DNA from: Craspedostauros australis
Taxonomy: Eukaryota
DNA length: 64,000 nucleotides
Direction of reading: 5' to 3'
Assembly: GCA_030167865.1 (NCBI GenBank)
Contig: JALAGF010003843.1
Coordinates: forward strand, 1 to 64,000
Both the position numbers and the translations under genes were made by a program. Under the pieces are notes generated by a model. It searched no databases. It was given only the letters and a program-made list of their open reading frames with translations, and had not been told where the DNA came from. The first letter of the stretch is position 1; each line of letters begins with the position of its first letter. Below are positions 1-64,000 of this stretch, one piece after another.

Positions 1-2153
1 ACCGTGACAGGATGGGACTGGGGACTGGCATCGTGGCATCATCTCCCGGGCTGCCAGAGTACAACCCAGCCATGGAAGAGTTGATGACAGTTTTGCAGAA
101 ATGGAAGACATCGCATCCGAGCGACCTGCAATATCTTTCCACTCTCTTACCACCTCATGACAACATCACAGATGGAGTTGGAGTCTTCGATGAATCATTC
201 CTGGAATCGCAGTGGGCAACCATGTTCTTCCTGTACGATGCAACGGTTGGTCTCGGACTGTCAGCCTGCGAGGTGTGGAGACAGAAGCAGGAAGAGGTCG
301 CGGCCGGTACCATCGACGAGTCATCCGTCACGTTGGAAGGTCGGGAGCACTTCGATATGCTGGTACACACCGAGTTCAATGGAGCATCGGGAAGGGTGGA
401 TCTTTCCGAAACAACGGGGACGCGGAAGGTGACGAGCACATTCTTCGAGCTCACGAACAACGTGGTGGATGAGACCTTCGACACGACAGGCGGCGAAGTG
501 AAGTACAAGGGCGTCACATCGTCTATCTTCCTGAACGGAGAATGGACGGAGGTGACGAAGTACGTCTTCAACGACGGAACCACAACGCCTCCACTCGACT
601 TGCCACCCCCGGTCATGGAGTCCAACCACCTACCGATGGGACTGAGGATTTCCGGGTTGATACTCTGCGCCATCCCAGTGTTCCTGGCGATCATCTGCGC
701 CGGATGGACGTACAAGCATTCCGAAACGCGTGTCGTCCGTGCCTCGCAGCCAATCTTCCTCTACATCGTGTGCCTGGGTGCGGCAGTCCTGGCGCTGGCC
801 ATCATACCCCTCAGCATCGATGACAGCATCACGAGCGATGATGGATGTAACATCGCATGCCGCATCACGCCATGGATGCTGTCCATCGGATTTTCAGTGG
901 TCTTCTCCGCTCTCTTCACCAAGACCTACCGCATCAACCGTATCTTCCACAGCAAGAGGTTCAGACGGATCAAGGTGACGGCGATGGATGTGGCACAGCC
1001 CATGATCATCATGCTCGGCGTCAACGTCACCATCCTGGCCTTGTGGACGGCAATAGCACCCCTTCGATGGGCGTATGACATCCAGACACGAGATCAGTTC
1101 GGACGGATCGTCAGCCAGTACGGTCGATGCAAGACTGACGCGTTGCTCCCATTCCTCATCCCGCTGGGTGTGTTGAACTTGGGCGTCCTCACGGTCGCAT
1201 CAATACAGGCACATCTGGCACGCAACATCTCGCTGGAGTTCGCTGAGTCGGACTACATCTTCCGGTCTATGGTGAGCTTCCTGCTGGTCGCCTTCATCGG
1301 GGTGCCGGTGTTGGTGCTGGCGCAGGCCAATCCCGATGCTTTCTTCTTTGTCTTTGTCGGAATCATCTTCGTGACATCATGCTCCGTGCTGCTGTTCATC
1401 TTCTTCCCCAAGGTGTCATTCCTGAAGGAGGACCAACGAAAGCGACGGCGGCGAAAGTCGCAACACGGCCAGACATTGGGCTTCGGTAGCACCCGTGTGT
1501 CCCAGGCAAGTCACCTCAGGAGCTCCACCTCTGAAGAGTCCGCCCCGGACGGACTGAAGATCCTGACCACGAAGTCACCCGAGCAACTTCTCCGCGAGAA
1601 TCAGTGCTTGCATGCGCAGCTGCAAGCGCTGTTAGCAGTCGCAGCACAGACGAGAAAATCCAGTGACTGCAACCTGTTCGCTCGCAACACTGATGAGGTG
1701 GTCGTCGCTGTCCAGACGGATTCGCAATCCCCCAGACATCCACCCGCCACCAGCACCAACAGCCACCACCAGCAGCATGATAACGTGATTGCTGCCACAA
1801 AATCATCTGGAGCGAAGGGTGCCATCGCAAGCCCGGAGCAAACCGCCATCGCTCTGACATCGAAGACTGTTGGGGGGAGCTTGATTGGGGGATCGGGCGA
1901 GAGTGGGCAATTGGCAGACCTGGAAGGACAAATATCAACCAACAACTTCCCAGCGAGAAGAGACCATTCACAGTCACGGCCAGGATCGCAGTGCTCTAAG
2001 AATGAACGTTCCGCGAGCGCTGAAGCAACGAACGGAGAGCGCATACGGCAATGCTCGAGCTTCGACGCGGATATTGTGGAGAAAGACGAAAACTTGCAAC
2101 AGGCGCAAGCTTCATGCTCCGATGAATTCAGTGTCTGGAGTCGAGAAGAGTGA
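1..2153 (+). CDS. Class C (GABA-B-like) G-protein-coupled receptor, 5'-truncated by window edge; ANF/Venus-flytrap C-lobe + 7tm_3 + coiled coil
   Basis: The frame is open from the window start. It carries VFT-like motifs YDATVGLGLSAC and FNGASGRVDL..TGTR, and class C 7TM motifs VVRASQPIFL, CRITPWMLSIGFSVVFSALFTKTYRI, APLRW, FAESDYI and FIFFPK. The tail has the heptad segment EQLLRENQCLHAQLQALL. Confidence 0.9.
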   Translation, partial: RDRMGLGTGIVASSPGLPEYNPAMEELMTVLQKWKTSHPSDLQYLSTLLPPHDNITDGVGVFDESFLESQWATMFFLYDATVGLGLSACEVWRQKQEEVAAGTIDESSVTLEGREHFDMLVHTEFNGASGRVDLSETTGTRKVTSTFFELTNNVVDETFDTTGGEVKYKGVTSSIFLNGEWTEVTKYVFNDGTTTPPLDLPPPVMESNHLPMGLRISGLILCAIPVFLAIICAGWTYKHSETRVVRASQPIFLYIVCLGAAVLALAIIPLSIDDSITSDDGCNIACRITPWMLSIGFSVVFSALFTKTYRINRIFHSKRFRRIKVTAMDVAQPMIIMLGVNVTILALWTAIAPLRWAYDIQTRDQFGRIVSQYGRCKTDALLPFLIPLGVLNLGVLTVASIQAHLARNISLEFAESDYIFRSMVSFLLVAFIGVPVLVLAQANPDAFFFVFVGIIFVTSCSVLLFIFFPKVSFLKEDQRKRRRRKSQHGQTLGFGSTRVSQASHLRSSTSEESAPDGLKILTTKSPEQLLRENQCLHAQLQALLAVAAQTRKSSDCNLFARNTDEVVVAVQTDSQSPRHPPATSTNSHHQQHDNVIAATKSSGAKGAIASPEQTAIALTSKTVGGSLIGGSGESGQLADLEGQISTNNFPARRDHSQSRPGSQCSKNERSASAEATNGERIRQCSSFDADIVEKDENLQQAQASCSDEFSVWSREE

Positions 2154-3554
2154 TGGTCGTCTCCTTCCCTCCCGACCTCACTTGCTTGCTTGCTCAGTGG
2201 ATGTGCACAAAAGCTTCGCAGTCTTCGCCACGAATGCGGTCCTCGTGAGATGAGTTGGGCGCTTCATGCGGCCCGCGAATCCTGTAACATGTAAGCATTT
2301 TTAATATAATATAATACAAGATAATAGATTGTACGATAGACGACTGCGAGTACGATATCATCATACGATACGAGAGCTTAGAGCGAGTGTGCACGCAACG
2401 ACTGCAATTGCCGTGTCCACATCAGGAATGACTCGCAGGTTTCGCCCTGATCTCGTCAAGGGCGACGATTGGCCAAAGTCTATTGCGAACGAGTACAGAA
2501 TAGAGTACAAAAGGCAGTATAGATGCCATTCATTTGTTATCAACTCCGCCCATGGGATCGTCGACAGAAGAAAGACAGAGACGACGGCAAAGGCTCGGCA
2601 CCGCTTCCTTTCATCATGTCCGGACACTCTACGGGTATTCAGTCACAAGCACCGATGCTAGCTGTCAGGTGGCGACGTACAGCTCGTGGCAACAGGGCGA
2701 AAGTCCGCCGATGCCAGCAATCGCAACCTTCGGTAAGCGTCAGCTTTGTCCCGGAACATGAAGGAGGGTCCAGGAGCCGAAATGCCACAGAAAAGCTGCG
2801 TCACAGGGCGATGTTGGTGGAGGAACTACCAGCACAATCAGTGGTCAGCAGGCTCAATCCCCAATCGGTCGTGGGATGATTGGGCTGCTGTTCTGAGAGT
2901 GACGCATGCCTATTTCTCACGGCCGAGTATACCACAACTTGCGCAGATGGTGTCCAGCGGCTTTGTACGTGTATGGCATGGTGCGATTCCAGCTCTCTCT
3001 CTCTCTTGTCACCTTCGTTCGCCATGCTGGAATTCCTCTCTGGCATGGCAAGGGTTGTTGACTCTTGCTACCGATGGTGGTCGACACTGAATCAACGAGC
3101 TACTCCCTGCGACGGCGACTCGCATGGTGAGGGCTTCTTGGCCCGGATGCTTGTGGTCCGCAGTTGTCGCGGCCACTCAAGTCGGCATGAGCGTGCGATG
3201 ACGACAACTCAAGTTGAAAAGGGCGCGAACTGGAACATGGCACTGCAGGGAGGAAAGTTGTGGAGAAAGGCGACTTGCAGAGATGCCACTCCGCAACCCA
3301 GACAGCAAGAAGGACCCATGGAACCATGACACTTGGGTTTGTCGTGGCGCGAAATTTGCTGCAGTAGTCGTACATCGGGCTAGCGCATGCTTGTTTCGAT
3401 CACGCTGTCCTTGTCTGACGGATGCTGTTGCCCTTCTTATGGCCTTCACTGCCACATGTTGGGAACTTTTCTGTTTCGGTGCCGACCCACAACCAACGTG
3501 GTAGCGACGATGGTGGTGCAAACCTTTTTGCCGTTGTCGTTGCCAGCAATCTCT

Positions 3555-3607
3555 GTTGGTTGGTTGGTTGGTTGGTTGGTTGGTTGGTTGGTTGGTTTAT
3601 TGGTTGG
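3555..3607. repeat. (GTTG)n tetranucleotide microsatellite
   Basis: About 10 contiguous GTTG units are visible directly, with a degenerate end. Confidence 0.9.
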
Positions 3608-4919
3608 GGTACCGCGATGGGATGGTTCGTTGGTTGTGTACTCATCACGTTGTTGGAGTCCCCCATCACCGTTCCGCGCCACGCTCCGAGCGAGTCCTTG
3701 TTCTTGGTTGGTCGTTTTGCTCTCTGTGGGAAACACCGTTATCGGCCTGCGCAAAAACATGACTAAGCTGCAACAACAACGAAACTTCACGCTTCGCAAT
3801 TCATTACCGGTGTGACTCTGTCAGTGACCACACCATTTGTGATTCGGACCTCTTCTTCATGCTCTGCGTCTCACAATGTCGCTCAGCAAGGTGCCGAATG
3901 CTACCCATGTTGCGGGGGGTCTGCTGTGCTCGTTGTTGTGTTATCATAAAATTACGCTCTGTTCGATTTGAGGCGAATCTGTCAATACTATGCACAGATT
4001 CTCTGCTCTCGAGAAGGCAACAGAGTCGATTGTCGATTGTCGATGGCCGACGTATGTTCGTGCCATGCATACATGGGAGCAGTGTTTTTGTTACCCCATT
4101 GTGCTTCGTCTTGAGAGCATTGAACTTGTGTGCTCTGTACTACTGGTGTATTGGTCGACAACAGTACTGCCAAGGCGCAATCAACGCTGTGGCCGTCGCT
4201 GCCGCCGCCGTCGCCTGTTGCATTGAGATCCTCTGTCTCCGCAGATGGCGGCAGACTTCGGGTTCAGAGGGGTTGAAGGTGTCGCTCCAGCATGCTTCTC
4301 TCGAGGTTCCAATTGGCTTCGAGATGGTACCCACGAAAGCAGAACCAAACAACGGTGTCATATTCATAGAATAGGATAATATTCAACAACACACATAGTC
4401 GAGTATCATTGGAGGGTATTCGAGGTTGTGGCAATGGAAGCGTACATGAACAAAAGAAGACAGTGCCAGCATGCTATGGATAGTCTTGGTCTTGTAGGCA
4501 TGCAGCAGCTGAGTGGAGTGTTCATGCAGAAGAATATCATTCTAACATTTACCTCTTTCGTTAGTTTCCGATCGCGACCATCCTGTGTCCACATTGGTTA
4601 CGTGCGCGGTGCCGGCTATGTGCCGTGCACTGGATGGTGGGGGGCTCGAGGCACTCCCACTCATATTCGTATTATATTTGTCATATCTGGCCATTCCCAC
4701 TCGATCTCTTTCAAAACTGACGGTGACTTTCTCCTTGTCTCTGTTACTGCGCGGCAACGTGACGCGGCGTTCGCTTGTGTGCGATCCTCCTGCGATGGCA
4801 GTAGTAGCTTGGTTTCAGCGGATTTTGCCATAATGCTTGTAGGCGGCTGCGGTCTCTTTCGGCCTCGAATGCCTCGCCTTGGGTGGTCTCTACGTTGTTT
4901 ACTAATGCTAGGGTGGCGT

Positions 4920-5489
4920 TCATTGCGGGTAGGTCGGCGGATGAGCATCGTCGAACAGCTGGTGATCCCAGGCGAATGGCCTTTCGCCCGCAGCTTCTCC
5001 TGTCCTGTCTGACTGTCGCATCACGAGTAGATCGTCCTCCCAGATGCAGGTGTCGTCGGAGATGAGATCGATGACGTCTTGGATGATGTCTGCGACCTGC
5101 TCCTTTTGGCACGGTGAGCTCTGTGCTGTTCCTGGAGGGGGCGGTGTTGGCGCTGCCATTGCGGTTGTTGTGTGACTCTGCCATGCAACCGGGGCCTGGT
5201 TTGCCTCCGTTTGATGCTGTTCATGCGGATGGAGGTGTGGACGGTTCTGTTGAAGTTGCTGCTGCTGCCGCTCTTGGTGGTGATGTGGGAGAAGAAGTTG
5301 CTGGTTGGCACGCGACAACAGCTGGTGCATTTCCATTTTTTGGCTATCGTGGGTTGCGCCACCGACGCCACCGACGCCATCGTTCACCGGCAAGCGAGGG
5401 GCGAAGTTCCTCTCGACCAAAGCATCGGAGAGTGCGGACACGAGGTTCTGCGCGCCGTTCGGTGATCTTGATGGCGGGTTGCAAGTCAT
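4920..5489 (-). CDS. Hypothetical Q/H/P-rich protein (189 aa)
   Basis: ATG preceded by an A/C-rich leader. Composition resembles the neighbouring genes and the C-terminal segment is acidic (DIIQDVIDLISDDTCIWEDDLL). No recognisable domain. Confidence 0.4.
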   Translation of the reverse strand: MTCNPPSRSPNGAQNLVSALSDALVERNFAPRLPVNDGVGGVGGATHDSQKMEMHQLLSRANQQLLLPHHHQERQQQQLQQNRPHLHPHEQHQTEANQAPVAWQSHTTTAMAAPTPPPPGTAQSSPCQKEQVADIIQDVIDLISDDTCIWEDDLLVMRQSDRTGEAAGERPFAWDHQLFDDAHPPTYPQ

Positions 5490-8400
5490 GACTTGATGTT
5501 ACCTTGGTTGAATAGTTGGTTGATCTGCTTCCTTGCTCGTTAGGTGGCTTGGTGGACGCGGTTGTATGGCTTGTTGTACTACACAGTACGGTATGGAATG
5601 ATATGATATCCAATGGCCTTGGATTGTTCACAAGAAGAGATGAATTTTGTGAGTCCAATCGCTGGAGTTGTCTTGTATCTGTACGCAGTTGTTGTTTCGG
5701 CATGTGTTTGTGGGCACGTACCATGCCACGCGCTGGCCTGGGAGTGAAGGAGCAACGCGGACCAGATTAGCGCTAAGCCACGGAGTGCGTCAACGGCTTA
5801 TCGCGATGTTGTTGTTGCTGCTCTTTGAGAGGCTCGGTCTGTGGTGGTTGGATTTGCGCGGCGCTGTGCGTGTACGCCAATTTGAAGCCAAGGCAAAGGG
5901 ATGTTCTCGTAACATCCCACACGGTGAGCACCACATGGTCGACGATTCGCAAAAGTATCGGGTCTGGTGGATGTAAATGTCATCGAGAGACAGATGTTGG
6001 TGCTGACGAAATCGCGAATGACATCATCTGCCTATCGCGTGTGGAGCACGAGCGTGTGCACTCAGGCGTGTGGTTTTGAGGTACAATTTCACACAATTGC
6101 TCCGCAACGTGGGTATGATGACAAGACAGGGAGAGGCAGACAGGTGTTGGCGTGGAAATAGTATTCCACAATAGATTTTCAAGCCGCCACTGTACAGCCC
6201 CCACAAACACGCAACACTCGTCACGTTCTCTTATCCTCCAGTCATCATTGTTCTACCACCGTCAGCAACGTACCAGATGGAGCGGAGGCGCCTTCCCTTG
6301 TTCTTGTTGTGTCGCTTGGGGCACATTTCGATGCCAGATGGCACGTTGACATCACCCTTGGCAGCCAAAGCGGCGTGCTCTGCAGGAGATACTGGAAGGG
6401 TGTATAGCACTAAGTGCGTGAAGGCGATTGCGTTCGCCTTTAACAGATTGATTTTGCATCGGATCGCGGAATAACAAGTGTGCGCAACACTCCAGGTACC
6501 CTGTGCTGCTCCGCACACTCGCGCGTGTGCGCCACATCTCAATCGACACGTCGTGCTCTGGCCGCTGCCTTTCGCGCCAACACAAGGCCAGATTTCGGTG
6601 CCAGTCGAACGTACTCGTATTGCTCGTGCTTTTGTGTCCTCAACCACGCCCAATCAGAACGCCATCTGTCGCGTGTCTGTGATCATGGATTCGTTTCGGG
6701 TTCTTCCCACACTTCTTTGGGCAAGGCGTCCTCTATGATTTAGTTCACGGAACTGGATTCTCCTCTCTTGGGGAATCTTAAAATCCCAATCTCAAAGAAG
6801 CACACGCAGAAGTCTGCAACGCGGCGCAACGTACACACGAGGAGAGGAAGTGCAGAGTCGAGCAGGGTATTGGACACACACTGCCAGTACAGCGCGCAAT
6901 ATCACCTCTGCCATGTTGCGAACAGCAGTGGACTCCGTCTATACTCCATACCCACCATTGTCCATACTCCTGCCATGCTGACCATTGCTGAGAGAAAACG
7001 CAACGACTCCACCAACGAGAGATACGGCGAGTGGAGATGAAATGAGGATGCATCATTGGGAATCATCGTTCGTGCTCTCCCAGAACGGTTCGTTGCCGAA
7101 GGCATCACATCATACGTAGTGTTGCACCGTCTTGGAAGATTGAGAAAGTCAGAGAAGGTCAAAGATACGCTTCAAATGGACTCACAAGTACATTATTTTG
7201 TACTCGTTTATTGTGGTAGGTGTAGTATGAACCCAGCACATGGTTGCAATGCATAGAGTATGCGCGTATCGTGAAGTGTTCGCTTCGATGACGTCTACTC
7301 TCTGTACCATACTACGAGAAGCATACTGTGAGAAGGAATATGCCCGCCTCCTCATGTGTGCCTGCCGTGCCAGACATACTACTATTGTACACCATAGTAC
7401 TATTGTGCAATATTTTAATACCATGTATGAGCACTCGGGAGTCCTGTCGCTCCCCTTTTGTGAGGAGGCAACAGTTCAACCCCGATGGGCGAATGACCCT
7501 GATGATCAGATGAGCATTCTTCGTCTTGTCGCGCCAACACTCTCGTGTTTCAATGGGGCTATTCCACGTCACTCTCCAACTTCTACCAGAGGTGGAATGT
7601 TGTGGCCCTTGGTCGAAAGATGTAAAACCAGGACTACCATGGAGAACGATGTCGACGCACCATCCACCCGAGCGTATCACATTTTGAACTGATGTTGGTG
7701 ACAATCGTGAGCTGATGGCAGGACGAAAGAGAATGAACGTTGGTGGTGCCGCCAACCTCTGGTTTGGCAGGAACAGGGCTTGGTCAGAATCACAACTTCC
7801 AGTCGTTCTAATCTACACTGTCCGAGAGGATCATCTTGCCGCATGTATTCCACATGCTGCAGCGCCTGGGACACGGTTGTAATTGTGATACTCGGCGCAG
7901 CTTATGAGTATGTACTGTATGCATGGAATCGTTTGGTTGGCAACCCTGCCCGCTGTCTTTCTGCAGAACGGAAGTGCGGAGTTCTGCCAAACGTGTGGTC
8001 GTATGGATAACATAGAATACCATACCTATTCCTACCATACACGCCACATGACTTGACAAAACAAATGCACCTGAAGTAAACCGATTGCGCGTACGCAAGA
8101 TGATGACCATGGTTCGGTGGCGGCAAGAGTTCAAGTCGAGATCGCGCAAATGAGCAGTCCACGACATCTACATACTCGCACGCGCAAACGACAGGACAGG
8201 GAAACAGTCGAGTGGGAAGGTCGCAAGAAGAATGGCGCATCCTACGACCTATGTACCTGGGAAGGTCAAAGCCCAGGTGCCAGAGCATCGGAAGAACCAC
8301 CCAGGGTATGGTATGGCATGGTACAATGCGACAACGCGCTTTCCTTACCTACAAGCTACTCGTACCATACTCACGAGACGACGACAGCAATCAATCCAAT

Positions 8401-9866
8401 CCACCAAATTGTGCGGCAACGAAAATACACGACTAGGCCGACGTCGGGAAGGAATAAGCTCATCAAGAGTAGCAATTAGTTTGCCTTCGTCGCCGTCCAA
8501 GAGAGCACGAACAAGCCCTTGTCAATTGACGATCGCACGACCTCACAAGGGTTGATAGATTGATGGAGACGGAGTCGGGAGAACTCGGACAACCAGGGAT
8601 GTTCTTGGACACGCAAGAAGCGATTGGCGATCTGCCACGGCATGCCGTGCTCATCCGGAGCTCAACATTCGGTAAATTGGTACCGCTGCGAACCTCGACA
8701 CGTACCAGCCATGGTGCCGACAAAGGCACGCCATTTGGAGCACTCGGAGAGCAGATCTTGCCTCTGCTACACTTGAGAGAGGACGTACCATGTAACCCAA
8801 CTCCACAAGAGGGAGGCATTCCTACGGAGTAATACTCTATTCTGCCGATACTGGCACATGATGCGCTCTTGCACAAGTGGGCAAACACCGTTCGCGGAGA
8901 GCAGCACGCGTTGCTGTTTACGATCGACAAATGAGAGTACTCTCTCGCTGCACCCGAAGATTTGCTCAGTGTTTCGATTGGGCTCGGTTGGTTGCCTTCA
9001 CTGTTGTGCGCTGGTCGACTTGAGCTCATGCGATTCCTCTCTCACTCGCTCAAGAGTCCACAGTGTTTTGAAGCAGTGGAGCAGCGCCGTGGATAAGCAA
9101 AGAATGGATCAACCAAGCAGCTTGCTACCATGATTCTCTCGCTCTGGGGGGGTGGTGTGCGGCTTTGAAGGCGATGCATTTGGGACTGGGCATGTGGCAA
9201 AACGATCAAAGCCTTCGCCGCCTCCTGGAATCCTGCCTTCCGAAAACCGGTTTCTGGTGTGATACAGGCAACTCTGCGCACGCGCCATCCGTGTCTCGCC
9301 ATTACGCCCACTTTCCTTTTCCCAGCTGCTACGCATGGCATTGGTCAGGTGGTGTTACCGCCATCTTGCCGGCTGACGACACGGGGTAGATCTGCTATGC
9401 CCTGCTCCTTCCAGGAGCATTCTCCCCATTAGTTCGGAAATGTCTCCAAGATTTGCGGTTTGGCGACATGAAGGCTGCTCCCGAATGCGGTCATGCGTCT
9501 CAAATGGGTCGCAGCCTGTCCATTGTTGCCTCTCCTTCTGGAGTCGTCCCGCAACCGTATTTGTGCAGAGCGCTGGCACATGTGTAGATGGACCAACCTA
9601 GTCCAAACCAAAGAAGAGTGTGCTCGCAAGCCATTGGAAATCGATGGAAACAGACACAACTAAGGCGGAGGGGACCATACGCAGAACATTGCAATGTAGA
9701 GGAGAGCAATTCGATTTGGCTATTGTCATGCTGCTGCCACCAGTGGGGGACCAACGTATGACGCCACATTGAGAGACAGACGCACTCTTCCGAGTCGATT
9801 CTCCTGCGTAGCTCTGCTGAACTCTCTGCTGAACTGTATCTCCTGATACCATTTTACGCACCCCGC

Positions 9867-12800
9867 TTAGGATTGTGGCGGCGGCGGCGGAGGCGGCTGC
9901 TGTTGTTGCTGTTGATGGTGATGATGATGTTGCTGAGGGTGCCCAGATGGTGGCGCCTGCGCATCGCCATGGCCTTCGTGTCCCGCATGGCCAGCTGCGG
10001 CGCCAACGCCTGCAGCAGCTGCGGCCACTGCAACGGCGTTGTTGTTCAGTATCCCCTGTCTCGCAAGCACGCCAAGGATGTCGGACATGGCCGCGGAGTA
10101 GGCGGGGTCTCTCGACCTGTTGGACAGCACTTCCAACCCGAGACCAGGTGGCAACATCGATGCCAGCCCGCCTTGCGCGATGCCCGGGTTTTGGCCCAAG
10201 CCAGCACCCGGTGCAGATCCAGGATGCGCGTGGCCTCCAAACCCGAGCGCCGATCCAAGTCCGCCTGCGCCAGGCGCCATTGCCCCGGCACCACCGAGAC
10301 CCATCATGTTGCGATTGTTCAGAGATGCTGCGAGGCTTTCGGTCGCAGCATCAGCAACGGGGTGCTCAATGCCATTCGCACCACCCAATATGGATCCGGC
10401 AGCACCATTTCCCAAACCCCCTGACATCAACAGGGATCGCAATTGGTTTGCCTGTTGTTGTTGCTGCTGGTGGTGATGATGTTGTTGCTGTTGCTGCTGG
10501 TGATGATGCTGCTGGTGGTGCTGGTGGTGCTGCTGCTGTTGTCTCAGTTGAAGAAGAGCCTGAAGACTGGACACATCATCCGTCGAATGCTGCAGCTGAT
10601 GAAAATGCGACAAGGCTGAGGGGTGTTGCTGGTGATGAGTGTGATGCCGATGCTGTTGTTGCATCGCGTTCTGTGTATACAAGCTTGGGAGTAGATTCGA
10701 TAGGACCTGCTGGTGATGTGAATGGGTGTGATGATGGAACAGTCGCCGTGCTTCATCTTCCAACACCCCACCACCCTGATGTTGCTGTTGCGGCTGCTGT
10801 TGTTGTGCCGTTTGTTGCGATTGCGATGGTGGTTGCTGTTGCTGTGAAGGTTGCGACTGCTGTTGTTGTTGTTGTTGTTGTTGCTGCTGCTGTTGCTGTG
10901 AAGATTGCTGCTGCTGTGCACTCGTCTGCTGTTGCGCTTGCGTGTGAGGTTGGGTTTGTTGTTGCTGCTGCTGCTGCTGTTGCTGTTGCTGTTGTTGTTG
11001 CTGCTGTTGCGCTTGTGCCTGCGCTTGCTCTTGTTGCTGCCGTTGTTGGTGGAGCTGAGCCTGATGGATTGCGTGCTGAGATATTTGCTGGTGTGTTGCG
11101 CGTTGCTGCTGCTGCTGCTGCTGGTGGTGATGTTGTGGCTGTGATCTACCTTGATGTTGTTGCTGCTGATGGTGTGTGTTCAACAAGTTCTGAAGAGTTG
11201 ACTGGAAATTGCTTTGCTGATCCATGGGCTGCTGTTGGCCGATATGTGGTTGCCTGGAATCCTCCGCACCGTGCGCCTGTTGCTGTTGCTGCTGACGCAA
11301 AAGGCGCTCGATCAATTCTTGTTCGTTGGCATTTGTGTCCATGCCGGCAGACATTTGCTTAGCGCGCAGCAAATCAGCGATTGATGGTTGACTCTCGGGG
11401 TTGGGGACTGCGCTCTCGGCCCGTGCTGGCATGGGATCATCTGCCTGGACATGTGCTTGCGCCGGTGCATGGGTTTGAGCAGGTGTGAGCTGCTGTGGCG
11501 TCTCGATTACATTTTTAGACTCATTGGTCGTTCGCAGCGGCTGGCCCGCCTTTGCTCCTTCGGCCTTGCTGAGTTGCAAGCTCTTGCGCTTCTTCCGTTT
11601 CTTTGGTCGATCGTCCCCTGTTCCAGTCACGATGTCTGCCGAAGCTTTCTTGCCTGGCTTTGCCACACTGGCCAAGCTGGAGAGGCCTGCAAGCGCCATC
11701 TCTGCGGCATCGCCAGCGCTCACGGTATCGCTTCCAGTCCGTGCACCAGGCCCAGCTTTTCTCTTCTTGCCCATCGTAGCACCAGACAGACCTTTCTGTG
11801 CTTCACCACCAGCCCCGACGAGTGCGTTTGCAACTGCCGACGATGACGAGGGTTCCGTGCCCAGCACAGTATCCTCGTTTGCAGTGCTAACACCTGACTT
11901 GGTAAGTGGCTTCGGACTCCTTGTGACCTGCTTCTTGTAGTCGTAGTAGTAGTTCTTGATTTGCGACATGCTCTTCGTGCCCACGGCAGCCGATAGCATC
12001 TCCCAGTTGCGCCCATGCGTCTCCATCGCCTCGACAAACTTCTTCTTCTCTGCCGGCGTCCACTTTTGCGGAGCTTTGCGACTACTTGTCGGGGTACCAG
12101 GTTCGGACAATTGCAGCGGTGGGTTTTCTTTCTCTCGCTGGGCCTGCTTTACTGGTGGCGGTTGCTGCAGCGCTTTGCTCGGCGCTTTGCTCGCCTTGCT
12201 CTCCTCCTTCCGTTTTTGCTGTAACTGTTTTTGCTGCAGCTGCTTTTGTTGCGCTTGTTTCTGCTGTGATTGCTTTGATGATGGCTGCTTTTGCTGCGGC
12301 TGCTTTTGCTGCGGCTGCTTTTGCTGCGATAGCTTTGACAATGGTTGTTTCTGTTGCGACTGCTTCTGTTGCGAAGACTTCTGTTGTGAAGACTTCTGTT
12401 GTGAAGACTTCAGCTGTGTTTGCTTCTGCATCAATTGCGACTGCTTCTGTTGCGACTGCTTCTGTTGCGAAGATTTCTGCTGAGACTGCTTCTGCTGTTG
12501 AAGTTTGCGCTTTTGCTCTCCCTGCTGCTGCTGAGACTGCTTCTGCTGTTGGAGTTTGCGCTTTTGCTCTCCGTGTTGCTGTTGTTGTTGTTGTTGCTGC
12601 TGCTGCTGCGACTGCAACTGCTGTTCACGTTTGCGTTTGATGGACTCCTTGCGACTGTCCTTGTCGCGATTCTTCATTTTCGTTTTCACCTTTTCGTTTT
12701 CAGACTCGCGGCTCTTCAGTGGCTTCGACCGACGGGCCACGTCCGATCGTTTCCCATCTGCTGATGCCACCTGCTTTGCGGTCTGCTTCGCCGCGAGTTT

Positions 12801-15800
12801 CGCCGCTTGCTGCTGAGATCGACGCTCTTTCTTTGGAGTTTCCACACCGGCTGCATCGTTCTGCATTTCGAGCTTCAAGGATACTCCTGTCAGCAAGTCT
12901 CGAGATGCGAGTCTCAACCGGGCCACCTGCTCTGGTTCCAACAAGAACAAGGGATCCTTGGTTTTCTTTTTGCTTCCACTGCCGATGAGATTGGCACTCG
13001 AACCGCCGTAGGCACCACTAGCGAGCTTCTTCTTCGCGTCGCGCTTGGCGATCGACAGGCGTGCGTGTGCTCGGATCATGTTCTTGTCGTCCAGATCCAT
13101 CTGGTCGAGCACCTCCCGTTGCAACGGATGCAGGAGATGAGTCGCGAATGTCCTGTCGGACGACGGGAGCTGGAACACCACTGGCTTCTCCTCGCTGGGT
13201 CCAGCATGGACGGTGGCACCGACTGCCACGGCGGCTTGGACAGTGCTGTCCCAAACAGGGTACTCGCCCCTTCTCTTCCTCCGCATTGTGTGTTCCTTCA
13301 GGGCGCCCTTGTACGGGACTATTTGCTTCGAGTCGTAGTAGAACTTGATACAGTCCCTCGTGCTCTTGTTGCGAAGGAAGGTGGCGATCTTGCGAAAGTC
13401 CTTGGGGAACTGGAGAAAACGATCCAGGAAGATGCATTTCTCCATGTCGGTCCAGACGTTTTCATTCATCAGCCGCCTCTCTTCCTCCAGGGGATCCAGA
13501 ATTCGCTGCGATGTGAACATGTTGACGAAGCGTGGGCTCTGCCTGGATTCCAACGGTCCGATCTGCCGTGGAATCTTCGATCCTCCTTGCTTGATCCTCT
13601 TCTCCATAGCCTCCTTCGCCGCGATCTCAGCAATGATTTGCTCCTGCTCGTACTCTGTCCGAACCTCGTTGCCACGGCGGGCTCTTCGATACGGGTTGTT
13701 TGACGATCTGGAGGACAGGGCCGATGCCGATGATACACCTGGCGTCGACGCGGCCGCTGACGATGGCGATATTCCAGCATCAGAAATCGAACGCCGTCGC
13801 TCCGGCGTGGACCGCGAACTGCCTTCAAAGATGGATGTCCGCCCGGCCTTGGCAACCGCGGTGGTCCGTTTTCGTTTCTTCGCCAGCTTGCTCTGCTGGT
13901 TGTTGTGCAACCTCCGGCGGACTTCGTACTCCACAGCCAACTCTCTCCAGCGATCCGTCTGACGGCGCTTATCCGCCCTCACGTGCTCCATCACACTGGG
14001 TCCGATATGAGCAAAGATTTGTTCGTTTCGTTCGAAGTAGGGGCTTTCGTTTGGCTCGTGGAACACCGCAGTGGCAAGGCCAGTCACGTTGTTGACAAGC
14101 TGGCACCACTCTTCTGGCGTCATGCCGTACTTGGGGTCCGGCACGTCATCTTGCCCAGCAGCAGCATCTGTTGAAGCGTCGGTGGACGTATCGGTAGAAG
14201 TATCCAGAGGTGTAGACGGAGGTGTGACTGTGGATGCATGCATGACAGGGCTGTTCACATCATCCACCTCTTCTGATCCCAAGCTCAAAGCCAAGCGATG
14301 AGCTTCGGCAGCCTTACGCTTGTTCTCAGCAATGATCCTCGTAACCACATCCTCCACCGGAGGGACAGTAAACACCACCTTCTCATTCGGAGGGGGTCTT
14401 TCAGATAGCTCCACCTCTTTCACGGCCGTATCGCACTCCTGCTGGGCCTCAGCAACGTTCGTGCCGCACGTGATGACGCTGGCTGACGTCTTTTCTACCT
14501 GCCGCGAGGCTTTGCTGATGTCCTTCTCGACGATATCCGATAACTTGGTCAGCTCGGCGTCCAAAACAGACTGAAGCTGCCCGACGAGGTCTTGCTTGGA
14601 GTGGATGTCAGCCGATGGTGCCTGGGCGCCTTCGTTGCGGCCGCTGATCGTCTTCGAGTCGCTTTCCGCTCCCGTGTTTGCGACCGCAACAGATTTGGCC
14701 ATCCGGTCCGCGGCATCATGACTTGTCTCGAGTGTTGCCTCTGGCTTGGTCTTCACTTCCAGGCTTGCATCTGCAACCATGCCGGCATTTGGCAGCGTAT
14801 CCATGTCGGTATCAACATCCATAGCAGTGCTGTCCGGAACCTCGCCTTCATCTGACTTCTCGGAATCATCCCCCCTGACAGTCTTTTTCTCCGTCTTCGC
14901 GTTGGGATCCTTCGTAGCCGTCAAGATGGGCTCCGTAGCCGTCGCTGCGGTACCAACGCGGAAAACGAACGGGATGGCCACTCGAAACTGGTCGTTGCTC
15001 GCGCAGTCCTGCCAAACCTTGGCGCTCTCGGCTTCGAATGCTTGTTGCTCCTTCTGCAACATCTCCTCGAGCAAGCGATCTCGTTCGATGGCTGCCTGTT
15101 CCTCCATGTCCTTGTCTTCGGCTTTTCGTGAATTTAACTTCTCAACCTTTGCATCTTCCAACCGCTTCGCCTCCTCGATTTTCGCTCGTTCCTCACGTTC
15201 GATGGTTTCCTCGAGGTCCGATTCCATCGTGGTCGTCTTGCTTCCCAACTCTTTGGCTGCCTTCTCGGCTTGGGCCATGGCATTCATGATTTGCTTTTTC
15301 GATGGAAGTTGCGTGGCGTCTGACACCCCGGGCTCTTCATTCGCATCGTCTGGCTTCGCCGCATCATCGTTGGTGCCGTCGTTGGATTCCTTCGCAACGT
15401 CTTTGGTCTTGTCATCGTCTTGGGGAGCATCGCTGGACTTCGATGATGCCTCCGGTTTGGTTTGCTCGTCGGGTTGCGCAGTGGGCGTTGTTTCTTGCGT
15501 CGCTGCTTTCTTCGAAATATCTGCCGTGTCATTTGAAGCATTGGCACTTCGCTGCGTTTTGTCATCGTCATCGTCATCGTCTTTCATTTGACACACGTCA
15601 TCAAGGGTCTGCAACCGTGTGATCGCCCCTTTGACTCGGCCTCTGCCATCCTTCGCGAGGGACGATACAAGGAGCGGCGGTGGTTTGCTGTCGACCGCCT
15701 GCGTTGCAGCGCTCTTTTTGGATTGGGCAGGTGTGTTCATCGAAGATGATGACGCGCTGGGTGTGGCAATCGGCGTTGCAATCGTCGACGGCCGACTGCC

Positions 15801-18326
15801 ACTGCGATTGTTGGCAGTCGCCGCATCCGCTGGCTTGTCATTCGCGGCTGTCCATCGTTTCTCGAAGGTTTGTCGTCCAGGCGCGGCACCAGACGACGGG
15901 GTGTTGTTGGGGGTCGCTTTTGATGATGATGGCACACGCGGTATGCTGCTTGGTGGCGGTGCGTTGGGTCCCAGGGCGAAGCTGGATCTCGGAGTCTTCG
16001 GACTCGTGGCTTGGAATGGGCGAGGATTGGGACCCGTGCGCGTGGAGAAGCTGGTGGAACGCATCAATGAAGAGACTGGCTTGCGCGGGATGTGAGGTGG
16101 TGTCTCCTGGGAACCCGAAGGACGCTTGGGAGCCATAGTCTTGCCGGATTGCGACTGCCGGAAGGTCCCGGACGATGCTCTGGCATGCGACGGCGGCTCT
16201 ACCTCGTGCGTGCTGCTCGCATGGTGCTTGCTGCTGCTGGAGAAATCAGGACGCGGAGGTGCATCGGTCCTGCTGTTCTGCGAATCCCGCCGAAATGCAC
16301 CACCAGCCTCGTAGCTGCCTTGATTTTGTCTGTGCTGGCTTTGCATCTGCTGCTTCGGCACGAACGTGAGCTGCGAGCGTCTTCTTGGATCTGTGGGTCG
16401 GGCTGATCCCGAAGCAGGTTGTGACGGTGGCGCAGCGTTGGCTGGTTGACTGCCGCTGGCTGCGTTGTTGGGCTTTGGACCGGCGTCGCGATGATCGCTC
16501 GCAGCTGGCGCCGCGGACGACGATGTCGGCGCCGCTGGTGGTGGCTGATTGTGATGTGAGTAGCTATTCTGCCGGCGCAAAGGCGGCCGCCGATCGTTGG
16601 GGATGAAACCCGGACCACCTTCCCTGTTTGAGAAACCGCCCTGTCCCGATCTGCCATACGACGACGACGATGGCGCAGCCGGTCCTCTTCCCGAGGAGGC
16701 GTCGCGATCGAAGGGTGACGGTCCACCGCGCAGATGTCCGACGGCAGTCTTGTTGGATTGCGGCGAATGCGTGCGCGGTCCGGAGAAGGGACCATCGACG
16801 GGTCGATCTCTGTGATAGCCCATGTTGTCCGTCTTGAATGACGATCGCGGAGGATAGTGGGGTCCTTCGCGTTCCCAGATATGCTCGCGCGAGTGCTCAC
16901 GACGGAACGGACCTTTCGAGTCTCTTCGCGGCGCGGCGGGATTGGAGGCGTTGAAGGGCGGGCCGTCGCTGGGACCTTTCTTGGGGCCCGACGGTGCTGC
17001 GGCTTGGAATCGTCGTTCGTGGTCTCTGTCACGTGGACCGTGATGTCCCGCGTCGTTGGCTGCGTGCTGGTTGCCACCACCATCATGCTGCTTGTGGCTG
17101 TGATGCTGGCGCTGTTGCAGATGCGAGGGTGGTGGAGGAGGCGGCGCAGGCTTCGCGGAAGTGCCCGTTGGTGGACCTCTGGTGTCGTTCGCTGCCGCCT
17201 TGCCACCGACTCTGGCGTTGCCACGCGCCTGTGTGGTGGATGCCGGTGCGGCATCTTTGGATCCAATCGTGGCGGAAGAGGCGGACGACGAAGACGGCGG
17301 CTGGTGCGGTGGTGGGGGCGGAGGCGGCATTCTGGGTGGGCCATTGCCACCGCTCGAGTTGCTGGCGCTGCCTCCGCCCATGTTGCCTCCTCCTCCTCGT
17401 CCCGCTGTCCCTCCTCCGCCTCTGCCGCCGAATGGTGCTCCCCTACCTTGCGGACCCCCGCGACCGCCAAAGCCGTCGGAGGTCTCCCTCCGATTTTGAC
17501 CGTAGTGGTTGCCCTGCTGGTGGCGCAGGTTCGGAGTGAAACCACCTCTGGGACCATTCATGCCTCTGCCGGGACCACCGCCGGCGCCTCGGCCACCCAC
17601 CATGTCCCTGAGATTCCCCCTGCCTCTGCCCCGCCCTCCCACCCCGACCGGACCCGACGGCCCCCCGCGGTGATGATGATGCGGCGGCGGAGGTGGATGC
17701 GGCATGTTCATGGCATCGACCAGGTTGCCCCTCCTGTGATCGCGGAAGTGATGATCGCGGTCTCGATCCCTGTCGCGATCGCGCGGTGGCCCTTGGTTGG
17801 GATGCGGGTGCGGATGATGGCGCGGCCCTGGACCTCCGGGAGGCGGCGGACCGTTGGGTGGCGGAGGCCCGAACTTGTGGCCGCCCTTCTGCATGTGATG
17901 CGGATGCGGCTTGTTGAAGTGCGAGGACGGAGCGGCCGTGAAGCGGGAGCCCAGATCCTTGGGCGGGAACTGCGGCGGCATGGGACCGCGTCCGGGTCCT
18001 GGCTTGGGTCCGGTGCCACCTCCGCCTGGTCCGCTGTTGCCGCTCCCAATGCCGTTGCCGCCGCCGCCGCCCGCGTGGCCCATGGGTCCCGACGGACCGC
18101 CGCCGCTCCCTCCACGAAAGGGCGGCGCGGACGATGGGGGATGCGGTCGCTGATGCGGGTGTCCGTGGGCAAGCGGATGTGAATGCGGATGTGCGTGCGG
18201 GTGGCCGAACGCAGGCTTGTGCGGAGAGATGATCTCCCCCTCCTCATCGGACATCTCCCCATCCTCGCTGCGCGCCGTTTGGCCGCCTTCCTTGCTGGTG
18301 ATGCCTGGATCTCGCCTTTGCGACAT
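9867..18326 (-). CDS. NCoR/SMRT/Snt1-like nuclear corepressor with two SANT/Myb domains (~2800 aa, apparently intronless)
   Basis: SANT1 WTDMEKCIFLDRFLQFPKDFRKIATFLRNKSTRDCIKFYYDSK (~13455-13325) matches the NCoR-type first SANT. SANT2 is WTPAEKKKFVEAMETHGRNWEMLSAAVGTKSMSQIKNYYYDYKK (~12062-11932). N-terminus is RGG/Pro-rich and C-terminus is polyQ/H. First in-frame ATG is at 18326; the track start at 18419 is a GTG. Confidence 0.88.
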   Translation of the reverse strand: MSQRRDPGITSKEGGQTARSEDGEMSDEEGEIISPHKPAFGHPHAHPHSHPLAHGHPHQRPHPPSSAPPFRGGSGGGPSGPMGHAGGGGGNGIGSGNSGPGGGGTGPKPGPGRGPMPPQFPPKDLGSRFTAAPSSHFNKPHPHHMQKGGHKFGPPPPNGPPPPGGPGPRHHPHPHPNQGPPRDRDRDRDRDHHFRDHRRGNLVDAMNMPHPPPPPHHHHRGGPSGPVGVGGRGRGRGNLRDMVGGRGAGGGPGRGMNGPRGGFTPNLRHQQGNHYGQNRRETSDGFGGRGGPQGRGAPFGGRGGGGTAGRGGGGNMGGGSASNSSGGNGPPRMPPPPPPPHQPPSSSSASSATIGSKDAAPASTTQARGNARVGGKAAANDTRGPPTGTSAKPAPPPPPPSHLQQRQHHSHKQHDGGGNQHAANDAGHHGPRDRDHERRFQAAAPSGPKKGPSDGPPFNASNPAAPRRDSKGPFRREHSREHIWEREGPHYPPRSSFKTDNMGYHRDRPVDGPFSGPRTHSPQSNKTAVGHLRGGPSPFDRDASSGRGPAAPSSSSYGRSGQGGFSNREGGPGFIPNDRRPPLRRQNSYSHHNQPPPAAPTSSSAAPAASDHRDAGPKPNNAASGSQPANAAPPSQPASGSARPTDPRRRSQLTFVPKQQMQSQHRQNQGSYEAGGAFRRDSQNSRTDAPPRPDFSSSSKHHASSTHEVEPPSHARASSGTFRQSQSGKTMAPKRPSGSQETPPHIPRKPVSSLMRSTSFSTRTGPNPRPFQATSPKTPRSSFALGPNAPPPSSIPRVPSSSKATPNNTPSSGAAPGRQTFEKRWTAANDKPADAATANNRSGSRPSTIATPIATPSASSSSMNTPAQSKKSAATQAVDSKPPPLLVSSLAKDGRGRVKGAITRLQTLDDVCQMKDDDDDDDKTQRSANASNDTADISKKAATQETTPTAQPDEQTKPEASSKSSDAPQDDDKTKDVAKESNDGTNDDAAKPDDANEEPGVSDATQLPSKKQIMNAMAQAEKAAKELGSKTTTMESDLEETIEREERAKIEEAKRLEDAKVEKLNSRKAEDKDMEEQAAIERDRLLEEMLQKEQQAFEAESAKVWQDCASNDQFRVAIPFVFRVGTAATATEPILTATKDPNAKTEKKTVRGDDSEKSDEGEVPDSTAMDVDTDMDTLPNAGMVADASLEVKTKPEATLETSHDAADRMAKSVAVANTGAESDSKTISGRNEGAQAPSADIHSKQDLVGQLQSVLDAELTKLSDIVEKDISKASRQVEKTSASVITCGTNVAEAQQECDTAVKEVELSERPPPNEKVVFTVPPVEDVVTRIIAENKRKAAEAHRLALSLGSEEVDDVNSPVMHASTVTPPSTPLDTSTDTSTDASTDAAAGQDDVPDPKYGMTPEEWCQLVNNVTGLATAVFHEPNESPYFERNEQIFAHIGPSVMEHVRADKRRQTDRWRELAVEYEVRRRLHNNQQSKLAKKRKRTTAVAKAGRTSIFEGSSRSTPERRRSISDAGISPSSAAASTPGVSSASALSSRSSNNPYRRARRGNEVRTEYEQEQIIAEIAAKEAMEKRIKQGGSKIPRQIGPLESRQSPRFVNMFTSQRILDPLEEERRLMNENVWTDMEKCIFLDRFLQFPKDFRKIATFLRNKSTRDCIKFYYDSKQIVPYKGALKEHTMRRKRRGEYPVWDSTVQAAVAVGATVHAGPSEEKPVVFQLPSSDRTFATHLLHPLQREVLDQMDLDDKNMIRAHARLSIAKRDAKKKLASGAYGGSSANLIGSGSKKKTKDPLFLLEPEQVARLRLASRDLLTGVSLKLEMQNDAAGVETPKKERRSQQQAAKLAAKQTAKQVASADGKRSDVARRSKPLKSRESENEKVKTKMKNRDKDSRKESIKRKREQQLQSQQQQQQQQQQQHGEQKRKLQQQKQSQQQQGEQKRKLQQQKQSQQKSSQQKQSQQKQSQLMQKQTQLKSSQQKSSQQKSSQQKQSQQKQPLSKLSQQKQPQQKQPQQKQPSSKQSQQKQAQQKQLQQKQLQQKRKEESKASKAPSKALQQPPPVKQAQREKENPPLQLSEPGTPTSSRKAPQKWTPAEKKKFVEAMETHGRNWEMLSAAVGTKSMSQIKNYYYDYKKQVTRSPKPLTKSGVSTANEDTVLGTEPSSSSAVANALVGAGGEAQKGLSGATMGKKRKAGPGARTGSDTVSAGDAAEMALAGLSSLASVAKPGKKASADIVTGTGDDRPKKRKKRKSLQLSKAEGAKAGQPLRTTNESKNVIETPQQLTPAQTHAPAQAHVQADDPMPARAESAVPNPESQPSIADLLRAKQMSAGMDTNANEQELIERLLRQQQQQQAHGAEDSRQPHIGQQQPMDQQSNFQSTLQNLLNTHHQQQQHQGRSQPQHHHQQQQQQQRATHQQISQHAIHQAQLHQQRQQQEQAQAQAQQQQQQQQQQQQQQQQQQTQPHTQAQQQTSAQQQQSSQQQQQQQQQQQQQQSQPSQQQQPPSQSQQTAQQQQPQQQHQGGGVLEDEARRLFHHHTHSHHQQVLSNLLPSLYTQNAMQQQHRHHTHHQQHPSALSHFHQLQHSTDDVSSLQALLQLRQQQQHHQHHQQHHHQQQQQQHHHHQQQQQQANQLRSLLMSGGLGNGAAGSILGGANGIEHPVADAATESLAASLNNRNMMGLGGAGAMAPGAGGLGSALGFGGHAHPGSAPGAGLGQNPGIAQGGLASMLPPGLGLEVLSNRSRDPAYSAAMSDILGVLARQGILNNNAVAVAAAAAGVGAAAGHAGHEGHGDAQAPPSGHPQQHHHHHQQQQQQPPPPPPPQS
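12217..12573 (-). repeat. Coding 15-nt tandem repeat encoding K-(Q/S)-(S/P/L)-Q-Q pentapeptides
   Basis: KQSQQ/KSSQQ/KQPQQ/KQLQQ repeated about 18 times, plus a duplicated GEQKRKLQQQKQSQQ, between the two SANT domains. Confidence 0.9.
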
Positions 18327-19459
18327 GCTTTCGGTTATTCGCTGATTGCCGTCAGAGGGCGTGGCTCTGTGCTCTGCGATCTGCTCTGTCCAGAGTTGTG
18401 TCTGTCTCAGTGCTCGCACGAGTTACGAGTTACGAGTTACGAACTATGCGTGGTATAGCGCTGCTCGTGGTCTCCAAAGAGCGGCGGGTTTGACTGCGTT
18501 GGCCGTTCGTCTTGCTCCTGGGACGCTGATGCAAACTGGAGGATGGAACAGCACTCTGCCATACGCGTGTTTCCACGACAATCAACACGACTGCTGTGCC
18601 GTTCCAGAATCTTGGCGCGCGGTATTGCCGTTCGCTCTCTGTGGCCGCGCCATTGTCGGTTGCTTCTTTTGCCTGTTTCTGTTGTTGGTGTTGGTGATCG
18701 TGGTTGCGTTGTGGGTGGAATGGGCTTCACTTGTGTTTGATGTACTTGCATAGCTCCAATACATCAACTCAATCTTGGGAACGCATCGAGTCACGATTCT
18801 TGCATCTTATTCGTGTGATTCGATGATGTGCATCGCCCAACTTCCCCATTTCGGCGAAAGCGATGCTTCATCTAGAAGCATATTAACGACATTATAACGT
18901 ACATGTGCAATTTCAATCAATTGTATTGATACTTGGATACAATTATCAAATAGGCATCGCCAACACGTCGCGCACCAAGGTCACATTTTTTGCCTTTTTG
19001 GGGTGCGGCGTTGCGTTGCGTTGTTGTACGCCAAAGCACCCCGATTGTTCCAGCACAAACAACAACAATAGCAACAACAGTAACAACAGCAGGAGGAAGT
19101 GCGCCCAACACTCTGGCGACATTAACAATACCAACAAGGGGATCCATCATTATTGGTGCACCATCACCATCGCTGTCGCCATCGGCATCGAAACCACAAG
19201 AGAGGACTGCGAGAACCACCACCAACTCCTCGTCACACCATTCATTCATTCATTCATCGGACCATCCACCGCTCCAAGTCGAACGCCATTGCCGGAACCG
19301 GCACCTCGGGTCATACTCGACAACACCCCGTGTGCGTGCCACTGTTTGATGCAAGGCTCTTGGTGATTGGAGCACACAACAGCCGCCTGCGATCGAGAGA
19401 GAGAGAGAGTCTTGCGAAAAGGCCAGCGTCGCAGCAGTTCCACGTCCGCACGATCGACC

Positions 19460-22400
19460 ATGGTGAATCTGGTCGTGAGGAAACGCAACGCCGTCGGTGC
19501 CTCGTCGCCTCAGTACGTGTCGGCGCACGTGTCGACGTCTCCTGCCACCAAGACGCGCAACTACAACTTCCCGCACAGGAACGCTCGCAAGGAGAACCAT
19601 GAGGACGTCGCTGCAAACACGCCACCGCGGAAGGCAACGCCAACGCAGTACAGATCGCCCTCGCCGTCCTTCTACCGGGGCCATCAGCTGACGGTCAACA
19701 CGTCGCCCCTCAACAAGAACCGAGCAACACCCCCCAACGCGGGGAATGCCACGGCCACGACCACCAACACGAGCACACCGCAATCGTTCGCGACGTCCTC
19801 GTTTCGCAACTCTCCCTCGACGTACCAGAAGTACCGCATGCAACAGGAACAGCAGCAGCAGCAACAGCAACAACTGGCGCAATTGGATGAGCCCAATTCT
19901 GGCAGCGACGCAGTGACGAAGAAGTTCGGAACCGCCAACCACACCGGCGATTATGGCAACCTCCGCAACCACCACCAGCATGGCGTCTCCGCATACGGCA
20001 GCATGCCGACGCGCGTTTATGACCGCACGCTGCAGCAACGAAGACAGGCGCGATACGCCTTGAACCAGCAATCGCGATTGCATCATCAATCTCAAACGCA
20101 GCAGCACAGCAAGACCGGTTTCGCCAGCTTGCCGCGTCATGTCCCGTCGCCAATTCGGGTATCCGAAGACGCGCGACCTGTCTCACCTCTCACACAGACC
20201 GAGTCGATGTTTGGTGGCGTTGCCAACTCGAGACACGCGTCCCACCGTTATTCCAGCGGTTATCCCAACATGAAGGATCATCACGAAACGCCCACGACCA
20301 AATTCGGGACAAGCAATGATGCCGACATTCACAACATGGACGGCCGCATCCCCAGTCACAATCGCACCAATAACAACAACGCCGACGACGTTGACAACGT
20401 TGACAACATTCACAACGATGTGATACACCAGGAACAGTTGGGACAGAACCATCAGCTCGATCACCGCCAGGACTACGACGCGACGCTGCAACAAACGCAA
20501 ACGCACAGAAAGCCACCACCACCAGAGACATCCGCCGTGGAAGATTCGGCAGCCTACCCCAGTCCGGCAATCGCGACGGGCGCACGTGACTTTCCCATCA
20601 TGGTGGGTTCTGCCGGTGATGCACCGCAGATACGCAACGAACGTGTTGCGCAGCAGCAGCAGCATGTCTACGGTGATCCTGATGGACGCCATTACGAGCG
20701 GGATGCCCGTGATCCTGCGTCATACACCAACAAACAGGTTGGAGCCGATGCCATCACGAGGGAAGTGGATGGCGATCACACTGGTCGTCAGCCAGCTTCC
20801 ATCGGAGATGCTCAGGTTCATGGACATGATGCCAGCAAGCGCGAGATCGGCAACGCTATAAATGACAAACGATACGAATCGCCGCAGCCGCGAGCACAGA
20901 TGCAAGCACCAGCGCAAGTACCAGCGGATACATTCGGAAAGAGGGAGAGCAAAGATGAGAGCGAGGAGCGATTCGGTCTTTCTAGCGGCGATACGTTGCG
21001 TCACATGGTGGTCGAAACGAAGAGGCCGGGCATCACCACTCCACCGGCCAACAAGGATCTTCTCTGCGATTATGACAACAACGTAACGTACCTCTACGAG
21101 CTGCTGGAAGCCTCGCAGTGGAACGAGGCCCGCGAACGATGCCGATCGCATCCCGTCGAAGCTCGAACGTGGATCGTCCGCAATGACAGGGTCACGAAAG
21201 CCGTGCGATGGAAGATCCTGCCGTTGCATGCCGCCGTCATCTTCCAGGCTCCCGTGTCCGTCGTCGCCTCCCTGCTCGAGGTCTTTTCGGATGGCGCCAG
21301 CCTGCCGGATGACCAGGGTATGCTGCCGTTGCATCTTGCCTTTCGACATTGTCGCAGCACGCATGCCTCCGCGTCATCTGCGAATGCCGTCGTCGTGGTG
21401 GGCGGGCCGACGTCGCTGTCGCAGCAGGAAGGATCGGCGTCGTCGATGGCCGTGCCCACATCGTCGTCGCTGATTGAGGTGCTGTTGCAGCAGTACCCGC
21501 TGGGTGTCACGATCCGCGATTCCAGGAACCGTCTGCCCGTGGAGCATGGAAAAGATGCGACATCGCTGTTCTCCATCAAGGTCATGCAGCTGTATACACA
21601 GGCGATCATGACGCATCATCGACAGCAGCAACAGCAGCAGCCACCGGAAGACACCACCAAGCATGCGGCGGCCGTCGATGCGGAAGGGTTGCATCACAAG
21701 CACCAGCAGAAGGTTCGAGAACTGGAGGATCAGGTCAAGTTCCACAAGGAACGTGCCAAGACGCAGATGCGCAAATACGAGGACGACTTGAAACGACAGA
21801 AGAAGCTGCATGCCACGGAGGTCCAATCGCTGCAGCTGAAGCACAAGACGATCCTGTGCGAGAAGGAGGATCACCACGAACAGCAGCTGTCCTCCTTGCG
21901 CGGCCAGAATGACAACACCATCGAAGATCTGCAGCAGTCGTGGCAGCAACGGCTCGATCGGTCCAGCGCATCGGCGCAGCAGGAGATTGCGGAGCTGCGG
22001 GATTTGCTGACCGCGCAGCAGCAGTCGTCCGAAGACCGGTACGTCGACATGGAGAACAAGCATCGTCAGTGCCTCGATGATTTGGAACGCTCGGCGCTGC
22101 GGCGCGATGAGATCGAAGAAGCCCTGAAACGCAGCGACAGCAAGCAGCAGGCCACGCAGGAAGGCTTGCGGCAGATGCTGCAGCAGCACAAGGAGCTGCA
22201 TGACTTTTGTTTGCAGCAGCAGGAGCAGCTCGATGGTGCGCGCGCCATTCGAGAGCAGCTTTTGGGGACGTTGCTGAAACGGGAACAGCAGGGTCCCGAG
22301 CAGGAGTCGGGGCATCGCATACTGGCCACGTCCAATGGAATGCAAGAACGTCTCAAGGCGCTGGTCGTGCAGCTCGGTGACAACGATCACGACGTCGGTG

Positions 22401-22909
22401 TCGGTGTCGTCGATGTCGCCAATTCCAACAACGTCGTCGATGGCGTCACGTATGCCAACTCCTCCTCGATGGCCGTCAATGCTAGCAGCAACAACAACAA
22501 TAACACTATTGCCGACGACGACCAGAAGAACAAGGCAGTTGTCATGACGAGCAGCAACGACGAAACCACGGATCGCATCGCGGCATTGAAGCTTGGCATC
22601 TCGGGCAGCACGGCGCTTGCAAACGCAGATGAGTACAGACACGATGCTGGCTACGCTAACAACAATCGTCATCGTCGTGATCATCACCGCAATCATCGAC
22701 ATGATGCGGATGACAACAATAACAACAATCAATCCGCCATCATCAACAAGGATGGCGCGATTGCAAATGGTGGTGGGAGTGGAACTCCTGCTGCGAAGCA
22801 CATTGCTACGGATGATCGTGATGCTAACGTTGGAGAGAGCAACGCTGGGGCTGTTGATACTCCACACGATGACGACATCAGTGAAATAACCGATAACTCC
22901 AATTTCTAA
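19460..22909 (+). CDS. Ankyrin-like repeat and coiled-coil protein
   Basis: Ankyrin-like motifs LPLHAAVIFQAP, DDQGMLPLHLAF and RDSRNRLPVEH (~21070-21560), followed by a long Q/E/K heptad region (~21690-22380). First ATG is at 19460; the track start is a TTG. Confidence 0.8.
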   Translation: MVNLVVRKRNAVGASSPQYVSAHVSTSPATKTRNYNFPHRNARKENHEDVAANTPPRKATPTQYRSPSPSFYRGHQLTVNTSPLNKNRATPPNAGNATATTTNTSTPQSFATSSFRNSPSTYQKYRMQQEQQQQQQQQLAQLDEPNSGSDAVTKKFGTANHTGDYGNLRNHHQHGVSAYGSMPTRVYDRTLQQRRQARYALNQQSRLHHQSQTQQHSKTGFASLPRHVPSPIRVSEDARPVSPLTQTESMFGGVANSRHASHRYSSGYPNMKDHHETPTTKFGTSNDADIHNMDGRIPSHNRTNNNNADDVDNVDNIHNDVIHQEQLGQNHQLDHRQDYDATLQQTQTHRKPPPPETSAVEDSAAYPSPAIATGARDFPIMVGSAGDAPQIRNERVAQQQQHVYGDPDGRHYERDARDPASYTNKQVGADAITREVDGDHTGRQPASIGDAQVHGHDASKREIGNAINDKRYESPQPRAQMQAPAQVPADTFGKRESKDESEERFGLSSGDTLRHMVVETKRPGITTPPANKDLLCDYDNNVTYLYELLEASQWNEARERCRSHPVEARTWIVRNDRVTKAVRWKILPLHAAVIFQAPVSVVASLLEVFSDGASLPDDQGMLPLHLAFRHCRSTHASASSANAVVVVGGPTSLSQQEGSASSMAVPTSSSLIEVLLQQYPLGVTIRDSRNRLPVEHGKDATSLFSIKVMQLYTQAIMTHHRQQQQQQPPEDTTKHAAAVDAEGLHHKHQQKVRELEDQVKFHKERAKTQMRKYEDDLKRQKKLHATEVQSLQLKHKTILCEKEDHHEQQLSSLRGQNDNTIEDLQQSWQQRLDRSSASAQQEIAELRDLLTAQQQSSEDRYVDMENKHRQCLDDLERSALRRDEIEEALKRSDSKQQATQEGLRQMLQQHKELHDFCLQQQEQLDGARAIREQLLGTLLKREQQGPEQESGHRILATSNGMQERLKALVVQLGDNDHDVGVGVVDVANSNNVVDGVTYANSSSMAVNASSNNNNNTIADDDQKNKAVVMTSSNDETTDRIAALKLGISGSTALANADEYRHDAGYANNNRHRRDHHRNHRHDADDNNNNNQSAIINKDGAIANGGGSGTPAAKHIATDDRDANVGESNAGAVDTPHDDDISEITDNSNF

Positions 22910-23236
22910 ATGAGGATTGAGGACAACAGATTCTTGGAGAAGAAATTCCTTCAGATAGATTGATGCGTAAACTTGGAGTTTGTGTGGTATCGTATCCATC
23001 ATTGTGTAAAGGCTGCCTTGCACATAGTGGACACGGCTTCGTCGCGTAATGTTAGCTTTGACGACTCATAATACAAATGCTTTAGCGACAGAATGGAGAA
23101 CAGTCCTCCTCTCTTTGTCTCTCGGGCAGAGATTATTGCATGGAGTCATCAACGATCCGTCCTCCACTCTGCTCTGCTCTACCTCGAGCCCACTCAGTTC
23201 ATTTCAATTCAATCGGAGTAATTTCAATTCTCCACT

Positions 23237-24114
23237 CTAATTCATTTTCGAGTTATCGATGGGCGACAGAAGGTTGGAGATCCAGTTGCCGATGGAAAGA
23301 CCCGACGGCTTGGACTGGTTGACGGCGATCTCGATGGGATCGTCGCGGTACACCTTGAGGTTGAATCCGTACTCGAACTCGGCCTCGAATCCCTTGAGCT
23401 TGGGATACTGGCGGACGATGGATTGTTGCAACCCCTCCGTGTTGGCAAAGATGGCGTCGCTGACCTGCGCCCCGCGTGGCACGGCGATGCTGCCGCATGG
23501 CAACCAGCTCTCGTCGTCGCTGCCGAACTGTCGCACGTAGATGGCGTACTCCTGCCCACCCGTCTGGGTCAGCTCATCATACTTGGACGACTGCTGCTCG
23601 CGCTTGATCTGGCCCTGCGATTTGTCGTCCTTCTTGCTGACGTTGGTGTCCTCGTTCGAGAATCCTTTGGCGGCGAGGCTGTGGTATACATTACATTGCG
23701 GTGGTATGCAGTGGAAAATGTGGATGCAATTGAACATGGAGTTGAACATGGAGTTGAACATGGAGTTGAACATGGCATGAGAAAGGAACGAACGTGAGAT
23801 GCGTCAGAGCGATGGCTTCCATCTGCGACCACGAGTATTCGCATGGTAACGAATGTAATAATCCTGGATCACTTCAAGCAACGCCATCATCATCAGCTGC
23901 TGCTGTGAAAGCATTGCATTCATCTATTCTTCCCTTGTGGCAACATTCGCATTGCGTAGAGTCACTATCACGAGGGCGACGTTGAACGCACGCACCTTGT
24001 GGCGGCCGAGACGGTCCTTGATGGTGTCTGCGTAACTATGAAGGACGATGCCAGTGGCATTGCCGCAGCAGCGACAGCAGCAACGGAGACGATGGTAGAT
24101 GTGGCGGACTTCAT
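23237..24114 (-). CDS. Plastid-targeted HHL1-like protein; exons 24114-23996 and 23678-23237
   Basis: Exon 1 encodes a signal peptide ending in an ASAFAP-like ASS|FIV motif. A GT(23995)..AG(23679) intron joins in frame to SLAAKGF. The mature part (KYDEL..QEYAIYVR..WLPCGSIAVPR..VSDAIFAN..YPKLK..EYGFNLK..DDPIEIAV) matches the cyanobacterial/plant HHL1-like family pattern. Confidence 0.8.
23730..23775. repeat. 12-nt tandem repeat (TTGAACATGGAG) x ~4 inside intron
   Basis: Visible directly. It explains the spurious MFNS repeats at the start of the ORF-track translation. Confidence 0.9.
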
Positions 24115-24655
24115 TCTTTCGGTGTGGACAGTGACTTGAATTTGGTGGAACTGTTGTACTCGTATGCAGAGTGGTTGAGGGAGGCTCGTGAGGGTTCTAT
24201 TGTGGTTATTGTATTTGTGACTGTCCTCAACCTTTCCTTCTCTCTTCCTGGGCTCCATTCACAGCAACAACAACCACCATGACGCTGTCGAAACCGTCTT
24301 CCACCATCTATCGCCTCTTTCTCTCTCTCTCTCTGACAACGACCCTGCTGTCGCCACGAAGAGGCAACGACAGCGACAACACATCAGACGATGCGACGCA
24401 GCGCAAACGAGCGTGTTGTTTTGTGTGATGTGTTCAAACACGTCATTATCGACTCGTTCGATCCTAAAGGGTATCTTCCCATTCGTGACGTCACTCATGT
24501 CCAATCAAATGAAAAAACAAAGCGAACCGAACGCGACATCTATGGACATTTTCGTTTTGACACCAAGAGACACAAGTGAACATCATGGGAGATGGCGGTT
24601 GTGCAGCGCGGGAGCAGCCCAGAGCCATGAGCTGTGGTGATGAGAAGCCTTGCTG

Positions 24656-27600
24656 ATGGGCATTGACACACAAGGCAGCAAAGCGGATCCAACGGCGACA
24701 ACAGCAGCAACGGCAATGGCAACAAAAGAGAAGGAAGAACGGACACGGAACGTGCCCCCTCCGACTCGGATCTTCCATGATCGCTCCTCTCGCACAACGG
24801 CTCTCCACGACCACCCAACGCTGCCGCGAAGTCGACCAAAGAGCGAACCAACGTGCCAATCAACCGCCCGCAAGTACCGCTGCGCCACGCAAACCGCAAA
24901 GATGACCGCATATTCCCAACGCCAAATGGAGACGATGAGCCGCGACATCCAATTCCCCTTCTCCAAGCTCTCGCAGCAGCATGTCGACAGCCAGCTCGCC
25001 ATGATCCGCACCCACGTGGCGCAACCCATCACGGCGAGCATTGCGGAGCCAGCGTGGATCGAGGGCGGCCACGTCCTGGTCGGCAACAAGTACCACGCCG
25101 CCAGTCTGCCGCAGAACCAGAACCGATGGAACGTGTCGGCCGTCCTCAACTGCGCTTCCGGTGGCATTTCGCGGCTCCCGGTGGATCGCATGAAGGAGCA
25201 GGGCATCCGGTATCAATTCACCAACGTGCAGCAAGACAACTACTCCTATCCCATTCTATTTGATCCCAAGACCGGCAATCCGTCTCAGCATCTCATCAAG
25301 GCAAAGTCTCTCTATGAGTCCATCGTTCTCCCCAGCCTCAATGGGAGCACGTCCAATGACGATACCGCGGATGAAGCAATGGGCATGAACATCGACAATG
25401 ACGACGACAATGACAATGACGACAATGACAGCAACAACAACGACAGTACGACGATTGCACAAGACGTATCACCCAACGGCCGCGCGCTCTTCTTTTGTGT
25501 TGCCGGCCAGAACCGATCCGCGACGTTGGCGATTGCGGTCATGATGCTGTTCGGCCATTCGCTGCAGGATATGGTCATCAGCCTTTCCAAATCGAGGCCG
25601 TTCGTGTTGGAGAATGTGGGATTCCAGCGTCAGCTTGTCGAACTGGAGGGCATCTTGGCGGATCCAAGCAGCCAAAAGGTCCGACTGTCCCCTGCGTCCA
25701 CCATGTTCGCCTACGGTACGTCTCCGGATAGGCTGCAAGAAATCACGGCGTCGTTGTCAAAGCCAGTGCCCTCCGTGTCACTAGGCTCAGCAGCGGCGGC
25801 GGTGGCAGCTGCAGCGATGGCGGCGATGACCACAGTCATGACTGCAAGTTCAACGACGACATCATCGACATCGTCGACAGCAGCAGAAGTATCAGCAGGA
25901 GCTGCTGCGACCATCGTTTCGTCAACGGTGCCCTCGGATTCACCCACATCAAAAGCGAGACGGCCACTGCTCAACCAGCAACTGTCCTCCTCCGAGCTGC
26001 TTCGGGAGACCGGCATGGTCGAAGTGGAGTTGCTCATCCCTGGTCTTTGCACGTTGGAGGCCCAAATACCTCAAGTATGCTCCATCCAAACGGTCAAAAA
26101 GTGCCTCGTCGAGTACGCCAACCAGGACCTTCTGGCGTACACAGAACCAACGTCCCTGCGTGTCGCAAAGTCCTGGCTCGTCCTCGCAATGTTCGGTTAC
26201 GACGACATGTACGACTTCCCGTTGGAAGATGAGGTCATGGAACGCTCCGTGCAGCTGGCACGCATCGAGTCCATGTTCGGGCTGCGAGTCCAATACCCCA
26301 AAAAGCGATCGCTGGCCGCCTTCTCTGCGTCGCACCGATCCATCAGCCAGCAACGGCTGTCTTCGCTGTACATTCAGCGTCAGCCTTCGTCTGGCCAGAT
26401 GGCGCAGAATGAATCCCACCACGAGCCCATGGTCGAGTGGTCATCCAAGTGCCGATTCGGCTTGGCCGTCTTTTCCACCTACCAGCAAATTCCCAAAGCA
26501 ATCGAAACCAAACACGTTGGGCGGACACCAAGTATGGCCAGTCCAGAAGTCATGGACACCACAAACGGAGCACCAGCAGGAACAGGAGCAAACGAACAAG
26601 CAGAAGAAGATGCCGATCTGTACGACCGCATCGAGCAACCATGGATATTCATCCACGAGGAGAGGCCTGGCGCGCCGGCGACCTTCTTGGAGAACACGCT
26701 GATGAGCACCCATCTGCGAGGATGGGACTTCGTCACTGGTCAATCCTACTGCTCCAAGCAACCCATCGTATTCTCATTCTCTCCCGATCCCAGAGACAAG
26801 CGCCAATTCATGCGCATCTCCACGAGCGCCAATGAGCCGGTCCAATTCCATGCACCGGGAGAAGGTGGCATCCTCGGCATGGGTGGCAATGCCATCGTGC
26901 ACCGGGTAGAGCTCAAGCCGATCCTGGAATCGACCAACCGGCTTGATCCTATGCTCGAAGTCATGTCCACCGCCAGCAACGATGGCAAGTGCAGTGACGA
27001 TGGGAATGACCTCGACAAGATTAACGCCAATGGCGCTGTTGGTAGTACTACTCGCACTGATGGCAACGGGTCGTACATACCGAGCGAATCAGAGGCGGCC
27101 GGTGTTGCACCAATGATGGTGGAACAAGGCGCGGAGAAGAAGTTCGGGAGCAGCCCCAATCGACTGTCCGCAATGCTCGCCACACGAGCGCAGATGGATG
27201 GCAGCGGGCCCATCCCGCCCTGCTGGGATGCGGCTGTCAAGCGTCACTTCAGTCTCGAGAAGATGATCGCGTCGCTTGAGAATCAATCCGAAGCCGGCCT
27301 GGCCAAGCGCTTGCGTCTCGCCAACTCTCTCAACTCCGACGGACGCGTTGTGGAGTTTTACGGTCTTGGCATTGCCTTGGCCGCCAACGCCTACAAGAAG
27401 GGAGAGTACAAATTCGAGGCAACCTTGTTGGCGCGTTACGAGGAGGAATTCTCCACCTACACGCTGCGCAAATTCATGGAGGACTACACTTTCCAGTTGG
27501 ACAGGTTCGACGACGGGACTCCGCAGGAGCGCGAAAAGATAGAGCAGTTGCAGGCTGACTTTTCATTAATCAAGGTGAAAGTGCTGCTAGTCAACCTCCT

Positions 27601-28123
27601 GAACGGATTCCGCGACCTCACCTTGATGGGCGTCCAGGCATTCGATTTCAACCATCTCAACAACGTCCTGATATCGCGCGATCAACGCACGGTGCGATTG
27701 ATCGACATCGATGGCGACTCCAAGGGCTCCATCCAGGTGGACGATGAGTACATGCAGGGAAGGCCGGAGCGATCCGCACCGCACAAGCCATCGTTGGATG
27801 TGGATCTAAACACGGTGCTTCCGACCATGGTTCAGCAGCTGATCCTGGGCAAGGGTCGTGGACGTTCCTTCGTCACCAACACGGTGTCAGAAGTGTGGAG
27901 GGCGTCGCCCGAGGATGGTAAGAGGCGCATCCGTGAGGTGCTGAAAGAAAACTTCTTCTCCGGCGACACCATGAGCAAGGATGCGATGTTCAAGATCGAG
28001 AAGCACACACGCAAAGTGTCGGAGTGGTTCTACTGCATGCTCAAGAAGCATGAACCGTGGAATACGTGGACCAGGGACATTTATGACGCCATGAGGTGCA
28101 TTGATCATCTGCCAATTTCATAG
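24656..28123 (+). CDS. Dual-specificity protein phosphatase fused to a C-terminal atypical protein-kinase-like domain
   Basis: DSP part: VLVGN..AAS, VSAVLNCA, P-loop FCVAGQNRSAT (CX5R, ~25494-25525), RPFVLENVGFQRQL. Kinase fold: ILGMGGNAIVHRV, AAVK, RVVEFYG, LLNGFRDLTLMGVQAFDFNHLNNVLI and VRLIDIDG. Confidence 0.85.
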   Translation: MGIDTQGSKADPTATTAATAMATKEKEERTRNVPPPTRIFHDRSSRTTALHDHPTLPRSRPKSEPTCQSTARKYRCATQTAKMTAYSQRQMETMSRDIQFPFSKLSQQHVDSQLAMIRTHVAQPITASIAEPAWIEGGHVLVGNKYHAASLPQNQNRWNVSAVLNCASGGISRLPVDRMKEQGIRYQFTNVQQDNYSYPILFDPKTGNPSQHLIKAKSLYESIVLPSLNGSTSNDDTADEAMGMNIDNDDDNDNDDNDSNNNDSTTIAQDVSPNGRALFFCVAGQNRSATLAIAVMMLFGHSLQDMVISLSKSRPFVLENVGFQRQLVELEGILADPSSQKVRLSPASTMFAYGTSPDRLQEITASLSKPVPSVSLGSAAAAVAAAAMAAMTTVMTASSTTTSSTSSTAAEVSAGAAATIVSSTVPSDSPTSKARRPLLNQQLSSSELLRETGMVEVELLIPGLCTLEAQIPQVCSIQTVKKCLVEYANQDLLAYTEPTSLRVAKSWLVLAMFGYDDMYDFPLEDEVMERSVQLARIESMFGLRVQYPKKRSLAAFSASHRSISQQRLSSLYIQRQPSSGQMAQNESHHEPMVEWSSKCRFGLAVFSTYQQIPKAIETKHVGRTPSMASPEVMDTTNGAPAGTGANEQAEEDADLYDRIEQPWIFIHEERPGAPATFLENTLMSTHLRGWDFVTGQSYCSKQPIVFSFSPDPRDKRQFMRISTSANEPVQFHAPGEGGILGMGGNAIVHRVELKPILESTNRLDPMLEVMSTASNDGKCSDDGNDLDKINANGAVGSTTRTDGNGSYIPSESEAAGVAPMMVEQGAEKKFGSSPNRLSAMLATRAQMDGSGPIPPCWDAAVKRHFSLEKMIASLENQSEAGLAKRLRLANSLNSDGRVVEFYGLGIALAANAYKKGEYKFEATLLARYEEEFSTYTLRKFMEDYTFQLDRFDDGTPQEREKIEQLQADFSLIKVKVLLVNLLNGFRDLTLMGVQAFDFNHLNNVLISRDQRTVRLIDIDGDSKGSIQVDDEYMQGRPERSAPHKPSLDVDLNTVLPTMVQQLILGKGRGRSFVTNTVSEVWRASPEDGKRRIREVLKENFFSGDTMSKDAMFKIEKHTRKVSEWFYCMLKKHEPWNTWTRDIYDAMRCIDHLPIS

Positions 28124-28602
28124 CTCGTGAAGTGTGACACTCCAGTGCTACTCGTAGCACTCGCAGTACCCGGAGTGCAAATGACTGCGATGCTCGTCCT
28201 GGGAAGAGTGAAGATTTGGAAGCACAGTCCAGGCAAACGTACATACGTAGACTTCCTCCTCTGCTTTACTAAGGCGGCAAGGCCTCGCATGAGGAAGGCT
28301 GAGAAGAAACTCATCGCCTCGATGATACCAACGCACTTTGCAGAATGGAGAATATGACTATGCACAAATGGAGTACGTACGAGTATGCACAAGTCGAAGT
28401 GCTATGGCATGTGCACGTATGGTATTTACAATAGTTGGTCGTCCGTTCCGAATTGAATTGTGTTCTTCCCTTGACATGTATGTAATTCGAGTATTCGTCT
28501 GCCGTTAGCGATTGGTTGGGCGGTGGATGGATAGATGGATGAATTGGAGCGTGACATCTTCCACATACGCGCTCCACATGTAGTGCGGCACATTGTCCCT
28601 GA

Positions 28603-31600
28603 TTATGAAAACTTTGACAATCCGCCAAGTGCTGCTGCCGCCAGCCGTCGTTGTTCCGGCGTTGTATCCAGCGACACCAACCGAATGACAGCCATGGCCT
28701 GCTCTTTCGATTGGAAGCCCAGCTGTTTCCATTGCGTCTTAACTTCTTTCGGCATGAGCATGGATTCGTATCCAATATCAGACGCTTGGCTTGAAAGGCT
28801 ATCCCTTTTTGCTGCGGATGTGGTGTGTTGGGGGAAATGGCTGGTTGGCTCTTTTGCCGAAGATGCTTGTGGAGACAGCGGTGGTCTGGCGTTGCTGCTG
28901 TCCCTGTTGCGATGCTGCTTGCCATCGTCGCCAGGTGGTAGCGCTGGTGCTGATGCAGACCGCGATGACTTGTGGGAGTCGATTGAAAACCCTGCGCCAG
29001 AACCAACGGAGATCAAGGCCGGTGCAGAGACTGAATCGTCGGAGTGTGTTGGGACTGAAACCACATCACCAGTGTGTACCACGGAGAATCGCCTTGGGGA
29101 CGGTTCCAGATGCACGTTGTCATCGCGACCATCGTAGGTTGCGCTGTCGCTCTTGTTGGTATTGCTGTCAACATTTCCGGAACGGTTGCGCACGCCTGCT
29201 ACATCCCCATTGCCGCCATCACCTTCGAAATCATCCAGGGTAGACGCGTGGCTGCAGCCCTTGGGCTGCGTGCTTTCCTCCGTCGTGTCGGTGAATGCAC
29301 CTGTTGAACCCTCCAAGGGCATACGTGGATTTGCCGAGTCAGTCGAATCCGACGCCGTTGCGAGTCTGGCTGTGTCGTTGGTGTTGCGGTTGTTGTCATC
29401 GTTGACATGGATGATATCGCCCCTGCCGAAGCTCCTGGCGCGCAAGGGCGACGCTTGCTGTGGAGACGCCGTTGGCTTTGGTGATGATTGCCAAGTCTCT
29501 TGTTCAGAACTTTCACGCCTTTCAATGTTGGTGGCAGCCTTCGCAGACGCATTTTCAACAGGCTCATTTACGTGCCTGCAAACCGACACTGCCATGCTGT
29601 TGCCTTCGCTCGTGCGAGGGAATGCGTCGTTGGAAGCGCTCTTTCCATGTTGCTGCTGCTCGTCCGCGTCGCTCGCCATGTCGCTGCTGATGCGAGTGCT
29701 CAGCTTTTGGAGCGATATCGCCGTAGCCTCCTCTGCGGCAGTCAGAGTTTCGGATTCCACCCTCAAGATCGGAGGCATGGAATTGGACCGCACTGGTGAG
29801 TGACGGGGGTCTCCCAGGCTTAAGCGAGCATGGTGGTGGCTGTGATTGGCTTGGTTGTTGGTGTAATTGTAGGCCCCCTGCGCGCCGGTCTGCGCTGCAG
29901 CGAACCTCGTGGATTGGTTGCCGGAGGAATCGTTGCGTGCCTCTTGGACGCGGAGGATCTTGGGCACGAAGATGAGGACCATGACGGTGAAATTCTGCAA
30001 GAAGACGGCGCTGGAACGGACGAAGTAGAACACGTCCGTGTTGTCCTGCACCAAGGCCGAGATGGGAACAGCCAGGACGAGGACCTGGAACATGAACATG
30101 ACCGCCAACGAGATGTAGCTGCTTTCTGCCAAATCCGAGCTGATATCCTTGGTCTGGAAGCACAGGACGAGCGCATACAGAAGACACACGACGTGGAAGG
30201 TCACCAATCCCAGGTAGAACATCCATCCGTCTCCGCCTCCCGTGCAGCTTCCAACGGACTCCGTCGGCGATCCTTGGAAGGTTTCCAGGATTTCGCGCTG
30301 CCATTTCAGAGGGGATACGAGTTGCCACGACAGGAGGATGCCGACCTCGATGGCGAACATGGCCACCATGATGGGCACGACGTCGATCATGCCGACGCGT
30401 TTGCGCTGCATCTGCATGCCGGCCTGGAAGATCATCTTGACGCGCTGGATCTTTGCGAACAGCGCGGAGAATGTCACGACGAAGCCCATGCCGTACAACC
30501 ACGGCACGGCCATGCAGCTGCCATCCGCGAGACCGATATTCTCGTTGGGTTCATCCACCAACATCTGTCCCTGGTCGTTGACCTTGCTGCGGTATCCGGT
30601 CTGTATGCCCATGAAGACGATGGAGAGGCTGGAGACGAGCGTGCCGATGGCGATGAGGGCCAGGAATTGCGGTTGGCTCACTTGCACGGCCCATTTCGTG
30701 CGGTACGCCCACGTCCATCCCAACGCCAAAAGACCGGTGCAAAACAGGAGGGACGTCAGCACGTATCCCAGCATCTTCAGTGAATCCGGAATGTAGTTCA
30801 TATCTTCATCAGGAAACTCGGGACACACCTCGTACAAATTGGCTTGACACACGACTTCGTCGGGCGCTGGTGGTTTGTAGACGTAGTTGGGCCCGCTCTC
30901 GATGGTGAAGTCCAAGATGCGCTGGTTCGTGTACGCGAAGTAGGTGAGGAGGTAGACGGCCAGGTTGCCCTGGAAGAAGGGTTGCTGATCGATCCCGAAC
31001 AGAACGATGCCATCCGCGATGGCCTCGAAGATATCTTCGGATACGTCGAAGGTCGCCACGATCGCGCCGTTGCGCTTGCCTTGGATCATGGCGCGCATGG
31101 GAAGGACCTGCACGGAACCGCACAGCAGCAGACCGATGTTGTTCCAATCGCCGGACGCACCGACCGCGTTTTCGACATCGAGCTGGTACTTGGCGGCGTT
31201 GTCGGCGGCGACCGGAATCCAGCCGCCGTACTGCACCTGATCCGCGCTGTTGAGATTGTGATCACGGATGTGCGTTTCGAATCCGCGACAGCGATCCGCC
31301 GTCGCGCCGTTGCCGAGATCATGATCGAGACAGTATCCCGTCGTCATGCCGGCCTCGATCATGCGTTGGGCGGCGCCGTAGCCCGCGTTGTACTCGTCCA
31401 TGCCAATGTGATGGAAGATGCCGTTGTTGCGAGTGGTGTTCGTGCGCTGATCTGATGCCTCCGTTCCTAGTTGCCGCAGCGCGTAGGCCATGTCCTTGCC
31501 GCTGTTGACGGAAATGACGGGCACGCGCAGCTGCAGGCACTGCTCGATGGATCGCAGCAGCGTTTCGGATGGGATGGAGACGAAGATGCCGTCGACGCCC

Positions 31601-33876
31601 GATGCGCACAAGCTGGCGATGCGCGCCGCCATGAGGTCGTGCACTACCCGGCTGGCCGCATCGATTCTGGCGCCCGTGGAGTTGTCGGCCACTTCGCCAA
31701 CGGCCTGCGGTGCGTAGCGTTCCAGGTCGAGCTGGATGTTGCCGAGGTCGATGGCCGCCTGTTCGGCCGACGAGAAGACGACGTCCCAGAAGGAATCCGT
31801 CGTGACACCGTGCAGGACGCCGCCGATGCGGATCTCCTTCTCGCGGTTCATGCAGTTGCAGGACGATATGAGAGCCGGCTCGAGGGCCGAGCCATGACGG
31901 CGGATGGTCTTCGCGTACTGCGTGGTGAGGTATTCCGGGAAGAGGAGGGTGGGGGAGTAGGTGGAGAAGTCGATGGACGCGCCGCCGGGCGCGGCATCGG
32001 TGAGGCAGACCGGGAAGCTGTCCGTCTGGCATTCGACGTAGCTGTCGGTGGGTATCTTGTCCTGCGTGATGACGTTGGGTCCGACGGAGTAGAAGCCATC
32101 TTGGAGCGGCATGGAGAGCGTGGTGGACGTCGTAGCGTAGAGGGTCGCGAGCACGACGCTCATGGTGGCTTGCAGCGAGTACTGCGGATCCATGCCGAAC
32201 TGCACCTGCCCCAACGTGATGGCCGTGTAGATCTCCTGCGAGACGTCTAGTGCGATGACGGATTGGATCCTGTTCTCCTCTGAGGAGCAGCGGCCGCCGC
32301 GTTGCATCTCCTGCAGGGCGTCGAGCGTGGAGGAGACGCTGGGGAGATCGGCGATGACGACGATGTCGTACTTGCAGAAGATGGAGAACCACAGATCGAG
32401 GGCCTGGACGTTGGAGTCGTCGATCTCGACCCGGATCGTGTGGGCGTCATCTTGGACGACGACCTTGCGGTTGGGTTCCGTGAGAACGATGCGCTCCATG
32501 CGCGTGTCGGGGCTGCGTTTGCGCAGGGTCTCCTGGATGCCTACGTAGCGAGCATGGACGATGTCGCCGTTGGCCGTTCCGGTGCCCGACGTGAATTGCG
32601 CGTTGGAGGGAGGCGTGGGCTCGTAGGTGACGAAGGCGACGTAGTTGATTGGGTCCGCGTTGGTGTTGCCGTCCAGAAGGGTCTCCATGGCGCGGCGTCC
32701 GACGAGGTACTCATCGTGTCCGATCCAGGCGACGATGTTGTTGTCTTCGCGATGCAGCGGCAGGGCGTTCCTGGTGATCCTTGCCGAGTCCGCCTGCGGG
32801 CCTGCGGTTGCGTTGAGGCCGCCGGCATCGTGGTAGTAGGGCACGCTATGCATGCCGAACGTGGGGATCTCCAATTTGGGTCGCTGGTGCGAGTCGCCGT
32901 AGAGGTAGAAGTAGGGCGGCACGGCCATGATGAGCGCGTCTAGGTCGTCGCTGAAGTATTGATCGTTGGCGCGGCGCCATTCGGAGAAGTAGAAGTCGCG
33001 CATGCGCTGCTGCTGCTGCCGCTGCTGCTCTTCGGACAGAGTGGAGGCTTCGAAATTCTGCAGGGCGTTATCGGCCTGCGACTGGTGGTGCGAGGCGATG
33101 CCATCTTGGAAGACGACGAGGTCCAGGTCGACGTGGACGTCGGCAGCGGCCTGCTGCAGGCTGGCGACGATCTGGCGCCACGACAGCTGGCTCCAGTCCT
33201 GCGGCGTGGGATGCAGCAGCGGCGCGGACGAAGAGGCGGACGAGAGGCCCGCCTTGGTGCTGCGCAGCGTGTTCATGAGGGCATCGTGCTCGCTGTGAGT
33301 GAGGGAGGATGGCAGCAGCACGCGCAGTCGAACACTGGACCTGGCGATGCACGGGTCGCAGTCCAATCGGAGGTAGTCCGGTCTCTCTGGTTCAGCGCTG
33401 GGCGATGTCTTGGTTGTTGTTGTCGTCGTTGTTGTTGTTTGGGTATCATCCTGCAACCACCTCCACAGATCTGGTTGTGGTTGTGATTGTGTCTGTGATT
33501 GTGTCTGCGGCTGCTTCAGGAACTTGGGCTCTCGGTGTGGACGTGATGGAGTCGGCGATGCTGAGACACAGCAAGACGAGGCTGCTGCTGATGACAATAG
33601 CGATGATGACAACGGTGATGACAACGGTGATGACAGAAGGATGACCAGCAAGCAGAACATGGTCGGAAAGGAGCCGGTTGTCATGTTGCTCCTTCGTCCG
33701 TGTCGTTCATTAGCACGAGTACTATCCGTTGCATGATATCTGTCACATCGGCTCTCTTCTCTTCTCGTTCTGCTGCCACAAGTGGCTGCGGCTGTGGATG
33801 CAGCGGATAGTCGCACTGCTGCGACGGTGCGCAAAGGCTCCATGGTGCCGTCCTTCGTGATGCCGCTGCTCTCCAT
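28603..33876 (-). CDS. Class C GPCR with two tandem type-I periplasmic sugar-binding domains (paralogue A); start uncertain (ATG 33876 or 33684)
   Basis: Hydrophobic signal-like segment, then PBP motifs VLHGVTTDSFWDVV..AEQAA, GVDGIFVSIP, PVISVNSG, HIGMDEYNAG, RCRGF, ATFDVS and FGIDQQPFFQG. 7TM motifs QVSQPQFL, CMAVPWLYGMGF..FSALFAKIQRV, LAESSYI and LIFVPK. Confidence 0.9.
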   Translation of the reverse strand: MESSGITKDGTMEPLRTVAAVRLSAASTAAATCGSRTRREESRCDRYHATDSTRANERHGRRSNMTTGSFPTMFCLLVILLSSPLSSPLSSSLLSSAAASSCCVSASPTPSRPHREPKFLKQPQTQSQTQSQPQPDLWRWLQDDTQTTTTTTTTTKTSPSAEPERPDYLRLDCDPCIARSSVRLRVLLPSSLTHSEHDALMNTLRSTKAGLSSASSSAPLLHPTPQDWSQLSWRQIVASLQQAAADVHVDLDLVVFQDGIASHHQSQADNALQNFEASTLSEEQQRQQQQRMRDFYFSEWRRANDQYFSDDLDALIMAVPPYFYLYGDSHQRPKLEIPTFGMHSVPYYHDAGGLNATAGPQADSARITRNALPLHREDNNIVAWIGHDEYLVGRRAMETLLDGNTNADPINYVAFVTYEPTPPSNAQFTSGTGTANGDIVHARYVGIQETLRKRSPDTRMERIVLTEPNRKVVVQDDAHTIRVEIDDSNVQALDLWFSIFCKYDIVVIADLPSVSSTLDALQEMQRGGRCSSEENRIQSVIALDVSQEIYTAITLGQVQFGMDPQYSLQATMSVVLATLYATTSTTLSMPLQDGFYSVGPNVITQDKIPTDSYVECQTDSFPVCLTDAAPGGASIDFSTYSPTLLFPEYLTTQYAKTIRRHGSALEPALISSCNCMNREKEIRIGGVLHGVTTDSFWDVVFSSAEQAAIDLGNIQLDLERYAPQAVGEVADNSTGARIDAASRVVHDLMAARIASLCASGVDGIFVSIPSETLLRSIEQCLQLRVPVISVNSGKDMAYALRQLGTEASDQRTNTTRNNGIFHHIGMDEYNAGYGAAQRMIEAGMTTGYCLDHDLGNGATADRCRGFETHIRDHNLNSADQVQYGGWIPVAADNAAKYQLDVENAVGASGDWNNIGLLLCGSVQVLPMRAMIQGKRNGAIVATFDVSEDIFEAIADGIVLFGIDQQPFFQGNLAVYLLTYFAYTNQRILDFTIESGPNYVYKPPAPDEVVCQANLYEVCPEFPDEDMNYIPDSLKMLGYVLTSLLFCTGLLALGWTWAYRTKWAVQVSQPQFLALIAIGTLVSSLSIVFMGIQTGYRSKVNDQGQMLVDEPNENIGLADGSCMAVPWLYGMGFVVTFSALFAKIQRVKMIFQAGMQMQRKRVGMIDVVPIMVAMFAIEVGILLSWQLVSPLKWQREILETFQGSPTESVGSCTGGGDGWMFYLGLVTFHVVCLLYALVLCFQTKDISSDLAESSYISLAVMFMFQVLVLAVPISALVQDNTDVFYFVRSSAVFLQNFTVMVLIFVPKILRVQEARNDSSGNQSTRFAAAQTGAQGAYNYTNNQANHSHHHARLSLGDPRHSPVRSNSMPPILRVESETLTAAEEATAISLQKLSTRISSDMASDADEQQQHGKSASNDAFPRTSEGNSMAVSVCRHVNEPVENASAKAATNIERRESSEQETWQSSPKPTASPQQASPLRARSFGRGDIIHVNDDNNRNTNDTARLATASDSTDSANPRMPLEGSTGAFTDTTEESTQPKGCSHASTLDDFEGDGGNGDVAGVRNRSGNVDSNTNKSDSATYDGRDDNVHLEPSPRRFSVVHTGDVVSVPTHSDDSVSAPALISVGSGAGFSIDSHKSSRSASAPALPPGDDGKQHRNRDSSNARPPLSPQASSAKEPTSHFPQHTTSAAKRDSLSSQASDIGYESMLMPKEVKTQWKQLGFQSKEQAMAVIRLVSLDTTPEQRRLAAAALGGLSKFS

Positions 33877-35467
33877 GATGCTTGTGGTCGAGGTTCTCTG
33901 TGTTCCTTTTGGCGTTCTCGTTGTTGGTTTCGTCTGGCGACACGTTCGAGCGCAAGTACAATCATCAACTGGTGTGGATGTGATTGTGTTTGTGCTCTTG
34001 GATTGGAGGAGCTTCGATGTGGTGCTGATGCTGATCTTGAAGCTGCGCTTGTTCGTGCAATCCGAGTCGCTTTTTGTGGAGTAACTGTAGAGAACGCGCG
34101 TCTGCTCTGCGCACCGCAGATACCCATGCACGGAGCGCGAAGGTTGCGACTACACGGAAGAGGCTAATCGTAATGTGTTAATAGAATAGTTGCACGTGTC
34201 TTTGGCGAGGTTGCTCTCCTCCCATGATGTGAAGAAGAGAAGATGATGGCGCCAAGAGAGCAAGCAACCAAGAAACGGGGAGAGAAGAGACAGCAAGACG
34301 TTGTTTCTGTTTTCTTGGTGGGGTCGGGCGAGTGTTTTACCTGCGTTCGCCTTCGTCGTGTTCGCGGGCGTGGAGAGAGGCAGCGTTGAATTTCGGCGCT
34401 TCGGTGCGTTGTTGTTTGGTTTCGTTTCGCGCAGAAACCGTGTTTGAGCAACCTTGGAAATCTGGCACTGCCCGCTGACGCTTCGCGCTGCCATTGTTTG
34501 TGAACAACGCAGGGCTTGTTGCCCGTGGTTCAATGCCAGTCCCCATCTTACAACGACGCTGTCCTTCATGGTCCTTTTGAGCATAGAGGGTCATTGGTGT
34601 GATATTGTGCTGTTTATAACGGCGCTTTGTGCGCACTCGTGCAGTACAACTAGCGACGGACATAACACCGCTCTTCGCCACGTTGCCACGGAAGGAAGAA
34701 TTTCGTGATCCCGAAGAAGTGGGACTGTTCTGCGAATCGTAACTGGATTATCTGTGGGAGATGTTTGTCTCCATCAACCTTGATCCTTGGGTCTCGGCTG
34801 GGAGTGCTCTTGGAAATGGAGCAAGGCAGAACGATTGAACCGATGTGGTGGCTCCAACGTCGCAGGTAGTGTATTGTTGTGGTGCAGTTGCTCTCTCTCT
34901 CTCTCCTGTTGCGAGGCATGGATGAAGTCCCCTGGTTTCCTCTCTGTTGGCGCAACCCCTGCTGGAAATGCACACTCCGGACAACTATTTGACCAGAATT
35001 CTGTAAAAAAGCCTGTGTGAGTCTTACGGGACAGATAAAAGACATAATCAGATTTTCGCTCTCAATAGTTGCAGATTCATTTGTCCTTGACCAATTCAGC
35101 TAGAACTTCCCATTAACGGACGGTTTCGGACAATTTCGGACATCGAAACAATGTGCCGCAAACACACCTCGTCTGGGAGTTGGAGGAGATATAGAACACT
35201 TCAGGTAGTTTTTCGGAGTCGAAACAGGGCTGAAACGCACCTTGCAACGACCCCATACAAACAGGTCCATGTCGATCCCCAACCCCAACGATGGTGTCAA
35301 CAAAATGCAAGACAGTAACTGGCATTGACTCAAACCTGCAAAGCAGCATATCACATATTGGTGGTGCTCCTATTGAGCTTGATCTTGAACATGCTGTTGG
35401 CTCATCTGTATATCTAGTTCAAAGTGATTCACCCCCCTTGATTGGTCTCCAAAGCTGCTTGACTCGA

Positions 35468-36432
35468 TCAATGTTTGACAGAAAAGAGAGGTGATTCCTA
35501 CTTCATCAATATTTGCGTGATGACAGCCACTGGCGTGAACCTGACACAGTGTTTCTTCAGTAGATGGAGGTAGCGTTGAGCCAAGCATCCAAATTGCTGC
35601 AATCGCCGATTCACTGTTTCATGTCTTGCACGCACGTGCTCCTTTGCCTTCTTCTCTGCAGCTGACCAGTAGTTGTCTGGGGTACGCACTTTGAACGGCT
35701 TGCCTTTGTAGCCACCATCAGCTTCGACCATCTCATCTTCGTCCAACATGTGAATGGAGTTTCTCCTGAAGATTCTCATATCTGGAAACTTTCCACACAG
35801 AAATGGCCCACTGATCCATTCGATATCACCATTTTGAATGGAAATGACAACTTCGTATCGCAAACCAGGTCCTTTAAACTTATGCGACAACCATCCTGAC
35901 CAGAAGACAGCTGGCTCTTCAATTTGGAAGTCCGTTCCATCAACGCTCACTCTGCATGTGCGATTTCGATTGCCAATCATGTGATTCTCCCACTTGATCT
36001 GTGGTTGCAGCAGAGAGAAGTGAGGAGCAAGTTGGGATTGGAATGTGAGTGAATGGATGAGCTGTGCTTTGGTGTTCAGACAAATCACACGGCAATTGGA
36101 ACTTACCCATCTTCCCTTGCCTTCTGCGATCAGGCCAATCGTTTTCCATACCCAAGTGGACAGAGTGGAGCAATCAATTCCAAGTTTGGTTGCCATTGTT
36201 CTCTGAGTGGAGTAGTCCTTCAGAAAGTGTAGTGTCCACAGCAGGTGATGCGGCTTCACTGCTTTGTGGAGCTTGCATTTCTTCCAGTTCAAGCCGCACA
36301 CTGTCAGAGAGACGCCACACTGCGCCTGGACATGTTCGATGATGGCTCTTTTTGAGATGTGATTGGAGACATCATGAAGTACATATCTTGCTGTGGTGAT
36401 AAGTATTGTTCCAGGGAAAGAGAGTCTGACAT
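35468..36432 (-). pseudogene. Decayed PIF/Harbinger (IS5-like, DDE_Tnp_4) transposase with one intron (36106-35999)
   Basis: HTH-region motif PHHLLWTLHFLKDY..TWVW, and catalytic triad motifs VSVDGTD, SHKFKGPGLRYEV, EADGGY and RARHETVNRRL. The 108-nt GTAAGT..CAG intron is in frame. A TAG at 35500-35498 precedes a plausible true end (ESPLFSVKH). The start near ATG 36432 needs a frameshift. Confidence 0.85.
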
Positions 36433-38484
36433 TGTGGAGTGTGAATAGAGGAAGAGAAGCAAGAGAGTCGGCTAAAGATGTGAGTTCGCAGAAAAGTGAA
36501 TTCGCACTCAATGCAAGATGCCAGTGATCAATAGTGCAGCAAGGAGAGCAACAGCAGGAAGTCTGCCATTGATGGTGGAAAGTTCCAACTCGTTTGCGCA
36601 TGGTGCCTTGTGCTTCAAACCGATTGCAAGCTGCAGAGGCTGAATTGCCAAACTGGTTGCATGCCAGCTTCTGAATATTGCTGGAGACTGTTGATCTTGA
36701 TGGCAACACTGGTGGTGAATGTGATGGTGGCAATGGTGGTGATGATAACAATGGAGCATTGTTACTTGTTTGATTCTGTTTTGTGTGAGTTGTGGGTGAT
36801 GGAGTTGTTGATGATACCAACCAAGGACTTGTCTGTGGAGTTGTCTGTGTGGCGCAGAGTGTCGCTGTTGGGCTGGTGGTGATGGAGAACCTCCAATTGT
36901 GTCCTCTACTTTTTCGCTGATTCTTGGGAGCATGTCACTTGGAAACTGGGCGAGGTTTGCGCTGATACGATGGCTGAGGTTTCCAACAAATGGGTTGTTG
37001 CTGATGATTGGCGACTGGCAATTGGAAGGTTGTTGTCGTTGGAGCGCAAGCCAGAAACTGCAACCTGCAAATCACAACGAGCATCATGTGAAAGTCTGGA
37101 GTTGTCTGGTGTCTGTGTGTGTTGGTGTCCACTCTGTGCAAATCCAGCTCCAGGTTGATCCTGTCTATTGGCTCTTGGCAACAGCAGCGCAGACAAAGCG
37201 GGACTCCTGCGCGCCTGCTGCTGCTGGGATTGGCGAGTCACTGACTCGCCACGAATCCCGGCGCTCTGGAATGCAAGAAGAGCATCATGGCACTTTTCTT
37301 GCAGCGTGTCCATTACAGCTTCCGGAGGGACAGAACAGAGCAACGCACCTCGGAATGATTGTTCAGCAATGTCCGTTATGCTCACAGGTGCTCCGAAACG
37401 TAATGTCAGTACTCCAAAGTCCTCAGATATGAATACATTAAATGCTGTTGGGTTCATTCGTTTGCGCACGCGCGAATGTGCAAAATGCATGCTCGCCTTT
37501 GCACAGCGGAATTGAATTGCACACATACAAATGAACCTGAAAAGCATACTGCAAGCACACATCTTCGCTCATTGTCAACGAAGTTGCAGCAAATCATGAT
37601 CTGAAGTGAAGTGCGAGAGTTTGTTGGAAATGACTCAAGAAACCAGTCATTTTGTTTCATCCCAGTACCGAAATGAAGGCCATTTCTTCATTCCACTGGA
37701 AGCCTGAAGGCGATTTCTTCCTGCCAATACCAAAATGAAGCGCAGACCCTTGACAATAACATGCATTGTGAGCAGGCTTGCTTGCGAAGTCCAGAATTGA
37801 ATCTTGGAAGGCACACCAGTGCAGCTAAGCACATGTACATCAAAATTAACTTCATGCTACCACCCAAGATGAGCTTGCTCTCAATTGCAACCATGTCAAT
37901 GTGGGTTGTGTTGGTCGTTTGACACACGAACCCAGGTGACATTTGGCCTGACAGCTTTGAGAAAACACTTCCCGTTTTGACGGTTGCCAATGTTCCACTG
38001 ACAGAAGGTGACGATGGTGACGATGGTGATGCCTCCCACACAACCTCTCATAGTCTCGCTCACAAAACAGCGATCAGCGACCTTTGCTTCCCACTTCACA
38101 TTTTCAGCCATGATCCGCCAGCAGCAGCAATGCCTTCTTCACAGGACTGCAAAAATGCAACAATACCACCATGGCACAGTGTAAGGGTAATTATGGCAAG
38201 CAACCATGAGCCTGCAACTTGGTGGGTTTGATGTGGTTTGAAGATGGGCTTGCATATGTGTGCAACAGAGCCGATAACAGAAAGAATATAAGCTGCCTGC
38301 AGCTCTGCTCCTGAAAGTGAAGGACTTGTCCAGAGCCAGTCAGGCTATCTCGTGAGCATCGTGTGCTCCTGGAAATGAACCAATGCTTGATCAAGCACCC
38401 ATACTCATTTTTCTTCTGTCTTTCCTTTCATGTGCACAATTCATCAACACTGATCACAAGCACAACCTCCACATCTCATAAAAC

Positions 38485-40016
38485 ATGGGCAAGTGGCAAA
38501 TCGTGAGCATTGTAGCAGCGATCCTCTTCGATTTGTTCAATTGGCTCATTGGTCTATATGACCCAAACAACTACTCAGCAGCTGTTCTTCGAAAGGACCC
38601 ACACCACCATCACATTTGGGATCAACACAAACTCAACACCTTCACAGGATACTGCAAGCAAGTGTCAATATTAGTCCTCAGACTCCAGCAGCACAAGGAA
38701 AGTAAGTCCTCATCTTTGCCACTGTTCTTTACAAGCTGTTGTTCTTGCAGTGCACTTCCTTGGACCCTTGTGCCTCACAGCTTGTGCTACCATGTTTCAC
38801 TGTTTTCCTGCTTCTCAGTTCCACCATGTGAGCTCCTTACCAAGCTGCTAAGCATCAACCAAGGACCTCCAGCCAACAATGTCCGCCCCAAAGCAGTGCA
38901 GTACAATCCAACTATATGCCAGCCAGAGGGCCCAGCTGCCAAGAAATGGAAATGACCACCACCACCTGATCTGGACGATGACATCAACTTTTGTCCTGGA
39001 GGAGGTGCTGACACCAACGAAGCAGCAGACACCACAAGACCATCACAGGCACAACCATTGGAAGGTCAAGTGGGGCCTGCATGAAACTTGGACCCAAAAG
39101 AAAGCTCCAGCATTGATGACAGCTACATTGAAGTTGAAGTTGACACTGTTGATCTTCCGGAAGATATTGCAACCATCAAGACCAACAAGATCGAGTCTTT
39201 GAACAATGCCTTGAACACAATGAAGATCTCTTCAGGTGGTTCCTTTGGGAACGCGCATTTCGAGACAACATGGTGTGATTTTACGTGGTTAAAGACACCT
39301 TTGATCTCGATGGTGACATTTGAGAGCAGTACTTGGTGAACGTGCAGATGCTGTCTGGCACTGACACAGAATCTGAGAAGATTGAGGTGTCTACCTGTGG
39401 ACACAAGGTCATTGCTACCATCCCAGTGGCTCCTGCAAACTATGATGCCTACTCTCTATTCAGCCTCTGCAACAGAGATGTCTTCAGCCACTTTTTTGAC
39501 CACATGCAGAAAGGGATAGATGCATTCACAATGAAAGGCAACAAAGAATGTGCACCATGCACCTTCACAGTCCATTTTGAGGAGAAGCTGGAGTTTGGAA
39601 CCTATGCAACAACATCACATCAGATGGGGCCCAAAGGTCAATTCAAGACTGTGGAGGATGGAGAGCCAGGTGGGTACATCTCAATTCAATTGTTTGCGGT
39701 GGTCCAATCCACTGGATCAATGATTGAATCCCAAGCACGACGATCAAGAAAGACCATGGCCAAGCCAAAGAGCAGTCGAAGTGCAATGGCATCTCATAGT
39801 CGCAACCAACGCAGACGTACTTGTTGACAGGAGAATGGAGGAAGTGGCCAAGGCAGCAACAGGAATGATAGAGATGGCAACAACCAGCATCACCATGGCA
39901 ATTATGATTCGTGTGATAGAATGTTGATTGACAACGATGAGGAGAGCTTTGGAGATGAGGACCCACACAACGTTGGTCATGGAGGTGATATTGGCGACAA
40001 CAATGAGAGCTTGTGA
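38485..40016 (+). pseudogene. Decayed second ORF of the transposon (unknown family), with intron 38702-38818
   Basis: A GTAAGT..CAG intron. One reading frame continues across TGA stops at 38953 and 39082, shifts frame near 39330 (restoring YLVNVQMLSG) and continues through a TGA at 39825. KKWK* is what CpG decay of KKRKR would give. Confidence 0.6.
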
Positions 40017-42848
40017 TGCGGTTATAGCTTGCGATATATTATTGGTTCGTGGGCTGAAAAGATCAAGATGCCGACAGTGAAACTTCACTGTATGACAGCA
40101 AGGAGGCACGTAAATGTGCATGACGGTTTGGAGTGGTTGGCGGTCCTGCGCCGTGTGTGCTGTTTGCTCATATCATGAAGCAGCGCTGCAAAGGTTATTG
40201 TTTTGTAATTTCCACAGCCTCCCTACTCTAATTGGCTGCGTCATTCTCCCAATACGACTTTCTGTCTCATGGTGAATGTTTTGTGCCTTTTGGGGACACG
40301 CTCCCTGAGATGGCCTGTTCTCAACCGGCTTGAGACTACTTGTTGTTGAGAGCCAGGCAAGGCAGAGTGAACTAATTGATCGATGTGAACTGGAGTGAAG
40401 TTTGCAATAGGTTGTGAATTACTATCGAAGTGGATTATGATGAGAGGTTGCCCAACTTGAGAAGTCATAGAAAAGTCAAGCATGCAAAGCCATGGGATAA
40501 GCCGTCCTTTGGTAGAATCAAACAGAACAGCACCTACTCCTGTAGAGCAGTTGATGCATATCCTTTCTTTGGAGATCTGACCCGAATCTTCTGATTCAGA
40601 GCAAGGAAGAGCTGTTCCGGTCTTGCTGAGATCTACTATCTGATTGGTTGCAGTAACAGATGACAGAAGGAAGCAATGTACTTGCATATGGAGGGCTTCT
40701 TGTGTCAGAGCAGATGGTGATGGACAGAGTGCAAGATCAGATCATTGTGAGAGCATAGCAAGTGTCTGATTTTGCACCCTGTCTTGCTCGGTTATCCACT
40801 GTGTCCTTGTTGCACATTTCTTGCATGTCAGTGAGTCCTGGTGTCAAGCAAGCAAGTTCATTTTGCTCACATGAGGACCCACTTACTTGGACTCAAAGCT
40901 CTAACACGGTTGTGGGGATAGTGTGTCCCAACTCTCATCGTTGTCCCGCCACCAACCAGAGGCATAGCACGAAAAAACGCTGTTTGCTGCTAGATCGTCG
41001 CAGCGGTACTCACTATCTGGCTAACGATGCCTTCGGCAGAAAATGCATGTCAAGATCACTGTGGGCGAGCACCAAAATGATCGTTGAGAGCGGAAGGGGA
41101 TGATCTTGAACTTAGCCCCTTCCCAGCGTGTGCTACCGTCACTATGTGCGCATAATTCTGTGCTGTTGTCACAGCATTCGCAACCGTCCAATCCACGGAG
41201 GCCATTTTATTTCTTCGGCGGAGTTTCTGTTGCCGTCGCGCGATTGTTCATAAATGCCCCAGTTGAGTTCGTCCGTACTTATTGACATTCGTTTCAATCA
41301 TGTCATCCACGATGACGTAGTGTCGTGTACGTTGCAAACTTCTCCTGGCGCGCAGGTGTCACTGGGAGGCTGTGTGAATAACGCGTCGAAGGGGAGGGAG
41401 TGAAACAGAGAAGAGCCAAAGCATGGTCTTGTGTGGACAGCTCAGGGCCATCTGTCTATTTGTACTAATTAATCTGATGCGTTCAATCGTGTCGCCGACG
41501 ACAGCGATACCTCTTGCCTTCCAGACAAGAAATGGGAAGATACTTTTTGTTCTTGGGAGGATTCGCACACAGTAATTGCCGATAGTACGCAGTCAGTTAC
41601 CGCTGTGCCACAGCGCTCTCGCTCAGCCGTTGCATGTCCAAGAACTCAACAGGGAGTAATGGCAATCGCTCGCTACAACGAATGAGGCTTTATCGTGTCT
41701 ACCCGCAGTTGTCATCCTTGAGATCGCGAAGAGGAGGTTGTTCGTCTGTGTTGTTGTTGATTGACGCCATTGTGTCATGGGGTCAGTCGGCTTTCATTGC
41801 CAGTATCCGAGTCGAAGCAGCATCATTTGCACTTCGATGTGACAAGACGGAAGCATTGTGGTTGCTGGTGAACATTGGAAGGTATAATACCAAGGTGGAG
41901 ACGTTCCAATCTTTGTATTCGTATTCGTATTAATAGTCGTACATCTTCTTGTGGGCTACCGCGTGAAGGAGAATAGTTGTTGATACCAATACTACTACTC
42001 TCTGTCTGGTGAGAGCGTACGAAGAGTCTTCGTAGATCGACGCAGCTGAATCTGTAGAGAGAGATGCAGAGAGTGCTAGTATAATAGATATGATAGTTAT
42101 CCGCATGGCGTCGCCAAGATTATGTAGAGTAGAGAAGAGAAGAGCAGGTTGTGCTCACCAGGGGCGAAGAGGACTCCAAAGTCGGCACTCTGCTACGCTC
42201 TGTTGGAGAAAGCTGTGGCGAGTATTCTCCACGTGCGCCAACAACGGCGCACAGCTCCCTGGATTGTGATTCTCATTGGCGCGTGGTCTTGACACAAAGA
42301 ACCGGAGGCAGAACAGCAAAAAGACCGTTTCCATTCCCCACGGATGCGCAAACACAAAAGAGGGCAACGAGGGCAACCACAGCTTTTCGTTGTTGGGATT
42401 CTTCACACACCGCACAGGCACTAAGAAGCACGTTGGCTTCGTCGCCTCTGCAAGCAGCTTTCATCACAAGACACGACCACCGACACGGATACGAACGGCA
42501 TCAAACCATAGTCGCATCATAGAATACACCGTACCATACGTGTAGGAGGAGAGCGTAGTGCAAGGCAGCGCAAGGAGAGGCAAGACAAGAAGCCGAAGTC
42601 ACGCGCGGCAACCCAAGAACATTATTTACGTTAGATGCTGAGACTCTCTTGCAACGACAACCTCTTTGGCGACCTCTTTGACGACCCCTTCATCAGCTTC
42701 AGCAGCTTCGTGGATAATAGAGGGACGCAAGCACTCTCCTAATACTCTGCTCCATCCATCGTATCAGATCATATTGTATTGTATTGTATCATACAATACT
42801 GTTATTGATAATAATCTGCTGCGTCCAGTTGAACTGCATTGCAAAAAG

Positions 42849-45800
42849 ATGAAGCCAAAAGGACAGACGATGGGGCAATCGAGATCAGATCCACGCAGGC
42901 GGCAACGGCAACGGCAGCAACATGACCAGTGTCAGCAACAACAGCAGCAACAACAACAACACCAGTCGCTGCTCGAACAGAATCGGGAGGAGATGAGATC
43001 GCGTCGTGCGTCCCGCAGCGTGCTGTCGAGTGCACGCATTCCAGAGGCATGTCCCTGTGCTCAATCATCCCACGATGACCAAGCTCATGCTCAATCATCC
43101 CATGCCTTCAGCACCGACAGATGCGTGCAGGCAGATGAAGACAGTTGCGGGAGGCGACGTCTGCAAGCAACGAAGCTGCCACAAGCACGAGCACCAACAG
43201 ACGCAGACGTACAACATTCAACATGCCATCCGTCGCATCGCCACCGGCATCGCCGCCTGTATCGCACGCCAAACTCCGAGATAAGGATCAGACGATGGTC
43301 GATCCCATTCCTGCGAGTCATGCTCATCTCGGCCATCGTGCACCAATGGATTCTGGCAACATCGCTGGTGGCCGCCTCGGTGGAATCCGCAACGGGCTTC
43401 CTCCCGCTCACCCTCGACTGCGACCCCTGCATCGACCGGTCGCTGTACCAGATCCGGGTCATCCTGCCGGCCTCGCCATCGCCCTCCGCCGAGACCGACA
43501 CCTTCTCCTACGTCGACTACGATTGGAACGCCCTGCACTGGCGCCAGATCCGCTCCGCCATGGACCAGCTGCAATCCGACTTCCGCATCCGCCTCGAGTA
43601 CAGAATACCCACGGGCATCGACGCGGGCTCGCGCCTCGAGCTCACCAACTACTACCGCACGCAGCTGCAGAACGCCAAGCAGGACTACTTCATCTACCAG
43701 TTCGAGAAGGAGCTGTACGACCGCTCCACGACGTCATCCTCCGATGCCGACAGCCGCCGCGCGTGGACGAGGACGAGGAACAACGCCGTGAGGCGTGACG
43801 ATCCAAACGCGTCCAAGCTGCCGCAGACGTCGCTGTCGGACAACCAGCGCATCGACGCGCTCTTCATCGCCATTCCGCCCTACCAGTCGCAGATCATGGA
43901 CATGCTCTACCAGGATCTCGACATCACGGACTCGCTGCGCGCCACGTTGCCGCATCTCTTCGCGCGGCCCGATCGACCCATCGTGCACAACACGGTCCTG
44001 CCCATCTTCGGATTTCATTCGCTTCCGTCCTATCCCTCCGCCATCGGGGTGCCGCTACCGCAAGCGCAACCTGCAAAGGCTACAACGGATGCAACGGATG
44101 CAACGACACCAGCTGACGACGTCAAGGCCGTCGTGTCGTCCAAGCTCATGTCCTGGATTGGATACTCGGATCATGATATCGGGAAGCTCGCCATGCAGAC
44201 CATCATCGACCGTCATCCCGAGGCCAACGACATGCTCTTCATCGCCACGCATCGATCCATCCAGAACGTCAATGTCTCCTCGTCGGCCTCCGCGTACATC
44301 TCCAACCTCGTGCAAGCGCGTTTGGATGGAATGGACCTCGTGAGGCGCCAGCACAACGATGCGATCACGCTGGATCCCCTCGATCTGCAACCCATCGACG
44401 TTAATGCCGATCAGCGCAAGGACGACGTGCAAGCGTCCATCAAGAACAAGCTCTTCGATGCCCACTACAATCGCTGCCGCTACGATGCCGTCTTCGTCGT
44501 CGATATCGACAGCCTCGATGCCGTCCTCGCCGTCATGGACGACGACGTGCGCGCGCGATGCACCGACACCGTCGTCATCGCGCTCGATATCGGCACGGTC
44601 TCGCCCGTCTACTACGATGCTATCCAACGATCGCACCTGCACTACGGCATCCAGGTCTCCAACACCTACATCGAAACGGCCCTGTCCATGATCTTCGCCA
44701 TCTTCTTCATGACGGCCGGACAGCAGATCGCGGTGCCGCGCGAACGCAACGCCTACGTCACGGGGCCCAAGCTCATCGCGGCGCCCACGGCGGACGATAC
44801 GCAAGCCTTCCTCGAGTGTCAGTTGAATGCCTTTCCCGTGTGTCCGGGGCCGTCGGCCGTCAACGTCGAAGAGCCGACGCTGGACACCCAGTCGCTGCGG
44901 CGCAGTGTCGATACGGAGACGCGTGCAAGCTTCGTCAGCACGAACAACGAGGGAGACACGGAGAGCCTCGTGTGGCCCAACGTCGTGTCGCCGTGTCCCT
45001 GTCTGCAACGATCCAACGAGATCCGCCTGGGAGCCGTGCTGCACGGCGTCACGACGGACTCCTTCTGGGATCTCGTCTTCGACTCCGCGCAACAGGCCGC
45101 GCTCGATATGGGCACCATCCAGCTCGAGATGGATCGCATCACGCCGCAGGCCACAGCCACCATGGTGCACGAGCTCATGGCGGCCAGGATCCAGAATCTG
45201 TGCTCATCCGGCGTCGACGGCATCATGGTCACCATCCCGTCCGATGTCGTTCTCCCAGCCATAGAGTACTGTCTGCAGTCCTCCATCCCCGTCGTCTCCA
45301 TCAACAGCGGACTCGACACGGCGATGCGTCTCAATCAAAAGTACAACACCAACGCGACGGCGTCGGGCGAGTCCCTGTTCCTCTACCACATCGGCATGAA
45401 CGAATTCAATGCCGGGTATCTGGCGGGACAGCGCATGATCGAGGAAGGTGACATGAAGTACGGCTACTGCATCGACCACGACGATGGCAACAGCGCCACC
45501 TTCGAGCGCTGTCGGGGATTTGAACAGGCGATTCTGGACAGCGACAGGAATGTCATCTTCAAGGCCAGAATCGCAATCCCGCCCGACAACACGGTGGAAT
45601 ACAAGCTCGTCGTCGAACAGAGCGTGCAGAACGATTTCAAGGACACCGGCATTCCTGCCAATTGGGATAAGATCGGCTTTTTGCTGACGGGATCGGTGCA
45701 GGTGCGCGCCATCCGAAGCACGCTGGGGTATGGTGTCGGTGTCGGAACGGAAGCTGTCACGGCTCCCATTGATTCCGAACTCCCGGAGAATCGCGACGGT

Positions 45801-48248
45801 GCAATAGCTGCGACATTCGACCTCTCCGCCGAGGTGTACGATGCGATCGAGGAAGGCATCATCCTGTTCGGCATCGACCAGCAGCCGTACTACCAGGGCA
45901 ACCTCCCCATCCACCTCCTCACCTACCATGCAATCACGCAACAGCAGGTCTTGGACTTCCAGATGGAAAGCGGCCCCAGCTTCGTCTACTCGCGCCCGGC
46001 CGAAAGCACGGCACAGTGCCAGGCCAACATGTACGAGGTGTGTCCCAACCGCCCGTACCAGGAGTACAACTACATCTCCGACGCCTACTTCACCTTTGGC
46101 TACGTGCTGTGCGGTATTATCTACGCGATTTGCATCGCGGGGTTGATCTGGACGCGCTGCAACATCCATCTCTGGGTCGTGCAAGTCAGCCAACCGCTGT
46201 TCCTCGCCTTCATCGCCATCGGCACAATGATATCCGCCACCTCCATCGTCTTCATGGGCAACCAGACGACGTACCGCAATGAGCAGGATTATTTGGGCAA
46301 CCTGCTGCAGGACGAGACGAATCCTCAGGTCGCATTCGTCGATGCCAGCTGCATGGCGGTGCCGTGGCTGTACGGTATGGGATTCGTCATCACCTTCTCC
46401 GCGCTTCTGGCCAAGATTCAGCGCGTCAAGATGATCTACGAGGCCGGCATCCAGATGAAACGCCGGCGTGTGGGCATGATCCATGTCTTCCCCATCATGT
46501 TCGGCATGTGCGTCATCGAGCTGGCGATCCTGTTGTCGTGGCAGCTGATATCGCCGTTGCGGTGGGGACGAGAAGTCCTGAAGGAAGAAGGCGGTTTCGT
46601 CGTCGAGTCCATCGGCAGCTGCTCAAGCGGCGACGACGGGTGGATGTTCTACCTGGCGCTGGTCACATTCCACGTCATGTGCCTGATCTACGCCCTCGTG
46701 CTGTGCTTCCAGACCAAGAACATTGGTTCCGACCTGGCAGAGAGCAACACCATCTCATTGGCGGTCATGTTCATGTTCCAGGTCTTGGTACTCGCGGTCC
46801 CTATCCTGGTGCTGGTCCGCGACACAGCCAACGTGTTCTTCTTTGTCCGCGCTGTGGCCATCTTTTTGCAGAACTTCGCAGTCATCGTCTTGATCTTCGC
46901 ACCCAAGATCATGCGGACCATCTGGGTGGAGGACACCGTCCCAAAGTCTAGCTATCACAAGAGCAGCATGAACAGGCAGCATTCGATGCACAGCGTTGCA
47001 TCATACGGTGGCGGTGGCGGGAACAGGCCCGCCATATCCCGCGCAGCCTCCTTCACATCCGCCAAAAGTGGCATGTACGGCGGTGCACCTTGCTTTGATC
47101 AATCTCAGTTCGGAGGCGCGAACAACAACAACAGGCAGAAGACGACAGTGAAATCATCTTACATGAACGATCTTCATCTTTGCCACGATTCCTTCCAGGA
47201 GCAGATTCGTCGCAAGCATGCCCAAAATCGTCTACGCGGATTGGTTAGCAGCTCGAGCGACGAGGATGAATGTGGCAACATCAGGAGCGGCGCCGACAGC
47301 CATTGCGATGGCAACTATGGCAATGACTACGAGTACGATGATGATGACATGGACGACTCGAGGTCGTTCTATGACGAAGGAGCAGAAATGACCAACCACC
47401 CACGCCATCACCAGAGCCAACCGAGCGGGACAACAACCGAATGCAGCAGCGACAGCCGTTCGCATCTGGCGGAAGGGCCAACATCGACGGCCTTCTTCAT
47501 GAGGCAGCTGTCTTTGCAGAATTCCAGCCACCACCACGGAAAGGATGAACCCATCAAGGATTGGGGGACATTCAGCTCCATGTACTACAAGTCCGTTGCA
47601 TTGCGGAATCACGTCATCCATGAAACGATCGGCACAGCCGATGACGGTGATGACGCCCATGGAAATGAAAACAATGGCCATCGCGAACACAGCGAATCCA
47701 ACAACATCAACAACAACAACGACGACCACAGCGTTGGTCCCAGCGTCAGCAACGATGAAATAGAGGAGCAAAAGATGTCGAGTGGGACCATCGTTACGAA
47801 CATCACAGGCACGAGATACTTTTCACGTGCATCCTCGACATCCAAGAACCATGAACGCCGCAGCGGCGTTTCTGCTGCTGGCTATGGCGGGAATGTGCGT
47901 GAAGAGGAACAACCCATCATGAGTCCCCTTCCGCAACGAATGATCTACGATTCAGAGTCCTGCGGGTCGTTGGATTATCTGGATGGTAGTGAAGAACAGC
48001 AACCGCTAAAACAGGGCCAAAACCTGTCAACTGATGTTACGCCGGACGACAGCATGCACTCAGAGAACGGTTACGAAACCATGTACATGCCAACCGAAAT
48101 CACGTCGCAGTGGCAAAGCCTTGGATTTGAATCGTTGGAGCAGGCTCAGATGGCGCTGCAATTGATGTCGCTGGTCACGACACCGAAGACGCGACGTTCG
48201 CTGTTGCTGAGGGACAACGCCGACGACACGGACACTGTCGACGCTTAA
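42849..48248 (+). CDS. Class C GPCR with two tandem type-I periplasmic sugar-binding domains (paralogue B)
   Basis: Same architecture as paralogue A, with long near-identical motifs: LHGVTTDSFWD, SGVDGI, HIGMNEFNAG, FGIDQQPYYQGNL and CMAVPWLYGMGFVITFSALLAKIQRVKMI. First ATG is at 42849; the track start is a TTG. Confidence 0.9.
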   Translation: MKPKGQTMGQSRSDPRRRQRQRQQHDQCQQQQQQQQQHQSLLEQNREEMRSRRASRSVLSSARIPEACPCAQSSHDDQAHAQSSHAFSTDRCVQADEDSCGRRRLQATKLPQARAPTDADVQHSTCHPSHRHRHRRLYRTPNSEIRIRRWSIPFLRVMLISAIVHQWILATSLVAASVESATGFLPLTLDCDPCIDRSLYQIRVILPASPSPSAETDTFSYVDYDWNALHWRQIRSAMDQLQSDFRIRLEYRIPTGIDAGSRLELTNYYRTQLQNAKQDYFIYQFEKELYDRSTTSSSDADSRRAWTRTRNNAVRRDDPNASKLPQTSLSDNQRIDALFIAIPPYQSQIMDMLYQDLDITDSLRATLPHLFARPDRPIVHNTVLPIFGFHSLPSYPSAIGVPLPQAQPAKATTDATDATTPADDVKAVVSSKLMSWIGYSDHDIGKLAMQTIIDRHPEANDMLFIATHRSIQNVNVSSSASAYISNLVQARLDGMDLVRRQHNDAITLDPLDLQPIDVNADQRKDDVQASIKNKLFDAHYNRCRYDAVFVVDIDSLDAVLAVMDDDVRARCTDTVVIALDIGTVSPVYYDAIQRSHLHYGIQVSNTYIETALSMIFAIFFMTAGQQIAVPRERNAYVTGPKLIAAPTADDTQAFLECQLNAFPVCPGPSAVNVEEPTLDTQSLRRSVDTETRASFVSTNNEGDTESLVWPNVVSPCPCLQRSNEIRLGAVLHGVTTDSFWDLVFDSAQQAALDMGTIQLEMDRITPQATATMVHELMAARIQNLCSSGVDGIMVTIPSDVVLPAIEYCLQSSIPVVSINSGLDTAMRLNQKYNTNATASGESLFLYHIGMNEFNAGYLAGQRMIEEGDMKYGYCIDHDDGNSATFERCRGFEQAILDSDRNVIFKARIAIPPDNTVEYKLVVEQSVQNDFKDTGIPANWDKIGFLLTGSVQVRAIRSTLGYGVGVGTEAVTAPIDSELPENRDGAIAATFDLSAEVYDAIEEGIILFGIDQQPYYQGNLPIHLLTYHAITQQQVLDFQMESGPSFVYSRPAESTAQCQANMYEVCPNRPYQEYNYISDAYFTFGYVLCGIIYAICIAGLIWTRCNIHLWVVQVSQPLFLAFIAIGTMISATSIVFMGNQTTYRNEQDYLGNLLQDETNPQVAFVDASCMAVPWLYGMGFVITFSALLAKIQRVKMIYEAGIQMKRRRVGMIHVFPIMFGMCVIELAILLSWQLISPLRWGREVLKEEGGFVVESIGSCSSGDDGWMFYLALVTFHVMCLIYALVLCFQTKNIGSDLAESNTISLAVMFMFQVLVLAVPILVLVRDTANVFFFVRAVAIFLQNFAVIVLIFAPKIMRTIWVEDTVPKSSYHKSSMNRQHSMHSVASYGGGGGNRPAISRAASFTSAKSGMYGGAPCFDQSQFGGANNNNRQKTTVKSSYMNDLHLCHDSFQEQIRRKHAQNRLRGLVSSSSDEDECGNIRSGADSHCDGNYGNDYEYDDDDMDDSRSFYDEGAEMTNHPRHHQSQPSGTTTECSSDSRSHLAEGPTSTAFFMRQLSLQNSSHHHGKDEPIKDWGTFSSMYYKSVALRNHVIHETIGTADDGDDAHGNENNGHREHSESNNINNNNDDHSVGPSVSNDEIEEQKMSSGTIVTNITGTRYFSRASSTSKNHERRSGVSAAGYGGNVREEEQPIMSPLPQRMIYDSESCGSLDYLDGSEEQQPLKQGQNLSTDVTPDDSMHSENGYETMYMPTEITSQWQSLGFESLEQAQMALQLMSLVTTPKTRRSLLLRDNADDTDTVDA

Positions 48249-48525
48249 CATGTCGAGCACTTGTACGAGTACGTATGTATACTTAATAAGCATAGAGAAT
48301 ACCAACATACAAGTGGTGCCGTACATATGCATTGAATTCTCTATTGGTCGTATCGTCGACCATGAATACTCCACAAGGTCCTACGAGTAGAGTATACGAT
48401 TGGCGGGCATCTTGCGGAATGACCGGTCTTCTCATTGTGTCCGCCTGTCCTCGTCTTTGTTGGCTTTCGCGATTTTTTGCCTGTTGCGTACATGTGTACT
48501 CGTATGCTGCCTCAGCATTCATGTT

Positions 48526-49557
48526 CTAGCGACGCATTCCTTCATTCTGAGGAGCGCTGGGCCTTGGCCTGTCGTCGAGCGCCTTGGACCACGGCATCTT
48601 CATCTGATCGAACTCGATGCCCTCTGGTTCATCGGCTTCGGTCTCGCTGCCGCGCTCCATCTGCATGCCCTCCGGTGGGTGCTGCCCCTTCTTGCCACCG
48701 CCCCAGTCGACGTCGGCCTCGTGCACCATCTGCGTCGTCATGCATCCCATGCCGATGACCCTGGTCCAGATGATGCCCTTCCAGATGATGTGCGCGATGC
48801 GGCAGCATGCGCGTGCCGCGCGTCCGCCTTCCCCAGCGCACTCCTGCGCGCCCTCGGAATCGTTGGCGCAAATGCCAACGCAGCAGCTGCAGCAGTACAT
48901 GCAGGCGCCGAGCTGGAAGCACTGGCTCATGATGCCGGAGAAGAAGCTGATGCAGCGCTGCTGCCGGGCCTCCGTGGGGTCCAGGTTGAGACCCCGCTCG
49001 TCGCGCTGGAACCGCCGCGTGACGTCGAAGGCGCAGCAGAGGCTCATGGGACCGCCGAGGATGAGGATCTCGGCGCAGAGGAAGGCGTCGGGGCATTTTT
49101 CTTCGCCGTAGGTGCCGGCCTCGATGATGATGAATCCCGATTGCGGGCATTGGCGAGCGCAGCACTGCGGGCCGTCGTGGTAGCCCTGCCAGAGCTTGTA
49201 CTTGGTCATGTCGCCGTTGAGGACCTTTCGTCTGGCCCAGTACTGGCCGCAGGGCAGGCAGATGGCGCTGAAGCAGCACAGGAAGGGCCTGCGCACGGGC
49301 GATTCCAGCATGCTGATATCGTATCCCGATGACTCCTTGGTGTGCGGATCCGTGGGGAAGCAGAAGATGAGAGGGAAGGCGAACGGGGAGCCGAAGATCC
49401 AGATGACGTTGCCCACCATCTCCATGCAAGGGTTGACGGCCTCGAGGCAGTCCGCTACGTTCCCGAAGCAGCCGTCCAGACCGCATCCCTCCGTCCACCA
49501 GTCGCAGCACACTGCGTCCACCATGTCGGTGACGAAATCTGGGGCTCCGAACGGCAT
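48526..49557 (-). CDS. PLAC8-family Cys-rich protein; 5' end uncertain
   Basis: CCFSAICLPCGQYWARRKVLNGDMTKY, GEEKCPDAFLCAE, TRRFQRDE and GCMTTQMVHE resemble the plant/algal PLAC8 subfamily pattern. Confidence 0.75.
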   Translation of the reverse strand: MPFGAPDFVTDMVDAVCCDWWTEGCGLDGCFGNVADCLEAVNPCMEMVGNVIWIFGSPFAFPLIFCFPTDPHTKESSGYDISMLESPVRRPFLCCFSAICLPCGQYWARRKVLNGDMTKYKLWQGYHDGPQCCARQCPQSGFIIIEAGTYGEEKCPDAFLCAEILILGGPMSLCCAFDVTRRFQRDERGLNLDPTEARQQRCISFFSGIMSQCFQLGACMYCCSCCVGICANDSEGAQECAGEGGRAARACCRIAHIIWKGIIWTRVIGMGCMTTQMVHEADVDWGGGKKGQHPPEGMQMERGSETEADEPEGIEFDQMKMPWSKALDDRPRPSAPQNEGMRR

Positions 49558-50467
49558 CTCGTCGTTGCTCAACTGGCACTCGTGATGTGTGCCGCCGCAG
49601 GGTTACTGTCTGCCTGTGCAATACGCTCGTAGAGGGCTGGAGTACGATGCTTCTCTGCAAGTGGCTGCAGGTATCTATTGTACGTAGGTATGCGTGGCTT
49701 TTGGTCAGAGTGCGAGTATGATTGCGTGTGTACGTGTATGTGTACGTGTCTGTGGGTGTGTCCAAGCTCAGTTGGTGGATCGATTGATGCTGTTGTTGAT
49801 CTGTGCTGTGGAGGCGTCTTCGTTGCCGCCCTGGATGTGATGTCCGAATGAACAGCTTGGGCACAGAAATGGTCGCAGAGATGGTTGCCAGAGAGAGAAA
49901 AGAGAGAATTGGGACCAACGGCATCAACGACGCCAGTGGCATCAACGTGATGATGCCACTCCTCTGGAAACACGACTGCGGAGCATGTCGGCATGGGCAT
50001 CAACAAGGGATCGGCCGGCTATTTGTGTTGGTGGAAGGAAGATTGGTGGTCACATGACTTTGTGGGACAAAGATACCTTTTGTTTGTCCACAAGTTGTTG
50101 TGTGGGGTTGATGGCCAGACGAACGTGATTGGCGCCACAATGATCAGGCCCGCTGCGGTCGCTGTGGCGAGCACACTCTGACGAGGCGCTTGGTTGACTG
50201 ATCGAATGTCATGAACATTATAAGGCTCGAAGCTACATCACCCATTAACTTGCTATCGTTCCATACCATAAAAGTCTATACCGCATCGCTTTTGATGTTT
50301 GAACATGAACGTGCGTCGACCTGCTCACATCAATACGGTGTTGTTCGGAATGAGTGCATCACTCCATGGCTCGTATCTCGTGCATGACATGTCAACAACG
50401 TGAGGTTCCAATCTGGATAGCTTCTCCTCCACTTGGCGTCGGCAACTGATCACGTCGTCCGCTCTAC

Positions 50468-51932
50468 CTATTTCTTCTTCCTGCCGAATCCGAACAGCCC
50501 CTTCTTTTTCTTCTTCTTTTCTGGCTTTTCCTCCTCCTCTTCTTCGTAGTGCTGTTGCTCGTCTTCGCCGTCGGAGTAGTCCTGGATGGAGAGGTCCTGA
50601 ATGGGTGGCAGCTGCTCCGGCTCTTCTTCCTCCTCCTCGTATTCCTCCTCGACCTTCTTCTTGCTCTTCTTTTTCTTCTTCTTCTTGTCGCTTTCTTCCT
50701 TGGCCTTCTTCTTGCGGTCCTTATCGCGTTTGGCCTTCTTGGCCTCGTTCTCCTTCTTTTTCTTCTTGTTGGCCTTGAGCTCCATGCCGGATTGCGGGAT
50801 GATCTTGAATCCGTTGTCGCGGCGCATCTGCGTATCGCCCGCACCGCAGACGTAGGGCAGATCCATGGCCGTTCCGGAATGGCAGCAATCGATCATGGCC
50901 GTGACGCGCACACCGGCGCTCATCTTCGTGACGAATTCGTCGTAGATGTCATCATCGACGATCTGCCCGGATGTCTTGTAGTCTCCCGGTATCAGAATTT
51001 CGTCAAAGCCGTCGTCCTCGTCGCCGCTGGTGTCGACTATCTGTCCGCCGTGGCCTGTGTGGGTGTGTTGTTTGTGGTGGTGTAGCAGAGGGTTGGAGTT
51101 GAAAAAGAACCCCATCCAGAGCAGTTGAAGTTGGTTGAACAATGGATGAGTGTGATTGTGATAGTGAGTGATAGTGTGGAAAACGCACTCGAGTGGTATA
51201 ACACCGTTGGCACGAAGTATCATTGTTCACATATCTCCCATCAACAAGACACCAACATGCACAGGCACGGGCACAGCATGGTGCTATGCCATGCATTAGC
51301 TTGAACGAACCTGAAAAGTGAATGAAAACGGCATCACCAGGCTCCGAGATCTCAACGAGCTTGTGAAAGCCGTCCATGATGAGCTTCTTGTCCGGATTGT
51401 GATGCTTGCCATCGTCCATGAGAATGAGCATGTTCTCGCGCTTGAACTTGAGCACGTTGAGAAGGAAGTGCTTCATGTTGCGCACATCGTTGTGGCAGCC
51501 CGTGAGCTGCCCCTCCTCGCCGACGTAGTTGACGCCGATGAGCATGGCGCGGGCCGTGTTGACGCGCGGATCGAAGCCGTCCGGCAGGATCTTGAGCGGC
51601 TCGTTGACGTCGATGGGGCGGCTGCTGGACAGCTGCGGAATCTGCGGCAGGCCGATCTCCTCGATCTTGTCCCGCATCTGCGACAGCGTCTCCGTCCAGC
51701 TCAGATCGATGAGGTCGTCGGCCTCGTCGGCGTGCATCACCTGCAGCAGCGCCGCCGTGCAGGCGCCACCGGCCTTGCCGGCAGGGTCCGGCAGCTTGAA
51801 CGTGCCCACGTTGCTGACATCCGCGGATTGCTGGGAGTCGTCGGCGCCGGCGAACATGAAGAACATCGCGGGGATCTCATCCTCGATTTGGTCCTTGAAC
51901 TCCGTGTTGATGGATGCGGAGGCGGACGGCAT
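50468..51932 (-). CDS. Type III (p10-p20) metacaspase, peptidase C14; exons 51932-51311 and 51054-50468
   Basis: p10 comes first ([30 protein letters not shown]), then p20 ([16 protein letters not shown]). The GT..AG intron splices HFSG|HGG, restoring the catalytic His. DEDDGFDE and the catalytic DCCHSG are present. The tail is K/E-rich. Confidence 0.93.
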
Positions 51933-52372
51933 CTTGTTGCGATCACAATGCTATTGCAATGCTATTGCTATGACAGAAGCCTGGGATTGTCTATTGGCAA
52001 TGTGAGTGGAGCGTTGCTGTCAAGTGCCCTCTAGAGAGAGAGTGAGTCTATGAAGGGTGTGTGGACACATGCCTTTTCTTGTTTGTTTTGCCTTGTCACG
52101 CGCCAAGACGACGCAGGTGTCGTTGTTGTGTTCGCGTTCTTCCTCTTCTTGCTTGTTCATGTGGAGAAATCGTATCCAAAAGGTCATTCTCAGAATCAAA
52201 TCCATTTTAATCCCGTCAAGAGTCAAGACATTTCATCTTTTTTGTTCACATGTGGGTACGCAAACTAATCAAGAGAAGGGTATGAGCAACATTTGAATGG
52301 AATTGCGTTGGATGCTATTATACCTACGGAGCCGCATTTGGAGTGTGCAACAGAGTAGAGTAAGCGAACCAA

Positions 52373-53192
52373 TCATGAAGGTTGTTGCAATAGCCAGTCG
52401 ACTGCCTGGGACAGATCTCGACAGTACAGGAACGGGAATGTGCTCTCATGCATGGAATTGGCTTGCGAGTCGCCACCGATCCAAGCAGGCGACGATGGCG
52501 CATCCCCCATCAAGCTCCGCCCGTATCCAGTCGAGACGAGAATGCGCAATTCAACGCCGCCTGCCTTGGCTGCCTGCAGATCCGTCGAAGTGTCGCCGAT
52601 GAAACAGCAGGTATCGGGCGCACCGAAATCCGCAAGGGCCTCCAGCACCATGCCGGGCTGCGGTTTCATGCGGGGATCCTGCTTCGTCGACGTGCATTGG
52701 TAGATCTTGTCAATGACGCCATCCTCGTCGTCTTGCAGCAGCATCCGCTGCACAGTTTGCTGAATGATCCGCAGCTCGTCTTCTGTGATGATGCCTTTGC
52801 CGACGCAGCTCTGGTTCGTGACCATCGCCACATTCCAGCCCGCTCGTCTCAGTCTGCCGATGGCTTTGCCGGCATTCGGTGTCAGCACGAGCGCCGATGC
52901 ATCGATGACGCCTGGCGCACCAACGTCTTGGTTTATCACTCTGCGGTGCGGAATGAGAATCGGTGTTTTCACAATGCAATGGATGAGGTGTTGGCGATGG
53001 ATGTTACGATTGTCACTGCCATGCACGCACAAGCGTGACTCACCCATCTCTATCGAGCAACGCAAGTCGTTGCATCGCCAAGGAAAGGGCGGCGACATCA
53101 CGCGTCATCGTGACAACCATAAGCCATGCGATCCACACTGGTGCAGTGCAGAGGAGCATGGATTGCGCGCTCTTTGCGTGTGGTTCCGTCAT
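52373..53192 (-). CDS. gmhB: HAD subfamily IIIA phosphatase (GmhB heptose-bisphosphate / HisB-N histidinol-phosphate phosphatase-like); exons 53192-53044 and 52940-52373
   Basis: Splicing the 103-nt GTGAGT..CAG intron gives LALLDRDGVINQD (motif I). VTNQSCVGKG, RMKPQPGM and FIGDTSTDLQAA follow. The N-terminal extension is hydrophobic. The symbol indicates family resemblance only. Confidence 0.85.
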
Positions 53193-53477
53193 GCGTCGAC
53201 TCCTGCGCTCGTCTGTTAATTCATGGCGATGAAGATTCTTGTCGCTGTTGTTTGCTCTCTTCTTGATGTGTTTGTGTGTGCGTGTGTCTCTCCACAGCGA
53301 AGGTATCTTTGTGTGGATTTGGTACGCCTTTGTTTGGGGTTATTTGTCTAGTTTCATTGCGTAGCCTGTTTTCGCGAAACCAGCCGGGAAACCAAAGGAA
53401 AACCAAAACGGTGTGTGCAACCGCATCAGAGGCATTGTTGCGGAGCCACTCAGCACACTTCACCCACTCACTCCGCT

Positions 53478-53526
53478 ATACCATACCATACCATACCATA
53501 CCATACCTTACCATACCATACCATAC
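53478..53526. repeat. (ATACC)n pentanucleotide microsatellite in divergent intergenic region
   Basis: About 10 units, one of them variant, visible directly. Confidence 0.9.
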
Positions 53527-53814
53527 GAGCCACAAGTCTTCCTCCATCTGCACTACGAGCTGCTACACTAAATCATAGAATACCAATACCCGTTTCTCTG
53601 CCACGCGCTGATGCCGAAGCGCAGCTGAGAGGGACCTGTTGTAGTCGTATGACAAGGAGAGAAAGTCGATGATCTGAGCCATCAGGACAAGCACCTATAG
53701 TCGCAGCTCGTGGTAGGACACCGTATCAGAGTGCACAAGACATCACAGGCAGACGAAGTGGCAGCCAAGAGAGCACATTGCCTGCGTTGCATTGCATTGC
53801 AAGACGCGAGGAGG

Positions 53815-55155
53815 ATGAAGCGTTCGCAGACAATGGCAAGTCCGCAAATGCAGCCGCATCTGCGACGAAAGCGTTCCATTTGGAGGCTGTGGCCTGTGGT
53901 GGCCGTCATATGTGGCACGATCGGGATGATTCCGACTCATCGCGCCGTTTGGGGGAACTGGGATATGTTGAACGAGATCGCAAGCATGCAGTCTGACATG
54001 GAGCCTGCGGCTATGGATCCCCAAGACGCAGCTGGAACGGAGAGCGCGATGGTGGGTCAGCAGCAGCAGCAGCAGCAACAACAACAACAGACGATTGTCA
54101 CAGACTCCTTGCCCGAGCTGCGAGTGAACGATCTCCCCATCATGAGCAACCAATCCATCCCATTCCCCATCAAGTGGCAGCGGGGCACAACTGATGAGAT
54201 ACAGGGTTGGCCCGACCGCCGCATGCTACAGAGGGTGGCCACCAACAACACGGTCATCGTCATGATCGTCAGCTGCCCGTACGGTCCCTTTCTGGACAAC
54301 GCCGTGACGTCGTTGGAGCGCATTGGATACACGAACTACGTCATCGTGCCCTTGGATCAGGCCGCCTCGGATCTCATCCACACGGCGTGGCCGCATCACG
54401 CACTGTCCATCCCGCCCATCCCCTCCACGTGGTCATCGACCGAAAGCCTCAACATCAAAGGCGCCGCGACATACGGCACGGCCGCATTCAAGCAACTGAC
54501 ATCATCGCGCGCCATCATCCTCAAGGCCCTGCTGCAACACAACGTGACCGTGCTGTACACCGACACGGACATGTACTGGAAGTCGCCGCACGCGTTGTCC
54601 CTATTCGAGCAGCAGCTGCACCACGACGTCGTGGGCGTCCGCGATTCCGACGCCAAATACAAGGGCTGCCTCATCTGCACGGGCCTCATGTACTTCCGGC
54701 CCACGTTGCAAGCGCTGTGGTTTCTGTCGGTGTGGGACGCGCTCATTGCGACAGGAGCCTTCAAGCATGATCAGTACGCCATGATTCGTGTCTGCGAGCA
54801 GATGCGGGACATGCAGCAGGCCAAGGAGGTATCCGGCGATGTGAATGATCTGAACGTGTCGCCGGATCTCATCGCGGTGTTGCCGCAGTTGAAGCTGCAT
54901 CTGTTCTCCAGCAAGAATCCTCATTTCCCGCCCGGGATAGAGTACTTTTCGAGGATGAACGACGAGCAACGCGCCGCCGCCATGATCGTTCACAACAACT
55001 ACATTACGGGCGAAGAACGCAAGATGAGGCGATTTCAACAGTTTGGATTGTGGAAACCGTCGGGCAAGGTGGATGTGAACGGTACTCACTGTGATACGGG
55101 CAACAACAGCAGCACCAAAAGTGGTGGCGTGGAGAATCGCACAGCATTGCGGTAG
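53815..55155 (+). CDS. Nucleotide-diphospho-sugar transferase (GT77-like), type II membrane glycosyltransferase
   Basis: N-terminal TM (LWPVVAVICGTIGMI), DxD motif VLYTDTDMYW, ICTGLMYFRPT, HDQ and VHNNYITGEERKMRRFQQFGLW. Confidence 0.88.
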   Translation: MKRSQTMASPQMQPHLRRKRSIWRLWPVVAVICGTIGMIPTHRAVWGNWDMLNEIASMQSDMEPAAMDPQDAAGTESAMVGQQQQQQQQQQQTIVTDSLPELRVNDLPIMSNQSIPFPIKWQRGTTDEIQGWPDRRMLQRVATNNTVIVMIVSCPYGPFLDNAVTSLERIGYTNYVIVPLDQAASDLIHTAWPHHALSIPPIPSTWSSTESLNIKGAATYGTAAFKQLTSSRAIILKALLQHNVTVLYTDTDMYWKSPHALSLFEQQLHHDVVGVRDSDAKYKGCLICTGLMYFRPTLQALWFLSVWDALIATGAFKHDQYAMIRVCEQMRDMQQAKEVSGDVNDLNVSPDLIAVLPQLKLHLFSSKNPHFPPGIEYFSRMNDEQRAAAMIVHNNYITGEERKMRRFQQFGLWKPSGKVDVNGTHCDTGNNSSTKSGGVENRTALR

Positions 55156-55500
55156 CAGCGACCATATGGTGCTACTAGTAGGCACTGGTGGTGGCGAGAG
55201 TGAGAGCAAAGCTAGTTGCTGCTGCAGAGAACAACTGACTGTGCTCGACTAGTCAGCGGGAGCACGTGCTAATGTGTTCTTTGGTCTGTTTAGTTTTTTT
55301 ACTACAGTCAAGTTGGCATACGTACAGTATCTGTTTTCAATTACGTCGAGTATTGGAGAGTACTCTATGTGAAGTAAAGGACGGATCTCCGTCCTGTCAT
55401 GCATGGTCCTGCCGCATTGGCTTTCTCTCGCAACCCATCGTCCTGCGCAACGCGTGCATGCGCCCATGATCTTCAACTTGGCATTATACGAGCGACCACA

Positions 55501-55986
55501 TCACACCAACTTCCATGCGATCCATACGAGCACCATGACGATGATGCATTGCACCACGACATGCGTCGACCGAAACGCCGTGTAGACATCCATGACGAAC
55601 ATCTCCAGGTACTGCCTCGGCGTGTAGTTGCCGTTCGCAATGACGTGGTTGCGTGGCTCATCGAACAGCAGCGGCTGCGAGGCGTCCTGGTGATCCAGCG
55701 AAGCAGACGACGACGGCGTGAAGAAACCGAACATGGAAGACGATGCCGCAGACGATGGGTTGGAAACAGCGCCAGCGTTGCGATTGCTGATGGATTCGAT
55801 CGCCGTTGTGGCTGGCGCCGTGTTCGTCACCGTCGCGCCAGACGACGGAGTGGCGGAAGCAGCCGCAGCCTCAGCAGGATCTTCAAGCGGCAGTTGCTGC
55901 ATGGGTTGCTGCTGCTGCTCTCTCTGTTGCGCCTGCTGGATGCGCTCCAGCAGGGATGATGACGACGATCGCTGTGGCAGCGACAT
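55501..55986 (-). CDS. Hypothetical tail-anchored membrane protein (161 aa)
   Basis: ATG start, coding-like composition and a single C-terminal hydrophobic helix (VVVQCIIVMVLVWIAWKLV). Confidence 0.65.
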   Translation of the reverse strand: MSLPQRSSSSSLLERIQQAQQREQQQQPMQQLPLEDPAEAAAASATPSSGATVTNTAPATTAIESISNRNAGAVSNPSSAASSSMFGFFTPSSSASLDHQDASQPLLFDEPRNHVIANGNYTPRQYLEMFVMDVYTAFRSTHVVVQCIIVMVLVWIAWKLV

Positions 55987-56371
55987 GCTCTTGTGCTTGC
56001 TTGCTTATGAATTGCTTGCTTATGAATTGGTTGGTTGTGAATGGGCGGACTGTGAATGGGCGGATTGTGGTAGCATATATTGTTATGGCACAATATATAA
56101 TTATATGTATTCACAGATCGCAGAGTAATCGATAGAGCAGATCGTATTGTATTTGATCGTCCGCTTGGTTGAAGCTCTTTGTGCACATGTCTGCCATGGA
56201 GGTCGCGCATCTGTCGTTGCTGCACGCATTCGCCTCTTTGTTGCCGCGCTGTCGCTCCCAGTCTTCGTCATGGCAAGGAACAGAACGGTTGTTGTGTCGT
56301 TTGCGCATTTTTCTTCATGGAAACTGAATCACGAATCAAGTCGCGGATACGAACGTCTATTGTTGGCGAGG

Positions 56372-58285
56372 ATAGGTGATTCATCGGCGATCCGCAATTT
56401 GGACGAATAATCCGCCATTTCAGAGCTTCGACAGAGCCGTTCGAAGAGTAGAGTACGAGTACGTATTACGTTAGATATGTCCTTCTCAGCAGTCGTCCAA
56501 GCACATGGTGGAACTTGGATTCCAATCAAGATCCTGTTCAAGTTCACTCAGTATTGTGGATTGCGGATGTTCCTGTTGTTGATGCAGCAGCACGAGAACT
56601 CTTCACGCGGATACGTCTCTCTGGACATGATGCCCTTGTGCACTTCCATCACGAAGCCCACGCTGGGGTAGACCCAAAGCATCAGGAAGATGAGCCATAT
56701 GACGTATGTGGTGTCATGGGTGTCCACGTCAGTGCCCGTCTCATCCTCCGCATCTTCCACCGCCTTCCGGCTCTTGGCGGCCACGATAATGAATGCAAGG
56801 AACTCCCACACCACGTAGATTGCGACCTGTGCTCGTTGAGCGAAGTGCAGTGCATGGTGTTGTGTTTAATTTGGTTGTGTTTGATTTGGTTTCGGGTGTA
56901 ACGGTACAGGGCGTATGATATCATGGCAGACATGAGAATGCGTGAGCGGACAGTGGGATGCAATGCGAGTAGGAATGGCGCAAACATGAACACACGTGCG
57001 CACGTGCGCATCAAGGCTGCCACAGATCACCACGTACCAATGTCTTGTTGTAGTGGATGGCACCCGCCAGAGCCCCAGCAGCGAAGAGAATGTCGAACAG
57101 ATTCACGACGATGCCCGTGGTCCTCATTTCGTCGTTGTATGCATTCACAAAATCTTCCTCGGAGCTGTCGTATGCCCAGGTTTCGGAGCTATCGCCATCA
57201 GAGACGGCGACCAGGAAAGCGATGAACGACAGCACGATGCTGATGATCGCAACTACGATGACTGCCCTGCGGAAGTCGCAGCAGCAACCGCAGCACTGCG
57301 AGACGAATGAACGTTGGGGGGGGGAGGGCGGTAGAGCCGCAGTTGTTGTTGTTGTTGTTGTTGGCGATGATCATAGTGGTGGCGATGTTAGCATCGAGAG
57401 ACAGAGCCAAAACGGTGAGAACAACAGCGAGACGGGATGGACAATCGACTTGGAAGTTATTGCACAAAAACAAGAACCGGAGCATCATCAATGTGGAGAC
57501 GAAGGACGGAGGCAAAAGCGAGCCGCAGCCACACTTTCACGGCCTTTCCAAACGTGTTCTCAAATCACAAACAGATCGCACATACCGCCCGAAGAATGCT
57601 ATCACAAACAGCATGCCTCCGTCCCAAGTATACGTATTCAATCATACTGCTGTCTCATTCATTCCTTGTTGCGATCGAAGAAGTGGTTGCCATCGCATCA
57701 GCTTCACACTTACCTTGGCGCCCATCTTTGGTTGGTCGTGCATTGGGATGTTATCGATGCCCATGCTGGACGGCTTGTGCTCATCAGGTTGGTCCACGGG
57801 GTACTCGGAGGCAGGTTGTGCTCCTGTCACAACCGTCATCGGCTCTGGAGAGGTGACGGCGATGGCAGTCTTTTGCGTTTCGATATCCATGGTGGCTGAT
57901 GAGAGAGTGGGTGACGGTGAGTGCTATCAGGAAGTACGAATTGTGGAAAGGCTGTGGGCTGGAACTGATGGGATCCGTTCTGTGTTGATTTGTTTTTATG
58001 TGATGTGATGTGCAACCTTGCGACGTTTGTGTGCCTTTCTCGAATTTAAGGGTTCTTTGGGATCTTTGCTGTGGGCGCAGAAGATCCCTTGCTTGCACCA
58101 CACGCGTCGCCATCGTGCTTCTCCACCAGCAGTCTCGCAAACAGAACCAGAACTGTCAGATCTGCGAAGCCAAGAGATTGATGCGAGTTCCCATTCAGGA
58201 CTTTGGGTCGGAGTCGTGCGCAGGCTCAGGATCTGTTCCTGGTTGCTCCTCGAACCGAACAACGAGAGCCACATCACATGAAGAA
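56372..58285. repeat. Segmental direct repeat, copy 1 (~1.9 kb)
   Basis: Aligns by eye with 61404-63292, from ATAGGTGAT to CACATGA. Confidence 0.92.
56548..57890 (-). CDS. Cys-rich four-TM membrane protein, copy 1; exons 57890-57714, 57295-57038, 56826-56548 (237 aa)
   Basis: Both GT..AG introns splice in frame. CCGCCCDFRRAVIVV precedes TM1, there are four hydrophobic segments, and the C-terminus has YPREEFSCCC. The structure is mirrored by copy 2. Confidence 0.85.
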
Positions 58286-58992
58286 CAGTTGGGAAGGTCA
58301 GGGACAACCAATATTTTGTCCAGAAGAACCGATCGAGAAAATGATGGTGTTGGTTGGAATTCGTGCTCTGTTGATGACACGATTCGGTGGAGAAGGCCTC
58401 GTGGACTGCCAGTTTCGGGTTAACCATGCAATGCAGTTCAAGAGGTGTGAACTTGTTAGAAGATGTGCTACAGTAACGATGAGTAGAGTAGTGCTGTTTG
58501 TACTAATCTTGGTTTGAGTTGCAGTTCAACTAAGAACCGACTACTTTCTCTTTAGAGTGTCCCGTGTCGTTGCTTGAAATTGCTTTTGGCGCGCATATTG
58601 CCCAATACCGACAACGGCCAGACCTTTCCTTGTCCTCCCCTCTTTCAGTCACTAACCATTCCCGGTTACCATACTACGGTGTGCAGATTTAGTGCCAATT
58701 CCCGAATCTGGCCGAATCCGAACAATGAATGTCGATGGACAGACGATACCGCACAAACCACGTGTAGGATCCACGTTGAGCAAATGACCGCTCCGCACAG
58801 TCATAATTTTCAGAACAGACAGGTTTCACCCCCCAACACCTCCGGTCACGTGAAAAACCTGCACATACGGTCCATCTAACCAACCAACGCACTTGGGAAC
58901 TATACGCTCCCCAGATCCTATCAGATGGGCTTCACTTGGAGTACCTTTTACTGCCTCGGCGTCCGCTGGCTACACCAACTCTGTCGTGGGCA

Positions 58993-59674
58993 ATCCAAGC
59001 TGCTTCAACCTCAGCAATGGAATCCTGACGCAAGTCCAAGCTGCTGGCTCCTGCTGCATCGCTCCCATCGCTTCAACATCTACTGAAGCCACAAAACTTC
59101 CTGCATGACGTCGCCGGCAATCAAGAGAAAAGGATAAAGGGAAAGTGCAGCCTCTTCTCAGCACTGAACCGTGAGGATCAGTGCAGAGTCGTGTCAATAC
59201 AATGAGTATCGTTTCTTCATCCAGCCTACTACAATACTAACTCATAAGAACAAGTCCAGATTAGTACAACACTACTACTCTATTCTATTGTTACAAGCTC
59301 TGATAGCCAACAGCGTTCAAGCCCAGTGACCTGCATCAACCGGCCTTCATTTGAAGCCGGCAGTCACAAGGGCCTACTCCGGTTCGTCCACGGGCGTACA
59401 CGAATTCCAACTGTTTGTGCTACTATGAGTTAGTAGTAGTCTTGGTAGGATGAAGAAACGATGTCACACAGCTGACACGGCCCTGCACTGATTTACTTTG
59501 TTCAGTGCTTGAGGGCGGACGTTGATCCTTACGCCTTGCTCTCTTCATATGTTGTTACATTGCAGTGTAGATCGTGACAGCTCAGTATTCAGTTGAGGTT
59601 GAGATGACAATGCAGAAATGGCTGAGGTTGGAATTCACCCTCGGATTCCCTGCTTGAGTTGAAGCAGATTGGAT
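58993..59674. repeat. Degenerate long inverted repeat (arms ~58993-59246 and ~59424-59674)
   Basis: Reverse-complement blocks shared in collinear order: ATCCAA.CTGCTTCAAC, GGAATCC, GCACTGAAC, ATCAGTGCAG, CGTGTCA, ATCGTTTCTTCATCC and TACTAACTCATA. Confidence 0.85.
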
Positions 59675-60151
59675 ATGTTTGCAAGTTCCATGGATGGACA
59701 CCTTATGATCGTGGAAGACGGTGTTGGTTGATAGTCGTTCTGTTTGCTATTTCAATAGTTGAACACTCCAATCCTCTTGGTGTCTCCGTTCTCTTGCCCA
59801 ATGCTCTTGGTGCGTCTGTCTGTTTTGTAGATTGGTCTCCGACTATGAGTCGGTACGCGAGATGCTCTCTCGCTGTTCTTCATATTCTCTCTCTTTCTCA
59901 ATGTTGCGTGTTCATGCTACACAACACTCTGTGTTCAATGTGTACTCCGCATTCAACACTTCATTCGTTCACTACTGGTTCCTACTCCATGAATACTTAC
60001 CATTTGAACTCCTCTTCGTGTATCCATGATCTCGATGCCCTTCGGTCATCGAATCCTCACCTTCTGCTCTGACATGGAGACAGATGTCGACGTGGTGACA
60101 CAATGACATCCTGTCAACATCAGTAGGTGTCCTTCTGCTCTCCAGATGTCA

Positions 60152-60670
60152 TGTTCCATTGGTGATGCAGTGGTCTGTCAGATGATATTGTCATCTGAGG
60201 TTTAGTTGGGAAGTACCTCGAGATTCTCTTGGTACCATACGTTTCCATTGATGGATGGACGGACGATATTTCTAATTCTCTCAGAAATCGTCGATTGCAA
60301 ATTTCCTCCAGAAATTCTGCTCATTTTCATTTGTTCCATTTTCACTGTGATTCTGACAAATCACAGCATACTATTTACACGAGTGTAGTTGTACCGTCCA
60401 AGTACGTATAAGAGAATATCGGGCGAACGACGCACATATACACGTACATCTCAACATATACTCACATGTACATCTCGACAAGAGGTCAGAGAGTAAGCTC
60501 ACAACTCTTAAGTTTGTAATAACATTTGAGGTCCCAACAGACTTCCAGTGAACGCCACCTTCTCGACCTGATCAATCGCAGAAGGACACGTTCTTCCTAA
60601 GTTACAACCAATTCCTCAAGTCTAACAATAACTTAGCAACAACAACCAACAAACATAACCAACTTCACCT
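60152..60670 (+). mobile_element. Possible truncated LTR retrotransposon 5' end (LTR + primer-binding site + leader)
   Basis: ...TAACA (60520-60524) is followed by TTGAGGTCCCA, which resembles the complement of a tRNA-Gln 3' end (TGGAGGTCCCA), then an A/C-rich leader. Candidate TGTT starts are at 60152 or 60332. No gag/pol follows. Confidence 0.35.
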
Positions 60671-61403
60671 ATAGGACTTGATCACCCTGGCGGCATAGTA
60701 AGTGTAGTGTTTGGTGCCCTGACCTGTATGCAATTGCTGATTATCATCGGTGGAGGACACCATGTTTCGGTGATAGTCTGTCCCTGTCGGAATCGGTGTT
60801 GTGACGACCATCAATCCATCTTGTGAGCGAACAAAACCCCGACTGAATACGCGGGACTCGAATCCGAACATCGAACCCGAACGTCAGCTGGGCAAACACA
60901 AAACATCAAAAACAACAATCGGCCAGTTCGCGCCAAAACGCTCTCAACCAAGACCTTCCATCAGCAACCTGTGCACTGAGAAGGTGCTTTGTAAATCCAA
61001 CGCACGGTCCTTCGTGGGACCATGCTCTATGTGTCAGGCATCAGTGTTGACGACGCTCAAACAAAGACGTCGGCTCTCCAACTAATTTGATCATGGGACG
61101 TTACAACATCCAACCCAATTGGAGCCTCGTCCAACGCATCCGTTGTGTCTCGGCATCTCTCTCTCTCTCCTGTCGCTTGCAATCACTCGCACAGCACCGT
61201 GATGAACCACACTGAACTACACTGTACATCCCGCACCTCAAGCAACGAATCATAAATCACTCGTTATCAGATTACAAGAGTCCCTAATTGATTTTTACTG
61301 AGCCAAATGAATGTTTTTGATATTGTCACAAAGACGCGCCGGCCATTTCAGTCATCCAATCATCGTGCCAGGCACCAAAACGACTCGGTTAGTGAATGTC
61401 CTC

Positions 61404-63292
61404 ATAGGTGATTTATCGGCGCTCCGCAATTTGGACGAATAATCTGTCATTTCAGAGCTTCGACAGAACCGTTCGAAGAGTAGAGTACGAGTACGTATTA
61501 CGTTAGATATGTCCTTCTCAACAGTCGCCCAAGCACATGATGGAACTTGGATCCCAATCAAGATCCTGTTCAAGTTCGCTCAGTATTGCGGATTGTGGAT
61601 TTCCCTGTTGCTGATGCAGCAGCACGAGTACTCTTCGCGCGGGTACGTCTCTCGGGACATGGTGCCCTTGTGCACCTCCATCACGAAGCCAACGCTGGGG
61701 TAGGCCCAAAGCATCAGAATGACGAACCATACGACGTATGCGCCGATATTGGCGTCCACATCATCGCCCGTCTCATCCTCCGCATCTTCGACCGCCTTAC
61801 GGCTCCTGGCGACCACGATGACGAATGCAATGAACTGCCATACCACGAAGATTGCGACCTGTGTTCATTGAGCGCAGTGCAGTGCATAGTGTTGTGTTTG
61901 ATTTGGTTTCGGGTGAAACGGTACAGGGCGTATGATATCATGGCAGACATGAGAATGCGTGAGCGGACAGTGGGATGCAATACGAGTAGGAATGGCGCAA
62001 ACATGAACACACGTGCGCGCACACCCGCAAAGGCTGCCACAGATCATCACGTACCAATGTCTTGTTGTAGTGGATGGCACCCGCCAGAGCCCCAGCAGCG
62101 AAGAGAATGCTGATCAGATTCACGACGATGCCCGTGGTCCTCATTTCGTCGTTGTATTCATCCACAAAGTCTTCCTCGGAGCTGGCGTCGTATCCCCAAC
62201 TTTCGGTGTTATCGCCACCGGTAGCGGCGATCAGGAAAGTGAGGAACGACAACACCATGCTGATGATCATAACTACGATGACTGCCCTGCGGAAGTCGCA
62301 GCAGCAACGGCAGCACTGCGAAACGAATGGAGGTTGGGGGGGGAGGGCGGTAGAGGGTGGTAGAGCCGCAGTTGTTGTTGTTGTTGGCGATGATCATAGT
62401 GGTGACGATGTCGGCATCGAGAGACAGAGCGAAACGGTGAGAACAACAGCGAGGCAAAATGGACAATCGAGTTGGAAGTTATTGCACAAAAACAAGAACC
62501 GGAGCATCATCAATGTGGAGACGAAGTGCGGAGGCAAAAGCGAGCTGCGGCCACACGTTCGCAGCCTTTCCCAACATGTTCTCAAATCACAAACAGATCG
62601 CACATACCGCCCGAAGTATGCCATCGCAAAGAGCATGCCCCCATCCCAAGCACACATATTCAATCATAATGTCGTCTCATTCATTCCTTGTTGCGATCGA
62701 AGAAGTGGTTGCCATTGCATCAGCTTCACACTTACCTTGGCACCCATCTTTGGTTGGTCGTGCATTGGGGTGTTATCGATGCCCATGCTGGACGGCTTGT
62801 CCACGGGGTACGCGGAGGCAGGTTGTGCTCCTGTCACAACCGTGATTGGCTCCGGAGAGGCGACGGCGACGGGAGTCTTTTGCTTTTCGATATCCATGGT
62901 GGCTAAGGAGGGAGTGGGTGACGGTGAGTGCTATCAGGAAGAACTATTTGTGGAAAGGCTGTGGGCTGGAACTGATGGGATCCGTTCTTTGTTGATTTGT
63001 TTTTATGTGATGTGATGTGCAACCTTGCGACGTTTGTGTGCCTTTCTCGAATTTAAGGGTTCTTTGGGATCTTTGCTGTGGGCGCAGAAGATCCCTTGCT
63101 TGCACCACACGCGTCGCCATCGTGCTTCTCCACCAGCAGTCTCGCAAACAGAACCAGAACTGTCAGATCTGCGAAGCCAAGAGATCGATGTGGGTTCCCA
63201 TCCAGGACTTCGTCGGAGTCGTGCACAGCCGCAGGATCTGTTCCTGGTTGCTCTCGAACCGAACAACGAGAACAGCCACGCCACATGAGGAA
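61404..63292. repeat. Segmental direct repeat, copy 2 (~1.9 kb)
   Basis: Aligns by eye with 56372-58285, offset about 5.0 kb. Confidence 0.92.
61580..62897 (-). CDS. Cys-rich four-TM membrane protein, copy 2; exons 62897-62736, 62315-62055, 61858-61580
   Basis: Same splice sites and motifs as copy 1 (CCRCCCDFRRAV, YPREEYSCCC). Indels relative to copy 1 preserve the frame. Confidence 0.85.
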
Positions 63293-64000
63293 TGGATGTG
63301 GAGGCAAGAAACCACGAATCAGTGACTTATCTCTGGTGTTCATGTAGCTCGGATGACCTGATGGTCCGAGTGAAAACAGAGTAGCTCTGAACCACACCAT
63401 AGTGCTCATGCTCCGTTGGCATGCACGAATGTTTCGACAGAGTTGGTACGAAGCTGACAGACCTCTCGAACCATCCTTCGATGCAGCGCAATTCACACAC
63501 TCTGCCACTCTGTGGTCCTCCAGCTTTGACTTTGTTTGGAATTTGGGAGCATCTGTAGTCATGATCGTGTGTTGTTTGATTTCAGAGTATTTGTTCACGT
63601 TGTTGTGTCTCGCACGACACACACGAGACATGTGCGACATGATCAGTTTTGGCGCGTCTGGATAGAGCGACTCGTTGGACCAAAGGGTCTGAATCAGTGT
63701 TGTCCATGATGAGGACAATTAACCGTATGTTAACCGTCACATGCTGAAATCAATCGAACCCAGAAACGTATCTTTGGTGGGTGGTGATTGATGATCTTTC
63801 TTTGCGCGTTGTCCATCGTTGGTGAAGAGAGCATCGAGGCTGAGACTGAGACCGAGACAGCGAGGAATCGGAAAGCAGGAAGAGCATACCTGATCTCTAT
63901 CGTAGCGAAGAGGATCCAACGCAGCAGGCGATGGCATATTCGGTACGGATTGCGGGCATCATCGTTGCGGTGATCGCGCTGCATTTCTTCACAAATGGAC

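Follow-up and report, generated by a model that had tools for sequence, protein, structure and literature searches.

Class C GPCR-like proteins possessing N-termini of the sugar-ABC type were described for diatoms in 2013 (Port et al. 2013, PMC3727952), and overexpression of P. tricornutum GPCR1A was reported to yield a surface-colonising morphotype (Fu et al. 2020, PMC7452957). Links of such receptors in diatoms to surface colonisation (PMC7452957) and to sexual cues (PMC5485032) are on record, while in the literature found no ligand was named for any of them. The proteins of the former two reports share the sugar-ABC-type N-terminus with the receptors described here, but are set apart by their description, as PMC3727952 and PMC7452957 assign them one PBP domain and unusually short N-termini and mention neither a tandem, nor a Cys frame, nor inositol-type ancestry. 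Independent fusions of bacterial solute-binding domains to a class C 7TM domain are likewise found in gut-fungal class C receptors, which carry type II SBP domains (PMC5168858), and in the Bmp-type class C receptors of Evosea, which form a cluster of non-ANF receptors; unlike the receptors described here, these use the type II and Bmp classes, and no tandem is reported for them. In bacteria, Peripla_BP_4/1-type modules serve signalling in the BT1754 hybrid sensor (2X7X), in XylFII-LytS (5XSJ) and in TorT-TorS (3O1H), all of which are among the structural matches of the modules discussed below, whereby these bacterial systems possess a single module and a kinase output. Closest to the modules by profile, fold, NCBIfam assignment and tree are the bacterial inositol/rhizopine binding proteins (4RU1, ACEI_1806; NF052284), with 4RU1 being termed 'a verified myo-inositol transporter' in PMC10747050. 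These proteins are free lipoproteins or periplasmic proteins that consist of single modules and dock on an ABC permease, and the bacterial relatives adjoin BPD_transp_2 and ABC_tran genes (as in the L018 operon), whereas the modules described here are fused in frame to a 7TM domain and do not serve an ABC transporter as free proteins.

The window analysed is a stretch of 64,000 nucleotides from Craspedostauros australis (contig JALAGF010003843.1, positions 1 to 64,000). A sequence-only reading had proposed a pair of class C GPCRs at positions 28603 to 48248, and this pair is real: two head-to-head ORFs, both intronless and with translations free of stops, locate to these positions, and 7tm_3 as well as Peripla_BP_4 matches were obtained in both. 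In each product a signal peptide precedes two Peripla_BP_4-type modules framed by Cys, which are followed by a GABA-B-like 7tm_3 domain and a long tail, as detailed in the following.

28603..34131, minus strand: receptor gene A (P0001), open frame of 1842 codons (1842 aa)
31987..33372, minus strand: gene A distal module (residues 254-715), diverged Peripla_BP_4-type fold (hhalign, fold match)
31870..31986, minus strand: gene A inter-module linker (residues 716-754), predicted to be disordered (pLDDT)
30802..31869, minus strand: gene A proximal module (residues 755-1110), intact Peripla_BP_4 of the inositol/rhizopine type (Pfam, NF052284, 4ru1_C fold)
29932..30801, minus strand: gene A class C 7TM (residues 1111-1400; 7tm_3 E 4.8e-34)
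28606..29931, minus strand: gene A cytoplasmic tail (residues 1401-1842) of low-complexity sequence, in which about 55 residues at 28642-28824 form a conserved motif (BLASTP)
42666..48248, plus strand: receptor gene B (P0002), open frame of 1860 codons (1860 aa)
43407..44861, plus strand: gene B distal module (residues 248-732), further diverged than that of gene A (tree)
44985..46064, plus strand: gene B proximal module (residues 774-1133), intact Peripla_BP_4 (Pfam, NF052284)
46065..46934, plus strand: gene B class C 7TM (residues 1134-1423; 7tm_3 E 6.1e-28)
46935..48245, plus strand: gene B cytoplasmic tail, with a conserved C-terminal motif at 48027-48209 (BLASTP, motif HMM)

The two proteins share 40% identity across 1241 aligned residues (BLASTP) and, as judged from sequence, the genes are recent sister duplicates in divergent orientation. 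They are separated by 8.5 kb and an ORF of the transposase-like DDE_Tnp_4 type lies in between, hence a shared bidirectional promoter is not evident and was not supported. The 5' ends and start codons of both ORFs were deduced from sequence: gene A likely starts at M150 (position 33684) or at M158 (position 33660), as a hydrophobic signal-like segment follows, and the likely start of gene B is M219 (position 43320). An RNA run (share 0.10) returned short, mostly non-specific pieces which have no bearing on expression; one 193-base contig of the same run is identical to 48017-48209 and says nothing on expression either. The deduced 5' ends could be taken to mean that the ORFs are no functional receptors, i.e., that they are pseudogenes, GC-rich annotation artefacts or a bacterial contaminant fused in assembly. 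This is highly improbable, as two frames of more than 1840 codons are colinear with dozens of relatives over the distal module, the proximal module and the 7TM domain, family-invariant residues are retained, and the presence of eukaryote-specific Cys frames and of a class C 7TM domain in the same frame excludes a bacterial contaminant.

For the ectodomain, the question of Peripla_BP_4 versus ANF_receptor was addressed with Pfam profiles, a PDB profile search and fold searches, none of which matched a class C flytrap. Pfam yielded no ANF_receptor or Peripla_BP_6 match at E<=1 in either protein, whereas Peripla_BP_4 exceeded its cut-off of 35.1 bits in the proximal modules (59.3 bits for gene A, 57.4 bits for gene B). 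In the PDB profile search class C receptors aligned to the 7TM domain alone and both modules to sugar ABC binding proteins, and in the fold searches 4RU1 and other CUT2 proteins fill the best 50 matches listed for each module. An ANF/LIVBP identity of the ectodomain was rejected on these grounds. The initial description of two sugar-type binding proteins replacing a Venus flytrap is consequently correct with respect to the ANF subtype, but Peripla_BP_4 itself is a type I bilobed flytrap fold. This separates the receptors from metazoan GABA-B (GABBR1/GABBR2), where a single ANF/LIVBP-type flytrap binds an amino acid and not two Peripla_BP_4 modules are found. In the predicted models both modules fold as sugar-type binding proteins: that of the gene A proximal module matched 4ru1_C (Z 20.5, rmsd 2.3, 282/286 residues aligned) and that of its distal module, folded alone with a pLDDT of 74.5, had 4ru1_A as best match (Z 22.2, rmsd 3.0, 272/288 residues). 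In a search of 48,161 chains the best 50 distal matches were all sugar-type PBPs, LacI proteins or related type I sensors such as TorT and LuxP, and the AF2 model of the ectodomain reached a pLDDT of 79.6 and a pTM of 0.85.

The proximal modules of genes A and B are 56-57% identical to each other. The limits previously assigned to them, 31860-30825 and 44994-46046, translate into C758-C1103 (P0001) and C777-P1127 (P0002), and all of the motifs listed for them were recovered in the translations, namely HGVTTDSFWDVVFSSAEQAA, DGIFVSIP, PVISVNSG, HIGMDEYNAG, RCRGF, FDVS, IDQQPFFQG and SGP. The sole NCBIfam match of both modules is NF052284, the rhizopine catabolism binding protein, with scores of 107.4 (A) and 115.9 bits (B), which are far under the equivalog cut-off of 420 bits and therefore do not allow specificity to be transferred to the proximal modules; iol-cluster bacterial proteins likewise stay below this cut-off (334.7 and 346.6 bits). 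A loss of the pocket residues would have spoken against the sequence-only reading. However, when a position was considered conserved if at least 12/16 bacterial relatives agreed, 30 of the 32 bacterial-consensus positions of the site table were found to be kept by the proximal module (the 32 being what remains of 40 listed positions after subtraction of the four eukaryote-specific frame cysteines and of four positions not conserved in bacteria). Set apart from these 30 are P854, at which the module agrees with a bacterial residue common to just 12/16, and N978, which is D in 15/16 bacteria. Among the residues kept are H774, G775, D779, F781, W782, N876, G878, R947, D1029, D1048 and Q1049/Q1050, a set common to 14-16 of the 16 bacterial relatives, and the C934/C948 pair is likewise shared with the bacterial inositol-type proteins. 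Here, cleft positions were assigned from the alignment, with the contacts of ribose-binding protein serving as a further guide.

As for their ancestry, the modules match the profile of 4RU1 with an E-value of 1.2e-31 as compared to 1e-15 or worse for other sugar binders, at an identity of just 16-24% for both modules. In a rooted IQ-TREE phylogeny, 16 iol-type binding proteins group with 56 eukaryotic modules to the exclusion of 12 other paralogs (support 100, starred), and all 56 eukaryotic modules form a single clade (98, starred), so that these adjoin bacterial binding proteins of inositol-catabolism clusters. The eukaryotic clade splits into a distal (support 91) and a proximal clade (99, starred), from which one acquisition and one old tandem duplication were deduced; two further trees agree, whereby all of them stem from 'quick' or FastTree runs, carry no bootstraps and have an outgroup drawn from two genomes only. 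The idea of a receptor built by fusing and duplicating a bacterial domain fits this rooted tree. Genomic context offers a lead to the ligand, with an IolB homologue within 5 kb in 16/27 loci of the bacterial relatives and an IolC/DUF2090 homologue in 18/27, while in 11/27 no IolB was seen nearby. As 10 of the 16 IolB-positive loci (L009-L018) fall in one group comprising Halomonas, Billgrantia, Salinicola, Vreelandella and an unclassified Pseudomonadota MAG, the number of independent IolB-linked lineages is about five. The architecture and its ancestry from bacterial inositol/rhizopine-type binding proteins are regarded as close to certain.

What the modules bind is a separate matter. Considering that the putative sensing module descends from inositol/rhizopine binders, whose conserved residues it retains, the first ligand candidates are cyclitols and related compounds, and a cyclitol-like ligand is tentatively suggested, at somewhat less than even odds. 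Held short of even odds as well is the alternative that the ligand is neither a cyclitol nor a simple sugar, but AI-2, an amino sugar or another exometabolite, with the inositol link not having been carried over. The Peripla_BP_4 family changes specificity readily, the fold lists hold binders of ribose, allose, glucose, arabinose, fructose and galactofuranose as well as LuxP, an LsrB-like AI-2 binder and TorT, a long stem (0.25) leads to the eukaryotic clade, and the low NF052284 scores are in line with a changed ligand; yet the inositol/rhizopine subfamily was nearest by every measure used, including the 4RU1 E-value, the exclusive NCBIfam match and the iol-type grouping in the tree, and the subfamily residues are retained in the proximal module.

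The distal module behaves differently. It had been described as the same fold, strongly diverged and with insertions, and this was corroborated, as an hhalign comparison of distal and proximal module returned 99.9% (E 3.9e-32, 341 columns) next to the 4ru1_A match, and about 130-150 extra residues were found in low-confidence loops of the gene A distal module. By this profile comparison the distal module repeats the proximal one in diverged form, although Pfam gave no Peripla_BP_4 match on either distal module at E<=10 and NCBIfam none on that of gene B; in the relatives P0004, P0005, P0008 and P0009, it is the distal module that holds the best Pfam stretch for Peripla_BP_4. The linker following it is predicted to be disordered, with a pLDDT <50 at model residues 459-501 (43 residues), and its Cys-to-Cys gap amounts to 48 residues in gene A as compared to about 6 between module envelopes in relatives such as P0004. 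In the trees the two distal modules of the window are sisters (98-99, starred), with end branches of 0.73-1.0 (that of gene B being about 1.0) as opposed to 0.3-0.47 for the proximal modules. In both paralogs cleft residues were replaced (H774P, G775S/A, N876H, G878V/L, H908W, G1005D, F1028L, Q1049P/S and G1055A/T, in proximal numbering), and in the alignment the subfamily-conserved residues are retained in the proximal module only of the window proteins. Within the family, the distal modules keep the H in 43/51, the N in 41/51 and the Q in 41/51 cases. By these counts the loss of cleft residues is a change in the lineage of the window, most relatives having kept them, and the earlier notion of one degenerate module thus applies to this lineage but not to the family, where most members retain the motifs in both modules.

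This family-wide retention suggests that sensing at two sites may be ancestral, and it was considered whether both modules of the window still serve as ligand sites, with the distal one re-tuned to another, perhaps larger, ligand or to a protein partner, such that two cues would be integrated. Consistent with this, the distal modules are predicted to be bilobed PBPs with a high-confidence core, they retain the equivalents of W782, D847, R947, D1029, G1080 and P1081 along with the four frame cysteines, and their frames stayed open in both paralogs despite the long branches. Against it stand nine or more positions which are conserved both in bacteria and in the distal modules of the family but were replaced in both paralogs, including the DQQ motif and residues of the loops that follow strands 1 and 4, and the identity of 31-32% between the distal modules, which resembles relaxed constraint more than a new shared specificity. 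Two working sites in this pair are hence considered improbable, and the distal module more likely serves as a cap, be it structural or regulatory, than as another site like the proximal one.

Each module is bordered by cysteines, which in gene A are C258/C261 (DCDPCIARS) and C758/C760 (CNCMNR) at the openings and C701/C709 and C1095/C1103 at the closings. These frame cysteines are present in 45-50 of 51 family modules and absent from 16/16 bacterial relatives, and the pairs of each frame probably clasp the N and C termini of their module. The opening and closing pairs reported by the sequence-only reading are thus real and conserved, whereas the closing spacing is C-x7-C (C-x6-VC) and not C-x5-VC.

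The 7TM domains were matched by 7tm_3 with 118.6 (A) and 98.6 bits (B) at a cut-off of 33.5, covering profile positions 4/5-251 of 251, and the best PDB match of the gene A domain is GABA-B2 (6w2x_B, E 1.7e-36). Hallmarks of class C are a cysteine pair connecting the top of TM3 with ECL2, Lys/Arg at the inner end of TM3, an acidic residue at the inner end of TM6 and the PK of TM7 (PMC3727952). All of these are kept by the window receptors, with C1206, C1296, R1230, P1390 and K1391 being invariant and K1227 and E1336 nearly so in an alignment of 12 family members. The receptors share these four hallmarks with GABA-B, and they resemble it also in that a short stalk without a cysteine-rich domain leads from flytrap to 7TM. 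The tails share a motif, recovered as second BLASTP segment between P0001 and P0002 (E 2e-12), the HMM of which matches 9/39 proteins with a complete 7TM domain.

Since the 7TM domains are nearest to GABA-B subunits, the genes are adjacent, divergently oriented sister paralogs and a common conserved motif ends both tails, the two receptors might form a GABA-B-like obligate heterodimer, in which one senses and the other couples to the G protein or traffics the pair. Co-folding of the proximal modules gave an ipSAE of 0.57 as compared to 0.23 for the best control, rated 'weak support' by the tool, with at least 38% of contacts agreeing between runs and a partner pLDDT of at least 78. The mark applied is reached by 51/78 solved complexes and 2/108 mismatched pairs, but a score <=0.60 was obtained by just 5/78 solved complexes and by all 4 mismatches that passed; moreover, the co-fold cannot separate a hetero- from a homodimer, close relatives of a true partner passing too. 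Both proximal modules keep the same cleft residues, so that no split into binder and non-binder of the GABA-B1/B2 type is seen, the genes lie 8.5 kb apart with the transposase-like ORF between them, and the duplication is confined to this lineage, the same architecture apparently being encoded by single genes in relatives. An obligate heterodimer is therefore held to be unlikely.

The best overall explanation, to which a probability of roughly 0.6 is assigned, is that of a tandem-PBP class C receptor with a sensing proximal and a capping distal module. The suggested mechanism assumes that a small polyhydroxylated compound, with cyclitols or sugar-like molecules as the likeliest candidates, would bind the cleft of the membrane-proximal module, which is the probable sensing site. 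Closure of this module would then be passed via a short Cys-clasped stalk of about 14 residues to the 7TM domains of a receptor dimer, which in turn would activate a heterotrimeric G protein. The distal module of this lineage, having lost cleft residues and gained loops, may act as structural or regulatory cap. BvgS sensor kinases provide a working analogy for such a division of labour, as they possess two flytraps in series before the membrane signalling domain, the membrane-distal one of which is not known to bind the effector; BvgS flytraps are type II binding-protein folds on a histidine kinase and share no homology with the tandem cassette.

The tandem cassette was encountered again in dozens of receptor clusters as well as on single-pass anchors, with relatives in Cylindrotheca closterium, a Bacillariaceae MAG and Seminavis robusta and with 'commonest Bacillariophyta' as cluster label. 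From these sequences it is a widespread family trait and not peculiar to the window pair. Among the best 150 matches to the tandem query no single-module receptors were seen; 15 proteins with one module and a 7TM domain were rejected as such and explained as truncated models, because all of them begin inside the module (HMM position >=15 at residues 1-21). Sugar-type domains on diatom class C receptors have been known since 2013, while no description of their tandem form on class C receptors was found in the literature searched, so that the tandem receptor family appears to be undescribed in print. The novelty initially seen in the tandem architecture thus holds as far as published descriptions were found, but it is not restricted to this pair.

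A more far-reaching reading combines these elements, whereby diatoms would have captured one inositol/rhizopine-type binding protein, duplicated it in tandem, secured each copy by a eukaryote-specific double Cys clasp and used the cassette as a portable extracellular sensor on several chassis, the window pair being a GABA-B-like heterodimer with degenerate distal modules. The chassis named for it are the class C 7TM domain, single-pass anchors and fusions with amino-acid-type binding domains. As a whole, this combination is considered doubtful. The findings show that, besides the ANF type, another branch of the type I binding-protein superfamily was taken up by the class C 7TM chassis, and this in the form of a tandem. 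Reuse of the tandem cassette on other membrane anchors is of relevance to the assembly of eukaryotic receptors from bacterial parts, and the portable-sensor reading, if true, would give diatoms dedicated cell-surface sensing of cyclitols or of related bacterial or algal exometabolites.

Two large receptors, P0001 (gene A) and P0002 (gene B), are encoded in the window by divergently oriented, uninterrupted open reading frames (ORFs), each with a membrane-far (distal) and a membrane-near (proximal) ectodomain module. This gene pair is real, and its interpretation in the sequence-only reading proved essentially correct.

Receptor genes and neighbouring features
3-2153, plus strand: third class C receptor ORF, open at the left window end (7tm_3, E 3e-37)
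9867-18422, minus strand: frame of 2851 aa with a Myb DNA-binding domain
24644-28123, plus strand: frame of 1159 aa with a dual-specificity phosphatase domain
28603-34131, minus strand: P0001 receptor ORF, 1842 aa
28642-28824, minus strand: conserved C-terminal motif of P0001
35498-36934, minus strand: DDE_Tnp_4 (Harbinger/PIF-type transposase) ORF (domain E 2.5e-6)
42666-48248, plus strand: P0002 receptor ORF, 1860 aa
48027-48209, plus strand: conserved C-terminal motif of P0002
51003-51950, minus strand: Peptidase_C14 (metacaspase-like) ORF
53701-55155, plus strand: Nucleotid_trans glycosyltransferase-like ORF

M150 (position 33684) of P0001 and M219 (43320) of P0002 are the likely translation starts, as indicated by the hydrophobic signal-like segments. 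Both proteins share 40% identity over 1241 aligned residues and additionally a conserved segment at the extreme C-terminus (E 2e-12), a motif of ~55 residues (GYE.M..P.E....W..LGF.S.E.A......SL.TTP..R) which has no match to any Pfam family and is found in 9 of the 39 family members with complete 7TM, mainly in the subclade closest to the window genes. As P0001 and P0002 are mutual sisters for both modules in every tree (98-100, starred), the pair represents a lineage-specific duplication; the AT-richer spacer of 8.5 kb which separates the two genes holds the transposase ORF. The third class C receptor ORF shows 29% identity to P0001 over the 7TM and no Peripla_BP_4 match in the ~200 residues visible before TM1, hence it was assigned to a different class C subfamily.

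Both proteins exceed the Pfam cut-off for 7tm_3 (33.5) with 118.6 bits in P0001 and 98.6 bits in P0002, and that for Peripla_BP_4 (35.1) with 59.3 and 57.4 bits, respectively. ANF_receptor gave no match in either at E<=1, in support of the proposed sugar-type rather than ANF-type ectodomain. When PDB sequences were searched with a profile from 12 full-length family members, its 7TM part matched GABA-B2 and GABA-B1 (best 6w2x_B, E 1.7e-36), its proximal part the solved bacterial binding protein 4RU1 (E 1.2e-31) and its distal part 3ROT, 2IOY and ribose-binding proteins, whereas no flytrap of class C receptors, that of GABA-B included, was matched in this search. The class C hallmark residues given by Port et al. 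(PMC3727952) are retained in the family alignment, namely C1206 and C1296 (the TM3-top and ECL2 cysteines), K1227 and R1230 (TM3 inner end), E1336 (TM6) and P1390-K1391 (TM7). A cysteine-rich domain is absent from the architecture of both receptors, and the stalk from the last frame cysteine to TM1 comprises about 14 residues.

The motifs quoted for the ectodomain were all found in the translations and the module boundaries coincide with the cysteines named; the closing spacing, given as C-x5-VC, had to be corrected to C-x7-C. The ectodomain model (857 residues, pLDDT 79.6, pTM 0.85) has 4RU1 at the head of both its Foldseek and its VIA matches, whereby the predicted proximal module superimposes on 4ru1_C with Z 20.5 and rmsd 2.3 over 282 aligned residues. 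From a site table of 40 positions, the four eukaryote-specific frame cysteines and four positions not conserved in bacteria were removed, which left 32 positions with one residue shared by at least 12 of the 16 bacterial relatives. The proximal modules have this residue at 31 positions, and the sole mismatch is N978 (D in 15 of the 16 bacteria). W782, N876, R947, D1029 and Q1049 (P0001 numbering) are taken to correspond to the contact residues F16, D89, R141, D215 and Q235 of ribose-binding protein, whereby the residues retained in the proximal module would line its cleft. A clasp is presumably formed by the four frame cysteines, which occur in 45-50 of the 51 distal as well as of the 51 proximal modules and in 0 of 16 bacterial proteins.

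The distal module spans residues 254-715 of P0001 and 248-732 of P0002, stretches without any Pfam match even at E<=10. It nonetheless proves to be a divergent copy of the proximal one, because BLASTP aligns the C-terminal ~85 residues of both (E 1.4e-9), a profile-profile comparison of 12 distal with 12 proximal modules covers both from end to end in 341 columns with a probability of 99.9% and E 3.9e-32, and in relatives the distal module is recognized by Pfam as full-length Peripla_BP_4 (e.g., P0004, residues 50-304). Its separately folded model (pLDDT 74.5, pTM 0.79), searched with no prefilter against a representative set of 48,161 PDB chains, matched 4ru1_A best (Z 22.2, rmsd 3.0, 272 of 288 residues), and the best 50 matches were all sugar-type binding proteins, LacI-family regulators or related type I sensors, TorT and LuxP among them. 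The distal module was hence rightly described as the same fold, strongly diverged and with insertions: its length is 462 residues in P0001 and 482-485 in P0002 as compared to 308-379 in nine of ten relatives with complete distal module (450 in the tenth, P0003), the surplus residues being located in low-confidence loops of the model.

Divergence extends to the conserved positions, at many of which the distal modules of the pair carry replacements, namely H774P, G775S/A, N876H, G878V/L, H908W, C934F, C948Y/L, G1005D, F1028L, Q1049P/S and G1055A/T, and their end branches (0.73 and ~1.0) exceed those of the proximal modules (0.3 and 0.45). The suggestion of a degenerate module thus applies to the window pair but not to the family, in which most distal modules have these positions intact (of 51, 43 retain H, 41 N, 47 G878 and 41 Q1049). 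Judged from sequence, the distal module of the window lineage would most simply be a degenerate cap; as an alternative, the same replacements may reflect the gain of a new specificity rather than decay.

Outside the eukaryotes, the nearest relatives are binding proteins of the lipoprotein type from bacteria. When one of these, P0150, was used to scan GTDB, 29 loci were recovered, belonging to Actinomycetota, Chloroflexota, Deinococcota and Gammaproteobacteria. The Halomonas socia gene is flanked on one side by IolB (KduI/IolB), a GFO/IDH/MocA dehydrogenase and an RpiR regulator, and on the opposite side by an ABC permease, an ATPase and a PfkB-DUF2090 kinase. Within the 5-kb flanks of 27 full loci, an IolB homologue was found in 16 and an IolC-type homologue in 18, whereby ten of the 16 IolB-positive loci (L009-L018) represent one group of Halomonas-like Gammaproteobacteria. 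The sole NCBIfam match of both proximal modules is NF052284, a rhizopine catabolism binding protein, with 107.4 and 115.9 bits far under the cut-off of 420, and 4RU1 is described in PMC10747050 as a verified myo-inositol transporter. Trees, all of them short searches without bootstraps, were computed with FastTree (140 modules) and IQ-TREE (quick, LG+G4; 72 modules), each yielding one distal and one proximal clade. A further tree was given an outgroup of 12 other Peripla_BP_4 paralogs from two of the bacterial genomes, chosen from 24 loci by excluding L037, L041 (same gene as L018), L044 and the high-GC Streptomyces loci, the latter because their reading frames are uncertain; for this and the IQ-TREE set, 25 of 59 two-module proteins were hand-picked for spread. 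The outgroup tree unites binding proteins of inositol-catabolism clusters (iol-type) with all eukaryotic modules (100, starred), consistent with the claimed relation to bacterial sugar-binding proteins, and renders the 56 eukaryotic modules monophyletic (98, starred), dividing into distal (91) versus proximal plus single-module forms (99, starred). Judged from distribution, the transfer would have proceeded from a bacterium to a diatom ancestor.

With the P0001 ectodomain as query, a full scan of a representative set of 1.84 billion proteins gave 711 matches at E<=1e-3, of which 319 reach E<=1e-10 and 122 reach E<=1e-30. With HMMs of the distal, proximal and 7TM parts, 172 proteins were sorted into architecture classes: 40, the window's two included, possess both modules and the 7TM, 67 both modules without 7TM, and 15 one module plus 7TM, the latter all starting within the module and hence regarded as truncated models. 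At least 12 of the 67 (P0014, P0020, P0025, P0032, P0034, P0040, P0042, P0044, P0045, P0049, P0050 and P0151) are complete and combine a signal peptide with the Cys-framed tandem cassette of the receptors and a single C-terminal hydrophobic anchor; as this anchor replaces the 7TM, the cassette also occurs in a tethered non-GPCR form. In P0084 and P0156 an N-terminal membrane segment precedes the cassette and a further large region follows, which in P0084 includes an SBP_bac_3 (type II, amino-acid-type) domain. The eukaryotic single-module forms P0105, P0120, P0144 and P0147, with signal peptide, Cys frame and C-terminal hydrophobic tail, all locate inside the proximal-module clade. In P0146 and P0153 the two modules of each protein are mutual sisters (100, starred) near the bacterial group and thus represent independent, more recent tandem duplications. 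The three relatives with an organism name are raphid pennate diatoms, and the ESM Atlas holds a 79-member cluster with 7tm_3 and Peripla_BP_4, labelled 'commonest Bacillariophyta'.

For the pair, the analysis establishes architecture, homology and fold, and likewise that cleft residues are retained by the proximal module alone. In the mechanism proposed, the proximal cleft would bind a small polyhydroxylated ligand, module closure would act through the short stalk on the GABA-B-like 7TM of a dimer, and a G protein would then become activated. Co-folding of the proximal modules, which has no power to tell heterodimer from homodimer, gave an ipSAE of 0.57 (best control 0.23), graded by the tool as weak support; 51 of 78 solved complexes attain that mark, as do 2 of 108 mismatches, but values <=0.60 occur in only five of those 78 complexes and in all four passing mismatches. 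The runs share at least 38% of contacts, with partner pLDDT of at least 78.

Sugar-type binding domains on class C receptors of diatoms were already noted by Port et al. (PMC3727952). GPCR1A overexpression leads to a surface-colonising morphotype (Fu et al. 2020, PMC7452957), GPCRs were implicated in sexual cues (Basu et al. 2017, PMC5485032), and gut fungi likewise possess non-ANF class C receptors, with binding-protein domains of type II (PMC5168858). Full-text searches yielded no paper on an ectodomain of tandem Peripla_BP_4 modules, on the cysteine frame or on an inositol-type ancestry, though supplementary tables might list them. The novelty claimed for the tandem architecture needs trimming, because the cassette is conserved in a large family of diatom proteins whose entries in sequence databases are already auto-labelled. 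New aspects are the recognition of the cassette, its bacterial inositol-type origin and its reuse on other anchors, together with the decay of the distal module which the window gene pair most simply suggests for its own lineage.
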